This document shows positions 1 through 64,000 of a DNA stretch of 64,000 nt, one piece after another; positions within the stretch are counted from its first letter, which is position 1, and every line of letters starts with the position of its first letter. Where the stretch lies: assembly GCA_965644315.1 (NCBI GenBank), contig CBFFRQ010000031.1, positions 434,001 through 498,000 of the forward strand, read 5' to 3'. The position numbers and the translations under genes are program-made. This DNA comes from Caecitellus pseudoparvulus. Lineage: Eukaryota > Protista > Bigyra: Bicosoecida. The notes under the pieces are model-generated. The model ran no database searches. It was not told the DNA's origin and worked only from the letters and a program-made list of their open reading frames with translations.

Positions 1-3000
1 ATTGATGCGACCCCAGCCATACCATCTGCTGTTGCGGCTGAGGCAGCTGCAACGACTGAGGCAGCCATTGGGTCTTGCCCAAGGTGCAGGATGCCCCAGT
101 ACACGCTCGAGCGAGCATCGGCTTGCCAGCAAACTTGCACCTGCTGCCCTGGGGCCAGTGCCACGTAGTCCGCCTCGGTCGCCACGAAGCCATCGAAGGC
201 ATCACTCTCACCAGAGAAGGGAGTGGCAAAGACCCTCCCGGCCGCTGACGCCAGGCGGACACCTGCGCTTGTGGCAGCGTTGGCGGCTGCACCTGGCCTT
301 ACGGCATCGTCGAGGTCCACAGCTGTAGACCCTGCAGTGGATGTGATGAATGCCCCGGTATTGGTGCTGTTCTCGTCATTGGCGTAGGCTGGGTTCGGCC
401 AAATTGGACGAACCTTCACGGTGCGCTCCGTAACCTGGGAAACTGCTGGGGCTGAGCTTGCCACACGCAGAGGCAAATAGGAGGTGTGACGAGCCCCCGT
501 CACGTCTGCGACGACAACCGTGGTCCACACCAGAGAGTCATGGACAAGGGACAAGTCATTGATCTCAATTGCGAGAGAGAGAGTGGTTGCCCGGGACGTG
601 GTGCCCAGAACACCCTCCCCTGACTCGACAAGCGCCACAACGGAGCGCTGGGTCGCGCTTGCAATATCGTACCCACCTGGGCTGGAACCCACAGACCAAC
701 CAACTGCAAAGACGGGAACTTCAGACATCCACGTTCCAGTCAGAGTAAGCTTTGATGCGTCGGACTGCGTAACCACGCCACCGACGTGCGTGCACAAGTC
801 GATCTGCGGAGCAGAGGACGGCCCGCTGTCTGCAGAAGGAAGTTGAGGATGCCACGGAGTGGGGATGATGGCCGCAGCTGTGTGGGGCTGTGGAGGAGCA
901 CGAATGAAGGTAAACCCAGAGGAGGACGTCTGCAAATCTTGGCCAGCCTCCGTGGTTGCTCGGATCAGGGCCCGCAGGCGAGTAGGAGTGGAGCAAGCTT
1001 CAACGTCTGCTTCTTGCGGACAGAGGTCCACAGAAGTCACCACCCCCAAGCTGCTCAACATGGTGTTGGAGGCATCCTTCTCAACGCATGGCAAGGCAGC
1101 GACGGTCAGGTCGGCAGGGAGGGCCACTGCGGTGCGGCGCCCTGGAACGAAGGGCTTCCAAGCCATCACGTCACACATGCCGTCTCTCGAGGACAAGCAC
1201 CACTGGACGTCTCGCAAGTGCATGTGCCACGGCAGAGCGGTGCTAGCATCAACGCCGATGCTTGTTGTGGCATACACAGCCTCGGCGTCCTCATGGAACC
1301 CTGCCCGGGACTCCACGTCCGCAGCTTGCAGGAAGTTCAAGTCTGGCTTGAACACGAGAGAGTTGGACGGACCGGGTGTGCGGCGGACCAGGTCTGCGGG
1401 CGGCAAGACATCCACTGCCACCGACACCGGCACTTGACGTGGCTCGATAAAGAGGCCGGCCGACCACGCCTCGGCCACTGCACCTGCAGCGTTGATGGCC
1501 CGCACGCCAACAGCATACCGCTGCCCTGCAACCATGCCTGTAGCGGAGACTCCTTCAATGACGAGCACTCCGTCGTTGTCCAGGATTGCAGAGCTGGGGA
1601 GGTCTACCCACGGTTGCAGCGCGCTCCCGCGGGATGCGTCCAGCGCCACAGTGTACTGGTAGCCGACGATGTAGCTGTCTGGCTCGACAGCCAACGGGAC
1701 ATAGGCAGCAACACGCTGACCTTCAATTGCCGCCGTGTCGCTCCTGAAGCCAGCAGCCGCAACTACCTGCAGTTCCGAGCGAGCACTTGCGACAGTTGAT
1801 GCAGCCAGGGCCACGAACCGAGGCAGTTGCAGCTGGGGAGGGGTGGTATCCACGGTCAACGTGCCAACACGGCTCCAAGCTGACAGGCCATTGCAGGCCG
1901 TCGTGCGCAGCCAAACAGACCCAAGAGATCCTTGCGTCATCGTTACCGAAACAGTCACAGTATCAGCAGGCGCGTACGCGTTGCCTTCAGCGCTGGTGGG
2001 GACGGCAGCGAGCTGGGCCACAGGATCGCTGAAGGCCTGATCGAAAGCTGCTGCAGCGTCGGTGTCCGACTCAGCGTAAAGCCAGGCAGCGCTGGCATCC
2101 TGCTTGAAGTGGGTTGCGTAGAACACGAACAGCTCCACTTTGCAGACGCCTGCTGGGTGAGCATGCGGGGATGGCTCTTGGCTGTCCATCCAGGTTACCG
2201 AGAACGTTGCGTTCACATCCGGTGAAACCAAGTCATGCCCTTCCACGCCACCGCTCCAGGCACGTAGGGACACCGTATGGGATTGCAAAGATCGTTGGCT
2301 GCGCCTTGACAGCACGCGCCTCCTGTTCGCAACCACGCCGACCTCGCGCTCCGTGTTCAGGGCTGTGACAAGCGCGGCCACGTCAGACACAAGGCGACCC
2401 CTGGCAGGCCTGGGGGCTTGTCCGTCAACGATAACAGTCGCAGCATTGCTGGTCGCTGACAGCCCGACAGAGTTTGTGCAGCGCAGCAAGACGTGTACGG
2501 CTCCCTCAGTGCCCACGAATGCGGCTGGTCGTGCTAGCTGCAGAGTATGGTGTTGCGAGCTTGAAGAGCCAAGAGTCAAAGGAGCCCAGGCACCAGCACC
2601 GCACTCTGTCGCAGACTTCGCGTAGACACACGTCTCATAGGTCTGCACTGGCACTTCAGCGTCCACACAAGGCGAGAAAGCGATCTGCACTGGAGATCCG
2701 AATTGTACCGCTGTGCCGACCACTCGAGTGGCAAGCCCTTCCCCAATGCCTGATCCAGAGACGTCTTCAGACCCTTGTGGCGTGAGAGCATTGTTGCACC
2801 CAACGCAGACGCCAGTTGCAGGGGATGGGGGTGTACTATCCAGCACCACCATGCTCGAAGTTAGCACCAATGCACCCCCAGCAGCATCTGTCGTGCGGAG
2901 TTGGGCCCGCACGAAGACTGGCACCGAGAAGTTGGCCCCTGTTCGGTGGATGACTGGCAGACTCACGTTCGCGTGCAGTGGAGGCTGCGGGGCTGTGGGA

Positions 3001-6000
3001 TCATGAGCAGAGTACAGCGAGCTCCAAGGGCTGGAGCAAGCAACTTCATCCCCCTCGCAAAGGCGCACCGCCATGGATGCCAACGGGGCGTGGGGGAAGT
3101 CAAGCTTTGAGGCATCCCACGCAACTGATACTGAATCTGCGACATTGGCCGGAAGGGCGGTCAGCCGACCCGAAGGGCCCTGAAGCCAGACAGCGCTCTT
3201 ATTGTTGGCAAGGCCTGGTGCAGGTGAAGTCAGGCGAGGTCCAGCACCGGCCACGACAATGGGGCGGGAAACCAGGCGAAGCTCAGCTCCGGCACCGTTG
3301 TGAACGCTGACCACCACATGCACCAGGGCTCCATCTGGGACCCCTTGGCTGCGAAGGTCCCCGCCCAGGTACAGCTCTGCTCCACCACTTGCAGCCCCTG
3401 CGCCAGCCGTAAGCAGCTCATGCAGCGGCCGGACGTCTGATGCCACTATCGAGCTGGGTGCTCCCGGCAGAGTGACGACCAGCACCGCAGAGGCGGAGGA
3501 GAGACCAGACTCTGGATCTGCGACGCCAGGCAAGAAGATACCGACAGAATCAACAGATGGGGAAAACACGGGCTCCTCAACCTTTCCTGCAAGACTGGGG
3601 GGCAGGGCACCTCGCCACGCATGTGCAGCCGCACCGCTCACGGTCAGAAGCTCCAGACCCGCAGAAGTGGGTGCAGTGGCATCCAAGCGCACGCCATCAG
3701 ACAGGCCAACCGCACATGTGCCTGCGGCATTGCAAGCCTCCACAGCCGTCACCAACTTCACTCCAGGCTCTGCCGCAGCTGCTGTGCGCATGGAAGTCCA
3801 CTGGCCACTGGTGACCGGAGCAGACACCCGGCGCAGGCCGTTGGGCACTGTCTCCCAGTCCCGGATGTTGCAGGCGACGTCCTCCGCCAAGGTGGCTGCC
3901 GACTGCCTCAGAGCTGAGCCGGGATCACCGCTGGCACGGACAGTTGCAGCGCCAGCGTTCACAGGGAGGGTGGTGAGGCACCACCTGAGCTCCACGTAAG
4001 CAGGGTCTGACCCCAGAGGCTGTGAGTCTGCATCATCAAAGCCCACCCAGGTTGCGGCAAAGGTCGAACCTGCAGGTAGAGTGGGTGGCAGAGCCACCCA
4101 CGATACACGGCCGGTGTCACTTTCCGTCGGGGCATGGGCACCCAAGGCAGCTTGGGCTGCGGCAAGTGCTCTGGCCTGGGAGGCTGAGGGCGCCCCTAGC
4201 ACGTGCCCGTTGGCATCACCCATTGTGGCCTGGGAAATGGAGTGCGTATCGGAGACCATGCCCACAGTTGGGTGCGAGCCGTCGATCAGAACAGGTGCTG
4301 ACACCGCAGCCGCAGCTGCCCCAGTTGCAGCCCAACCTGTCACATGAGCAACGTATTGCCCTGGGGCGATGGATGTTGGGATCACGAAGTCAATCAATGC
4401 GGCACCAGGGACAAAGGCACCAGCATCAGCAGACACTTTCCTGCCTACGATTGGACAGTCAGCTGCTAGGCTAGCATCAGCGATGTCTGGTCGGTAGTTG
4501 TACACACCGCGACCCGCCAGTGTGACGGGTCTTGCGCGCAGGTCATTCAGGCGACACAAAGACCACGTGAAGCCTGCAATGCTTTTCAGCAAAGAACTCT
4601 CCCCTCCAGCGGATTCCGAACTCACCCGGAAACCATACCAAGCGACAGAAAGGCGGGCTTCAGAGGTGGCGGTGGCTGGTTTGGCGGCAATCATGCGACG
4701 AAGCCCAGCTTCGGAACCCAGGGGCCCCGCAGCTGTCAGCGCTGCTGCCGTCGCATGGGTAACCACCTTCACTTGTCCAGGCAACACAGAGACATCACCA
4801 GAGGGGGGCGCAATCGTAACGACATCTTTCGCGACTGCTGCAGCTCGCCATCCAGCTGCATCTTCACCAACCACGACGGCAAAGAGTGGGTGGCCCACAA
4901 TCCCAGCAGCAACGTCCTTCACAAATACCCGGCCAGAGCTGACGGGGGCTGCCAACAGTTCCACGCTGGATCCATCGCAAGGGGGCAGGGGCGCTGCCGG
5001 GCCCGTCCACAGCTTGGACCTGGCGGCGGCACTCGCGAGCTCTGCCAGCGAAGCTGAGGCCGATGCCTCATTTCCAAGAGCTCCACGCAAGGCAGTGGCG
5101 GTGACGAGGCATACCCTCACGGTCGAAGGGGGGGCTGAGGCAGGGTCGAAAATGCCTTGCCAGCCGATGGTGACTGCACCTGCAGGATTCACCATTCGCA
5201 CCTTGACGCCTCCCAGCCGCTGAACGGGGGCGCCGGCGGCGTTGTCCTCTCTTGACTGGCTTGACCAGAGGTCCAGGCCACCAACAACACCAACAAAGCC
5301 AGGTGACGGGGAAATGTGAGTGCGCAGGATGTCAACCGGTGGGCTGACGACAACTACAGGCTGCATGCCCAAGCCCGACGTGGCACGGAGAGTCACGAAT
5401 ACCTGCTCCAGGCCCAAGTCCACAGCTGCCTGCACCGCTTGACCGGGAGAGCTCTCCACGACAGACCGGATGCTGCTGGGAACAGCTTGCCACGGCAGCA
5501 CGTCGTCAGCGTCAGGAGTGCTCCCCACAGCCCACTCATAGTACCAAATGCCAGACTCTTCATCCGAGAAGTCACCCCATGTCATGCCAAGAGCCTCACC
5601 AGTCCCATTGCTGACAGCGTGCACGACGGTTGCCTCAGGGTGGGGCAGCAGCACACCAGGGTCAGATGGGGTGGCGGATGTGTCTGCGTGAAGGGAAGAC
5701 ACTGCAAGGTCCCCCGCTCGCCCAGGGTGCACAATCGTGCGCGCCCACCCAGCCACCGCCTGTGACTCGTCCAGCACAAGGGCATGCGTGGACACCTTGC
5801 TGGAGAGCAGTCCAGAGGCATCCTGTGCAATGATGGTGGCGTACAGCACATCACCTTCCGAGAAGAAGCTGTCAAGGTTGGTAAGTTGGTCCATCCCGTC
5901 TCGAAGTGCCCCATGCAGGGCTGGCACTTGATCTTCCTTGTAGTAGCCTGGAGCCACCAACAACTTGGCCTTCGTCAAGTCTACACTCCGAGCCATGCTG

Positions 6001-9000
6001 GCGTGCCACGTCCACAGCTCGGCCATGGCAGCGCCGCCGGCTTGGACGGGGCCGATCAGGGGAGCATCTTCAGACGACAGGCTGGCCACATCAGTGAAAG
6101 GCATGATTGTGTCGGAAAAGGGGGCTGTTCCCCAGGCCATGAAGACAGTCTCGACACGAGAGTCAAGGTCTTGCACTGCCCACGTTACGGCAGGCGAATC
6201 TGAACTTGTGATGCCCCGAACAGGAGGAAGTTGCTCTGTGGCCAATCCGCTGCCAGGAAGCCTGACCTCTGCATCGGCAAGGAAGGGAGCCGCACTTGCT
6301 GCGGCTGCAGGCACGTCAGCAGAGGATGAGCTGGCATGAGGAATGACTGCGAACACAGTTGGTGCAGCGGAATCCACGGTGAAAAGCTGCGAAGGCACAT
6401 AGACGGCGGCGCCCAGTGAAGACGCCCGCACAACCAACACGTAAGCGGCAAACGAGCCAGGTTTCAAGTTGACTCCTTGTGCCAGGGCACCGCCGCTAAC
6501 TTCTGTGCCCAAAGGCACAAAGGGCACAACGTTGGGGCTTTTGAGCAAGTCATCTGGAAGAGGCGCAGTCAGTGATGGGACTGCAGCCACACCAAGCTCA
6601 TACTGGATGCCGGCTGCTCCACCGACGGGGTCTGAGAAGCCGCCCCAGGCACCCCACACGCCATCCCCTGAGCGCTGAATCGCGCACGGAGCTTGCAGCA
6701 AGGCAGCAGCTTCCATTGCCACTGATCCGATGACTTCATCGCCCTCCAGGCCAGCATCCCACGGACTGGAAACACTCGCGTAGCCGTCACACACGGCAAA
6801 CACAGCCCCTGGTGTGAGGCCGCCGAGCTTCACCAAAACACTGGGGCTTGTCCAAGCTAGGGCGATGCCTGCCCCGTTTGTTGCCTCCACTTCCATGTGC
6901 ACAAACGAACCATTGGCCAGCTCAAGGGTTGCCGGTGTTGTCAGAGTGACAGGGGAACCTGCAGTGCCGAGTGGTGCACCAGATGACAGGGTAAACCACA
7001 CACCGGCACCAGCAATGACGCCAGGTCCACCCGCCCGGAACCGCACAGAGCTGATCCGAGACTGAGGGTCTGCCAGGCTCGCGAGGGAAATACTGAGAGC
7101 TGCACCGGTCACTTGCTGATCCGACAAGTACCCTGCTTGTCCTGAGTAGTCTTCTGGCGCGAGGACGGCGACGGGCATCGCCTGTTGGAGGCTTGGCAGG
7201 GAGCTGTCAACGGTGACCACCCCAGCCACAGCTGTTTGGCCGAGACCAGCTTCATTCAGGCACCAAATCTCCACCGATAGGGAAGCATCCGGCATGTCAG
7301 CAGGAATGGCAAGGGAGGCATCAGGACTTGCTGCGCTGGTGGCTGCGGGCGCCGTCCAAGTAGCCACTGCGACAACTTCACCGAGCACGTTAAGTGCTGT
7401 CGCATTGCAGGTCAGCAAGTCTGACTGGCTGTCAGAGACGTCCCACTCCACAGAAACAGCATCTCCTGGCTGAACATACAGCTCTGGGGTGCTGGAGATG
7501 GTGATCACGGGGGGGGTTGTGTCCAGAACAAGGCCATCCGAAGCGTACCACGTGCTCACAAGTCCTGCAGAATTCACAACCGACACCAAGCCGAAGAAAG
7601 TGGATGCAGGTTCAAGAGCTGTTACTGATGCCAAGACTGGCTTAGCTTGTGGCAGAGCAGGTGAGGGAACGCCAGATGCAAAGGCAGCCTCCATGGTATC
7701 AAGGGACGGTGCGATGTTAACAAACACCGATCCGTCATCAGCTGCCAGGCCAGCCACTACCGCGTCGATGGCTTGGGATGGTGTGGGGTTGCTCGCTGTG
7801 GGGAGTCCAAGGACTGTGTACCGCACAGCCGAGACTCCAGAGTGCACGTCGCTGCACTGGGCATTCACAACTGCCATGGTGGTGATGGAGGTGGCGTCCA
7901 AGTCGACACCTGGGATTGCGCCATCACCCACGTGGGTGCACACGGGCGGCGTGGAGTCCAGGTGCAGTGGCACAGCAGGGCTTGTGTAGACCGGCACACC
8001 TGACCCAGACACAGCCACCAGCATGATGTACAAGCGTGTTCCATCCAGCGCTGTCGGGGAGGCGGGCCCTGCCGTCACTACACTCACATTGAGTGTTGTT
8101 GTGCCCGCCCCTTCAGTGGCTGCAGGCAGGGGCGTCCAGCCGTCCGTGGACGCGTCGGGGAACCAGTCAGAGCCCCCAGTGCCATCTTCTGCGACGGGTG
8201 GCAACGCGTTAGTCGACACGCCCAGCCAAGCCCCTGCGATGCCAGTGCCTTCGTCTCGCAGCGCCCACCTCACAGGGATGGCCAACTCCGTCAGGGTGCC
8301 CAGGGCATGCGGCGAGCTCACGGCGGTGAAGTTGTCAGGGTGAGCTGCATGCACCAGCATGGCGCTTCCCTCCAGTGCTGCGCCGAGCACAGTGACCGTG
8401 GGCGGGCTGAAGTCGAAGGAGACTTCAACGGGGTCAGTATACACGAGGCGACCAGCCCCATTCTGAGCGGCCAAGGTCACGTAGTAGTAGGCGCCGGGTG
8501 AAGGCAAGAAGCGAGCATCAGAGGGCAGGTGTTGGCCCTCGCCGGAAGGCCCCACGAATGCCCACGCGACGACGTCATCCCCACCAGGAGTTGTGCCAAC
8601 TGCATACCAGACTGCACGCATTCCCGACTCGTCATCAGAACAAACCCAAGCAACTGGCAGGGTGTCATTGTGCGAGGCAGCCCAAGATGCTGCTGAGACT
8701 GCAATGTCGCTGGGCGTGAGGGGGGCACTGGGGCTAGCTGGTCCACCGCTTGATGCGGCGTATGGTGGGATCTGCGCCTCCACGAGGCAGGAAGGTGGCG
8801 TTGTGTCCACTTCTATGCCATCTGTGAGAGCAGCAGACATGAGACCGGCCTTGTTCACGCCGTTCACAGTGGCCACGAAGGAGTCGCCATGCTCCAGTGT
8901 CAAGCCACGAATACTTGCCACGTGATATGGCATACCCGGTGCAGCGCCAGGGGCAGGGTCGACACCGACAGGCTCAGGAGCAAGACGGACAGGAGGAACG

Positions 9001-12000
9001 CCCACGCTCCGGTAGGGGGCGAGGTTTTGGCCTTCGCGCGTGTCCAGGCTGATGCCGTAGTCTGCCATCCCAGAGTGCGGGTCAGAAAAGCCCCACCACG
9101 CAATGTGGGCCACATCTGTAGTCCAAATGAAGGCCCGGTCTTCTGCGGGGGTGGGGCCATCCACGGCGGAGCCCACAACGGGCGGCGATGTGTCCAGTCC
9201 CACAGGAACAGAGAGCCCAGGAAGAGACTGTTGTCCTGCTTGGTCTTGCGCACGCACAACAGCGTACATGAGCGTGCCATCCGGCACCCCCTTGAATGCC
9301 GTTGGGCCGTCGGGGAGTGCAATTGTCTGAGCAAGGGGAAGGCCCGGGGACACACTCACCACGCCAGCCCCAAGTGAAGCAGCTTCGTCGGGCGATAGCA
9401 AGTTTCCCTCCGCCGACCTTGAGGCACCCTTCGGCAGGGTCAGTCCAGACGGCGTGATGACAGAGGTTGGGGAGATGTCACAGGTCGCATTTGGTGCAGA
9501 ACTCAAGCAGACTGCATACAGTTCCAGAGGACTCAGAGACCTGAAGACTGGCGCTGAGCCGGGGCGATTCACGGCACTCTGATGCTCAGCAGGCTGCACT
9601 GGCTTCATGTCTGTGAAGCCACTCCATGCGACTTCGAGCTTCGTGAGCTCTGGTAGCCACACGCCATGCTGGGCCACGCCAGCCAGCGTGACGAAACCGG
9701 TCGCGGGGCGAAGTGCATCCACTGCAAAGCCATCAGAAGTGGCTATGCCGGCGCCGCCTGCCTCATTGACTGCCTTGACACTCGTAAACCAGGGTCGGCC
9801 ACCGGCGACAGGATTCGGAAGCCGAATGTATAGATGCAAGGTAGCGCCAGAGCTTCCAGCGGCCACAACAGGGTCAGCCCCCACCCAAGCCAAGCCGGTC
9901 TTCCGTACCGGGGCTGGCTGGACGAAGTATCCCACAACGCCTGGGCCAGCCAAAGCTCCCAGGGCCACTTCAGCAGCCAGCTGTGTGTGGAAGACATTGG
10001 CAATGGCTACCTGCTCCCAGCCCCCCGTCAGAGCGTTGCCGCCTGGCGTGTCACTGACTCCCACGAACAGCTGCTGGACGTCTGTCTCAAGGTCTGATAC
10101 AGTAAAACGCACTTGGATGACATGGAAGTCATCTTCAGCGAGGCTCAGCAGGTCCACATCGTCGGCACCTGGCCCATCTGTGATGGAGGTGACCACGGGC
10201 GCAGTGGTGTCCACAGTGAACCCTGCCGAGCATTGTGGCGCCCGAGCGATGTTGCCAGCACCACTAATGGGCTTCACTGCCCAAACGTAGCGTTGTCCAT
10301 GACTCAACGGCGAGGAGCCAAGCAGCGAGCCTGTGATGGACATGGTCAGGGCTGTCACGGAGGTCACAGGCAAGTCCTCCCCAGGCAGCACATCAGCTGA
10401 AGGTAGGTCAACGCGCACCCAATTCCCCAGCAGCTCGTACCCCGCAGGCGGCTGGGGACCGTCACACACAGGTGAGTCGGCAGCCGATTCGTCCTCCCGC
10501 CTGTACAGACCCAGGAAGGCCTGAGACATGCCGGACTCGAGATCAGTGCTGGCAAAGGTCAGGGCTGCGAAGGTTGTATACTGGGTTGCCGTGATGTCTC
10601 CGCCATGCTCAGGGTACGTAACAGCCTGGGGAGCGGTGCTGATCACACTGGCGCCTGCAGGCATTTTCGCGGTCCCGGGCAGTGCTGCGGAAAGAGCGGC
10701 TGAATCAGGCACGGGGGGTGTGTCATCCAGCACAACGCCAGAGGTGGGTGCCGTCACGAAAAGGCCAGCGCCGTTCCAAGCGGTGACGTATGTCGTGTAC
10801 GTGTCCCCAGGCATGAGGGGGATGTCTCGCAGCATGGCTGAGTAGGCGCGGAAGCGAACGAGGCGAGGTGGCAAGACATCACACCAGTCAAACTTGGGCA
10901 TCATGCGAAGTAGAGCTGCGGTGCGGTTCAATTCACCTGCAGCATCTTCAAACCACCCCTTTTGGACCTCCGTGTACAGTGCTGGGACTCGGGCGGCGGC
11001 CGCCGCACTACCCACACACACGCTGACATGGTCAGCGATGAAGGACTGCGGGTCGCTGAAGGCAGCATACCAAGTCACGCCCCAGCTAGCTGTTTTCGGT
11101 GTGCCCGGGGAGCCCGCGCCCCCCGCAGGTGACGCCAAGCCAAACGCCTCCTCCAACGAGCCTGCCAGTCCAATATACTTCAAGTCCAGGTGTGTCGGGT
11201 TGGCGGCGTAAAGGCTGAAAGCCTCTGCAGGTGTGTCGGCCAGAGCCATGTTTGAGGCCGCGATTTCATAGTCTGAGGCGGTTGACACTGGCAAATCAAC
11301 GAGGCGGGGATGGTAATACTGAGGCTGCGTCTCATCATAGATCACTCCATCTGACGCTGCGCGGTTGATCCATCCAGCCAGATCAGTAACTTCAGCGGCC
11401 AGGAAGTACTTGGAGCCATGTTGCGGAGAGAGTGCTCCGGTTTGCACCCACACGGAAATGGGGTCGACACTTGGTGGCCAGGCTGTGGCAGGGCGCCAAG
11501 CATCGTTGCGCACCGGCAGTGGGTCTGGGACGACATCGGTGAAGCCAGCGACGTCATCTGTGCCTCGGATGCGCCCAGCTCCCGCCCTGTACAGCGCCAC
11601 GCCGGAGATGTCGTCCGCACACTTGAATGTACCCGCGAGGGAAGGCAAGTAGAATGCTGCATCAATATCCAGGGATGCCCCTGCACCCTCTTGCGTGGCC
11701 CCGATGGGCCCGTCGGCGAGGGTCGCTGTCAAACCTGCTGGGTGCTCGTCAAACGCGCCGCCACCGCAAGTAGGCGCATCCCTGTCAACTTGCACGTCAA
11801 AGTCAGTCGGGACGGTCTTTGCCAGGCCTGCACCGTTCGTGATGCGGAGATATCCTCGGTAGGCATGCTTGTTGATCAAGTGCAGGCCAGTGAGGCTAAC
11901 AGATGTAGTTGTCGAGTCAACTTTCGCCCAATCCGATTGCCACACGCCGGTGCTCACATCCTTGAATCGCCACTCATACCACGCAATTCCAGACTCGGGA

Positions 12001-12935
12001 TCTGTCCAGTCGCTCCAAGCCATTTCAAACGTGTTCGTGTACCTGTAGTAGCGAGTCTGGCCATCAGGCCCGGGCCCCACGAACGGCTCTGGGACTGCCG
12101 GAACAGCTGGCGTCAAGTCCAAGCGCACGGCAATGCTGCGCACAATGTTGCGCACGCCGCGGCTGTTTGCACTGGAAATGAGAACAAAGTAGTCTGTGTC
12201 GGGGAACAGCAGTTGGGCGGGTGCACCAGTGCTTATGTCAATGAATGTGTGGCTCACGGTGTCTGGGCTCTTGGCGGACAAGGCATCAGGCAGGTCCAGG
12301 CGATCCCAGTGGGTTGCAAGGTCTTCCAGCAGCGGAGCGGTTGCAGCAACACCTGTGAGGGTGAAGCCGTTGCCAGCATTGAAGCTTGCAGCGGCAGCAG
12401 GTGAAGAAGTCAAGGCCAGCGTCACGTTGCGAACCTCTGCACCCGGCGTAAACTCTTGCACCAGCAGTTGCACAGTCAAACTGCGCACGTCAGAGACCCA
12501 CACGTAGCTTGGGTCGCCGCCTTGCAAGCGTCGTCCAGCGATAGACAGGAGGCGGCGGCTGCTTAGGTGGGCTCCTGCCGGCATGGTAGTTGTGCCTGTT
12601 TGCAGCGCCATGGACGTGACGCTGGGTGCTTTCAGCGTCAAGGTGACAGGGTCGGACGGACGTGCGGCCCGCAAGTTGACGCCGTTCACTGCGTAGCAGG
12701 TGGCGACCGCAGCCTTGCCATCGGCACCAGCCGGCATGGGCAAGGAGAGCGACTTGCTCTCGCCCATGCTCACGCAGTCGGCAAGCGACTCAGAGCCAGG
12801 CGCTGTGCCGAGGCAAGCGAGGTAGTCTGCGACACCCGTTTCGGGGTCCTCTGCCGCATCCCATGTGATGAGAAGGTTGGCTTCATCAACTTGGCGCAAA
12901 TCACAACGCGTAGAAGGAATGGGGGGCGTCTTGTC
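1..12935 (-). repeat. Protein-level tandem array of degenerate FN3/Ig-like beta-sandwich modules in gene A
   Basis: Recurring consensus DxTPP...WxxxxDxESG[IV]xxY...GTxPG...NxAGL...SDGxxxDxTPP. Examples: DKTPP..WDAAEDPETGVADYLACLGTAPG (~12790-12935), WSDWTDPESGIAWYEW (~11970-12015), YVTAWNGAGLFVTAPTSGVVLDDTPP (~10715-10790), VNKAGLMSAALTDGIEVDTTPP (~8795-8860), VNSAGLVSTWYASDGLVLDTTPP (~7510-7580). No DNA-level repeat is visible. Confidence 0.8.
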
Positions 12936-15900
12936 AGGAGGCTCAAAGCGCAGCGTGAGCACGTCAAAGCGTAGGCGGTCCATTGCCCACCTGAACAAAA
13001 CAACCTCTTTTCGATCACAGAATGTCAGCCATGGGATCTTAATGCACACTTTCACGAATCCAACCTTTGCACATTGATCGACCAGCTTAATGCAGCCTCG
13101 GAATTGGTAGAAGACAAAGAATCGAATGTCCAGCGGGTCTACAACGAGGTCCACGTCAAACGTCACTGCCAGGTCACCACTGTCACGAAGTGTCAAGATG
13201 GCGGCTGGCACAAACGCAGTCCGCAGCAAGATTGCCTCCACACCGACGCCTCCCTTGACGAGAAAGACGTTCACTGCAGCGGTGGCTCCGACGGTGGCCC
13301 ATGCCGAGGGAATCAGCGCACCCACCACGGTCTTGTCCGCTGGACACAGCGCGAACTCGTACCCTAGCTGCAGGGAGATGCTGCCGTACGCTTCGAAGGT
13401 CACAGGGACGACAACGATGATGATGGTCTTCGTGACGCTGAAGAGCTGATAAGTTTCACTCCAAATCACCCCGGCACCGGTCAAGCAGGAAGCCAAGTCG
13501 ACGTAGCCGTCAGGGAGGTACTCCACGTCAGCGAGGGACCGGCCCGAGCGCACGACCCGACCAGACGAGGCAAGGTGGCGAGCAGACTTGATGCCCGCCA
13601 AGGGTGCCGTCGCAGGCCCCTGCAAGCCAAGGCGTGCAGAGTTCAGAGGACGCACCCACTTTGTCCCCACTGCTCCATGCGTACTCCTGTGCACCTTGGT
13701 CAAGTCCGCTGACAGGAGACCGGGAACTGGTGCAGAACTAGCGGTTCCTTGTGCAGCAACGGCATGAGCGTCGTGGTAAGCAGTCGACGCAGCATGGCGA
13801 CTCGAGGCCAGGGCACGAGAAGCTGGGGTCATATGGCGAAGCCTGCGATCTCCAGGGGGGGTTCGAGAATCCTTGCTTGGGTCCTCTGTGTCCCCGGCAG
13901 TGCCGCTGTTGCAATCGGGGCCAATGTTGACGATGCACTTGGGACCATACACATACGACCCTAGCCACTTGAAGAAGATAGTGTTCTCGGTGATGGAGGC
14001 TGGGATGGTTTCAGCCACGGGGGGGCGCACTCTCATGAGCCGATCCTCGACGTCTGCCTGTGCCTCCCGCACCCGTGGGAGAAACTCCTGCGACGCGCTC
14101 GTCCACAAAGTGTACATGTACCGCTCTCCATCGTAGAAAAGGGAACGCAAGCCTTGTGGCGCCCGCAAGACCACAAGGACAGGGTGGTGCTCCTCCTTGC
14201 CGAGGTCAGCGAGCACGGCCGGCATGGCTCCAAAGTCCTCGCCTGCGGCCGAAGGCAGGTCGGTTCGTGAAACGTCTACATCATGCACCACGGCGATGTT
14301 TGATTCGACGCCCGACCTCAAGGTGGACGTGGCCAACGCGATGTAATTGAAGCCGATCATGTCGTAGAAGGCCATGCCGGTGGTATGTGGCGGCAAGGCG
14401 ATGGTGTGAGCACCCCGCAAGACATCTACTCCGTCTACGCTGTACATCGTGCTGTCATCAGGAAGGCCTGAGAACAGCAAATCCAAACCAACAGCGGTGC
14501 TGCGGAGCAACCCCGTTCCGCCCTTCTGGCCAGAAGGGGGAGCGCCTGGATGGTGGGAGGGCGCGGCCAGCGTGACGACACCGTCCCCTGGCCGAGCAAC
14601 ATCCTCTCCGACGTACAAAGTACCCCCCCCCAGTTCAGTCCTGTTGTAGGCCAGCCAGGACGCGCGGCTGTCCACGCGCCACCTGTACGCTTGTGCACCA
14701 AGGATGGATGTGGCCATGGAGTCCGAGCCAACTTCCAGGGTCCCAACTCCTGCAGCGTTCAGCGTGGAAGTGAGCTGGCTCAACGGGAAGGCCCACAGCT
14801 CACCGCAGCGTTCTGCATCACTGAGCTCGTCGCCTTCTGGAGCTTCGGATGTGATGAAGATGAAGTCCTCAGCGATGCTGAGCCCTCCAGCTCGCATGGT
14901 TGAACCATTGACAGCCACCCCATGCTCATCAGCCAAGGTGTAGATCTTGTGCACTTCGTTGGACTCTTGCTTGTGCACGACAAGCAAGACAAGGTTCCCA
15001 TGCGACGAAGCCTGCAGTTTGTTGGGCCGTAGCAGGCTGAGTGGGTACACATTGGTCTCACAGCTGAACGGTCCAGAGGGGCAGTGCTCGTAGGCTGCTG
15101 TGGCAGTGGGAGTGTAGTCTTCGTACAGCCCTGACAGGGTCCACTTCATCGTCTTTGACCCTGTTTGCACCAGAGCGGCAGACGTCGCATCCCACAGCAT
15201 CGTGTACCTGGTGGGGAACAAGATGTCACGGTACACCCAGCCTGATCGAGGTTCTTGCCGCACGCAGCCTTCGCCTGGCGCGGCAGTGCCGCACGCAGGC
15301 GTGTCCTCGGGTGCAGGCAGTGCCTTGGTGTTGTCAGAGATGCCAATGACCTCTTGCACCTTGGCAACAACGGCCCGGATAATATCGAACACTCGTCCCA
15401 GGCCAGCCACAAGTGACTGTACAGTGGGAGCGTGCTTCTCGATGAAATCAAAGAAGCGATCCAAGAAACTGCCTTCCCGAGTGGCGGTCTTCTTCAAGGC
15501 AGCAATGGCTTTCTCCTCCAGCAGCTGGAAGGGGGCAGAAAGATCTTGAGCCGCTGACAGGTACTGCACGACCTGCTGCACTTTACCAGACATGTCTTGG
15601 GCTTTGGCAAGGAAGTCGCCCAACCCCACCGCCTCGAACAGGGAGGCAGAGATGGAAATCTGACCATCGAACTTCATGACGAATTCCTCAACTTGGTCCA
15701 CTTTTGGGACAACTTGGTCGACGAGGACACCTCGCACTCCCGTCACAATGCTGCGGGCTTCCCCAGTCACCTTCGTGACGGTTTCCCCAATTTCAATGAC
15801 AAACTCCAAGACGCGCTCCAGAGTCACGTTGGCCAGAATGGGCCCCAACTCCAAGCTGCCCAGATTCCGTCCATGGGTAGAGACAACCACCAGTGCTTGG

Positions 15901-18900
15901 CCTTCAGTGGAATGCAAGGGCACTGCGGATAGCGCACGGCCATGTGGAGCCGAAGGGTCCAGCAGGAACCCCGCCACTTTGCCAACGACTCGCAGGACCT
16001 GATCCAACGCAGGTCCAATCAGCTCATCTAAGCCAGACATGACGCTGTCCAGATGAGGCATGAAGTTTGCCAGGCGCCCTTGAAGGTAGGTTGCGGTGTC
16101 CACCGCCTGAATCACAGGGTCCAGTCCATCTGCCAGCCTGCCGAGCTGGGAATGCAGCGCAGCACGGTGACAGGAGGGCGCCGCTGCATCTGCACACACG
16201 GCGTGAGTGTAGTTTGCCAGCAGTCCAGGCAGGAGCTCTCCTAGCGAGTGGACTTCGGGAATGCCCTCCACGAAGGATTTCATGATGCTCAAGGCCCGAG
16301 GCAAGACACCGATCATGGCCTGGCCCTCGGCAACAACCCTCTCAATGGGCCTGAGCAGGCCGCGAACCTTGTCCACTGTCTCAAAAACGTCTCCGAACAA
16401 AGAGCGAAGGATCTGGCCGCTCTGCGCGACCTCAAGCACAGCTGTGGCTTGGTCCACCACTTTACGAGTAACGTTGATGGCCTTTCCAAGGGGCTCCTGA
16501 AGCGGGGCCAAGGCAGATTTCACCGCAGGGGCAATGAGGGAGCGCAAGCGGGTCATGAGGGCATCGGAGAGAAGCTCAAATGGGTCCAGTGCCTCGGCCA
16601 TGCTCAAATAGTGGTCCACTTTGTCTGACAACTGCCCAGCGATGTCATGCACAAAAGCAGGGGCGAGGGAAGTGGCAGCCTGGACATGGCCGACGATGGT
16701 CTCTGCCAACGCTGCCGTGGCAGTGTGGTTTGAGATGGCACCCAGAATAGTGTCCAGAATGTCCACACCATCCAGGACTCCATCAAGCACTTTCTTGGCA
16801 GTGCCGACGACGTTGCCAACCTTGGACCTGTCTGCGCCTTCCTCGAGCCTGGAAATGATGCCATCCAGGACGCCCACAACAGTGGCCGCGGACTCCAGTC
16901 CGTTGAGGATGCCATCCATTCGAGCTCGTACGTCTGTCAGCACGCCAATCAGCTTCGAATTGCGCAACTTTGCGACGGCACTCATGACTTTCTCCACAAC
17001 TGCAGCTGCAAACGAGTCCAGCGCCTCCTTACCCTTCATCACGAGGCCCGTTGCAGTGGAGTTGAATGCAGAAATGCCGCTCTCAGCGAGATCTCGCACC
17101 TTGGATAGGAAGCGCTTGTGCAGATCGAGGAGGCCTCGATCATCAAGGGCTTGCTTGATGCGGCCCAGCACTTGCTCCTCTACGAAGCCGATGACAAAGT
17201 CCACGATGGCGTCTCCCTGCAACAGCGTGTCCACGGTATCGGCGACCTTGTCAACTATTGCCACACCGCGCTGGATGGCATCCGTGGCGGGCATGATGAA
17301 CTCCTGCACCTTGGCCTCCACCACATCAATCTTGTCAAACACCCACTGGATCTTGTCGTCAATCCACCGTGTCAGGTTCCCTTCAGAGAGCTTGGTCAGC
17401 AGTTTAGGAGGAATGATATTCAAGAGTGACATGAACTTGGACAGTCGAGACTTCGCTTGCACCAGCAAATTGAATACTCGGCTGTTTGCGACGAGCAGGT
17501 CCAGTTTGGGCCCGAGACCATTAACTGCAGCCACCAAGCGGGGCCAGGCATTGCCGAGTTCTGCCGCAGCGATGACTTTGTCAAACTTTGGCGACATGAG
17601 CGGGGCTGAATCCGCGACCTCTCGAGCCAGGCGCTGCAAGTTCACGAGTTGCGCGCGGATGAGAGGCAGAATACTGCCCACGCGAGCAATACCCGCATTG
17701 GCGATGGGGGCAATTGCCTGCACTCGTCCCTCCAGGCGAGCAGCAGCGCTGTTGGCGGCCTCACGCAAGGCTTCTTCCACAGCTGCTTGGGCCGCTGGCG
17801 AGAGGGCCGGGAAAAGGCTGTCTGAACCGTCTGCGAGCGGGGGGGGGAGCGCTTGCAAGCGGCGACCACCTCCTACTCCTCCCCCACCGAGCAAGTCAAG
17901 CCCAGCGCTGGCCAAGGCACCAAGAGGTCCACTTGAGCCGTTCACTTCTAACCCAGCTACCCCAGATGAACCCAGTGCCAGGACTTCAGGGGGGATGTTC
18001 AGCAGCTCTGAGAAGAAGCTCGCAGCATCTCCAGTAAGGTCTTGTGACGAGAACAGGGGCGAGAGGTCATGGAATAGCTTGCGAGTGGCATTCGCCATGG
18101 CTGCAAAGGGATGCTCCATGTGCTGCATGTTGCGCAAGGTCTGCAGGGTGTCCAGTATGCTACTGGCCATAGTGGTGACCTTCTCTGCAATAGGCTCCAC
18201 CTTGGACAGAGTGTTGTCCACCCAGTCCACCATCTTGTTGGCAAAGGCGACTCCTTGTCGTGTTACGTTCACCAACCTCATGATTTTCGGGCGTACCCGG
18301 TCAGTAAAGTTCTGGGAGATCCGCAGGGCTAGATCTCGGTCGCCGTTCAGGAAATCGTCCACGGCAGTGGTCACATTCGTTATCGTGCCCAGCACCTTCC
18401 GTACCTTCGGCATGGCCTGCAAGCTGGACATGAGACGCTCTGCAGCCCCTGCGGCCAGCTCCGAGACATCAAACATGCCGAATACCGTGTCAATGAGCTC
18501 CTCGCGATCTGAGAGGGCATCTGACAGCGGAACGACATAGTCATCGTACACTTGCATGATGTCTCTGATTGAGAAGGACAGGGGGCCCAGTGTGACATCC
18601 AAAATGCCGCTGACGTAGTACAGCCCACGGGCGATGTTGTCGCCGACGATCTTGTTGAACTGCCGGATGAGGTCAAGGGGAATGAGAGATTTGTACGAGA
18701 AGCCGGCCCGGAGGGCCAGCCTTGCATGAACGACGTCAAACTCGAAGCCAAAGGCCCACGCACCGAGCCTGAACTCGTTGTTTATGTTCAGGTCAAACAG
18801 GCCTCCGAACAGGCCGATACGGAGCAGCACCATGTTGGTCAGGTCCACAAAGCCACCTGCGCCAATCTTGGACCCACCAAACTTCTTGCTCCACTGGTTG

Positions 18901-21900
18901 CTCTTGCCGAGCTGGATGTCAATGAGCGTCGCAGTGATGAGGCGCCGCCGGGCGACCCAAGGAACCTGTGCGTTGCCACTGGCAACCCCAGCAGACTCAA
19001 TGCCCCCAGTGCCGTTGCCAGACAGGACAACGCTTCGCAAGCCACGGGACATTGCCGCTGTCATGGCTTCGGCCTCACTGACAACCTCGTGCGGCAGTCG
19101 GTCAAGCCACCACCGCGCTGCGGCGCCTCGCACTTGTGCCGTCGTGCCGCAAGCAGCAAAACACTCCTGCCTGCATCGCTTCAAGCGGGGATGGGGGCAC
19201 ATGTCTTTGACACAACGAGCAGCGCATGAGAGGGGCTGAGCTTCAGTCAGCCCAGCAACATCAGACAAGATGCCCTGCAGCGTGTGCTTGGTGGTAAAGT
19301 GAACCTGCTCAAAGCCCTTGAGAGCATCCAAGGCACTCTTGCGAATGGACAGTGCTGTACCAGAGGAGGCCAGAGCTGTGAGGAGGACGAACTCCGCAGG
19401 GTCTGCTGTCATGGCGCAGTGCCCAGAAAAGGCACAGAAGAGCTCTTCCTCCACACCCAATGCCCATGGGACGCCGCCGTCCGCAGAGGTGCGATCATGC
19501 TCTCTGTGAGCCGTCATTAAGGCCAAGCACAGCGCATGCTCCGCGCTCATGTGCTGCGCATGCTGCACACCTTCCCACACGGCCCGCTGCATCTCGGTGT
19601 TGTCCGCTCCAGGGGTCGCCATATGGTGGCATCGAGCCTGGAGCGACTCTTTGCTCAAGTCAACACCCAGGTCTGCCCAGGCCACGTCTTCATACCTGCG
19701 CAAGCTGTAGACAGCTGCCTCTGCAGCAGCCACGGAAGGATGTGTTGTCGATAGCAGTAGAGCAGGCAACACGCGCAAGCCACCCGCATTGCCGAGGGCC
19801 ATAACCGTCGCTGCAAGTGTGTGGAATGCTGGCGTGTCGCTGTCATCGGCTGAGAAGCGCGAAGACAGCAAACGCCGGCCGGAGGGGGGACTTGGTGGTG
19901 CTGCAGCAGCTGCCAAAGCTAGCTGTCGACGGACGTGCTTCTCCATGGTGGGATGAACCTGCCCGTCAAGAGCTTTGCCTTGCAGCACCATGCCCATGGT
20001 GAATGCGGCACTGGACTCCCAGACATGCTCCATGGCAGCGTGGCCGACCTTGGCCTCCGCACCCGCCTCCTCTGCCCCAACTTGCCGCACAGCTGCCCGC
20101 CACTGCAGGCGCCGCTCAGTGGTCTGCTCAGACAACAGCTCTGCGCCAGCGTGGAATGCAGCATCAACACGTGGCTGGTGAACCAAGTGGTGTTCGCGCC
20201 AGGCTCCTTGCCAGTCCAACAGCAAGGACTCAATCGCCGCATCTGCCGCAGCAGCCAGCGCAGGGCTCTGTTCGGCGGGCAGCACCGCCAGCAGAGTGCC
20301 AAGCGTGGCCGACGCCTGCATGGCCACTTCAGGCGACGGGTGCATCGCGGCAGCCTGTTGCACAGAATACAGCACCTCTGCTGTGATGCGTGACGGGGCA
20401 AGTTGGTGCAGCGACAACAACGCATCAGCTGCATCGGTGGCCAGCTCGATGTCCGCCAGCGTGGAGTGTACGTGGGAGCAGTGGGCAGGCAAAGCAATGT
20501 CCCACAAATCCTCCATGGCCTGCTCATCCCAGCCCACACAGTGCAATGGGCTGAGAGGCTCCAAGGAGGTTTCAGCTTCGAGTGCTGCGGCCGCCGCTGT
20601 ACTTGCTGAGATGAGGGTCGTGATGGCGTCCACAGCAGCAGGGAGTGGTGACAGGGGCAGAGCGCTGATCATGGCAGCACGGGTAATGGTGGACCCCAGA
20701 GCGTCCAGGTCGTGCAGAGCCTGTGCGCCTGTGCGGTGTTGCCGGACGTGAGTGGCAGACTGCAGTGGCCCATGCACTTGTGCCGCAAGGCCACAGCTGG
20801 GATGGGAGCCCCACCAGGAGAGGGACTCGTGCACCGTGTCTGAGAAAACCACGTCGCCTGGCTGCATGGCCGCCGCTAGTTGCACGTACGGCGTGAGCAC
20901 CGTCCCCGCAGCCGCTTCAAGGAACATCCCATTCACATCGCGAAGGCGCAGCATGTTATGCAAGCCCACTACGCAAGCCGTGTTTGTGGAGTTTTCCTGG
21001 CGGCAAGCCATGAGAGCAGACAGTCGAGCACATGCGCTCCTCAGCTCTGAGTGCTCTGAAGTGGGCACATGAAGCTCACAAGCGGAGCTATCGCTGGCAG
21101 CGCACCTTGCACTTAGACCTCTCAGAGCTCGGCGGTGCGGCTGGATGTGTTGTGTGGCTGCGGCACGCCGGTCCTCCATGGCCTGCTGGGCTGAAGCGGC
21201 GGCGGGGACGGCACGATGGATATCGGCCTGGCCAGTCTCAGACATGCCCACGACTTCTTTCATGCCCCTTCCATGGTTGGAAGCAACGTGGGCGTCATTT
21301 GGGGCCGTCTCGACCTCAGGTGCCAGCGAGGCGGCGACAAGGTGGCGGCCTCTCACACTCACGTCCTTCCCGGCTTCAGCGTCGCTTGGCACGCTTGCCA
21401 GGACTGAGAGCAGTCCGTCGATAACACCTTCATGCCAGAGATCCAATTCTTCCAGTTCGTCTATCACGTGGGCGTCTTTGGCCAGCAACGTGCCAACAAG
21501 GGAGCCACGTGTTGAGAAGGCAGTGTTCTCGTGGGCCAGCTCCTGCTCCGGTGTCGGCTCGGCAAGGTGCCGGCCATGGCGCGGCGCATGTGGCGGAGCA
21601 TGTTGGGCAGGAGGGAGGGAGACAGAGTGCTGCATGGTAAACGCTGCGACACTGCCTTCCTCCGTGAGCTTGTGCTCGCGCACGAGCTTGGATGCAAGGT
21701 GCCGAGCGGAGGGCTGAGCGCTTTGCGTGATTGCCGCCTCGTGCACAGCAAAGAGAGAAACGCATTGCTCGGTGGCACAGGACACAACACTTGCAGAAGC
21801 GCGCATGTCCATGTGCCCATTGCCGTCAGCTTGGCGGACATTGAACTTGACTTCCCCTGGCGCCCCCTGATTCAACAGCCGTGCGGGGGTATGCACGCCT

Positions 21901-22499
21901 TCTGCGTCTTGCGGCAGCGCATGTTGCAGTGCAGATAGCATACCTCGCTTCATGGACATGATCTGTGCACGAAGATGGAGCGGCCAAGTTTGGCGGGCTG
22001 CAGACTGGGGGCTTTGCAGTTCACGTACTTCTTCGGGAGTGACGGAGGCGTGTGGCCACACAACCTTGCCGATGGTTCCGTTGGCGTGCCACTGGAAGTA
22101 CACAGGCTGAGCCATGTCTTCTCGTGGCCAGTCATCAGCATTTTGCAGCTCTTGGTGAAGCGCAACGCCGGTGGCAGCGTCCACCGGGGCAAAGGACTGC
22201 ACCAGCAGAGCCCACCACTCGGCCTGTTGCGCCGGTAGTTGAAACGCTGCCGGGGCATGCTGTGATGCAGTGCGCTCGAGGTTGAGTACGGAGACGACAC
22301 CACGAAAAGCTTGTGTGTGCAAGACAGCCTCATCTCCAGCCAAACGCTGATGTGCCAGGGACACATCGAGAGAGTACTGAGCTGCATACAACGCGCTTCC
22401 GATGGAGTGGACGTGGCTCGTGGGTGAATGTTCTGCACTCGCGCAGTGGACAAAAGCGGCGCCCCAAGCACAAGCAAGAAGCAACAGTAGAGGACCCAT
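1..22499 (-). CDS. Giant secreted protein A (>=7,499 aa, 3'-partial, no intron needed): signal peptide + vitellogenin/MTP-like LLT module + amphipathic helical region + beta-propeller + tandem FN3/Ig-like repeats
   Basis: ATG at 22499 lies downstream of an in-frame TGA at 22539-22541. Manual translation begins MGPLLLLLACAWGAAFVHCASAEH (signal peptide). The ORF track lists no minus-strand ORF in this frame between 1 and 22499, so the frame has no stop. The many plus-strand ORFs starting at 3n+1 are its antisense shadows. LLT motifs: PVYFQWHANGTIGKVVWP (22053-22106), MSMKRGMLSALQ (21924-21959), ALGNAG (19782-19799), AAVYSLRR (19695-19718). Confidence 0.9.
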   Translation of the reverse strand, partial: MGPLLLLLACAWGAAFVHCASAEHSPTSHVHSIGSALYAAQYSLDVSLAHQRLAGDEAVLHTQAFRGVVSVLNLERTASQHAPAAFQLPAQQAEWWALLVQSFAPVDAATGVALHQELQNADDWPREDMAQPVYFQWHANGTIGKVVWPHASVTPEEVRELQSPQSAARQTWPLHLRAQIMSMKRGMLSALQHALPQDAEGVHTPARLLNQGAPGEVKFNVRQADGNGHMDMRASASVVSCATEQCVSLFAVHEAAITQSAQPSARHLASKLVREHKLTEEGSVAAFTMQHSVSLPPAQHAPPHAPRHGRHLAEPTPEQELAHENTAFSTRGSLVGTLLAKDAHVIDELEELDLWHEGVIDGLLSVLASVPSDAEAGKDVSVRGRHLVAASLAPEVETAPNDAHVASNHGRGMKEVVGMSETGQADIHRAVPAAASAQQAMEDRRAAATQHIQPHRRALRGLSARCAASDSSACELHVPTSEHSELRSACARLSALMACRQENSTNTACVVGLHNMLRLRDVNGMFLEAAAGTVLTPYVQLAAAMQPGDVVFSDTVHESLSWWGSHPSCGLAAQVHGPLQSATHVRQHRTGAQALHDLDALGSTITRAAMISALPLSPLPAAVDAITTLISASTAAAAALEAETSLEPLSPLHCVGWDEQAMEDLWDIALPAHCSHVHSTLADIELATDAADALLSLHQLAPSRITAEVLYSVQQAAAMHPSPEVAMQASATLGTLLAVLPAEQSPALAAAADAAIESLLLDWQGAWREHHLVHQPRVDAAFHAGAELLSEQTTERRLQWRAAVRQVGAEEAGAEAKVGHAAMEHVWESSAAFTMGMVLQGKALDGQVHPTMEKHVRRQLALAAAAAPPSPPSGRRLLSSRFSADDSDTPAFHTLAATVMALGNAGGLRVLPALLLSTTHPSVAAAEAAVYSLRRYEDVAWADLGVDLSKESLQARCHHMATPGADNTEMQRAVWEGVQHAQHMSAEHALCLALMTAHREHDRTSADGGVPWALGVEEELFCAFSGHCAMTADPAEFVLLTALASSGTALSIRKSALDALKGFEQVHFTTKHTLQGILSDVAGLTEAQPLSCAARCVKDMCPHPRLKRCRQECFAACGTTAQVRGAAARWWLDRLPHEVVSEAEAMTAAMSRGLRSVVLSGNGTGGIESAGVASGNAQVPWVARRRLITATLIDIQLGKSNQWSKKFGGSKIGAGGFVDLTNMVLLRIGLFGGLFDLNINNEFRLGAWAFGFEFDVVHARLALRAGFSYKSLIPLDLIRQFNKIVGDNIARGLYYVSGILDVTLGPLSFSIRDIMQVYDDYVVPLSDALSDREELIDTVFGMFDVSELAAGAAERLMSSLQAMPKVRKVLGTITNVTTAVDDFLNGDRDLALRISQNFTDRVRPKIMRLVNVTRQGVAFANKMVDWVDNTLSKVEPIAEKVTTMASSILDTLQTLRNMQHMEHPFAAMANATRKLFHDLSPLFSSQDLTGDAASFFSELLNIPPEVLALGSSGVAGLEVNGSSGPLGALASAGLDLLGGGGVGGGRRLQALPPPLADGSDSLFPALSPAAQAAVEEALREAANSAAARLEGRVQAIAPIANAGIARVGSILPLIRAQLVNLQRLAREVADSAPLMSPKFDKVIAAAELGNAWPRLVAAVNGLGPKLDLLVANSRVFNLLVQAKSRLSKFMSLLNIIPPKLLTKLSEGNLTRWIDDKIQWVFDKIDVVEAKVQEFIMPATDAIQRGVAIVDKVADTVDTLLQGDAIVDFVIGFVEEQVLGRIKQALDDRGLLDLHKRFLSKVRDLAESGISAFNSTATGLVMKGKEALDSFAAAVVEKVMSAVAKLRNSKLIGVLTDVRARMDGILNGLESAATVVGVLDGIISRLEEGADRSKVGNVVGTAKKVLDGVLDGVDILDTILGAISNHTATAALAETIVGHVQAATSLAPAFVHDIAGQLSDKVDHYLSMAEALDPFELLSDALMTRLRSLIAPAVKSALAPLQEPLGKAINVTRKVVDQATAVLEVAQSGQILRSLFGDVFETVDKVRGLLRPIERVVAEGQAMIGVLPRALSIMKSFVEGIPEVHSLGELLPGLLANYTHAVCADAAAPSCHRAALHSQLGRLADGLDPVIQAVDTATYLQGRLANFMPHLDSVMSGLDELIGPALDQVLRVVGKVAGFLLDPSAPHGRALSAVPLHSTEGQALVVVSTHGRNLGSLELGPILANVTLERVLEFVIEIGETVTKVTGEARSIVTGVRGVLVDQVVPKVDQVEEFVMKFDGQISISASLFEAVGLGDFLAKAQDMSGKVQQVVQYLSAAQDLSAPFQLLEEKAIAALKKTATREGSFLDRFFDFIEKHAPTVQSLVAGLGRVFDIIRAVVAKVQEVIGISDNTKALPAPEDTPACGTAAPGEGCVRQEPRSGWVYRDILFPTRYTMLWDATSAALVQTGSKTMKWTLSGLYEDYTPTATAAYEHCPSGPFSCETNVYPLSLLRPNKLQASSHGNLVLLVVHKQESNEVHKIYTLADEHGVAVNGSTMRAGGLSIAEDFIFITSEAPEGDELSDAERCGELWAFPLSQLTSTLNAAGVGTLEVGSDSMATSILGAQAYRWRVDSRASWLAYNRTELGGGTLYVGEDVARPGDGVVTLAAPSHHPGAPPSGQKGGTGLLRSTAVGLDLLFSGLPDDSTMYSVDGVDVLRGAHTIALPPHTTGMAFYDMIGFNYIALATSTLRSGVESNIAVVHDVDVSRTDLPSAAGEDFGAMPAVLADLGKEEHHPVLVVLRAPQGLRSLFYDGERYMYTLWTSASQEFLPRVREAQADVEDRLMRVRPPVAETIPASITENTIFFKWLGSYVYGPKCIVNIGPDCNSGTAGDTEDPSKDSRTPPGDRRLRHMTPASRALASSRHAASTAYHDAHAVAAQGTASSAPVPGLLSADLTKVHRSTHGAVGTKWVRPLNSARLGLQGPATAPLAGIKSARHLASSGRVVRSGRSLADVEYLPDGYVDLASCLTGAGVIWSETYQLFSVTKTIIIVVVPVTFEAYGSISLQLGYEFALCPADKTVVGALIPSAWATVGATAAVNVFLVKGGVGVEAILLRTAFVPAAILTLRDSGDLAVTFDVDLVVDPLDIRFFVFYQFRGCIKLVDQCAKVGFVKVCIKIPWLTFCDRKEVVLFRWAMDRLRFDVLTLRFEPPDKTPPIPSTRCDLRQVDEANLLITWDAAEDPETGVADYLACLGTAPGSESLADCVSMGESKSLSLPMPAGADGKAAVATCYAVNGVNLRAARPSDPVTLTLKAPSVTSMALQTGTTTMPAGAHLSSRRLLSIAGRRLQGGDPSYVWVSDVRSLTVQLLVQEFTPGAEVRNVTLALTSSPAAAASFNAGNGFTLTGVAATAPLLEDLATHWDRLDLPDALSAKSPDTVSHTFIDISTGAPAQLLFPDTDYFVLISSANSRGVRNIVRSIAVRLDLTPAVPAVPEPFVGPGPDGQTRYYRYTNTFEMAWSDWTDPESGIAWYEWRFKDVSTGVWQSDWAKVDSTTTSVSLTGLHLINKHAYRGYLRITNGAGLAKTVPTDFDVQVDRDAPTCGGGAFDEHPAGLTATLADGPIGATQEGAGASLDIDAAFYLPSLAGTFKCADDISGVALYRAGAGRIRGTDDVAGFTDVVPDPLPVRNDAWRPATAWPPSVDPISVWVQTGALSPQHGSKYFLAAEVTDLAGWINRAASDGVIYDETQPQYYHPRLVDLPVSTASDYEIAASNMALADTPAEAFSLYAANPTHLDLKYIGLAGSLEEAFGLASPAGGAGSPGTPKTASWGVTWYAAFSDPQSFIADHVSVCVGSAAAAARVPALYTEVQKGWFEDAAGELNRTAALLRMMPKFDWCDVLPPRLVRFRAYSAMLRDIPLMPGDTYTTYVTAWNGAGLFVTAPTSGVVLDDTPPVPDSAALSAALPGTAKMPAGASVISTAPQAVTYPEHGGDITATQYTTFAALTFASTDLESGMSQAFLGLYRREDESAADSPVCDGPQPPAGYELLGNWVRVDLPSADVLPGEDLPVTSVTALTMSITGSLLGSSPLSHGQRYVWAVKPISGAGNIARAPQCSAGFTVDTTAPVVTSITDGPGADDVDLLSLAEDDFHVIQVRFTVSDLETDVQQLFVGVSDTPGGNALTGGWEQVAIANVFHTQLAAEVALGALAGPGVVGYFVQPAPVRKTGLAWVGADPVVAAGSSGATLHLYIRLPNPVAGGRPWFTSVKAVNEAGGAGIATSDGFAVDALRPATGFVTLAGVAQHGVWLPELTKLEVAWSGFTDMKPVQPAEHQSAVNRPGSAPVFRSLSPLELYAVCLSSAPNATCDISPTSVITPSGLTLPKGASRSAEGNLLSPDEAASLGAGVVSVSPGLPLAQTIALPDGPTAFKGVPDGTLMYAVVRAQDQAGQQSLPGLSVPVGLDTSPPVVGSAVDGPTPAEDRAFIWTTDVAHIAWWGFSDPHSGMADYGISLDTREGQNLAPYRSVGVPPVRLAPEPVGVDPAPGAAPGMPYHVASIRGLTLEHGDSFVATVNGVNKAGLMSAALTDGIEVDTTPPSCLVEAQIPPYAASSGGPASPSAPLTPSDIAVSAASWAASHNDTLPVAWVCSDDESGMRAVWYAVGTTPGGDDVVAWAFVGPSGEGQHLPSDARFLPSPGAYYYVTLAAQNGAGRLVYTDPVEVSFDFSPPTVTVLGAALEGSAMLVHAAHPDNFTAVSSPHALGTLTELAIPVRWALRDEGTGIAGAWLGVSTNALPPVAEDGTGGSDWFPDASTDGWTPLPAATEGAGTTTLNVSVVTAGPASPTALDGTRLYIMLVAVSGSGVPVYTSPAVPLHLDSTPPVCTHVGDGAIPGVDLDATSITTMAVVNAQCSDVHSGVSAVRYTVLGLPTASNPTPSQAIDAVVAGLAADDGSVFVNIAPSLDTMEAAFASGVPSPALPQAKPVLASVTALEPASTFFGLVSVVNSAGLVSTWYASDGLVLDTTPPVITISSTPELYVQPGDAVSVEWDVSDSQSDLLTCNATALNVLGEVVAVATWTAPAATSAASPDASLAIPADMPDASLSVEIWCLNEAGLGQTAVAGVVTVDSSLPSLQQAMPVAVLAPEDYSGQAGYLSDQQVTGAALSISLASLADPQSRISSVRFRAGGPGVIAGAGVWFTLSSGAPLGTAGSPVTLTTPATLELANGSFVHMEVEATNGAGIALAWTSPSVLVKLGGLTPGAVFAVCDGYASVSSPWDAGLEGDEVIGSVAMEAAALLQAPCAIQRSGDGVWGAWGGFSDPVGGAAGIQYELGVAAVPSLTAPLPDDLLKSPNVVPFVPLGTEVSGGALAQGVNLKPGSFAAYVLVVRASSLGAAVYVPSQLFTVDSAAPTVFAVIPHASSSSADVPAAAASAAPFLADAEVRLPGSGLATEQLPPVRGITSSDSPAVTWAVQDLDSRVETVFMAWGTAPFSDTIMPFTDVASLSSEDAPLIGPVQAGGAAMAELWTWHASMARSVDLTKAKLLVAPGYYKEDQVPALHGALRDGMDQLTNLDSFFSEGDVLYATIIAQDASGLLSSKVSTHALVLDESQAVAGWARTIVHPGRAGDLAVSSLHADTSATPSDPGVLLPHPEATVVHAVSNGTGEALGMTWGDFSDEESGIWYYEWAVGSTPDADDVLPWQAVPSSIRSVVESSPGQAVQAAVDLGLEQVFVTLRATSGLGMQPVVVVSPPVDILRTHISPSPGFVGVVGGLDLWSSQSREDNAAGAPVQRLGGVKVRMVNPAGAVTIGWQGIFDPASAPPSTVRVCLVTATALRGALGNEASASASLAELASAAARSKLWTGPAAPLPPCDGSSVELLAAPVSSGRVFVKDVAAGIVGHPLFAVVVGEDAAGWRAAAVAKDVVTIAPPSGDVSVLPGQVKVVTHATAAALTAAGPLGSEAGLRRMIAAKPATATSEARLSVAWYGFRVSSESAGGESSLLKSIAGFTWSLCRLNDLRARPVTLAGRGVYNYRPDIADASLAADCPIVGRKVSADAGAFVPGAALIDFVIPTSIAPGQYVAHVTGWAATGAAAAAVSAPVLIDGSHPTVGMVSDTHSISQATMGDANGHVLGAPSASQARALAAAQAALGAHAPTESDTGRVSWVALPPTLPAGSTFAATWVGFDDADSQPLGSDPAYVELRWCLTTLPVNAGAATVRASGDPGSALRQSAATLAEDVACNIRDWETVPNGLRRVSAPVTSGQWTSMRTAAAAEPGVKLVTAVEACNAAGTCAVGLSDGVRLDATAPTSAGLELLTVSGAAAHAWRGALPPSLAGKVEEPVFSPSVDSVGIFLPGVADPESGLSSASAVLVVTLPGAPSSIVASDVRPLHELLTAGAGAASGGAELYLGGDLRSQGVPDGALVHVVVSVHNGAGAELRLVSRPIVVAGAGPRLTSPAPGLANNKSAVWLQGPSGRLTALPANVADSVSVAWDASKLDFPHAPLASMAVRLCEGDEVACSSPWSSLYSAHDPTAPQPPLHANVSLPVIHRTGANFSVPVFVRAQLRTTDAAGGALVLTSSMVVLDSTPPSPATGVCVGCNNALTPQGSEDVSGSGIGEGLATRVVGTAVQFGSPVQIAFSPCVDAEVPVQTYETCVYAKSATECGAGAWAPLTLGSSSSQHHTLQLARPAAFVGTEGAVHVLLRCTNSVGLSATSNAATVIVDGQAPRPARGRLVSDVAALVTALNTEREVGVVANRRRVLSRRSQRSLQSHTVSLRAWSGGVEGHDLVSPDVNATFSVTWMDSQEPSPHAHPAGVCKVELFVFYATHFKQDASAAWLYAESDTDAAAAFDQAFSDPVAQLAAVPTSAEGNAYAPADTVTVSVTMTQGSLGSVWLRTTACNGLSAWSRVGTLTVDTTPPQLQLPRFVALAASTVASARSELQVVAAAGFRSDTAAIEGQRVAAYVPLAVEPDSYIVGYQYTVALDASRGSALQPWVDLPSSAILDNDGVLVIEGVSATGMVAGQRYAVGVRAINAAGAVAEAWSAGLFIEPRQVPVSVAVDVLPPADLVRRTPGPSNSLVFKPDLNFLQAADVESRAGFHEDAEAVYATTSIGVDASTALPWHMHLRDVQWCLSSRDGMCDVMAWKPFVPGRRTAVALPADLTVAALPCVEKDASNTMLSSLGVVTSVDLCPQEADVEACSTPTRLRALIRATTEAGQDLQTSSSGFTFIRAPPQPHTAAAIIPTPWHPQLPSADSGPSSAPQIDLCTHVGGVVTQSDASKLTLTGTWMSEVPVFAVGWSVGSSPGGYDIASATQRSVVALVESGEGVLGTTSRATTLSLAIEINDLSLVHDSLVWTTVVVADVTGARHTSYLPLRVASSAPAVSQVTERTVKVRPIWPNPAYANDENSTNTGAFITSTAGSTAVDLDDAVRPGAAANAATSAGVRLASAAGRVFATPFSGESDAFDGFVATEADYVALAPGQQVQVCWQADARSSVYWGILHLGQDPMAASVVAAASAATADGMAGVAS

Positions 22500-22745
22500 G
22501 AATCTTCCTTCCTGCTTCGTTGATGAACGTTCCAAGATTCAAGTCCTTTCGGCCGGGAGAGATTGCGCCGGTGGCACTGCAGGCTATGCTGACGGGCAAG
22601 GGACTGTCCTGAGCCAGACCAGAGGAGGACGCTGAGCGCAGGCACAACCCCAAGTAGGGGAATGCAAGTCTGATTGCATTCGTTTTGTTCATCACCGCGA
22701 TCTGGTGCTTTGTGCCTGCTTCGACAAGTCTCGAGAGTCAACGAT

Positions 22746-22756
22746 CAATTTCCGCA
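22746..22756 (+). promoter_or_regulatory. CAATTTCCGCA candidate promoter element upstream of gene A
   Basis: Exact copy of the recurrent 11-mer, about 250 nt upstream of the gene A ATG, in the opposite orientation. Confidence 0.4.
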
Positions 22757-22913
22757 AAACGCGCGCCATGATGTCAACGACAAGCAACTGCCAGCCATGA
22801 ATGCATTAAAAGGAAAGGAGGCAGATTCCAGAACCTGATGTTAAGTTAAGCCGAAAGCGGTGGAGAGGCGAGGGGCATGGGGAGGGCAAGAAGTTCACCT
22901 ACAGCCTGCTGTC

Positions 22914-25900
22914 TTATTCAGCTGGCTGCGTGTGCAAAATGGCAGGGCAGTGCGGCACGGTGAGCACTGGGTCTGCTGCTGCCCGAGCCGCATTGAAAGG
23001 TCTGGCGTCTTGCTGCGCGCCAACAAGGCGGACAGGCGGCGCCTGCGAGGCGGGCAGTGCCGCCCCAGTGCAGTCTACGCCCTGGACGGTGGCATAAAGT
23101 TGCTGGGAGACAAGAGGCGTTGCCGACAGTTCTTGAGAAGAAGCGGTGGCGGCCTCTGCCGCAGCAGTGGCAGCAGCATCCACGCCTCCAGACACTCCAT
23201 GGACAGCCAGGTTAGCCAACGTGCCCACTGCTGTGGGTGGCAAGACGTCTGACGCTCCTGGTGCTGTGCCCACTTGGACAGTGTACATGATCGGGCAGGT
23301 CGGCGGCGGCGCGGGCTGGGCTTCCCAGGCCAGCAGCAGGGTGCCACGCAGGGCCAGCGTGAATCCGGTGCCACTGCCGCCCACCCGCTCCACGTTTGCC
23401 CATACGCACGGGGCCGCAGGCGCCTTCATGGCGCTGCCTGCTTGTGGGATGGTGCCGGCCAGCAAGGAGGCAGCAGCTGCTTGCGCTGGCGAAACCGGCA
23501 TCACCTGGCCTGCCAAGATGCTGGCCACTTGTTCCCGAGGTGTGTCTCGGCTGGCAAGCTGAGCATGCACAACAGGCACGTCCGTGTGGTACATGGCTGA
23601 GAGGGGCAGACGCAGCCTGGCAGGTGGGGGCATGGCTGCCCCAGCGACGAAAAGGCCCATGCTGTCCCCCTGTGCGGTTAAGAAGGCTGGGGCACGCCCA
23701 GCCCGAGCACCCACACTGCGGGCCTTGACGGTCGCTGAGTAGCTCTGCACCAGCAACGTCTCGCTCCCAGCTGGAACAGTGGTCACGACCTCCCCAGTTG
23801 CCAGCCCAAGCGCCAGTACAAGGCTGTACGAAGATGTGGGCGTGGGGGTCGCGAGATTCGTGGCTGATCCATCTGAAGCAATGTCGATGGCACCTGAGGC
23901 TGCGCATTGCATCCAGACACCGGAGCTCGTCACAGTGGCGTTGGGCAGCCGCCCTTGGCAGCGCTCGGCCGGCGCGGCGCTGGCGCTGGCCCACCAAGGC
24001 AGTGGGGCACCAGAGCTTGTGAGGCGGGAGGTCGCCTCCGAATTCACCGTGGCCCACTGGGCAGGTGCCCACGCAGCTGGTCCACCTGCACCTCCGCCCA
24101 CCAGGAGGCAAGCTACGGACACAACGCTGACCGGCCCAGCGGCCTGGTGCAGCGCTGCAGCCCGTGGCACGCGCAATAGGAAGGATGTCGATGCAGCAGG
24201 CTTAATGCTGCTGGCTGCAGTCAGTGCAGCCACGGCAGCACGGGGCTGTGCGGCCACGACCCGCGCTGCCATTGCGGCCAGCAAGCCCGAAGCGGGCACA
24301 GCGCCTACGAAGGCGGCTTCCAGAGCTTCCTGGTGGGCATTGTGCTGACGCACACCTTCGTGAAGCGCCCTGCAGCTTTGAGGGCTGGAAGGGGAGAATG
24401 GCGCAGGAAGACCGGAGGCTGTGGCGGCCGAGAGGGGAGCCGCCCACGCTGCAACGTCGGTGCGAGCGGCGGGTGTGAGAAGCACTTGCCGAGTGCTGCA
24501 AGAAAGGGCAGTGGAACCGCTGGCAAGGTGCGTCCACGCCATGCACACGAAGTATGGCACACCCACGCTGGGCGCCGGCGCGAAGCCAGAGACTGGAACG
24601 TGGTGCACGGCGGCTCCGCCAGACAGTGCGCTCTGCACACCGCTGGTAATGTTCAAGACGCCTGTGCCTAGGGCAGCAGCAGCATCCCCTGCTGTTGGGG
24701 TCAACCATAGAGAGCTTTCGAATGCTGCCGGTGTGCTCAGGCTGTTCTCGAAAGATGGGTCAACTGTAACACTTGTCACTGGCAAATTGGCCATGCCAGA
24801 GCGGGGAGACTGCTGCAGGGGCAGCTTTGTCAGCGCAGCGGTCCAAAGTTCCACTTGCTCCCCGTCCAGGGCAAAGTTGGCTGGGCCCACACATACCCCA
24901 AGGGATGACAAGGCACTGTGCGGCAGCCAAACAGGCAGCTGAGATGCAGCGGCTGCCAGCGCGCTTGGATCGCTTGCAGCCAGGCCCGCACAGGTGGCCT
25001 GAGTGGGAGACACCTCTTGAGAAGCCTGGGGGAGCAGGGGAACGGAGGAGACAGGCAAAGGCGCCTGGGAAGTCGACACGCTGCCTTGAAGCAACGGCAG
25101 AGGGGGCGTGTAGGCAAGAGAAGAGTGCCCCGCCGCGTCCTGCACTTCGATGCCGAAACGAAGCGCGATGTGCACGTCCTCAGGCAACAGGCCAAGCGCC
25201 AGACCTGACTGCTCAGCCATGACCCGCAGGGCAGAGTCACGAGTGCGCTGCACCAACGAATCCAAAAGAGCTGGTGCTACCTCGAATGCCAGCTGGGTCG
25301 TGCCTGCAAGAGCCGGTGGCGTGTGGCTCTGCGCAGGGTGGGTCCACCTGCCGGCGGAGGCACTGACTCCTCCGTGGGACACGCTGGGAGTGTCCACCAA
25401 GTCGAAAACGCCAAGGGCATGGTCAGGTCCCAGGGTTGAAGGATCACAGGTGCACTGCGTCGGCCACACCCAACGAGGGGATGAGGTGGCCACACTGCGG
25501 CCGCCATCCCGCTCGGCTCGCACAAGGGCATCAGCACACACGCACGCGCTGGCTGAAGCGAGCCAGGATGCCGCATCGGCCACGGCCACCGACACTGCAG
25601 CACGGCCGCCGGCTAGCAGGCCGGCTGCACCTCCTGCAATCTGTACACCTGCAGCGAGCTCTGCAGTGCCAATCTCTGGCGCAACTGTGTCCACCACCCC
25701 GGCTTGACCCACCTGCGTGGCAGTATTTCCAGCACAATCAAAGGCTTTCATGGTGACGGACAAGCGAGTGCCCTGCGGAAGCGCATCGAACAGCGTCTTG
25801 GATGCGGCCTGCGCCCACAGTGCCGCGACACCAGCAGTTCCATTCACAGTTCCAAGACCGTCTGCTCGTCTGCCAGCTCCCAAGACAGCCTTCAGCGAGG

Positions 25901-28900
25901 CAGCCACGTCACCTGCGTGGCGGTCAAGCTGGGGTGTCAAGTCCACAACGTGCTCCAGGACATTGCCTCCCGGCAAGACCGCTGAGAACGTGACCGAGGC
26001 ACCGGCCACACCGCACCCCTCGTCTGTCACTGCCCCGCTCCAGTGCGCAACCACCCCGGAGAGAGGTGTCAATGGCAAAGCTGTGAGGTCAGCAGCCCTG
26101 GTTGCACTGCAGAAAGAAGCGGCGTCAGCGACTGCATCAGCACCATCATCGTCCAAGAGAACGGTGGACAAGCACATGGCCGGGAGGGTGGGCGGCTTAG
26201 TGTCAACAACCAGTGGGAGGATCGGCAGCAGTGTGGAGCTACCTGCGCCATTGAAAACCTTGACGTGGACGAAGGCTTGCGTGCCGTGCGGAAGGGAAGC
26301 AGTGTCCAGTGCAGCGAGTGCACCCGGGTTGCCTCCCGCGGGAGGATCGCGATCCACTCCAAGGGTGAGCTGGTCTGTCTCGCCGAGGTTTGTAGGAGGC
26401 AGCAGCCATCCAAGTGCTCCAGCCATGTCTTGCTGGGACAGTGGCGAGGAGTGCACGCCTACTTCGTAGGAGGCGATGCCGCTCACTTCGTCTGTGGCGG
26501 AGCAGGGAGACACAATGACCGATGTCGTATCAAGGCCAATGAACAGAGGAGGGGTCGTCCCGTTGGCGACATGCTGAGCGTAGATCACAGCGGCAGCCGC
26601 CACGTCCTGCTCCCGCACGCCGACCGGCAAGGTGTCCACGCTGGACTCCGGCGCCTTGCTATCGTGCTCGGCGAGCTCCTTGATAAAAGAGGTCACATTA
26701 GAGTCCCCTTCTCGTGCCAAGTCATGCAAACCTGCTCTGGCTAGCTTGGCAGCTGAGGCAGCAGCCTGGGATGCCACAGGTGCACACCGCAGAAACGCTG
26801 CAATGCCATCTGCCTTGCCGCTGCGGCTGAACATGAGGGTAGAGTCAACGTGTAGGCCAGCAACAACTGGCGGTGTCAAGTCCATGGAAACTGGCTCACT
26901 GGTCCACAACTGGGTAGTCCCACCGGCTCCATTCGTGAAGCGTACGCCCAGGTACACCTGCTTGCCTTCTCTCAGCGCCGCCAGGGCTGGCTGCAGTGCC
27001 ATGAGCACTGTCACGGTGTGGTCCTTGGACGGGTCAGAGGCAGCAGCCATGTTCGGAATGAGTGGTTGTCCGGTGGTGGTCCGGTGAACCGGGGTCCAGG
27101 GGGCGACATCCACGTGTCCGAAGGCTCCGAAGCCGCCGACGTGGCCGGGCGCAGCGCTTGAAGCCGCCACCTCAACTTCGACTAGGCCCGTTTGTGCATC
27201 ATGCATGGCCGGGAACGTGAGCGGGACGCCATGCTGCATGGCTGCAGGGGAGACAAAGGCAGGGGCTGTTGCCTCGTACTCCACAGCGACACGCTCAGCG
27301 TCAGCAACAGCGACTTCGCCTGGCTTGGCTCCACCGAAACCCACTAGGTCTGGCATGAAGCCTGCAGTTTCCACGTTGAGGTTGCCCTGCTCAAGTTCGG
27401 TGCCGTTGATGCGAGTGGGCACAATGTCACTCCGCACAGCGGCTGGATGCACCGTGGGCTGCGAGTCGTCAACAAGCACACCTGGTGACACCATCAAAGT
27501 GGGCTCGCCGCCGAGCGATGTGGCCTGAACGACACAGTGCGCAGTCGTTCCTGAAGGCACTGCTGTTTGGAGACGCAGGACTGCGCCCAGTAGAGGGGTC
27601 GGGAACGCCCCTGCGCGAGAGCGCACGTCACGCAACAGCCGCGACGGAAGCGCACCGCGCAAAATGGCTTCGTCCGCACCGACAGCAGCTTGAGCCGCAG
27701 ACAGGGTGAATGCTGCACTCTCGCTGCGCGTGTCTGTAACTGGGTCAGCTGCGGCTGCGGCAATGTCACTGCCATACGGCACGCTCAACAGACGGATGCG
27801 GCCGCCATCCACAGGGATGTCAGCCCCGCCGTCCTGGCCGTATTCCCGGGGGAGCACTCGCTCGAACACCTCGTCAACATCCTGACTCAGGTGTGCCACC
27901 GTGCCCAAGCCAGCCTGGGGTGGGAGTCGTGTCAAACTGGTCAACCACTCGGCGCTTCCCGAGCTCAGCGCCGTGACGAGACTTGGCAGGTCTGGGTTGA
28001 CGAGGCTTGGCGAGCTTGGTGGCGTCGTGATCCACCCAATCGCGTAGGAGACAGGGCGAGAGGCTGGAATCCAGGAACATGCCAGCTCTTGCGCTGCTTG
28101 CTGCATGCCTGGTTTGGGCCGGACTGGCTCGGTGCTCTCCTTGTCAGGAAGCGGCAGAGGAGTGCGGTGCACGTCCCGACGCACTGCTGTGCTCACAGCG
28201 CTGGGCAGCGCCTGAGTTGCCAAAGAACTGGGGGTGTCCAGGCCAGCTGCAGCAGGCACACGCTCCACGCCAACTGGCATGTGTGGCGCAACAGCCACGC
28301 TGGAGGGTCTGAAGAATGTCACTGGGATGCTTGGCACGCCAGGGGCGTCACGGGGAGGCATCAGCCCCGCAGCGACCAGCTGGGCTACTGGCGAGGTGGA
28401 GGTCCCTGGCACCAGCGCGGCATCAGGGAACAACGCGTCAGCGGCCGAGTGTCGTGGAAGAGGCAGACTCGGCATGGCGTCCACCACCAGGGGCACCGCT
28501 GACACGTGTTGTGACGCGCCTGTCGTGGAAGCGGCTGATACAGAGATGTAGTACACCTTGCCTGGCTCCAGAGTAACATCCTTTGCTTCCAGCGTCCACG
28601 TGAGAGGTATGGTTGCCTCCACTGCATCAGATGCCGCGCCAGTGCGTCGCATGTGCCAAGCAGCCTGGGGAGGGTGGCCTTCTTTGCGACTGGCGAGGCC
28701 GGCAGGCAGAAGAGCCTCCTGATTCTGCAGCTTGCCTTCTTGAGCAGACGCGGAGAACAAGCGCACGGGCTTGAGCACGTCAGACGCTCCAGGGGTGGAG
28801 CCAACCATGACGTGCACTTCAGCGACACCCACTCCAGCCACATGCACGCCTGCCATGCGCACGGCAGGCAGGGACACAGTCAAAGGCAGGGCCCAAACAG

Positions 28901-31900
28901 GTGCAAAGAGCACTGCGCGAGTAGAAGCACGCGACAACTGCGACTGTGGCAGGGCAAAGGTGCCGTTCCCAAGCGCTGCAAGCTCAGCAGCGTTCATGTC
29001 GTGCGTGGTAGCTGGCACTACAACATGCGCTGCCTTGCCATCATTCCGGGTGGCCATGGGAACAGCAGCATCCACTGGGCTTGTGAGGGGCGCGTGGTCT
29101 GGGAACAACGCACGGTACTCGATGGTAGAGACGTGCACCACACTTGCGCTGGGTGCACTGGTCAAGCTCAAGACTGGCGGTGATAGAATGAGCTCCGACG
29201 TGGGAGCAGGAATGAGCACAATGGACGCCCCTGCAACATCGTCAGGGGAGACAGCTCCCAGTGCATCTCGGTACTGCAGTGTGACGTGCACTGCATGTCC
29301 CGGCACGGCCAAGAGCGCCGCGAGGCCTTCTGTCAGACGCTGTGCGCCGGACTCCCCTTCAGCCGGCACAGTGGTGTTCTCTGCTGCAGCAGCTCTGAGG
29401 GTGGTGTCACTGAACTTCAATGCTGCAGGGGTCAATGGGATGGAGCGAACGGTTGCGGGAAGCACCGCCGAAACCTTGCTCTGCTTTCCACGGCGAGGCC
29501 TACCCCGCAGACGCACCAAGTGCGCCTCCACGAGGACATCTGCAAGGGGAACCGGGTGCTGCCCAGCAACCGCTGGGAGCACCCTTGCCCACAACGGGGC
29601 GCCTTGGGGTGGAACGAGAAAGGCTGCAAGTGGCACTGGCGCATCAGCGTCGACCGCCGGCTTGGAGCCGTCCAAGTCCATGGCGGCGAGCAGATCGACC
29701 AAAGCGGGGTGGGCTGCGTTGTTGATCCAGGTGGCATCTCCCTCCATAAGCACTGGTGGCACTGGCGGCGCAGCCCCTGCAATGCGCAGGGGGGGCAGCG
29801 AGGACACTTGATCCCGCAGTGCCGCAACAGAGCGCTTCATGCCTGAGGGATTCTCAGCTTCGATGTGGCAGCCAATCTCCACGACCCCTGCGTCCCTCTC
29901 GCTAGGTAAGTCGCCTGCCGCCACGGCGAGGGAAATGTAGTGCTGCACTGCATCACTCAAGTCAGCTGTGCCTGCTGGAAGAGCTGACTCTTGCGTCGCA
30001 GTGGTGAGAAGAGACGAGGTGCTGACACACCAAACGTTGCGCCCCGTATCAGGGTGAGAGCCGACGACACGAGCATCACCTGCCGAACCAGGAAGCGTGC
30101 GTGGGTTTGCGTCAGAAAGCACGCGCACAGGTGGAATGATGGGGGAGGCGTGCACCCAAGCGCCTGTGGCATCTGACACACGAGCCCAAAGCCCGATGGA
30201 GGTCTTGCGAGCCGAGTTGACCATGTCCCCTGCCTGTTGCCAGATGCAAGCACCTGCACCTGCAGTCATTTGGCTGGCGGCATCCTCCACAGCGTGCACA
30301 GTGTGCAAGTCCGGTGACACTGCGCCTGCTGTAGTGCCATCGACTACTGAGCTGCTCATAGCTGCACTGCACGCGTCTTGGCCAGGAGTCCACACCAGCG
30401 CAGGGGGCTCAGGGACAAGAGGCTTGACCATGTTCACGATAGACGTCCTGTCTACTGAGGTGCCTCGAAGCCCAGCGGCGTTCATGCAGAACGCAGTGAC
30501 ATATACGTCACCGTTCAATGGAAGCTCTGTGGAGAGCACAAGTCTTCCGAACTCCCACTCAACAGGCTCCGTGCTGCGCTGAGACGACACGCCCATGGAT
30601 GTCAGTGGCATGTAGTGAGACCCTTCCTCATCTGAACCAACCATGAGCTGTACGTCGACAATGTCAGAAGAAGTGTCTTGTACTGTGAGGTTGACTGAAA
30701 TGGACGTCTGTGTAACTTGCGTGATGTCTTCAATGGCCACGGAACACGGAGAGTGGTTGACCAGGGAGAGCAGCGCCGTGGACTCCGACGACAGAATGCC
30801 AGACGCCCCCGATGCCTCCACGGTGGCACCCAAGCGCGCGCGCTCTTGAAAGGAAACGCCTTCATCAGACTGCGTTGTGTCAGCTTCGAAGTCCACGCAA
30901 GGTGTGGGTGGGTACTCCGTGCTTAGTTGTGAAGTGTGCGGGATGCGAAGCTGGTGCACCGTGCGGACAGAAGCGGAATGCACCGGGAGGACGCTTGGTG
31001 GCATGCTAGACAGGACAGCACCGGCAGCGATCCACGCCTGAGCCGCTTCAAGATCCGTTGCACACCACACGACGACATCATACTGCTTGATGGGCATGGC
31101 GTGGTCGTGGTCGAAGCCTGACCAAGTCACAACAAGGGAGCCCGGGGGCACCGGGGGTGAGAACGGCGCAGCTGGGGTCCAATCTTGGACATGCCGGAGC
31201 AGAACGTGAGCGTTTGAGTGCCGACGATTCGTGGCGATGATGCCATCAGTGTATGCGAATCCCACAAGGCCGTTAACATCGGTAACTCTAAACCCAACAA
31301 CTATACCCACTTGCGCATTCTGAAACGTCGGCGGGATGGCCAGGTTTACAATCCCCGAAACGCTCACTGACTCTGCAACATTCGCGAATTCCGTCTGCTG
31401 CTGCAGTTCAGTCGGTGAGGAATACAGCGGCACGCGAACGTGCTGGCCCTGGACTGGCCCTTCGCCAGCCAGCGTTGCGGGAAGCTCGGGAGTGGTGAAC
31501 AGAGCCGCCTGCACTGATGTGATGGCTGCCCCGCCGCTACCCAATGCGTAGCCATATGCAGCGGACACGCTCTGGTGGCTGCCTTGCCAGTCTGCATCGG
31601 CATTCTGCAACAGCGCCACGTCGGCGAGTCCTTGGCTGAGGGAGCCTGCAATGCCGGGCTGTGCAGCTAAACCACCTGCCCGGATGCCAAGGTCTGCGAC
31701 GGCCCCAACACTCGGCATGTGTGTGGTGATGCCAGCTGCCGCGCTGTCAGCGGATGCTGTTAGCCCTGCTCCATTTTCGCAAGTCACCCGGCTGGTGTAC
31801 GTATCGGGTGGAGATGCGCTGCTGCTGATGGAAGCCCAGGCGTACGGGAGGGTGCCAGGCATGGCGAGCAACTGCACTTCGTCACCAACATCTCCACTAA

Positions 31901-34900
31901 AGTGATGCGTTGCAAGGACAATGTCCAAGTTGGAGGTTTGGGCGATGGTCCAAGTACAAGTGCAGGGGCCTGACTCGGGGTCTTGCACTTGCCCCACTTG
32001 CAAATAGTATGGCTCAAAGGCAGACAACAAATTTGCTGACACCTCTAGCTCAGGTCCATGGCGAATTGTGGCAGCTGAGAGGCCTGTACAGGGTGTAGCA
32101 TCGTAGGCCAGACCCATTTTCTGTGTCAGGACTGAGGTGAGACCGTTGCCGCCAGTCGCGGTCAGAGTCACAATGAACGGGGTATGAGAGTCCAGGAAGA
32201 GTGAAGTCATTGTGAGACCAGTGGCAGAGCCCGCTGCTGAAAACCGACTGCTGATGGACGGGTCATGTGCTGCGTGCACTTCGACATGCCACCAGCGAAT
32301 GCCTGCGTCCGGCAACACACCTGCCCAAGTGACTGGGGCACTGAAGCGACTTGAAGTGTACGCGTGCTCAGTCCATGGCGTGCCCACGACGTTGAAGGAA
32401 GTTATGTTGGGGTGCGCTGAAACGACGGAAAACGGCAGTGAAGTGGCTGAGACAGAGAGCCCCGCCACATTTGTAGCGGTGCACTCCAGCACATACTGCT
32501 GGGGATGCTGTTCAAGGCCGCTGCCCCCAACAGCCACGACGTCTGCGGGAGCGAAATTTGGGAATTGCCCAAAAATGTGCTCCAGGGAGCCTACTGTAGT
32601 GTTCGCCACGTGGCCAGCAGCTACCCCAGCACGTGTCGCGCTAGTTCCGGGGCTGGGTCCATCATTGTTTGACTCGGGTTGTAGGCCTCGCATGCCACTT
32701 GGCGTACTGGCAAGCAACTTGAAGCGGTATTGGAGAATTCCTTGGCCATCTGATTCGGTCACACCAACGAAGGCTGCGCCCACTTCCCGAGTGCTTGCAG
32801 TCGTCACCGTGGCATCGTCAGCCACTGTCCACGCTCCTGTGAGTTCGTTGAAGGGTGTATCCATCAAGCGCTGTCTTGTTGATGCGGGCCACAGCGGAAT
32901 GCATGCTGACAAGCCAGCTCCAGGATTCGCAACCTCGGGAGGCGTGCTGTCAATCGTCAGGTCAGCAAACGAGACGGTCGCTGCCCCAGAAAAGTCAGTC
33001 TGGCGCAGAGACAGTCTGTATGTGGAGCCTTGGGCGAGGACGTCGTGCGGTGGGAGAGTGATTGTCCAGCCCAGGGGTGCCTGGCGACTGAAATGCGACT
33101 TCAGCTCATGCCAGCGCACAAAGCGCTCAGGCGCATCGCGGGTGCCGAAAGCGAGCTCCAGGTCAGTATTGTTTAGTGGCTCAGTCCATGAGGCGAGCAC
33201 ATGAGCGCCATCACTTTGTGCAAGCACTGTCGGCAGCGCTGCAAGCTGCTCCCAGTCCTCAATGGCAACCAATGAGCGCCGATCAGACGGCTTGAAAGCT
33301 ATGTCAATGAGGCCAGGTTTGGCGCAATCGAACAGAAAGTGAGCCTCCAGCGGTTCAGCGAACATGAGCAAGTGGTTGGAGGCCGTGGCACGAACGCGAA
33401 CCCAGTCGCCATCGGCGGGAGATGCATCAAGGTCGCCCCACTGTGCAAAAAGAAAGCCAACATGCCCGGCTGTGGGAATGGCTGTCCAATTTAGTGCTGT
33501 TTCGTTGGTACACGCGGGTCCGGGGCCCTCCTCCAGACAATCGCGCATGACATCAATGGTCCACCAGAAACTGTGCAAGCCATCCCCCGTCGGCTCGTCA
33601 AAGCCCCGCAGCTGAATGCCCACGTGTGGGCCACAAAAGGCGCTCTCGATGACAGGCTGTGTCTCCACATCGTACACGAAGTCAATGCTATTTGCAGCAG
33701 CCAGAACTGCGCCTGTAGTGGGCACCACATGCATCGTTGCCGCGGAGGCATCTGGCGGAGTCGAGTCCACCATAGCAACATCAGAGCACGATGAGGGAGT
33801 GAGCACTGGCACAGCCGCAGTGAGGTTTGGGGCCACATACATGCCGCCCATGACCAAACTGCCATCGGCAGGCACCCCACCCGCAAGGGAAGCGGCCATG
33901 TCATACTGGGCGAAGAGATCTTGTGGTTCGTGGCGAATTTGCAGATCGCTCATCAGGACAGTGTTTGGCGCTTTCCAAAGCGAAAGCTGGGCAGCGTTCG
34001 GGCTGTCAAGACCTTCACTGGTGAAGAATGCGCTGCAAGACGGTGCATGCCATGTCAGCGAGCCAGGAGCACCAACGACGGCCAGGGAGCTCGCCATGCT
34101 TAGGGGGCCGCAAGTCGCCGCCCAACCACGACCCTGCAGAACTACTGGCTTGTCACCACGATGATACATGTGGCCGTTCGAAGCGACTACCGTTGCAGGA
34201 AAGGCACTTGAGGGGGAGTCTGGAGTCAACATGCTTAAGCTTGTCGCGGAGGTGGCTTGCATCACCACGTCCTGCCCCAGGCTCTGCAGACTTGGAGTGT
34301 GGCGGGTGTATGGCGGGCACTCCTTGCCCCCATTACAGACAGCCTGGGGTGTGCAATCGTCCAACCGTGGAGCGCACTCTGTGCCTAGAGCTAGTGTGTC
34401 AATGAGACATTCTCCCACTGCGTTGCACTTTGGAGCGGTGGCATTCTTTGCTTCCGGCCGCCAGACTTGGCACGTTCCTGGGGAACAGTCTGCGTAGCTG
34501 TCCCAAACACACATCCCAGACTCACAACGGCTGTTCTTGAAGCATGGATCGTCTTTGCAACCGACCGTGCCATCTGGAACATTAGTCCAGGTCTGATAGT
34601 CAGCGGCGCTCTCAGAAGCGCAAAATTGGCAGGTCGAATTCGGGTTCGGCTGGCCGTATTCGAACTGAAACCAACCAGCAGCGCCAGTCACGGGGTCATT
34701 CGGGAAGGCACAGCCACACTTTACCTTGCCTTCTGGTGGGTAGTACGTTCGAGGAACGTTGTACTCAGGCTCGCAAACATAGTGATTGGGAACGTTGCAC
34801 CACTCGCACAGAATTGTGTCCCCAACACAGAAAGGGAAGTCGCTGCCAGTTCCCGCCGAGCAAGTGTCATTGGCAGTCGTGTGGTCGCCATCCCAGCATG

Positions 34901-36282
34901 CCACGCCTGGGGAAGTGGGAGCTGCCGTGACTGTGCCTGCCTGAGCTGGGCCTCCGCACGTTGGATATGAAGGTGCTGCAGGTGGCCCAAGGCGGCGGCT
35001 CACGGCGTCTGGGAAACTTCTGTTGCTGTACTCGAGATGCGCTTGAGGCTCGAAAGCGGTGCTGCTGCTGGCGAGCTGCCTCGAACCTGACCCGACCGCA
35101 GGTCCAGTTCCGGTTGTATCAGTGGAAGTATGCCCAACTGGATACGTACCGCACCAGCTCCCCCCTGATGAACCAGGGGGGAGCGTGATGGGTGTTGGGA
35201 TACCAGAACACTTTCCCGTGTGTGCATCGCCACTTGCTCCAACGCACAGCTCGCACCCATCATTGATGCCCCAGTCTTCAAACGGCACACCGGACTCATT
35301 CTTTGCTTTGAGCAAGCTATCCCCATTGTTCATCACAAGGTCGTAGCTGACACCATTCGAATCCACGAAGGGAATGACACATTTGTGGCACATGACGCTA
35401 CAGGCACCAGTTTGAGGGTGGACACACTCCCCTTCTCGCACACAGCCCATCGACCGAGCCGGCTTGTACCCTGGCAAGCACCTGTCTTGGCCAGTACTGG
35501 GCTGATACCAGCCAGCCGGGCAGTCAAACTTGCGGCCTCCACAACAAAAGCTTCCTGCGGGGCAGATGTGCTGCTCACTGGGATACATGTTCCTTGCACT
35601 GTTCCACTCAGGCCATGAGAAGTACCCTCCCGCAACATTCACAGGCAAGGCTGCAGTGGAGCCAGGAGGGCAGTACGAAACGTAACTGTCACATGGGGCC
35701 GGATGTGGAGAGCTTCCATCACATACGAAGCCTGGAGGGCATTCCTCACACCCGATGGCGGCACCAGAGGGCGTGACCTGCACAAACTCCCCTGGAGGAC
35801 AGCAAACACCGCCGAGGCATGCCCCGGAAGCTGTAGTCCCACCAGTGTGAGTGATAAACGTCCCTGTCCCACCGATGCTTCCCTTCTCCGCAAGATTCCG
35901 CCGTGCATCAGCGTGGGTGTGGGTGGAATGCAGCGTGGTGCCTGTAGCTGTGTATGCGTGAACCTGGATATGCTCGGCGGGTGTCTCATTCACGATGTCA
36001 CGCCAGTGGCGGACGTCTGGACCTTCTAGCTCTGTCAAATGAGGAAAGGGGTCGTCCAAAGCCCTTGCCACATCGTCAACGGTGAACTCAGCCAGAGAAG
36101 CTGGCGCAAGGAGAGTGGGTGGTCACAGTGAATCCTCTCGTCAGCACTGACACGCATTGCCGCCTGACGCAGAAAGGTGAAAAGCACACTGCTAACACTA
36201 ATCAGGCGCACGTACCAACGATGAATGTTGGGAGAATCCAGAGTTGGAGGGCCAGTTGACACAAGCGCACGTGAAACACCAT
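22914..36282 (-). CDS. Giant secreted protein B (4,417 aa): signal peptide + Cys-rich head (GCC2/GCC3-like, disintegrin-like) + tandem FN3/Ig-like repeats; exons 36216-36282 and 22914-36100
   Basis: The 4,385-aa track ORF starts at a GTG and its frame is closed by a stop at 36123-36125. A phase-1 GTACGT...CCAG intron (36101-36215, 115 nt) joins an upstream exon, giving MVFHVRLCQLALQLWILPTFIVASLA-EFTVDD (signal peptide). Cys-rich motifs CPPGFVC and CPAGWYQPSTGQDRC. Repeat motifs QDPESG, DEVSGIASYEVG, VGSTPGASDV, NAAGL, DSTPP. Confidence 0.88.
23000..33800 (-). repeat. Protein-level tandem FN3/Ig-like module array in gene B (same consensus as gene A)
   Basis: VDSTPP, IDSTPP, MDLTPP, VDTKPP; CTATNVAGLSV, CENGAGLTA, CMNAAGL, FTNGAGG, VFNGAGS; VGSTPGASDV, VGTAPGASDV. 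Boundaries are approximate. Confidence 0.75.
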
Positions 36283-37099
36283 GTCAAATGAAACGCAAGG
36301 TGGGTGAGGGAACGCCTGCAGAACCAACCCATGCTCACCGCACACCGATGCAAAGCTCCGACGAATATACCACAGGAGGTACAAGTATGCAGTATTTTGA
36401 GTTCTCGCTTTCCACAGTCAAGGCCCCTTTGCATGAACGATGTCAGCCGCCATGCTGACACGGCACAGAGCTCTGCACCGCCTTGCCCGGCAATGAGGGT
36501 CAGGCGGCGGCGCCTAGCCATCCCGAGGTGGGTAACTTCCACGGTCACCCACAACGTTGCCGTCCAGGAGATCACATGAAGGCATCCGCGCAAGGGTGGA
36601 TGCCGCGAAGCGGAAGGAGGGGTGGGCTCCTGCATCTTCCAGCGCTTGCAGGTTAGTCTGACTTTCGCTGAAAACAGAGCACCCTTGCGTGCGTGCTTCT
36701 TGTCCAGATTGGCTCCTTCGAGGATTCACATGCCTCTCGCCCCGTCCTCCTACGTGTCTGTACGTCCTCCCTACTCTGCCAGCGTTTCTACTCTTCCGGT
36801 CCAGGACTGTGGTGAGCTTCTCTCATTTGTGCAAGGCAGCACAGCACGAATCTCTCTGTAGTACCCCCGAAGGTCCTGTGGTGCTGGAGCTGGGAAAAAG
36901 CATGACACCATGCGCCATCGATGAGTGGGGAGCTCAGCTACCACACTGCGATTCACCTGCTGAGGCATTCACTTGTCACGGAGCACATCAAAGCAATGCA
37001 GCCACAATTTAGAAGTATTTTAAGGCAATCCGCATTATCCTCTCACGAATCCGTGATGCTAGGAAGCTGTGAAGCCTGTGAGTCTGTTGGTGGCACATC

Positions 37100-37110
37100 C
37101 AATTTCCGCA
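37100..37110 (+). promoter_or_regulatory. CAATTTCCGCA candidate core promoter element of the CABLES-like gene
   Basis: Ends 15 nt before ATG 37126. Confidence 0.55.
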
Positions 37111-37125
37111 GTCTTGGTTCGAGGC

Positions 37126-39062
37126 ATGCCGGGGGAGTCCAAGGCTGGGCAGGAAGTGGGGCCAGCGCACCTGAGGAGGCAGGGATCTGCAGATCGAGAT
37201 GGCTTGGCTGGCGTCCGAAGGTTGGCTGTGGCGCTTAGGTTCCTGCAAAGCATTCCGTTGGGTAGTGCTGCGTCCAAAGACCGCAGCTCGGGGGCAGGCG
37301 AGACTGAGCTCGTGCACCAGGACAGTGAAGGCGCTGAGAGCCAGTGAGAGATCGATGCGTTGTGTCGCTCCCCTAGATCTTACGCCTTGCAAGCAAGTGT
37401 GCCGCCGCAATGCCCTCTCGTCGCAGGGTACTGGACGTCGCTGCACAGCAGGACACTGGCGTTGTGCGCATTCAAGGCGCAGCGTTCCGGCGTGTCACAT
37501 CGCGGGGGGACCGCAGCTCGGAGCAGTACCGCGGCGCACTGTTGCAAGCTGGCGTGACGTCTGGTCGCGTCTTCTTTTCCCGCCGGCTGGCCTTCCCCAC
37601 GGGCGTCTTCGCCCTGCTGCCGCACGAGCGCAGCGACGATGACACCGCCTCTCGCGCAGGAGCCAGCATTGACCTGGTGGCGTCCACTCTGGGCCCATCG
37701 GCTGCTCGAGGGGGCGGCGTGTCCACTCCTTTCTGGGCAGTGGCGTCCGAGGTGTCGTATGCGAGACTGCTGCAGCCGACGTGGGGCGACCGGGCGTGGT
37801 TCCGCGCCTGGCACCGGGCGGCAGGCGGCCGCATCCCGCCTTCGCGGGTGCGGCCTGTGGATGCGCTGTTACCGTTGCTGACGCCGTACCCCAGCGACGG
37901 CGCCCTGCAGCCCCCCGACAGCTTCCCCTTCAGACCGTACGACCCGATGGCGCTGGACCCCCCCCTCACAGCCCGGGAGAAGGGGGCAGGGCAACTGCAG
38001 CTGCCCAGCTTCACCATGACGCTCATTCCCTACCGCACGGCGGCGGAGGCGGATGCAGACCGGGAGGAACGCTGGCGAGAGGCGCACCCGTGGTTGTCTG
38101 CGCACCGCCTGTCCATCGTGCGCCTGCGCAGTGCACAGCGAGCCCTGCTGCGGGCGTGGCTGGGCATGGGCGCCGAGGTGTCCAGCTTGGCCCTGGCGTG
38201 GGTGTACTTTGAGAAGCTCGTGTGGAGCCGGTGTGTGGACCGGGGCAACCAGATGGTCGTGCTGGCTGCCTGCGCGTTGCTGGCGCTGAAGTTCAATGAC
38301 CCACCACGGGGCACGGGCAGCGGCGGCAGCAGTGGTGACGCAGGGGATGCCAGCCCCAGCGACGGTGGTGCCGCGCACATTGTCAAGACCCTGCTGCCGG
38401 GACTGGCGGCTGCTCTGGGTGTGTCAGCCTCAGCCGTGAGGACCATGGAGTTCCCCGTGTTGGCGCGGCTGGGCTTCGGCCTGCACGTGCCGTTGATGGA
38501 AGTGCTGCCACACTTCGAACGCCTCATGCGCTGGGCGGCGCTGGATGTGGATGAGTACTTGGGCCTGACGGGGGCTGGCAAGGCGCCCCGGAGCAGGCCC
38601 TCTGGCACGCCCCAGCCGGGTCAAGGGGGGGGGGCGGCCCGAGGAGGCGATGGTGAGGGCACTGCTGCCAGCGACAGTGACGACGGCTGGATCTACGACA
38701 CGGGCGTGCACTACGACTACCGCAATGACGAGTTGGGCGTGGGGCGGGGTCGGGCGATGGGGGCTGCAGCGCACAGGCCGTTCTACGCGCCCTTGAAGGG
38801 ATCAGCGGGCGTGGAGCTGATGCAAGGCGACTCCATGGGTGACTCAGACTCCTCAGCTGCCTCGCGGATGTCAGAGCACTCGGCGCATTCGGTGCAGCCG
38901 CCCTCCATCCCGGGCGAGACTGGCAGCGTTGGCACGGAGGGCGAGGAGGTGGTGGGGGCCCCTCCCACTGCGCCCCACGCCAAGTCGGGGAAGCGAAAGC
39001 AACGACCGCCTCGTGGCGGGCGGCGGGGGTATTCTCCGCGTCTCGTGGTGCATTCGGGGTAG
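37126..39062 (+). CDS. CABLES-like (CDK5 and ABL1 enzyme substrate) cyclin-box protein, 617 aa; exons 37126-37343 and 37427-39062
   Basis: Family motifs YDPMALDPP, LALAWVYFEKLV, AACALLALKF, EFPVLARLGFGL. The upstream exon carries RRLAVALRFLQSIPL, resembling the CABLES N-terminal RRxAALxFLxNISL motif. Phase-2 GTGAGA...GCAG intron at 37344-37426. Confidence 0.85.
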
Positions 39063-39135
39063 CGGCGTGCATGGAGCCGTGCGGAAATTGGGACACCCAC
39101 ACCCTGCCGCACCCTCTCCGCAGTGTGGTGGAGCG

Positions 39136-39519
39136 CTACGCTCGCATGGACTGCAGCCTGGAGGCCATGACCGCCTTCTCGTTACGCAGGCGCGTGATCT
39201 GCTCTGTCATGGCCTCCACGTCCGCCAGGAGGGCAATGTTTTGCGCCATGATCTTGGCATGTGTCTCCTTCAGGCTCACAAGCTCCTGCGCCAGCTCGTC
39301 GCCTGCCAGCTCACGCCCCGCGTCAAACCCCCGCAGCGAGCCGCCAGCGGGAAGTGTGCCAGGGGGGCTGTGCGGGGCCGCGGACTGTGACGCCCCTGCC
39401 GCGATCAAGGGCTGTGCGCCTGCACTTGCCAGGGCTGTGGCTCTGTCCAGTGCTTGCAGGCCGACCAAGGCTTGCTCTGCAGCCCGCAGCTCGTCATCAA
39501 AGGAGCCTGGGCCTGCCAT
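39136..39519 (-). CDS. Small hypothetical protein (127 aa) with C-terminal coiled coil
   Basis: ATG at 39519 (MAGPGSFDDELRAAEQAL). Heptad-like LKETHAKIMAQNIALLADVEAMTEQITRLRNEK. Coding-like codon usage. Confidence 0.7.
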   Translation of the reverse strand: MAGPGSFDDELRAAEQALVGLQALDRATALASAGAQPLIAAGASQSAAPHSPPGTLPAGGSLRGFDAGRELAGDELAQELVSLKETHAKIMAQNIALLADVEAMTEQITRLRNEKAVMASRLQSMRA

Positions 39520-40057
39520 GGGCACACGGGGCGGCGTGTCGGTACAGTGTGTCCGCACTGTGTGTGGCCTGGGCAGACCAGGTCTGAGTTGAGTGTCCTG
39601 GCGGGGGAAGTCGTTGGCGGATGCTGCAGGGGTTGTGTTTGGCGCTGGCCGGCTCGGTCACAGGGCGGGGTGTGAAGAAGCTGTGAGAAGTCGGATGCAA
39701 GCATGTGGGGTGTCTGGCTGGTGTGTGTTTTGCGCCTCGTGCTGGAGTGATCGCGCGGGGGGGAGGTGCTTGCGGCATTTTTCAGTGGTGGTTTGGATTG
39801 TGCAGTTCGTCCGGCCTGCGTGGGCAGTGCACTATCCACGACAAATCATTGCAAGAATGGGCAGCAGCTTCAATGCAACCTTTCAACCCTAGAAGTTCTG
39901 CAGGCTCTGGTGTCACGGCACGCCCGCACTGGGTTTGCGGGTGGCGAGGCATTGCAGATTTCGCTGGCAGGCTTGCTGCCTCCGCCGCGTGCAGCCCGCT
40001 GAGCAAGGAACACTTCTTGGACGAGGCAGGCACTGTTGGTGTGGTAGATGGACCAGC

Positions 40058-41408
40058 ATGGCGTTCAAGGTGGTGCCGTAGCCGAGGGGAAGGGCCAGGG
40101 TGTGCAGCTCGACGTGAGGCGGGAGGTGCCAGCGTTTCGCTCCCGCCTCGACTGAAACGCGCGCTGTGTTGGCCTTTGCAGGTGTGCCGTGTGCAGCTCC
40201 TGGACAACACCCATGGAGTGTGCCTCGTTGACAAGGAGTATAGATGGTTTGTGGACACGACGCCCCAGGGGGTGGCGTCGGTTGTCCGAGCGCTGGTGCG
40301 CTTCACAGCCTCGCTGCACAGCACTGGTGCGTCAAGCGATGCTTCAGCCGTGATGCTCTGTGCACTGCCGACGCCCTGCCGAGCACAGGCATGCAAGGAG
40401 CGTCGTTTGCATACCCTATGCCACCTACTTGCCGTTACCGGAAGGAGCGCATGGCCTTGACGCTGCACGTGCACGGCGGCATTACCGGGGCGCTGTTTTA
40501 CGCGCTGGCGCCCATGGTGTCGGAGGCAGATGCTGTGGCAGAGGCTGAGGCCAAGGCCCTGGTGGCCTTCCTCACGCGCACCTTTCTGGAGCACTATCAA
40601 GACAGCCTGGACCAGTTCCCCACTGCGCTGCTCATCGCGGCGAAGGACGGCGGCAAGGTGAGTGCAACCGCTGCCTGCCATGTTTGTGTCTGTTGCCACA
40701 CTGCCTCACTGCGCCCGCTGTTCCCCACCTTGTGTGCAGGAGGCGGAGGTGCAGGCCAAGTTCGTCGGTGCGGTGGAGGCCATCAGCTACCACATTGCCA
40801 AGTACCGGGGCTTTCGATCCACGCTGCGGAGGCGGGCAGTGCAGGCGGCCGCCGCAGCTGCCAGCGCAAGGCCCGGCAGCCCCGCTGCTGCCGCAGCCAG
40901 TGGAGGGCTGCCAAGTGGAGGTGGTGCCGCTGGGGCCCACGCTCGATCAGAGACTGCCGCTCCGTCCGTCCCGCACCGTCGGTCGGCCAGCATGGTGCCA
41001 GCCTCCCAGCTGTCCAGCGGCGGGTCGGAGATGCCGCCTTCCCCTAGCGCGGCAGGGGTGCCGCACACCGCGCTGAATACGCCCAAGCGAAGGACACAGG
41101 GCAAAGCCACCCTGGACAGCTTTCGGGACACGGAAAGCAGCGGGTCTCTGTCGGGTTCGGAGCAGGGGGGTGGGCGCGGGGCCGAGGATGGCACTGGCGC
41201 TGACAGTGACTCATCGGGGCTGGGGCCAGGCACAGTGCCAACACCACAAGTCACTCCAGCCAGGTGGCACCCTAAGCGGACGACAGGGCTACCAGAGCCG
41301 CGCTCCTTGGACTTCAAGCAGGAGGATGAAGTCGGGGATGGACCCCCGGCCCAAGCAACTGCTCGTGCCCAAGCGGCAGCACCCCCCCCAGTCCCCCCCA
41401 CTGACTGA
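40058..41408 (+). CDS. Hypothetical protein (~364 aa) with probable N-terminal longin-like domain and disordered tail; exons 40058-40069, 40182-40326, 40389-40657, 40740-41408
   Basis: Phase-compatible GT-AG introns (GTGCGT at 40327, GTGAGT at 40658) join pieces of three track ORFs into VCRVQLLDNTHGVCLVDKEYRW...VASVVRALVRF...GALFY...LVAFLTRTFLEHY, a beta-beta-alpha-beta-beta-beta-alpha pattern. The first micro-exon is tentative. Confidence 0.6.
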
Positions 41409-41492
41409 TGTGCCGCTGAGGCCCGCTCGCTTTCATCGTGTTGCTTGCGAAATGCATTCGTGTCATAGGTGCGCCGCGGCAGGGCCCGGCCC

Positions 41493-44400
41493 TCAGCCTT
41501 CCGGTGCTTGCGCGTCTGTGCCCATAGCGCGCAGGAGAGCAGGCATGCCCCCAGCCGCATCAGCTGCCGCATCCAAGCCTGCCACGGCCGCCGCAAGCGC
41601 CTGCAAGGCGGGCTCGCCGACGGTGCCACCTGCACTGCCGACAGCTGCGATGATGTCCTTGCTGGTCTCCACAGTCGAGCGAAGGGTGTCAAGGATGGAC
41701 AGGGCTTCCTCGGCGTCGTGTGGTCTGGAGGCCATCTCTCGCACCAAGTGAGCGCTGGCAACTGCCTCTGAGCTGGCCGCAGTGACGGCCTCCAGGCCAG
41801 CACGTAGCACTAGTCCTACTTCACCACCGGCTTCTTTGGCCAACTGCACGCCACTCCCGCCGTTGAGCAGGCCAAGTACGCTCTGCAGCACCTCCACCAC
41901 CAGAGGCGGAGGAAGGGTGCCCAGGGCATCGTCACCCGCCACATCTCCCGTGGCCACCCCCATGAGCACACCTCGCACTTGCGCAGAGGGCAGACCAGCA
42001 TCAGCACTGGAACGCAGGAGCTGCAGGGCGTGTTGGGGCGGCAGCCACAGCAGCTGCGCCTCTGCCAACCGTTTCTCCTCAGAAGGGGACAAGCTGGATG
42101 TCACCTGTGCGTCGCCTGCGAGGGCAACCCTCTGCACGGCAGCTGCCTGGCGTTGGAGCAGGGTGCGCTGCAGGAAGCGGGCTGTCAGCGTCAGCCAGTC
42201 GCCGTCTTCAGCCTCGCCGTGGGGTCTCTGCTGCGAAGCACTGTCTTCGTCCGCGGGGGGTGCACTGGTGTGAGCGCCGTATGCGGAGGCAACGGTGACA
42301 CCTTCTCCAGCTAATTTTTGCAGGGACGCCAGGGCAGACAAGAGTCCGTCCACGCTGATCACTCCATCGTGCATGTGCAACCAGAGCGAGGGCAGCAGCA
42401 GCCGACACGCATGCTGTGCGCTGGCGACTGCTGGGGCTGCGGGCGCCGAAGCAGTCACGAGGGAGGAGAGCAGGGCGAGGGCATCGGGGATGACCGACGC
42501 GCCGTCAGCGGACAGGAGGGAACCAGCCTCTGACCGAGTGCTCTGCACCACAGCAATGAGAGCTCGTTGCTCGGGGGACGTCGAGTGAGAGGCTGGCTCC
42601 ACCCCCCACGGGCGCAAGATGCCCCGCACTGGCGTGTCAGCTGACGAGACGTTTCGATGCGCCTCCGCTGTGCCACGCTGCGCGGCCTCGCTGGTGAGGA
42701 ACCACTTGGCCAGGCTGCGCATGCGGGTGGCAGCGTGGCTGTTTCCTGGCACTTTGTGAGTGAGCAGCTCGTGTAGATCGGACGATGCGCCGGTGCTGGC
42801 CGCTGCGGCTGGCGCTTTCCAGGTCTTGCCCTGCGCCAAGTGCTCTTCGAGGGCCTCTTCAAGCACCTGCACATAGGCTAGGGCATGCTGGGGCGTAAGT
42901 GGGCTGGGCACGCTGAGGCCGGCACTGATGAGGGAAGCCACCTCGTGAAGGGGCCCGCCCTCCCGCCCCGCTCCCTGCACCCACTGCTGGCCTGCTGCCT
43001 GCAGCAAGCTGTGCAGCTGGTCCACGCACGCCTGCACTGCAGGCGGGGGTGCGGGGTTGTCCAAGAAGGGGTGCATGCCCGGTAGGGCGCTGAGAGCCTC
43101 CGCTGCAGCCACCTGCACGTCGCTCTCCAGTGCCAGCTCTGTGGTGCGGTGTACATCAGCTGCAGCAGGGTCCCCTGCTGCTGCCAGGGCTGCCTGCAGC
43201 CACACAAGGGTGCCTACCGAGCTGGCATCCAGCGGCACTTTGCGCAGGAGGGGTGGGGAACCTCGCTCACGCAAGGTACTCAGGACAGCACCTCGGGAGT
43301 GGCTCTTGGGCGGCAGGAGCGGCAGCAGTGTCAGCAGCCCCTCGGTGGGGTGCAGGTCCACACTCCACACGCTCTCGACACCCGAGCCCACTGGAGCGGA
43401 CGGCAGGGGCTCCTGCTCTCCTGCAGTCTCCTGCCCACCCCCGAGCATGCTGGAGAGGCGCTTGAAAATAGAAGGGGGCGGGTGGTCCGAGGCTTTGCCG
43501 TGAACCGGTTCAGGAGCTTCTTCATCTTCAATTGCGCTGTCATCTGACGCGCCATCCAGCAAGTCTGCACCAGCTGCAGCCACATGCACGGCCTGTCCCA
43601 GGGCCCAAGCCTGCAGCCGCAAGGCACGGGCCTGCATGTCTGACGGGCAGCAGGGTGCCATGTCACCCAGCAGCTCCGCGGCCTGCACCAGGCCGTGAAT
43701 GACGTCATCGTGGTCAAAGTCAACTTCATCAGCATGCACAAGCAAGGCACAGCTGTTGCCATGCAGCTCCTGAAGCCTGTGCTCTGCACAAGTCACAGCT
43801 GCTGACGCAAGCTCCTCTTGACCGCCCCCCGGCTCCTGCCCCAGTGCCAGCTGTGCGAAGACTGCGGCGAGGTCCACGGCAGACACGCCGCGCAGTTCTG
43901 CACGGGCACTCCCCCACTTCACCACTTCACCACCCTCCAGCTCCAGGGGCGGGAGAGGGGCAGGCCCCATGGCGCTCTGCAGGAGGCCGGCGCTGCGCAC
44001 CGCTGCCTGGCGAGCCTCGCCTGCCAGGCTTGGGTCGCTGCCACTGGCAAGGGATGCCGCTAAGAACACACACTCTTGCACATGCGCTGCTGACTCCGGA
44101 GAAACGGGTGCCTGGAGAAGGTGCGTGGAGGCGCGTGTAGCTGCCTGGCGAGCGGCCATGTCGGCACTGGAGAGAGCAAAGGACAGCAGTGCCGACGCAG
44201 CCTGGGGGCTGTTGGCTAACGGCTGGTTCAAGATCTCGCCAGCGACGTACTGCATGCTTTGGGCGAGGTGTTGTGACGCAGGCCTTGCGCTCTCCGCAAC
44301 TGCCGCCAGACACTCTGCCACTGACGGCCAGCAAGCCTCCTGACTCAGGTCCACACGGCCAATGGCGTCAAGTGCCATGCGCTCCAGGACTCCCTGATCA

Positions 44401-47400
44401 GAAGCTGGCCACGCACGCAGGGCTTGGGTGAGGTGTGGCAGCGCCGCAGCGACATCTCCTGCCCCCCCCCGCACTGCGAAGAGGCCAGCCAGCAGCGACA
44501 TGGCATCTCGCGCACATGCTGTGCCAGGGCTGTACTGTGCGAGGGACAGGCACACCTGCGTCAAGGACGATACGTCGCCGGGAGGGCGCTGTGCCAGTGC
44601 TGCTAGTACAGGCAGCACACTGGCCTGCAGGGCGGCAGAGTCAGCGGCTGCTTGGCTCGCGGCAGCCTGGGCTGCTAAGCCAGGCAGGTCGGCACTCGGC
44701 TCAGCACAGGCCTGCAGGGCTTGGGCATGGGCTTGGGCCATGTGCAGAAGATCGTCGGGCCCTGCACCACCCTCCAGAGCGAGGCCCGTCAGGTGCTGCA
44801 TGAAGGGGGGATGCACGGCGCCGGCGGCAGGGGCCAGCCCCATCACGAGAGCGGCGGTGTGTGGGCGGATGCCGGCGAGGGGTGCTGGGGCCTGGACCGC
44901 CGCCTCCTGAAGCTGGGCGATGTCTGCAGCACTGCTCACCTGTTCCTCGCTGGCTTCTTCAAATGCCTGACCTGTCGTTGTCTCCAACTCCAACGCCGCT
45001 CGCTCTTGACCCGTCAGGGAGCGGTACAGGGACAAGTGTGCCGGCGTCAGCGCGTCGGCACACGCCATGGCCGCCCATGCCACGGCTGGATCAGGACTGG
45101 GCACCGCTGCCGCCGCTTGCAAGAATGCAACAACACTGGGGGTGCGCCACTGTGCCACATGCTCCCACATGCCTTTGGCTGCGGCGCTCCACAGTGGCGG
45201 GTGGTGGACGCCCATGGACGCCAGGGCAGTGAAGAACGGCAGCGCATCTCGCTCTGCCACCACCGCCGACGCACCACGCAGTGTGCGCTGCAAGCGCACC
45301 TCTGCCGCTTCCAGCACCGCATCACCTCTGTGGCGGGCTCCTGCGTCAGGGTCCCCACTCGCATGCAGCACGTCAGCAAGCGCAGCCTCCAGATCCCCTG
45401 ATCGGGCAGACACCAGCCGCCGCGCTGCCTCTTCGGACGCAGTGACTTCGGACATGGAGTGGCCGTGCAAGTCTGGAGGATGCGCCGGCGCCTCCACGAT
45501 CCCCGAAGCGTAGCCGGCACGCCAGTACGAAGCAGCCAAGGCAGCCGCCACATCTGCAGGCCCTGTCGCCACAGCTGAGCCAGCTGCAGTGGCGGTCGCC
45601 TCCAAGACGCCATCTCCCGCGAAGGGCAGCAGGGCACCCGTCACAGACAGCAACTCCTGCGGAGTGAAGCGGGATGCGTACACCTCCACAGCGGACAGGA
45701 GGGGGCCACACAGGGCGGCATGAGTGGAGGCCAGTGCCCCCACCAGCAACTTCGTTGGGGGCGTCGAGGGCGTGGCTCGGATGGCTGAGCCTGTCTCCAG
45801 CAGGGCTGGCAGGGACAGCGGCAGTGCTTCCGTGGCGTGCTCTGCCAGCGTGCCGTGCAGCTCTGCGCAGGCATCTATCAGGTCGACAATGTCAACCCGA
45901 GTGTAGTGCAGCGTATTGCCATCAATGTGCGCTGCGAGAGCCTTGGGGCTCATCTGCTTGCGTGCGTGCGCTGACAGCGCTTGCGGTTCCGCAGCCGCCG
46001 CCAGCTGGGTCGCCAGCTCCTCCTCCAGCCGGCCACAGGTGGCCATGAGCAGCTGCAGCGCGCCCTGGGCCGGCCGCAGCTGCCACTCAGTATATCTTGC
46101 ATCACTAGCCATGTCGGCGGCTTTTTGGGCGGCCAGCTGGCCCAGGGCAGCTGGCATGACACGCCGCAACGCCTGCATGGCTTGCCGTACCTCGAGAACT
46201 GGGGCCTCCGCTGCGTGAGTCGCAAATGCACCAGCAGCATGACTCACAGCAAGGGCAGTCTCGTCTTGGGTAGCTCTGAGGTCCACCAGGGCGTTCATGG
46301 AGGACGGTAGGCGACTCGGGGGCATAGCCCTCCACACGGCAGCCGGAGCTCGCGACGCCAACATCGCGGCACTCTCACCCACGGCTGTCGCAGCTTGAGT
46401 GAGCCGTGCGACATCCAACATGTCTGATGCGTTGGAAAGGGACTGCAATTGCGCCGAGGCGCGCTCGCTGGCTGGCGTCTCCACGTCCCCGCCCAACCAA
46501 GTGTCCACCTGCCCCGTTCGCGACACTGCCCGCCAACTCGGCTTTGGCAGTGCCTGCACCAAGGCACGAGTGCTGGCATCAGCCAGGACATCTTCCAGCT
46601 TGTTCACTGCCAGTGCGTGCATGGTGGTGAGTGTCGTGTGCGCGTCGTTGACGGCGGGCAGGGTGTTGGTCGCTTCCACTGCCTCGCTCGTCGTGTCGGC
46701 CAGCGCAGCCAGGTCGCCAGGCGGTAGCAGGGCGGCCGCAGTCAGCGGCACAACCTCCCCAGCCAGAGCCTTGAAGTGCATGGCGTCCCTAGCAGCAGTG
46801 GCCAGCGTCATGGCGCATTCCAGCATCGGCAGGTCCGGGCGTTGTCCGTCGCCTAGCGCGACTTGCTGCAGCCTGTCCTGCGCCTGTTCCAGCACTGTGG
46901 AGAGGAAGTCCAGGGGCGTGCCAGGGGCGGTGCTAGCCACCCGCGCCAGAGATGCCAGCTTGTCCAGTGGCCACTGCTCCGGTGCAGCCAGCATGCGCCG
47001 GGTCAAGACCGAGGCCGTGGCTTCGCCGAAAGCGGCGTCAGAGCCGTGCGCTGCAGGCTTGACCAGCGCCAGAAGGGCTGCGAGTTCTTTGTCAGAAAAG
47101 TCGCCTGGGCAGCGCTGCACCACGGCTGCCGCCTGGGTCAGCACGTGAGCATACCTGGCTTCTGCCCCCAGCTCCTCTGTGCCCAGCATGGAGCTAGTGC
47201 CGTCTGCCATGGCCAGAAGGCGCATATCTGTGGACAGCTGCATGCGGCCTGCCAGCTGCGCCTTGACGGCGTCACCTTGGTTAGCAAAGGCAGAGAGCTT
47301 GCGGAGAGACGTCACGACGATGTCCTTCGTCCACCACGCATCAGCAAGCTCGTCCAGGGACACCAGGAGTTCCCGTGCGTTGCGGAATTTGGTTGTGCGC

Positions 47401-47630
47401 AGTCTTTCCGCATACATCGCCCCCAAGCGTGCGTCGGCCACGGAGCGGTACGTCGGGTCAGTGACGTCTGTAAAGCGAGCCCTCTGATCCATGAAGGGAT
47501 CATCGTCCACTCCATCATCCCAGCTGGCTTGGGACGAGAGTGCTGCCCTGCGAAAGCCAGCTCCGCCTCGCCCAGCTAGGCTGGCTGCCGCGCTGGCCCT
47601 GACCAGCCACCGCCCACACACCCGCTGCAT
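41493..47630 (-). CDS. Large Ala-rich, probably mitochondrion-targeted alpha-helical repeat protein (2,045 aa; degenerate FASTK/OPR/HPR-like)
   Basis: Long ORF. Preferred start gccATG at 47630 gives an Arg-rich, acid-free presequence MQRVCGRWLVRASAAASLAGRGGAGFRRAALSS. Repeat-like motifs RFTPQELLSV, DFSDKELAAL, FFTALASMGVHHPPLW. The coding call is strong; the family call is tentative. Confidence 0.7.
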   Translation of the reverse strand: MQRVCGRWLVRASAAASLAGRGGAGFRRAALSSQASWDDGVDDDPFMDQRARFTDVTDPTYRSVADARLGAMYAERLRTTKFRNARELLVSLDELADAWWTKDIVVTSLRKLSAFANQGDAVKAQLAGRMQLSTDMRLLAMADGTSSMLGTEELGAEARYAHVLTQAAAVVQRCPGDFSDKELAALLALVKPAAHGSDAAFGEATASVLTRRMLAAPEQWPLDKLASLARVASTAPGTPLDFLSTVLEQAQDRLQQVALGDGQRPDLPMLECAMTLATAARDAMHFKALAGEVVPLTAAALLPPGDLAALADTTSEAVEATNTLPAVNDAHTTLTTMHALAVNKLEDVLADASTRALVQALPKPSWRAVSRTGQVDTWLGGDVETPASERASAQLQSLSNASDMLDVARLTQAATAVGESAAMLASRAPAAVWRAMPPSRLPSSMNALVDLRATQDETALAVSHAAGAFATHAAEAPVLEVRQAMQALRRVMPAALGQLAAQKAADMASDARYTEWQLRPAQGALQLLMATCGRLEEELATQLAAAAEPQALSAHARKQMSPKALAAHIDGNTLHYTRVDIVDLIDACAELHGTLAEHATEALPLSLPALLETGSAIRATPSTPPTKLLVGALASTHAALCGPLLSAVEVYASRFTPQELLSVTGALLPFAGDGVLEATATAAGSAVATGPADVAAALAASYWRAGYASGIVEAPAHPPDLHGHSMSEVTASEEAARRLVSARSGDLEAALADVLHASGDPDAGARHRGDAVLEAAEVRLQRTLRGASAVVAERDALPFFTALASMGVHHPPLWSAAAKGMWEHVAQWRTPSVVAFLQAAAAVPSPDPAVAWAAMACADALTPAHLSLYRSLTGQERAALELETTTGQAFEEASEEQVSSAADIAQLQEAAVQAPAPLAGIRPHTAALVMGLAPAAGAVHPPFMQHLTGLALEGGAGPDDLLHMAQAHAQALQACAEPSADLPGLAAQAAASQAAADSAALQASVLPVLAALAQRPPGDVSSLTQVCLSLAQYSPGTACARDAMSLLAGLFAVRGGAGDVAAALPHLTQALRAWPASDQGVLERMALDAIGRVDLSQEACWPSVAECLAAVAESARPASQHLAQSMQYVAGEILNQPLANSPQAASALLSFALSSADMAARQAATRASTHLLQAPVSPESAAHVQECVFLAASLASGSDPSLAGEARQAAVRSAGLLQSAMGPAPLPPLELEGGEVVKWGSARAELRGVSAVDLAAVFAQLALGQEPGGGQEELASAAVTCAEHRLQELHGNSCALLVHADEVDFDHDDVIHGLVQAAELLGDMAPCCPSDMQARALRLQAWALGQAVHVAAAGADLLDGASDDSAIEDEEAPEPVHGKASDHPPPSIFKRLSSMLGGGQETAGEQEPLPSAPVGSGVESVWSVDLHPTEGLLTLLPLLPPKSHSRGAVLSTLRERGSPPLLRKVPLDASSVGTLVWLQAALAAAGDPAAADVHRTTELALESDVQVAAAEALSALPGMHPFLDNPAPPPAVQACVDQLHSLLQAAGQQWVQGAGREGGPLHEVASLISAGLSVPSPLTPQHALAYVQVLEEALEEHLAQGKTWKAPAAAASTGASSDLHELLTHKVPGNSHAATRMRSLAKWFLTSEAAQRGTAEAHRNVSSADTPVRGILRPWGVEPASHSTSPEQRALIAVVQSTRSEAGSLLSADGASVIPDALALLSSLVTASAPAAPAVASAQHACRLLLPSLWLHMHDGVISVDGLLSALASLQKLAGEGVTVASAYGAHTSAPPADEDSASQQRPHGEAEDGDWLTLTARFLQRTLLQRQAAAVQRVALAGDAQVTSSLSPSEEKRLAEAQLLWLPPQHALQLLRSSADAGLPSAQVRGVLMGVATGDVAGDDALGTLPPPLVVEVLQSVLGLLNGGSGVQLAKEAGGEVGLVLRAGLEAVTAASSEAVASAHLVREMASRPHDAEEALSILDTLRSTVETSKDIIAAVGSAGGTVGEPALQALAAAVAGLDAAADAAGGMPALLRAMGTDAQAPEG

Positions 47631-47720
47631 GGCGCAAGTGTACCTAGCTCTCCACAGACCTGCCACACCATACGCGGGGGTGCTGTCGCGAGCGTCGCTC
47701 TCCGCGTGCATTGTGGCTGG

Positions 47721-48965
47721 TCACGGCGAGTGCGCTGCCTCGTCATCAAAAGGCATGCCCATGGAGCCAGTCACGTGGCGCTTCTGCTCCCACCGCCGGG
47801 CCCTGCCGGTGCGGTACATGTCCTCCAGCTTGGTGCTGGGGCGCCGGACGCCGTCGTAGTCAAAGATGCGGCTCTTGGTGCACTTGGGCGGGGTCATGGC
47901 GTCGGCAGCCTGCCCTGCTGAGATGTCCCGCACTGCCAGGCGGCTCTTGAAGACACGCTGGTCCTTGGGCGTGCGGGGCAGCTTGGGCATGGCCCCGCCC
48001 GTCTTGAGGATGTTGCCGCGCCAGGGCAGGCGGGGCACGGAGTCCTCTGGCAGCTGTGCGTCCCGCAGCACGGCGCCGTGCAGGCCATGGGAGTGGTCTG
48101 GCGCGTAGTCTGCGTCCACCCGCCCCTCGCCTCGTGCGAACATCATGCTCATGGCTTTGTCCAGCTCCGGCGCGACGAGGCCCTCCGCCTCCAGCGCCGG
48201 CTCCGTGCGTTTCAAGTTGATGATCATGCTCACGCGCTCACTGCGCATCTTGAACTTGGCGGCCAGGTCCGGGATGCTCCAGCCCTTCTCCTTCCACAGG
48301 TAGTACACCTGCGTGCGGGTGCCGTCTGGCACGTGCACGTACAGCTCGTGGTCCGACTTGTACTCGTACTCGTCCTCCGTGATGGCGCCGTTGTAGAAGG
48401 GGTCCTCCATGCTCTCGTCGTCCCACGGCGCGAAGGTGAAGTCGTGGAAGCCACCGCCCGAGTCACCGTCCCCGATGCGTGCCGAGTACACCTCGTGCTC
48501 GATGATGTCCAGCAGGCCCCCAGCCTCCTTGGCCATGGGGTGCTCACGCAGCGCAGGAATCTGCCGCGCCTTCAAGTCTCGAATGGGCTTCAAGTACGGC
48601 CGTGGCTGGCGGTAGGGCGGCTCCAGCCCATCCCGGTTCTCCCACTGCCCTTGGTAGTACGTGCCATCGCGCCTGCGGCCAGGCGCCACTGGCTGGTAGT
48701 ACCCTTCCTCCAGCTCTGTCTCGTCACCCTCAGCGTCAGCACTAGCTTCGCGGGTGTAGAAACGCTCCTTGATCTTGGGGTCTGTCTCGTTCAGCTCAGC
48801 CAGGCGCTCCTCAGTGTCCTCGTCCGTGTCCACGGCGAAGTGCCGCACTGGCTGCACTGCCACACTCCCGCTGCTTGCGCGCGCCGCGCTTGCTGCCGCG
48901 TTCCTCAAGCTGCTGCCTGCCACCACAGCATACCGAGAAGCCAGGGACAACATGGATGCAGCCAT
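47721..48965 (-). CDS. Mitochondrial small-subunit ribosomal protein mS45 / Bot1p-like (414 aa)
   Basis: Mitochondrial presequence ending VRHFA. Bot1p-type helix-turn-helix RTQVYYLWKEKGWSIPDLAAKFKMRSERVSMIINLK. C-terminal AVRDIS...IFDYDGVRRP motif. Confidence 0.75.
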   Translation of the reverse strand: MAASMLSLASRYAVVAGSSLRNAAASAARASSGSVAVQPVRHFAVDTDEDTEERLAELNETDPKIKERFYTREASADAEGDETELEEGYYQPVAPGRRRDGTYYQGQWENRDGLEPPYRQPRPYLKPIRDLKARQIPALREHPMAKEAGGLLDIIEHEVYSARIGDGDSGGGFHDFTFAPWDDESMEDPFYNGAITEDEYEYKSDHELYVHVPDGTRTQVYYLWKEKGWSIPDLAAKFKMRSERVSMIINLKRTEPALEAEGLVAPELDKAMSMMFARGEGRVDADYAPDHSHGLHGAVLRDAQLPEDSVPRLPWRGNILKTGGAMPKLPRTPKDQRVFKSRLAVRDISAGQAADAMTPPKCTKSRIFDYDGVRRPSTKLEDMYRTGRARRWEQKRHVTGSMGMPFDDEAAHSP

Positions 48966-49350
48966 GGCTCTTCACGGCCCTTGACGGCAGAGGGGGCTCG
49001 TTCCTGAAGCGGAATTTGCCTGACACCCCACGCTGCTGTCAGTGATGCGTGGGCAGGGGAACGCTGAGGGTGCGCCACACCAGGGCCAGCACGTGTGGCT
49101 GATGTTTGTCGAAATTGAATTGCTCCAGTGCTGTGCTTTTGCAAGGCCCCACCTCGCTCACGGGCTTTGCGGCATGCCGCATGAAGCAGGGCATTTCGCC
49201 CAGGCAGTGGCGCAGTCCAGGCAAATGCTGCATGGCATGGCACACAGTGTAACCCCACACGCCGCTACATCTGAAGGCCCGCCGATTGAACTTCAGTGTG
49301 CTGTCCCCCGTCCCTGCACTCGCAACCCTGCAGTAAGGAGCAGCCAGCAT

Positions 49351-49361
49351 CGATTTCCGCA
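49351..49361 (+). promoter_or_regulatory. CGATTTCCGCA candidate core promoter element of the LYR gene
   Basis: Ends 18 nt before ATG 49380. Confidence 0.55.
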
Positions 49362-49379
49362 AAGCGCTGTCGCAGTGAC

Positions 49380-49819
49380 ATGGCTGCCGGCTACTCCAAG
49401 GCTCAAGTCATCAGCCTGTACCGCCAGCTCCTGAAGGGGGTGAAGACGTTCCCTTCCATTCGGCGGGAAGGCCTGTACCAGACTATCAGGGAGGGTGTGT
49501 GGAGCAGGCGCTGCAGCCTACGTTGACAGCCCGTGACGTGGCCGCCTTCCTCGCGCACGGCACAGAGTTCAGGGACAACAAAGGCCTCCAAGAGCCAGCT
49601 CAGATCAAAGCCGCCATGCAGCTGGGCATTTCCAACCTGCAGAAGATGGGAGCTTTCGGCAACATGGACAAGAGCTCCATGCACTGGAGCCTGGACCTGG
49701 ACAAAGACCCGCTCGGGCAGGCAGCCTACCAGGAGCGCCAAGCTGCTCTGGAAGGCGGCAAGGAGGCCAGGAAAGAGGAGGATTCTGCAGCAAGTAGTGC
49801 TTACGGTGGAAGAAGGTGA
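49380..49819 (+). CDS. LYR-motif (Complex1_LYR) mitochondrial protein, 122 aa; exons 49380-49494 and 49566-49819
   Basis: VISLYRQLLK motif. The phase-1 GTGTGT...ACAG intron (49495-49565) restores the canonical IREEFRDNK. Confidence 0.88.
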
Positions 49820-50033
49820 TGGCCCTGCGCTGGCCGTGCAGAGTGAGGCGCTGAAATGCCCAGCAGACCACCGAACCGCATGCCTGGTTCGGATACCACG
49901 ATGCTGCAGCAGCCAATTCTCATCACAAACGCATGGCAGCATCAACACACATGTTCTCATGTAAATCCTTTCCCCTACCTTCCCTTAATGCATGTCGTAG
50001 CGGCGCTTCACCTGCATTTGGCCCGTGCTGTCG

Positions 50034-50044
50034 TGCGGAAATCG
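50034..50044 (-). promoter_or_regulatory. CGATTTCCGCA (inverted) immediately upstream of ADAT1
   Basis: Reads TGCGGAAATCG on the plus strand, 4 nt before ATG 50049. Confidence 0.45.
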
Positions 50045-50048
50045 CTTC

Positions 50049-51668
50049 ATGGCTGCGGCCCAGCCAGGTGAAAGCCAGGAGCCTGACATCCCCTTCCAAG
50101 CTTGTGCCGATCTGGTGCTGGCTGCCGCAGAGACAGTTCTTCGGCACCGCCCCAACGCCCCCAAGCACTGGCACTTGGTCGCCGGCATTGTGCTGTGCAA
50201 AGCCGGCCAAGCCCCAGTGCTGGCCAGCCTCGCATCCGGCACACGGTGCACACCCCCAGTCTCTGCCGCAGCATCACCCACCCTGGTGCGCGACTGCCAC
50301 GCAGAAGTGCACGCACGCCGGGCGTTCAACGCGCACCTGCTTGAGGCAGTGCACGCTCAAGGCGTCGGAGCCCCTTGGATTCAGAAGCAGGGGCCTGCTG
50401 AGGGGGGCACTTGGCGTTGGAATCCAGCCTACGCCGCTGTGCTGGTGATTTCCGACGCCCCCTGTGGTGACGCTGCCGTGAGGGATGAGGGCCTGGCCCA
50501 CCGCGCCACGCGCTCTGGCTTCAAGCCCACGGGCGCCAAGCCTGTGATGGACCCCGATGCCACACCGCCCCCCGTCGCAGCCGCCGCTGCCCGGGCCAGC
50601 TCGCCAGCGGCCGCGCATCGGGTGGTGCACCTAGCACACTCCCTGCTGCAGGGCCGCATGCGAACCAAGTCTGCACGCACCGACCTCGCCCTGCACAAGC
50701 GCTCGCACTGCCTCAGCTGCAGCGACAAGGTTGCCCGGTGGTGTGGTCTGGGCCTGGCGGGGGGCTGGGCGAGCAGCTTGCTGGGGCAGGTGCCACTGTC
50801 TGGCATCGTCATTTGCGCCGATGATGCGGTGCTGGAGGGTGCCTCTACCTCTCAGCGCCTGTGGGCGTACGGCCATGCGCTGCACCGCGCGGTCATTCAG
50901 CGCCAACCTGTCTTTCTGGACCACTGGCGGTCCGGCCAGGCGGGTGGCAGCGGGCAGGCGCTGCCTTGGGAAGGGCAGAGTCCCCAGCCCCACAAGGCAC
51001 CTCCGCTGTGTGTAGTTGAGGAGCTCCAACAAGACGCGCTGTTGTTCAAGACTGCGCTGCCTGGGGCGCGCCTGCCCACGCTGGCGGTGCTGGCGAAACG
51101 CTTCAGCATGGGCCGGCACACTTCCCGCGCGACGACGGGCGTGGAAGACCTGCAAACCTCTCCAGAGTGCTTCAACTGGTTCCTGCAGCCCACGACACCC
51201 GGTCCAGAACTCCCCCTTCCTGCTCGCAAGGCAAAAGTTCTTGCCCGGGTGCAGGGGCCGGGTGCAGTCCCGACCCCTGTGGAGCTGTTGAATGGCGTGC
51301 AAGGGGGCCTGCTGGGGTCCACGAAACGCACCAGCATGCTGCAGCGCCGGTCACGCCTGGCGCCAGTGGTGCAGCTTGCGCGGTTTCTCGCAGCCGCGCC
51401 GGCGTCCAGCCTGCCGCCAGACGCCGCCGACACTCCCTACGCTGCGCTGAAGGCTCACGTCGCAGCGCAGCACTGCGCTCAGGCGACTGCCTGGAGTGCC
51501 GGCTGCGTCGAAGCCTGGCCCAGCAGTGCCCCAAGGACTTTCACGCTGTGTGAGGTGCGAGCTGCCGACGCTGCCGACGCCGCTCAGCGCCGAAAGCGAC
51601 GCCGTGAGGAGGGCGGCGGATCGCCTGGCCACCCGCCGCCTGCCCGCCACACCAAGCGAATGCATTGA
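50049..51668 (+). CDS. ADAT1: tRNA-specific adenosine deaminase 1 (ADAT1/Tad1-like; A_deamin domain, no dsRBD), 539 aa
   Basis: Motifs LASGTRC, DCHAE, APCGDA, TGAK, RTK, SCSDKVARW. No dsRNA-binding domain. C-terminal basic NLS-like RRKRRR. Confidence 0.85.
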   Translation: MAAAQPGESQEPDIPFQACADLVLAAAETVLRHRPNAPKHWHLVAGIVLCKAGQAPVLASLASGTRCTPPVSAAASPTLVRDCHAEVHARRAFNAHLLEAVHAQGVGAPWIQKQGPAEGGTWRWNPAYAAVLVISDAPCGDAAVRDEGLAHRATRSGFKPTGAKPVMDPDATPPPVAAAAARASSPAAAHRVVHLAHSLLQGRMRTKSARTDLALHKRSHCLSCSDKVARWCGLGLAGGWASSLLGQVPLSGIVICADDAVLEGASTSQRLWAYGHALHRAVIQRQPVFLDHWRSGQAGGSGQALPWEGQSPQPHKAPPLCVVEELQQDALLFKTALPGARLPTLAVLAKRFSMGRHTSRATTGVEDLQTSPECFNWFLQPTTPGPELPLPARKAKVLARVQGPGAVPTPVELLNGVQGGLLGSTKRTSMLQRRSRLAPVVQLARFLAAAPASSLPPDAADTPYAALKAHVAAQHCAQATAWSAGCVEAWPSSAPRTFTLCEVRAADAADAAQRRKRRREEGGGSPGHPPPARHTKRMH

Positions 51669-51677
51669 GGCAGCCAC

Positions 51678-53636
51678 TCACGCTTCCCAGGCATCCCGCA
51701 CCTCGCTGGTGTACATGCCCACGAGGCCCATCCAGTTGCGCACGTTGGGCAGGGTGGCAATGGTCTCACGGGGCACGCCCGCCTTCACCTCCTTGAAGGC
51801 CTTGTTGTCCCCGGTAGAGGGCTTGGCGCCGCCGATGAAGGTCTGGCCCGCCAGGAGCTTGTTCAGGGAGTGCACGCCCTCGGGGGTGCCGTACCCCGCC
51901 GACCCCACGCCTTCGTCCGGGCGCATGGCTGGGAACAGCAGCACCTCCTTGATGTTGTGCTGGTCGCTGAGGAACATGGCCAGGCGGTCCACGCCGCAGC
52001 CCCAGCCGGCAGTGGGCGGCAGGGCGTGCTCCAGGGCGCGGCAGAAGCCCTCGTCGTGCCCCTGGGCCTCGTCGTCACCGTCGGACTTCTGCTGCATCTG
52101 CGCGATGAAGCGCTCACGCTGCACGAAGGGGTTGTTCAGCTCCGTGTACGCGTTGCAGATCTCCTTGCCTGCCACGAACAACTCGAAGCGCTCCGTGAGG
52201 CCGGGGGCATCCCGGTGGTACTTGGCCAGGGGGGACATGATCTCAGGGTGGTCCGTGATGAACACGGGGGAGGTGATACCGTCCTCCAGGAAGTGCCCCA
52301 CCAGCTTGTCCAGCAGGCGGGCTGTGGTGCGGGGGGCAGAGCACTTGACGCCCTTGTCCACGCACAGCTTGTCCAGGAAGTCCCGGGTGCTGGGCAGGGT
52401 CAGGTCGCTGGGGATGGTGACACCTGCCTCCTCCTCGATGCCCGCGATCATGCTGACGCGCTTGAAGGGCGGCGTCCAGTCAATGGTCATCTCTGGCTTG
52501 CCCTCGCCCTTGCCCTCAGGGTGGTACTTCACCACGTATGTGCCGTGGATGGCCTTGACCATGGAGGAGAAGAGCTCCTCAGTCATGGTGAGCAGGTCGC
52601 CATAGTCGGCGTACGCCATGTAGAACTCGCACGTGGTGAACTCGGGGTTGTGCGTCAGGTCGATGCCCTCGTTGCGGAACTGGCGCCCGATCTCGTACAC
52701 GCGGTCCATGCCGCCCACCACCAGCATCTTCAGGTACAGCTCAGGCGCGATGCGCATGAACATGTCCAGCTGCAAGTCGTTGTGGAAGGTCTTGAAGGGG
52801 CGGGCCGTCGCGCCGCCGGCCTGGGCGTTCATCATGGGCGTCTCCACCTCCAGGAAGTGCCGCGCGTCGAAGAAGCGGCGCAGGTGGTTCACGATCTGCG
52901 CCCGGATCTGGAAGGTGCGCTGGTTGGCGGGGTTCACGATGAGGTCCAGGTACCGGTTGCGGTAGCGCAGCTCGGGGTCCTTGATGGCGTGGGGGCCCTT
53001 GGGCAGGTTGTGCAGGCAGGGGGACAGCAGCTGCACGCTGGTGGCGAAGATGGACAGCTCGTCCTTCTTGGTGCGGCCGGGGTGCCCCGTAACGCCGACG
53101 ATGTCGCCACGACGCACGAAGGCCTTGGCGTTGTCGAAGTCCGCCGGCGTGGGGAAGTTCTGCTTCTGCAGCACCACCTGCACCTTGGCGCCCTCGCCAA
53201 CGACGTCATAGAACAGCATCTTCGAGCCCGCCGGGCGCAGCAGCATGACGCGCCCAGCGATGGAGGTGGTGGTGGCAGTGTCCACCTCCCCCTGCGTCGT
53301 CACTGTCGTGAACGCCTCCACGAACTCGGGGCAACGCATGCCCACCTCGAACTTGTGAGGGTACGCGCTCAATCCCAGCTTCTCCATCTCCGCCATGTGC
53401 CCCTTGCGCAAGGCCATGAAGCTGCTTGAGTCCAGGGAGTCCTCATCCACCTTGGCAGCCTTGCCGCCTGCACCGGCGGCAGCAGCAGCAGGGCCCTTCG
53501 CGGCCTTCTTCGCGGCAGACTTGGCGGCCTTCAGCAACTTCTTGCGCTGGTTCTTCGTCAAGGTCTCGCCGTCTTCCCCCACTGTGGGGATCTTGTACAC
53601 CTCCATCTCGTCCACGAACTGCTTTCCGTCAGCCAT
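51678..53636 (-). CDS. KARS1: Cytosolic class II lysyl-tRNA synthetase (652 aa) with extra C-terminal GST-C-like domain
   Basis: Motifs [68 protein letters not shown]. Lys-rich eukaryotic N-terminal helix. Confidence 0.97.
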
Positions 53637-53644
53637 GGTGTCCG

Positions 53645-53655
53645 TGCGGAAATTG
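53645..53655 (-). promoter_or_regulatory. CAATTTCCGCA candidate core promoter element of LysRS
   Basis: Reads TGCGGAAATTG on the plus strand, 8 nt before ATG 53636 on the minus strand. Confidence 0.55.
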
Positions 53656-53846
53656 ACACGCTCCCGGCACAGAACAAGACTAAGCCCACGTTGTCACGGG
53701 CAGCTTGCCGTTGTTATCCTCTCCCAGCGCAGCTGCACACACTTTGCATGCATGCAGGGTCAGTAGAGTGGCGCTGATGGTCATTGAAAAAGTGCTGCCC
53801 AAGTGGTGTCTGCACGTGAGCTGCGAGCATCAGGTTCGTGTGCATT

Positions 53847-56800
53847 CTACGCCATGAGGAAGGCATCCATGCCAAAGTTGATGGCCGTCAGCAGTCGCTG
53901 CTTCATGACCTCCTCAGAGCTGTAGTCGGGAAGTTCAAGCTGGTTGAAGCAGGTGTGGGCAACTGTATAGGGGGGCAGCGGGGTGTGGCAGTGAGCGCGT
54001 GTGCACAGCAAGAATCTCCGCGCCAGGGCGGCACGCACGAGGCAGTTGGTCGTCCCCGCCTCCACGCTTGGTGAGCTTGAAGGGCTTGTCCGTGCCCCAC
54101 TCTGACGGCTTGGGCAGGCGTGACCGCCCCCACACAAATCGGACAAAGTTGGACCGGTCCTCGTTGGACAGCCCCTCCATGATGCGCCAGAACCTGCGGC
54201 ACATGCGGTCGCGCTGCGAAAGGAGAGGGGGGGGCGAGTGTGGGTGGGGGGCTGCGCGAGAAAGCGGGGAGTGCCGGGCAGGGGCAGGACGTACAGAGCT
54301 GCAGCCGTGGTACGTCGTCTTAACCTTCAACAGCTCCACGTCGATGGTGGGGTCGCCACACGTCATGAGCTCCAGCTCTTGGAAGGAGCACAGGCTCAGC
54401 ACGCGGGCAGGCACGACGTCTGCGAAGCCCCGGCGGATGGCGTCCACTTGTGCTTCGAACTCGTGCAAGCGGTAGTTGAGGGCGAGGCGGGCGAAGGTGT
54501 CAGCGTCGTCCACAGTGACAGCCATCTCCGCACCCTTGCCCACCAGCTCAACCACCTGGCCAGTGCAGGAGTTGACGGTGAAGGCCTGCCCTGCCAGCTG
54601 TTGCTGGGCGGCCTCCAGGGAGCCCCCTGCCCTCACGGACTTGGCGGCTGCCCGGACGCTGCGCAGGCGGTGGGCCGTCTTGTCGTCCACGTCAGCGAGG
54701 TCGTTCATGTCCACGGTCTGCCCCGTCAGCATCTTCCACACCATGGGGGGGAACTCGAAGGGCAGGTACTGCTTCTGGCGCATGGAGATTCCCATGAGCA
54801 CGCCCAGGAACTCGAAGGCGTCCAGGTCCTCAGGGGAGAAGCGGTTGGGGTTGGGCAGGAACTTGTCCATGTTGGTGCCTTCCTCCGCCACACCGTTGGG
54901 CGTCGGCACGAGCAGGTCCAGCTCTGTGGAGAACACCTCCGACACCATGCGGGACATGGAGTCACGGTACAGCCCCCCCCAGTCCACGCCGTCCTCCCCC
55001 GAGAACTTCACCCGGAACAGGCGCTGGCGCTCGTCCAGCTTGCAGCGGAAGGCAGACCTGCGCGCTCGCCGCAGCTGCCGGAAGGTTTGCGCGAAGATGC
55101 ACCTGGACCGCGAGAAGTCCTTCACGCCCCGCTCACGGGAGGTGAAAGCCGCCGAGTTGTCCAGGGTCACCGTCAGGGAGCTCGTGCCGGCAACCCAACT
55201 GGCCTCGATGGCCGCCTCCACCAGCCGCGTGCGGGTGTCGGGGAGGATAATGTGCCCCAGGGCACGCAGGTGACTGGCCAGGGACCAGGGCAGGGACACC
55301 CGGGACAAGTTGACACTTTCGATGCAGCGGGCCAGGCGGCGGTTCAACAGCTGCAGCAGCGCGCACCGCGCCTCGATGCTGCCTTGGTCCGCCTGGGCCA
55401 GGACCGGATACTCTGAGCGCAGCGTGCCAACTGCCCGGGCAGCCTCAGCGCGCAGGCCAATGGTGCCGGGGGCGATGGAGTCCACCGCTTCGCTGCACTC
55501 CCGTGCGACAGTCAGGGAAAACCGCACGAGCTGTTCGTCCATGGCAGTCGTCCAGCCGTGCAGGTGCCGCACCGTGCGCACCAGGGCCGCGTCGCCCACT
55601 TCAGCCCTCGGGATGCTGCCACTGGCAGAGGAGGGGCCCACCCAGCCCTTGGCGCAGGCATGGGCGACGATGCCCAGCACGCGGCCTGGCTGCAGTGCGC
55701 CGGCACGCCACGCCCGCGCGATGTCCAGGACGTCCAGCATGAGCCCCCGCACATCCAGGGACGCCTCGGGCGGAATGTCCTGCAGGTGCGTCGTGACCTT
55801 GAGTCGTGCGGCACGAAAGAGCCCGCCCTCCTCCACCAGCTCGGACAGCGACTGCTGGCGCAAGGGGCCGCTGCGGAGGTGGTGCGCCATGTTGGCCGAG
55901 CGGCTGGCTGCGCCCAGCTCTGCGAGGGCCTGCAGGGAGTCAGGCAGGAAGACTTGACCGCTGCTCTTGCGCGCCTGGATGGCCTCGTGCACGGCCGTCT
56001 CCACCTCCTCCAGCTTCTTGAAGTCCTGCTGCTCGCCCCGGCCGCCGCGGCAGAAGCGCTCCATGTGCGCTCGGAAGAGGTGCGGACGGGCCAGGAGCTG
56101 GGTTACGATGTCCACCACCAGGGGCTTGAAGGGCACGCTGGGGGTGCGAATGTACAGCACCAGTGCGTTGAAGATGCTGGGGGAGTGCACCAGCGCTGCT
56201 CGGGTGTCGTCGTGCCCGGAGGCCTCCTCGGCCTGCAGCAGGCGCAGGAGCCAGCAAGCCCACTCCAGGGAGGGTGACCCCAGCACCTGCCTCTCCCGCA
56301 TCCACTGCAGGCCCTGCATGGGGGACACGTGGAACCGGAAGCCCCAGCACTCCTGCATGCCAGAGGGCGCCGAGGCGGCGTACTTGTACACGACGCGGTC
56401 CCCCTGCAGAACCAGCGGCGACAAGTCAGCCTTGCCTTGAATCACGCGCAGGGCCGGACCCACGGCGCCACCTCCCTTCTTGCCGGCGAAGAACTGCAGC
56501 CGGGCCTCGGCGCCTTCCGTGGGCAGGTTGGTCTGCGCGTCAAAGTGCACCACCAGCGCCTTGGCGCCTTCGAAGGTGACGCTGCCCGAGAACTCCGCAG
56601 GGCCCCACACGGGGTGCAGGCTTTCCCGCATCTCGCTCTCGCGCGCCTCCTGTGGCTCCGTAGCTGCCGACACATTGCGCGCACAGTCCTGTACGAGAGC
56701 ATGCAAAATGCCGCCCTCGGCCCCCGCTACTTCCGCCGCCACAAGGCTCAGCAGCTTGTTCTGCACGACGAGCATGAGGGGGGACTGGACAGTGTTCCCC

Positions 56801-59800
56801 AAGGCGGCGCCGGACGACGCCTGCGCACCAAAGATGCACTCGGAAGCCGCCACAAATTTGGCCAAGGACAGCAGGCGGTCAGGCCCGCCCATCGCCTCCA
56901 CAGTGAAGGGCAGTGCAGACGGCCACGCCACCATGAGGGAGAGCACGGCACGCCTTGCCGCCAGAACGGCGAGAGCGCTCTCGGCCGCTGCCGAGAGATA
57001 GGCCAGTGAGGAGGCGTCTCGGTTTGGGTGGGCGTAGATGCGCTCCACGACGCGGACGGAGTCGAGGGACACACGCTGGGTGTGCAGGCGGCCGCAGGCA
57101 GGCAGGGGCACCAGCACATCCACCATGTGGTTGCGCAGCGTGCCGCCCACCACCGTGCCCACGACGCTGTTCAAGCCGAAGAGGGGCAGGTCGCCCTCGG
57201 ATGTGGACACCACCACCACCTGCCCGGGCAGCAGAGTGGCTCCCGTGCTGCCACCTGCGCCAGACAGCCTTGCCAGGGACACGTCTGCAGCCCCCCGGTG
57301 CCCCCCTTCACTCATGTGCAGCTGGCTCACTGCGTCCTCACTGCTCGTCGCCTCAGCAGGCGCACCCGAGCCGGCAGCTGCGCCGCCCGACTCCTCAGCG
57401 GCCGGCCGCTCCTCCTTGCGACTGCCCATGCCCAAGCCAGCCCCAGCCGGCACGAAATCCAGGGCGCTGCGGGCGCTGGGGGCCAGGGCACGCGCACGCA
57501 CCTCGGTGGAACCCCCGCGGCCCACCAGGGCCTTGCTCTCGGCGTAGTACTCCCTGGCAGTGTAGAAGCCGCCCTGCTCCAGGAGCCAGCTGGTGGCGGC
57601 ATTGCCGTCATCCAGGTGCATCTCCAGTGCCGCGTACACGAGGTGCTGGGGCATACCCACCATCATGGCCAACTCCCGTGCGGCAGTCGCACGGGGGTCC
57701 TTCGTTTTGGCAGTGGAGTCTTTGGCGGCGGCGTCCAAGCCCCCAGCACGCACGAAGGCATCCGCTTGCCCTGACAGCAGCCACTCTGCAGCGCGCTGGG
57801 CATCGTCGGCGTTGAAGGCCAGCGCCTTGACACACAGCTCCATGGGGTACCCCATGGAGCTGAGGGTTGCTGCTGCTTCGTGCCTGGACACCTCCCCTGC
57901 AGCGGAGGACTTGTCCACGACGGCGGAGACGCTGCTTGACCCCCTCCCCCGGCGCGGCTTGCTAGGGCTCGCCTCCTCGCCTTCTCGCGGCAGCCACGAG
58001 ACACGCTCTGCCACCGGCGTGTCACGTCGGGAAGCGTCGCCGATCCACACAGCCCCTGCGGCTGCGTCGCCACGGAAAGCGAGCAAGGTGCGGGACCGGT
58101 GCTTAAGCCACGGAAGCGCGACAAACTCGGTCATGGGCGCGGCACTCAGGGCCAGGTTCATGAAGGTGGGCAGCATGCCAGCTTGCAGGGCAGTTCGTGA
58201 GTTGGCGGGGGAGGCCAGCATGGTCAGGCCTGCCTGTGTCGCCTTGCTACGAAGCTGCGCCATGGCCAGGGTGCCAGCGTCCATGTCAGCGATGGACTGC
58301 CCAGATGTGGGCGAGATGGAGCTGTCCAGGGGCGGAGGCGGGCTTGAGACTGAGCCGCACATGCCCGGTGCCACCATGGTGGCCGCGGGGCCCTCCGCGT
58401 CCGGCTCAGGCACGTCCACAGCGGTGTTCAGGATGCGGGCCAAGCTGCGCAGGAAGGCAGGGGAGAAAGGGAAAGCGTCAGCTGACGCCCGAACCGTGCT
58501 GACCAACACCACATCCTCCTGCTTCAACGTCAGCAGCCGGCTGCGCACGCCCCCAGCCGAAAGGGCGCTCTTTCCTGAGGCAGTGCCCGCCCCTGCTGTA
58601 GCGGCGCTGAAGGCGGGACACAGAGCGCTCTGCACAGTGAGCTGGTCCACTGCGGCCAAGTGTGGCACGCCGGCAGCTTTGCCAAAGCATCGCAGGTCGC
58701 TGGCGCTGGCAGGCTTGCAGGCCGCATCCACGAGCGCGGCGTTGGTGTTCTCCGCCACCACACCGGCCACAGCCGAGTCGAGCAGCAGGGTCACCTTGCC
58801 TGTCACTGCATCCACGCTGACAACCGTCGCCTCAGCCATGGGTTCGTGCAGGAGCTCTAGCAAGGACCGCCGCGCTGCAGCTGCTGCCTGGGAGACACCC
58901 GCACCTCCTGAGCCCTGGCGGCTGAGGGACGGGGCAGGAGGCACGCCAGCCCCGGCAGTGGTGGCCGCGCTGCCACCAGCCGGGCTATTCGCCATCTCCA
59001 AGATGGAGGCGGTGGTGGCCACACGCGCAGCAGCGTTGGACGCAGACAACGCGACACGGGCCCCAGGCGCTGGAGCCTCCAGGTCCCCACCCAGCACACA
59101 GAAGCAGGCAGAAGCATAGGCATACTGCCACAGCGCCCGGTCGATGTGGGGGGGCGCAGGGCCACCCCGCGTGGGGCTGGGGAGGAGGTCCACCACTGTC
59201 TGCACCCCAGTGCTGATTGCTGTGCTCACGGCGTGCTTCCAGGCCTTCAGGTTGCTGTGAGCGTCCGGCGTCAAGTCCGCCGCCACGAGCAGCTGCCGTA
59301 GCCCAGTTACGGCAGCATTTGCGACCACCATCTCAGCTTGCCCCACGCCCACCCCATTTGGCCGAGACGGCGAGTGGTACCTGTCGAAGAATGCGGGTGT
59401 GCTGGGCAGGCCGCAGTGAGAAGCTGGCACCCCAGCGCGCTGAGGAAGGCCACCTTCCGGAGAGCAGAAGGCAGGCGTGCCTTCAGCACAGGACAGCACC
59501 GTCGCCGCTGCTGAGAGCAGCAGCGACGACAGAGACTTGGGGGAGAAGCTGGTCAGTGCGACAGGGGCCACGGGCATGCCGAGCAGCTCCAGCACCTCCA
59601 CTGCTTTCGCAACGGCAGAATCCATGTCGGCGGGCGGTACAACTGACGCAAGTTGCGGCAGCAGGCGCACGGCCAACCCCCGCATGCGCGGTGACCCGAC
59701 GAGGGCCGCCGTGGCCAGCGCCTGCAAGGCACCTGGCTGCTTCAGCACGGCCAAGACAGGGCCGGCACCCCCTCCCAAGGCCATGTTCACACGCACCGCG

Positions 59801-62800
59801 CTGTCCACGACCGCCTCCGAGGGAAGCAGCCACTGCGTCGCCTGGGTCGACTGTGCCGCCAGGTCGCCCTCTACTGCGCCGAAAGCGGGGCAAGCCCCCG
59901 CCGTCGCGGCGCCGTGCCACAGGACGTGCAGCAGTCGCAGGCAGTGGAAGGCAGCGACCTCGGCGGCTTCTGTGCGCGCCTGAGCGTCTGCCTCGTCTGC
60001 TGTGTGCAGTGCGTCGCCGGCGCCACCTGATCCCCGCATGGCACGGTGCAGACTGCCGGTTAGATCCGCGCAGTTGCTGTCCAAGGCAGCGAGCAGAGCC
60101 TGGGTGGTGGAGGCACAGGCGCCATGCACCGCCAGGGTGGGGCAGGGCCCCGTGCCGATGCCCCCAGTGTCCTTGCGCACCAGCATGCCGCCCAGCGCTG
60201 CCAGGTGCCCGGCATGGGCGTAGGGGGCGAGGTGCAGGCCATGCGCGGCACACAGCTGTGCAGCGGACTGCAGTCGCGCGACACCCTCATGCCTGGCATC
60301 ACAGCCGAGGGCAGCCAGGGTCTCAGCCACCGGAGCTTGGACCTGCTCAGCCCCCCTGGCTGACGCCATGCACGCTGTGACACTGCCTTGCACGAGTGTG
60401 GGCACCCACACCTGCAGGGCGGCTGCAGCTGCAGCCGAGGCCCACCGCCTCGCCAGAGGCAGGGGTGCTTGTACAGAAGAGGTCTGCACCTCCCCCTTCG
60501 CCACCTGGCAGTGTGCAGTACGAGCGAGGGAGGGGCCGGGCAGGCCGCCTGGGTGCAGGGAGGCGACGGCGGCGGGGATGCCGCCCGCCGCCCACAGCGT
60601 CGCCAGACCGCCCGAGCCTCCAGTGCTGTCCCCCGTGCACGCCGTCGTGAGGGCGGAGACAGCCACAGCCCCCATGGGCAGCACGTGGGCCGCGTCGCCT
60701 CGGGGAGACAGCACTCGACTAGAGCGCCCACCGGCTTCGTGTGAGCTGGGGGCCTCACAGCCCACTGTGGCAGCGGCATACAGGCGCAGCAGGGTGTCCT
60801 GCAGCGCGCGCCAGGCCTCGCCGACGCTGCCAGTGCAGCCGCCACCACCACCGCCCAGTCCTTTCAGGGGGTCGTGGCGCACAGACCACGTGCCCAGGTC
60901 ACCCCCTCCGCCCAGGCCATCCTCCCCTTCCCCTTCAGCTGCCCCCCCCGCACGTGCGAACTGGTCTATGCTCCGAAGCAGCGCCGTTTCATATGCCTGT
61001 GCCAGGGCACTGCTCTCACCGCCACGCTGCACACGGTGCAAGTGCTGTGCAGAGAGGGATGTGACGCCCATGCCACTGGGCGCACGGGCCATCGTGCCAG
61101 CATCGGCTCGGCGCCGCATGCTGAAGGCACACCGGCCCCGCAGGGCCGTGCGTTGGGGCAGCAGCGCCGCCCGCAGTGCTGAAGGGTAATACAGAGACAC
61201 GCTGCCGTCCCCGGCAACCGGGGAGCCCAGAGCAGACAAGATGCCCTGCATGGCCTGCAGGCCCTGCATGCGCTGCCGGGCGCGGGTGCGGGCACAGATG
61301 GCCAGGCAGGGCAGGGTGCCCGGCGGCGCAGCCCCGCCCATGCGAATGTAAGCCACAGCCATGTCCGCCACAGGCTCCACCGTGTCTGGGAGCGCCAGGG
61401 AGCCCGGCGGCACGAGTGGCTGCAGGGACAGCAAGGACACACACCTCGCGAGGGCGTCAGCCTGCGCAGCTGCCGGCGTGGAGTGGGGGCGGGGCACCAA
61501 GCGCCTCCGGCGCAGCAGGCCCCGGCGCACCGCAGCCAGTCTGCGCTCCGTTGCTGCCAAGGCGATGGCTTGCGTGGCACCCGCCATGCCTGAGGCCTCC
61601 TTGGACTCGGAAGCGCCCCCCGCGGCAGTGGCCGCCGCTGCGGCGCCTGCCAGGACAGGGGCGGCGGCGTCCTCGCTGACCCCCAGAGCATGGCGAGCGT
61701 GGAACACACAGGCCGCCTCTCCAGCCTCTCCTTGCAGTTGCGCACCTGAGATGGAGGCTGTGCCAGCCTCTGGCTGCACCTTGGAGGCCTCGGCCTTGCC
61801 GGCCCAGTTGTGGACCTGGAACGCCCGGCTGAACGCCTTGGCCACTGCGGCTGGCACAGGGGCTGCCTCGCCAGCCTCCAGTTTTCCCAGACCCTCAGCG
61901 GCCAGGTGCCAGGCGCCAGTGTGCCAGAGGATGGCGGCGAAAGCAGCACCCACCAGTGTGTGATCGGCCTTGTCGAAGCGCTTGGCCGCGATGCGCGACA
62001 TAGTGTAGCTGCCCCTGGCCCACACGAGGAGCTTCGTCAGGGTCTGGGACTTTCCTCCAGGCGCCTCCGGCCGCAGCCGGTCAAAGAAGGTAGCCATGCC
62101 AGTCGCAGAGCCGGGCGTCGCAGGAGCCTCGTCCCGCCTCACAACGTTCGCCATGCGCTTGAAGGCTGCGTCCTGGATGCCAGGGTGCAGCGCTGTCCGG
62201 GCCACGAACGCCAGCTCTGACGTGCTGATGGCAAGCTCCGGCACTGCTGTTTGCAAGCTGGCAGCGCCATTCTGCACGAGTCTCTCGCCTTCAGCCGCCA
62301 CTGCCTGCACCACTGCTCGCAGAACGCCTGATCTGCACAGCACAGGGTCAATGCTGCCGAACTCGGCGCCCCAAGGCATGAGGGCAGAGAGTGCGGCCCC
62401 AACGGTCGGGGAGGCGCCCTCGGCCGGCTGGGGCGCACCCACCAAAGCCGATGCCAGGCGCTGGCCAGGCGTGCCCCCCCTCGCGGACCAAGGCCCCGCA
62501 GACAGGATGCTGCGGTCTAGCCAGGGCCCGACAGCCTCTTCTGCCTCCTCCTCCGCGATGCCCGCCGCCAGGGACGCGGCGAGGCGACTGGCGGCGAAGG
62601 CAACGATGTGCAGGAGCCGAGCAGCCGAGTGGGACGGCAAGATGCTGCGCCGCAGCGTCCGCATGCAGTGCCGCCGCATGTCGTCTGCTTGCATGGCCCC
62701 CACGACCTGTGCGTCGGCGGGAGGGCGGGGCACGGGCACGCCCGCATCCACGCCAAACGCCGCAGAGAGAACGTACGCATCCATGGCGACCTCATCCGTG

Positions 62801-64000
62801 GGCCCATGCTGCGCCAGCACGTCTTCCCACGCGTTGCGCACCGCCTCAGCCGCCCTGCCCTCCGCGTCCCCCACCTCCAACACGGCAGAGGTGAAGGACG
62901 CGGAGGGCACGCGACCAGTTGCGTCTGGGATGCCCAGAGCTGCCGTTTGCGCGAGCAGGCGCTGCAGCTTGGGCAAAGCCGCCTCTGCAAAGTACATGGA
63001 CACGGCTGGCAGAGGTGGTGTCTCCCCTGCGGCGTTGGCGCCAGGAGCATCTGGCGCCAGGTCCACGAACGCTGAGAGCACCGCGGTGCACGTGGTGGCC
63101 AGGTCTAGGACAGGGCTCTCACTCATGGAAGAAGCGGGCAGAGCTGCCATGTCTGTGTCGGGGGAGCGCAGAGGGGCCACGGTTCGCTGCGGGGAGGCAG
63201 CGGCTGCCCCCTTGCCCTCGCTGCCGAGCGCTCGCGTCGCGTCTTGTACTGATGCCGGCTCCACACGCGCCTGCACCAGAGCCTGCGCAAAGTCCACAGC
63301 CTTGTTAACAAGCTGCAGAAGGCCCTGAATGGCGGCAGAGGCCTGCGGCGCAAAGATGGAGACATTTGAGACGAGTGGGGTGGGTCCGCCGGGCAGCGCG
63401 CCGGCGACGTCGGACAGCCGCCTGGGCAGCGTCTCCATGGTCTCCACGGGCCACTGGGCCAGGTCAAAGGAAAAGTCATGCCAGGCCTCAGCCTGGTGTC
63501 GAGAGGCTGCCCAGGCCAGCGCTGCGGCGTGTGTGATGTAGACTTGCTTGAAGGCCAGCGCGGCTGCCCCCAGCAGCTGCACGTCCCGCAGGGTCAGAGC
63601 GGCCAGGCCGGGCATGGCAGCAGGCGGCTTGCCTGAGATGGCGGCTTCCACTGTCGCCTGCACAATGGCGCTCAGCTGCCCCGCGACAGTCTTGCCGCCT
63701 TGAAAGAGGTCAAAGGCGGTGCCTGTCTCGGCGCTGGCCATGGACGCGGTGGCGAGATCCTGCAGCACCAGGCGGTGCACCGACCGCACACTGGGGCCTT
63801 GCTGGTTGGTGCTGATGCTGCGCAGCAGCTCTGACGCGAACATGATGGCAGAAGAGGTGCACGCCCTGGAGCTCGTGACAGCCTCCGCTGGCGGCGGGGA
63901 GGTCAGCATGTTGTGCAGGCCAGCGAGCACGCACGCCCACTGCTGCGGCGCCGCCAACAGCGTGCCCAACGCATGGCCCAGGTTGGTGGACAGAAACGGT
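53847..64000 (-). CDS. Giant HECT E3 ubiquitin ligase (HERC/HECTD4-like; 5'-partial) with two UBA domains and an ESxHP beta-sandwich domain; introns 54214-54294 and 53963-54038
   Basis: HECT motifs VKFSGEDGVDWGGLYR, FVRFVWGRSRLP and, after splicing, LPLAHTCFNQLELPDYSS (catalytic Cys). UBA motifs LSSMGYPMELCVKAL..AAEWLL (~57770-57880) and MVGMPQHLVYAAL..ATSWLL (~57575-57690). RESLHP..WGFRF at ~56320-56630. The frame is open to the window end. Confidence 0.93.

Follow-up and report, generated by a model that had tools for sequence, protein, structure and literature searches.

A giant two-exon gene of a marine protist encoding a putative membrane-anchored surface protein with a long FN3-type stalk

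The minus strand of the window (the whole 64,000-nucleotide stretch of DNA analysed here) carries the 5′ part of a 28,959-bp gene, C31:427541-456499. We consider, with a probability of about 0.6, that this two-exon gene encodes a type-I transmembrane surface protein of 9,652 codons. The gene is transcribed and spliced and is under strong purifying selection. The evidence supports a real, expressed, giant extracellular protein with a long stalk of beta-sandwich type behind its signal peptide. The protein is probably one member of a lineage-restricted family of giant proteins, whose other members were read from open frames.

Translation of the reverse complement of window positions 3-22499 gave 7,499 codons with 0 stops, while the remaining two minus-strand frames contain 246 and 205 stops over the same span. 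The 22.5-kb stop-free frame described in the first-pass annotation was thus recovered, and a search for an in-frame stop found 0 between positions 3 and 22499. Past the left window edge the frame extends for 2,153 more codons (~6.5 kb), up to a stop at C31:427541-427543. The total of 9,652 codons agrees with the length of at least 7,499 residues given earlier. The leftward extension, which had been proposed as a way to find a stop and an anchor, revealed both, the latter as one transmembrane helix. The gene begins as follows (window coordinates):

22497-22499, minus strand: ATG start codon, preceded 13 codons upstream by an in-frame stop (22539-22541)
22434-22499, minus strand: signal peptide, residues 1-22 (MGP, Leu-rich core, ASA|E)
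22029-22499, minus strand: exon 1, codons 1-157, with the motif PVYFQWHANGTIGKV...TPEE at its 3′ end
21963-22028, minus strand: in-phase intron of 66 nt, GTACGT...CACAG, corresponding to open-frame codons 158-179
1-21962, minus strand: window part of exon 2, codons 180-7499 plus 2 bases, with 6.46 kb more leftward

The intron was identified from one X2 contig that skips exactly positions 21963-22028, a segment whose ends read CT..AC on the plus strand. With codons 158-179 removed, the mature protein would be 9,630 residues long, and the position of the intron places the two N-terminal motifs previously ascribed to a beta-barrel on separate exons. The RNA evidence is confined to the gene's first 6 kb; its source is contigs assembled for related strains, and one of the runs is only guessed to be RNA. 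Within this part, contigs of the marine metatranscriptome X1 (mostly 90-99% alike) match 16.8-22.4 kb of the window; together with the spliced X2 contig they serve as evidence of transcription. DNA contigs of run X3 match parts of the same 6 kb, with depth in every bin. A eukaryotic SSU rRNA and the spliceosomal intron show that the genome, earlier described as protist-like, is eukaryotic. A kinetoplastid origin, at first suggested by the gene order, is unlikely: at about 1,700 nt the SSU rRNA is short by kinetoplastid standards, and the intron is spliced in cis. The host genome is that of a marine protist, small (30.6 Mb) and GC-rich, and the genes of the giant-protein family in it are almost intron-free.

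A second copy of the gene, on a different contig, C57, keeps an open frame of ~9,540 codons across exon 2. Comparison of the two copies gave pN/pS of 0.02-0.16 at pS of 0.10-0.20 (0.11-0.16 for residues 23-330). The greatest divergence is seen at the intron site, where the C57 copy has 65 nt. That the frame arose by chance, or belongs to a pseudogene or to a chimeric assembly, is next to impossible. Nothing beyond the missing database homologues speaks for it, and it is contradicted by 0 stops in 9,652 codons compared with ~200-250 per 7,500 in other frames, by the low pN/pS and the frame kept in the C57 copy, and by the spliced X2 contig and the X3 contigs with depth in every bin. In addition, at least four paralogous loci with frames of 9,300-13,500 codons were found in the genome, on C36, C34 (two), C66 and C2. 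The C36 paralog is collinear with the C31 protein from residue 1034 onward, and the exon 1 layout is common to the paralogs on C36, C34 and C66.

Searches for relatives were carried out with the exons taken separately, and the unspliced sequence was used for folding. Pfam and NCBIfam revealed no significant family over all 9,652 residues, most of the protein length having no Pfam family match, and statistically significant domain matches are limited to FN3 and HEAT-like repeats. A phmmer search of residues 1-1200 against 1.84 billion protein representatives returned two matches only, both fragments: one of 173 residues with 91% identity to the C31 protein, and one from a Logan contig with 39% identity, the second half of which appears frameshifted. 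No relatives were found by word-based searches with residues 1030-3740 or with the family alignment A1, and an Atlas feature search with residues 1031-1460 gave no usable match. The protein was divided into the following segments:

21510-22433, minus strand: N-terminal region, residues 23-330, holding motifs at residues 132-146 and 181-192
19275-21497, minus strand: predicted alpha-helical region, residues 335-1075; helices in a low-confidence AlphaFold model
19149-19226, minus strand: segment with six cysteines, residues 1092-1117, a pattern seen again in the aligned C36, C34 and C66 paralogs
18939-18953, minus strand: dibasic motif ARRRL, residues 1183-1187; RR.L at the same position in aligned paralogs
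18645-18938, minus strand: beta-rich module that defines the family, residues 1188-1285, with GLFGGLFDL as its core
15300-18647, minus strand: amphipathic alpha-helix of ~1,100 residues, residues 1285-2400
12930-15299, minus strand: residues 2401-3190, probably beta-rich, parts common to paralogs, with a hydrophobic block at residues 3000-3190
3-12929, minus strand: FN3-type module array from residue 3191 to the window edge, going on leftward; last modules at residues 8324-8555

The signal peptide and the transmembrane helix were both read by eye. The former shows the typical succession of MGP, Leu-rich core and ASA|E, in accord with the earlier description of the start of the frame. A single C-terminal transmembrane helix (residues 9315-9340) is followed by a 312-residue basic tail with NPx motifs. 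It is because of this helix and cytoplasmic tail that we regard the protein as a type-I membrane protein. Of the proposal that the protein is secreted, the extracellular part therefore stands, but a freely secreted protein does not.

The beta-sandwich stalk postulated in the first-pass annotation is supported. According to a local HMM, residues 3191 to 8555 contain 22 FN3-type modules (i-E<0.01). When the repeat profile A8 was compared with PDB, the matches were titin FN3 (7e-18, 1e-8 and 1.4e-7), contactin (2e-4) and gp130 (3e-3). The Pfam fn3 match is sub-threshold (E=0.013).

HEAT-like repeats occupy the end of the helical region, with ALGNAG at residue 901, AAVYSLRR at 928 and IRKSALDAL at 1052; in a C34 paralog, two repeats lie ~33 residues apart. 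The family profile A2 (residues 885-1075) matched in PDB alphaRep (E=4.5e-5 and 0.027) and CpcE (0.27), further matches being importin-alpha and CAND1. The Pfam HEAT model reaches only E=0.12 (residues 716-739, 13 bits against a cut-off of 23.5), so the assignment is limited to the level of profile against PDB. At that level, below the Pfam cut-off, the helical motifs fit HEAT-like repeats.

The first-pass annotation had assigned the N-terminus to the superfamily of large lipid transfer proteins (LLTPs). Its five quoted motifs were each found once and in the order given, at residues 132, 181, 901, 928 and 1052. The lipid-transfer module itself received no statistical support: Pfam, phmmer and PDB profiles gave no LLTP match, and in a motif scan the N-terminal sites stayed at background level. 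The suggested Pfam check with Vitellogenin_N (PF01347) gave no match at E<=10 on residues 1-1500, five sub-pieces, single exons or the N-termini of paralogs. A six-frame scan of the whole genome with the same model was also negative, with the controls equally silent. No lipovitellin, MTP, apoB or honey-bee vitellogenin was found by phmmer with residues 1-1300 against PDB at E<=10, and no lipovitellin, MTP or apoB chain was found in PDB with family profiles built from exon 1 and from the exon 2 start. The search against 1.84 billion proteins contained no LLTP, nor was any match obtained at E<=10 among 8,000 candidates sharing words with residues 1-1300. AlphaFold2 models were unusable because of low confidence: pLDDT was 40 for residues 1-1200 from a single sequence (with residues 23-330 at ~30 and without secondary structure) and 37 for residues 885-1470 with 7 aligned rows.

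A divergent form of the LLTP fold was nevertheless weighed as an alternative for this part of the protein. According to it, residues 23 to ~1,300 would be a highly divergent LLT module composed of an N-sheet barrel, the helical domain and the first part of the open beta-sheets; we hold this doubtful. Equally tentative is its extension, in which the amphipathic helices downstream would act like apoB lipid-associating regions and the whole would be a membrane-tethered, lipoprotein-like lipid binder. The corresponding architecture, a divergent LLT module followed by 1,000-4,000 residues of apoB-like amphipathic helix, the FN3 stalk and the transmembrane tether, likewise seems unlikely to us. The module would directly follow the signal peptide, as in secreted LLTPs, and the amphipathic helices downstream are real. 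LLTP motifs N1-N22 have been aligned previously (PMC1783640, Additional file 2). Comparison by eye with that alignment showed motifs resembling N1, N2, N3, N11 and N12, in order and common to the paralogs: behind the signal peptide a strand of Y.Y type (N1), P....NG.[IV] and then K[KR]G[ILM]L..[LM][QH] (N2), a D..G-type motif (N3), [AM][LM]GN[AS]G and then ..P..L (N11), and AV[YF]SLR[RK] (N12). None of N16-N22 was recognised. Across the inferred splice junction of the C36 paralog, 12 of 27 positions match motif N2 of shrimp apoCr, and this paralog also has GNSGHPSF where killifish vitellogenin has GNAGHPSF. Removal of the intron leaves a spacing within N2 that is 2 residues above that of shrimp apoCr.

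In a set-based scan, with residue sets taken from the published LLTP alignment, equal or better matches occurred elsewhere in the same proteins, the N-terminal sites not being the best ones. All four aligned paralogs lack the near-invariant Asn of NIKRG, and N2 and N11 lie ~2 times as far apart as is canonical. All ten of the best named language-model neighbours of residues 1-1300 were HEAT_2/Vitellogenin_N clusters (score 0.77), but this Atlas score lies within the range of shuffled sequences. In favour of an LLT module, the helical region is followed by a conserved dibasic site, loosely reminiscent of the furin site that apoLp-II/I and apoCr have between motifs N19 and N20. Vitellogenin_N went undetected in the protein, its exons and the paralogs, no LLTP appeared among the large protein set, the word-sharing candidates or PDB, and the helical-region profile matched HEAT-like proteins and not lipovitellin, MTP or apoB; all of this counts against an LLT module. 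In A6, a misaligned MAFFT alignment of the unspliced N-terminus with exon fragments of the paralogs, the KRG motif of the paralogs was placed on the exon-1 segment FRGVVSVLNL, a warning that motifs of this kind are not unique. If the head is an LLT module after all, the vitellogenin/apoB/MTP superfamily would be placed outside animals, and with it the origin of lipoprotein and yolk proteins. The module would then also have a wholly new role, that of a membrane-anchored receptor grabbing lipids or membranes.

Between the helical region and the stalk, the GLFGGLFDL module is better conserved than any other N-terminal block, with 49% identity to the C36 paralog over residues 1182-1296; no match to it was found in Pfam, PDB or Atlas. 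In the segment that follows, residues 1335-2400 have a helical hydrophobic moment that exceeds that of shuffles by 10.2 SD, compared with at most 2.9 SD in every other region. The blocks flanking this amphipathic segment are ~4,100-5,200 residues apart in the C34 and C66 paralogs. Residues 2401-3190 gave no significant Pfam or PDB match, and a beta-propeller considered for residues 2400-2830 found no support in either database. A weak match of C34 paralogs to Tiki/ChaN (Cofac_haem_bdg, E ~0.02-0.03) was judged spurious.

The membrane-proximal part contains a GPS-like domain with 54 invariant columns and a CHLT[E/Q]F motif, the C-H-L-T of which is invariant in four family members. The first Cys of the C.C pair is absent, and the motif lies ~385 residues before the transmembrane helix. 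A search of PDB with a profile of the domain gave no GAIN match at E<=10, and a relationship of the CHLTEF domain to GAIN domains, which had been considered, is unsupported there. Weak PKD, fn3 and TNFR-like Pfam matches occur near the membrane; those of PKD type (K319L-like_PKD, 6e-4; PKD_4, 2e-3; PKD, 0.57) are all below cut-offs.

The ARRRL motif is a possible processing site, at which the chain may be cleaved. Accordingly, the product could be a polyprotein precursor, cut at RR.L, at other RRL/RxL junctions and at the GPS-like site into several secreted pieces and a short membrane stub. The recurrence of RR.L at one position in aligned paralogs and the invariance of C-H-L-T across the family are consistent with this, and such processing is common in LLTPs (apoLp-II/I) and in adhesion receptors. 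Short basic motifs are, however, frequent in a protein of 9,652 residues, and we judge a polyprotein improbable. After such cuts the fragments usually stay together, so that cleavage would mostly refine the main explanation and not replace it.

Under the preferred reading, a type-I surface protein, the molecule may serve in adhesion or capture as a receptor of long reach. By our own estimate, its FN3 stalk would place a distal binding head ~100 nm away from the cell. With its amphipathic-helix segment the protein could interact with membranes or lipid surfaces, for example those of prey or substrate, and its tail could provide a link to trafficking or the cytoskeleton. Processing at the dibasic and GPS-like sites might also take place. 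Proteins that approach 10,000 residues are rare, and this one 30.6-Mb protist genome encodes a whole family of them. The molecule brings together a distal head, an amphipathic helix segment of kilo-residue length, at least 22 FN3-type modules forming a stalk, a membrane-proximal GPS-like domain and a tail in the cytoplasm. To our knowledge, long-reach surface receptors have barely been studied in free-living protists, where such a receptor could underlie prey capture, adhesion or gliding.

Several known systems can be compared with the C31 protein. LLTPs (vitellogenin, apoB, apolipophorin II/I, apolipocrustacein and MTP) share with it a module right after the signal peptide, ALGN.G / A..SLR repeats in a helical region that a dibasic site follows, and a long amphipathic segment of lipid type downstream; short motifs of the C31 protein also resemble, by eye and in order, N1, N2, N3, N11 and N12. 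The C31 protein differs from them in having no profile-level similarity in any search, in the missing NIKRG Asn, in a module ~2 times the canonical length, in the lack of DUF1943, DUF1081 and VWD domains, and in being membrane-anchored behind an FN3-type stalk that spans some 5,400 residues. The likeness to PBS-lyase/alphaRep HEAT proteins lies in the profile of residues 885-1075, which aligns with the alphaRep consensus ALG.IGD...VR.AA.AL; unlike in those proteins, the repeats of the C31 protein are extracellular, form a minor part of a giant ectodomain and are separated by insertions of 90-220 residues. With GPS/GAIN receptors (adhesion GPCRs, polycystin-1/REJ) it has in common a membrane-proximal domain ending in ...W...C...Y.V.ICHLT[E/Q]F, candidate PKD-like modules adjoining the motif and a very large ectodomain. 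In adhesion GPCRs and polycystin-1, the GPS is found just before a 7TM or 11TM bundle, whereas in the C31 protein the corresponding motif is well removed from a single helix. The relationship to FN3-rich animal proteins does not go beyond domain type at the sequence level. The array resembles those of titin, contactin and gp130 in its tandem modules of ~100-150 residues, its FN3-matching profile and its presumed role as a spacer or stalk, and differs from them in that its modules carry a signature of their own, W..FSD.ESGI..Y ... VD.TPP.C.

Translation of the reverse complement of window positions 3-22499 yielded one uninterrupted frame, 7,499 codons long and free of stops, as the first-pass annotation had claimed for a 22.5-kb stop-free stretch of the minus strand; the other two minus-strand frames of the same span contained 246 and 205 stops. 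The G+C content of the giant frame is ~0.59-0.63 throughout and ~0.03 stops per codon are expected by chance, as estimated from base composition; chance cannot account for so long an open run. In flanking assembly sequence the frame was found to continue for 2,153 further codons beyond the left window edge, for a total of 9,652 codons (28,959 bp). Features at its two ends are listed below (C31 is the contig that contains the window, at 434001-498000; residues are numbered in the unspliced frame).

22497-22499, minus strand: start ATG of the giant gene, 13 codons past an in-frame stop
C31:427541-427543, minus strand: stop codon of the giant gene
Residues 9315-9340: hydrophobic helix, predicted to be transmembrane, near the C-terminus
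Residues 9341-9652: cytoplasmic tail of 312 residues, Arg/Lys/Ser-rich

The start codon opens a predicted signal peptide (MGP, a Leu-rich core and ASA/E, read from the translation), in agreement with the earlier claim. Leftward extension thus revealed both a stop and an anchor: the near-terminal hydrophobic helix and the basic tail make the product a type-I membrane protein. Of the giant secreted protein originally proposed, the extracellular location with a signal peptide stands, and free secretion does not.

RNA evidence was obtained by placing contigs from three public sequencing runs on window positions 16601-22600. Contigs from a marine metatranscriptome (X1) covered much of this interval, mostly with 90-99% likeness. 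A 1,509-nt contig from a second run (X2), which is only guessed to be RNA, omits exactly 66 nt, whose ends, CT..AC on the plus strand, read GT..AG on the gene strand (junction GAA/GTACGT...CACAG/ATC).

21963-22028, minus strand: intron of the giant gene, 66 nt, in phase, codons 158-179, from the X2 contig

The intron separates the two motifs that had been taken to mark an N-terminal beta-barrel. Because it is in phase and stop-free, the frame appears unbroken. Neither an in-frame stop nor a lack of transcripts was found: the frame holds zero stops, and X1 contigs and the spliced X2 contig lie on its first ~6 kb. A second copy of the gene, with 95-97% DNA identity, is present on another contig, C57. 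At the intron site it has 65 nt, which disrupts its frame unless the intron is spliced out; nowhere do the copies diverge more than in the intron. From exon 2 on the C57 copy is open for ~9,540 codons. We take this as evidence against additional undetected introns, whose indels would have disrupted the frame of one of the copies. Comparison of the copies over residues 36-1800 gave pN/pS of 0.02-0.16 at pS of 0.10-0.20. We conclude that the giant gene is real, expressed, under purifying selection and contains one intron.

Because the synonymous divergence between the copies (0.10-0.20 over window 17100-22394) is very high for alleles, the assembly may contain a pair of diverged haplotypes, stem from a hybrid or reflect a large duplication of recent date. 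A stretch of ~520 bp (window 22397-22913), comprising codons 1-35 with the signal peptide and the entire 5′ flank, is unalignable to C57, though identity is 95-98% on either side. The C57 copy has a hydrophobic N-terminus of its own with a polypyrimidine-CAG sequence immediately ahead of it, suggesting that its first exon is different or that it has an extra one.

Pfam and NCBIfam searches over all 9,652 residues produced no significant match, and family and repeat profiles told more about the architecture. A repeat profile was built from six aligned copies of a unit of ~110-150 residues with the signature W..FSD.ESGI..Y ... VD.TPP.C. In the PDB it matched FN3 of titin (7e-18), as well as FN3 of contactin and gp130. 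A local HMM located 22 FN3 modules at i-E<0.01 in residues 3191-8555 and 30 in total at i-E ≤1, which bears out the earlier proposal of a very long beta-sandwich stalk. With 3.5-4 nm allowed per module (our estimate), a stalk length of some 100 nm would result. The helical hydrophobic moment of residues 1335-2400 was 10.2 SD over shuffled sequence, compared with ≤2.9 SD in other regions of the protein. Residues 1027-1452 form a block common to all paralogs aligned.

Within residues 1027-1452: HEAT-like repeat (IRKSALDAL in the giant protein)
Residues 1092-1117: six-cysteine segment
Residues 1183-1187: conserved RR.L motif (ARRRL)
Within residues 1027-1452: beta-rich module with the core GLFGGLFDL

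The giant protein has a predicted signal peptide, a huge ectodomain, FN3 and HEAT-like repeats, amphipathic helices, one transmembrane helix and a tail. The data support the extracellular location, giant size and beta-sandwich stalk proposed earlier, with the corrections that the protein is membrane-anchored and its gene has one intron.

Paralogous open frames were identified by querying the genome itself with residues 1-1300.

Contig C36: 9,301 codons
C34:103718-141007, minus strand: 12,430 codons
C34:179230-214746, plus strand: 11,839 codons, inverted relative to the former, head to head and ~38 kb apart
Contig C66: 12,340 codons
Contig C2: 13,507 codons

The C36 paralog is collinear with the giant protein from residue 1034 on. 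The C34 and C66 paralogs have in common with it blocks 1027-1452 and ~2670-4000, FN3 modules and a membrane-proximal domain (38-39% identity); their blocks on either side of the helical region lie ~4,100-5,200 residues apart. At their N-termini the paralogs have diverged beyond the reach of BLAST; the gene structure is nonetheless shared: a short exon 1 (signal peptide and ~110-135 residues), a short intron and a giant exon. The C34 pair is 99.7% identical over the first 700 residues and differs at the C-termini, indicative of a recent event, either an inverted duplication or gene conversion.

A HMMER search with residues 1-1200 against 1.84 billion representatives gave two matches only, a 173-residue fragment (91% identical) and a fragment on a Logan contig (SRR7528449) that is 39% identical over residues 264-819 and is the sole distant relative recovered. 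This contig stops short of the conserved family block, and its called protein appears to be misframed in its Ala/Arg/Pro-rich second half. Three word-based searches for relatives outside the genome found nothing. Judged from these searches, almost nothing related exists outside the genome, and the family appears confined to this lineage. The genome is eukaryotic: the eukaryotic model matches its SSU rRNA with 1,701 bits. Another 1.5-kb match to an SSU rRNA model (C213:27842-29337) scores only 451 bits, with much stronger nuclear copies on C81, and could be organellar or a contaminant.

The first-pass annotation had placed at the N-terminus a lipid-transfer head (LLT module) of the large lipid transfer protein superfamily (LLTP; vitellogenin, apoB, apolipophorin, MTP). 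The five motifs it quoted do occur in the expected order, one copy each, at residues 132, 181, 901, 928 and 1052. The Pfam family Vitellogenin_N (PF01347) did not match residues 1-1500 (E≤1), five sub-pieces (E≤10), single exons or four paralog N-termini. A six-frame PF01347 scan of the genome found nothing, its controls being silent too. A phmmer search of the entire PDB with residues 1-1300 matched no chain at E≤10; lipovitellin, MTP, apoB and honey-bee vitellogenin are all represented there. Profiles of the family over exon 1 (A3) and over the exon 2 start (A4) matched no LLTP. The profile around ALGNAG, AAVYSLRR and IRKSALDAL (A2) matched designed alphaRep HEAT-like proteins (4.5e-5 and 0.027) and further phycocyanobilin lyase, importin-alpha and CAND1, with LLTPs absent among the matches; Pfam HEAT matched weakly at residues 716-739 (E=0.12). 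Thus, the three helical motifs are better explained by HEAT-like repeats. The LLTP helical domain is itself made of repeats similar to HEAT-like ones, which is probably why the motifs had seemed familiar. A protein-language-model search with residues 1-1300 returned only bacterial HEAT_2/Vitellogenin_N clusters at a score of 0.77, often reached by shuffles. AlphaFold2 predictions on the unspliced sequence for residues 1-1200 (single sequence) and 885-1470 (seven-row family alignment) had mean pLDDT of 40 and 37, respectively, too low for a fold comparison.

The family was also compared by eye, with the hypothesis already known, with the 22 LLTP motifs (N1-N22) of a published alignment (PMC1783640, Additional file 2). 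Likenesses were seen, in the right order, to N1 (a Y.Y-type strand right after the signal peptide), N2 (P....NG.[IV]....H at the exon 1 end and K[KR]G[ILM]L..[LM][QH] at the exon 2 start), N3 (a D..G-type motif ~15-40 residues further), N11 ([AM][LM]GN[AS]G, then ..P..L) and N12 (AV[YF]SLR[RK]). Across an inferred GTGAGC...CAG intron, the C36 paralog agrees with the N2 row of shrimp apolipocrustacein (apoCr) in 12 of 27 positions when one gap is allowed, and its GNSGHPSF compares with GNAGHPSF of killifish vitellogenin. With the intron removed, spacing within N2 of the giant gene is that of shrimp apoCr plus 2 residues. In a control scan, residue sets derived solely from the published N2, N11 and N12 columns were run along all family proteins. 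The N-terminal sites were not the best: they were equalled or outscored by sites in other parts of the proteins, chiefly the amphipathic region. The near-invariant Asn of NIKRG is absent in all four aligned paralogs, and MAFFT put the paralogs' KRG motif on a different segment of the giant gene's exon 1. Given the by-eye basis of the likenesses, the control scan, the absent Asn and the MAFFT placement, the LLT module is a possibility and not a finding; that the N-terminal region is such a module is unproven, and we consider it unlikely.

The most likely role inferred for the giant protein is that of a long-reach surface receptor or adhesin. Contact with the target, for example substrate, prey or a lipid surface, would be made by the distal head and the amphipathic segment. 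Neighbouring genes in the window are listed below.

22914-36071, minus strand: adjoining upstream gene of 4,385 codons with Cys-rich CP.G..C repeats near its start
50025-51668, plus strand: adenosine-deaminase (editase) domain protein (2.7e-23)
51678-53636, minus strand: class II aminoacyl-tRNA synthetase of the Asp/Lys/Asn type (tRNA-synt_2, 3e-87)
53935-63969, minus strand: open frame of 3,344 codons, extending almost to the right window end

The upstream gene has no BLAST similarity to the giant-gene family. It contains five FN3-type modules of the same kind, and the neighbourhood fits a surface receptor or adhesin. The product of the upstream gene is probably a further giant protein, secreted or on the surface. 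The C-terminus of the 3,344-codon frame (...FVRFVWGRSRLP...) resembles by eye a HECT ubiquitin-ligase domain.

The membrane-proximal part of the giant protein, encoded left of the window, comprises a Cys-rich TNFR-like segment and two FN3 modules. It also includes a domain of ~260 residues that closes with ...ICHLT[E/Q]F and has 54 columns invariant among four family members.

C31:429701-429718, residues 8928-8933: GPS-like motif CHLTEF at the end of the ~260-residue domain, 385 residues before the transmembrane helix

PKD-type Pfam matches near the membrane were weak (6e-4 to 2e-3, under Pfam cut-offs). CHLTEF of the giant protein is reminiscent of the GPS at which adhesion GPCRs and polycystin-1 are cleaved, but the family profile of the CHLTEF domain matched no GAIN domain in the PDB. 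NP[LMI]-type motifs are repeated in the tails of the giant protein (GLNPL, GMNPM, VNPIN) and of the C36 paralog (ANPMA, ANPMR, VNPML) and are possibly adaptor-binding sites. Through its NPL, NPM and NPI motifs the tail might link the giant protein to trafficking or the cytoskeleton, and processing may occur at dibasic and GPS-like sites.
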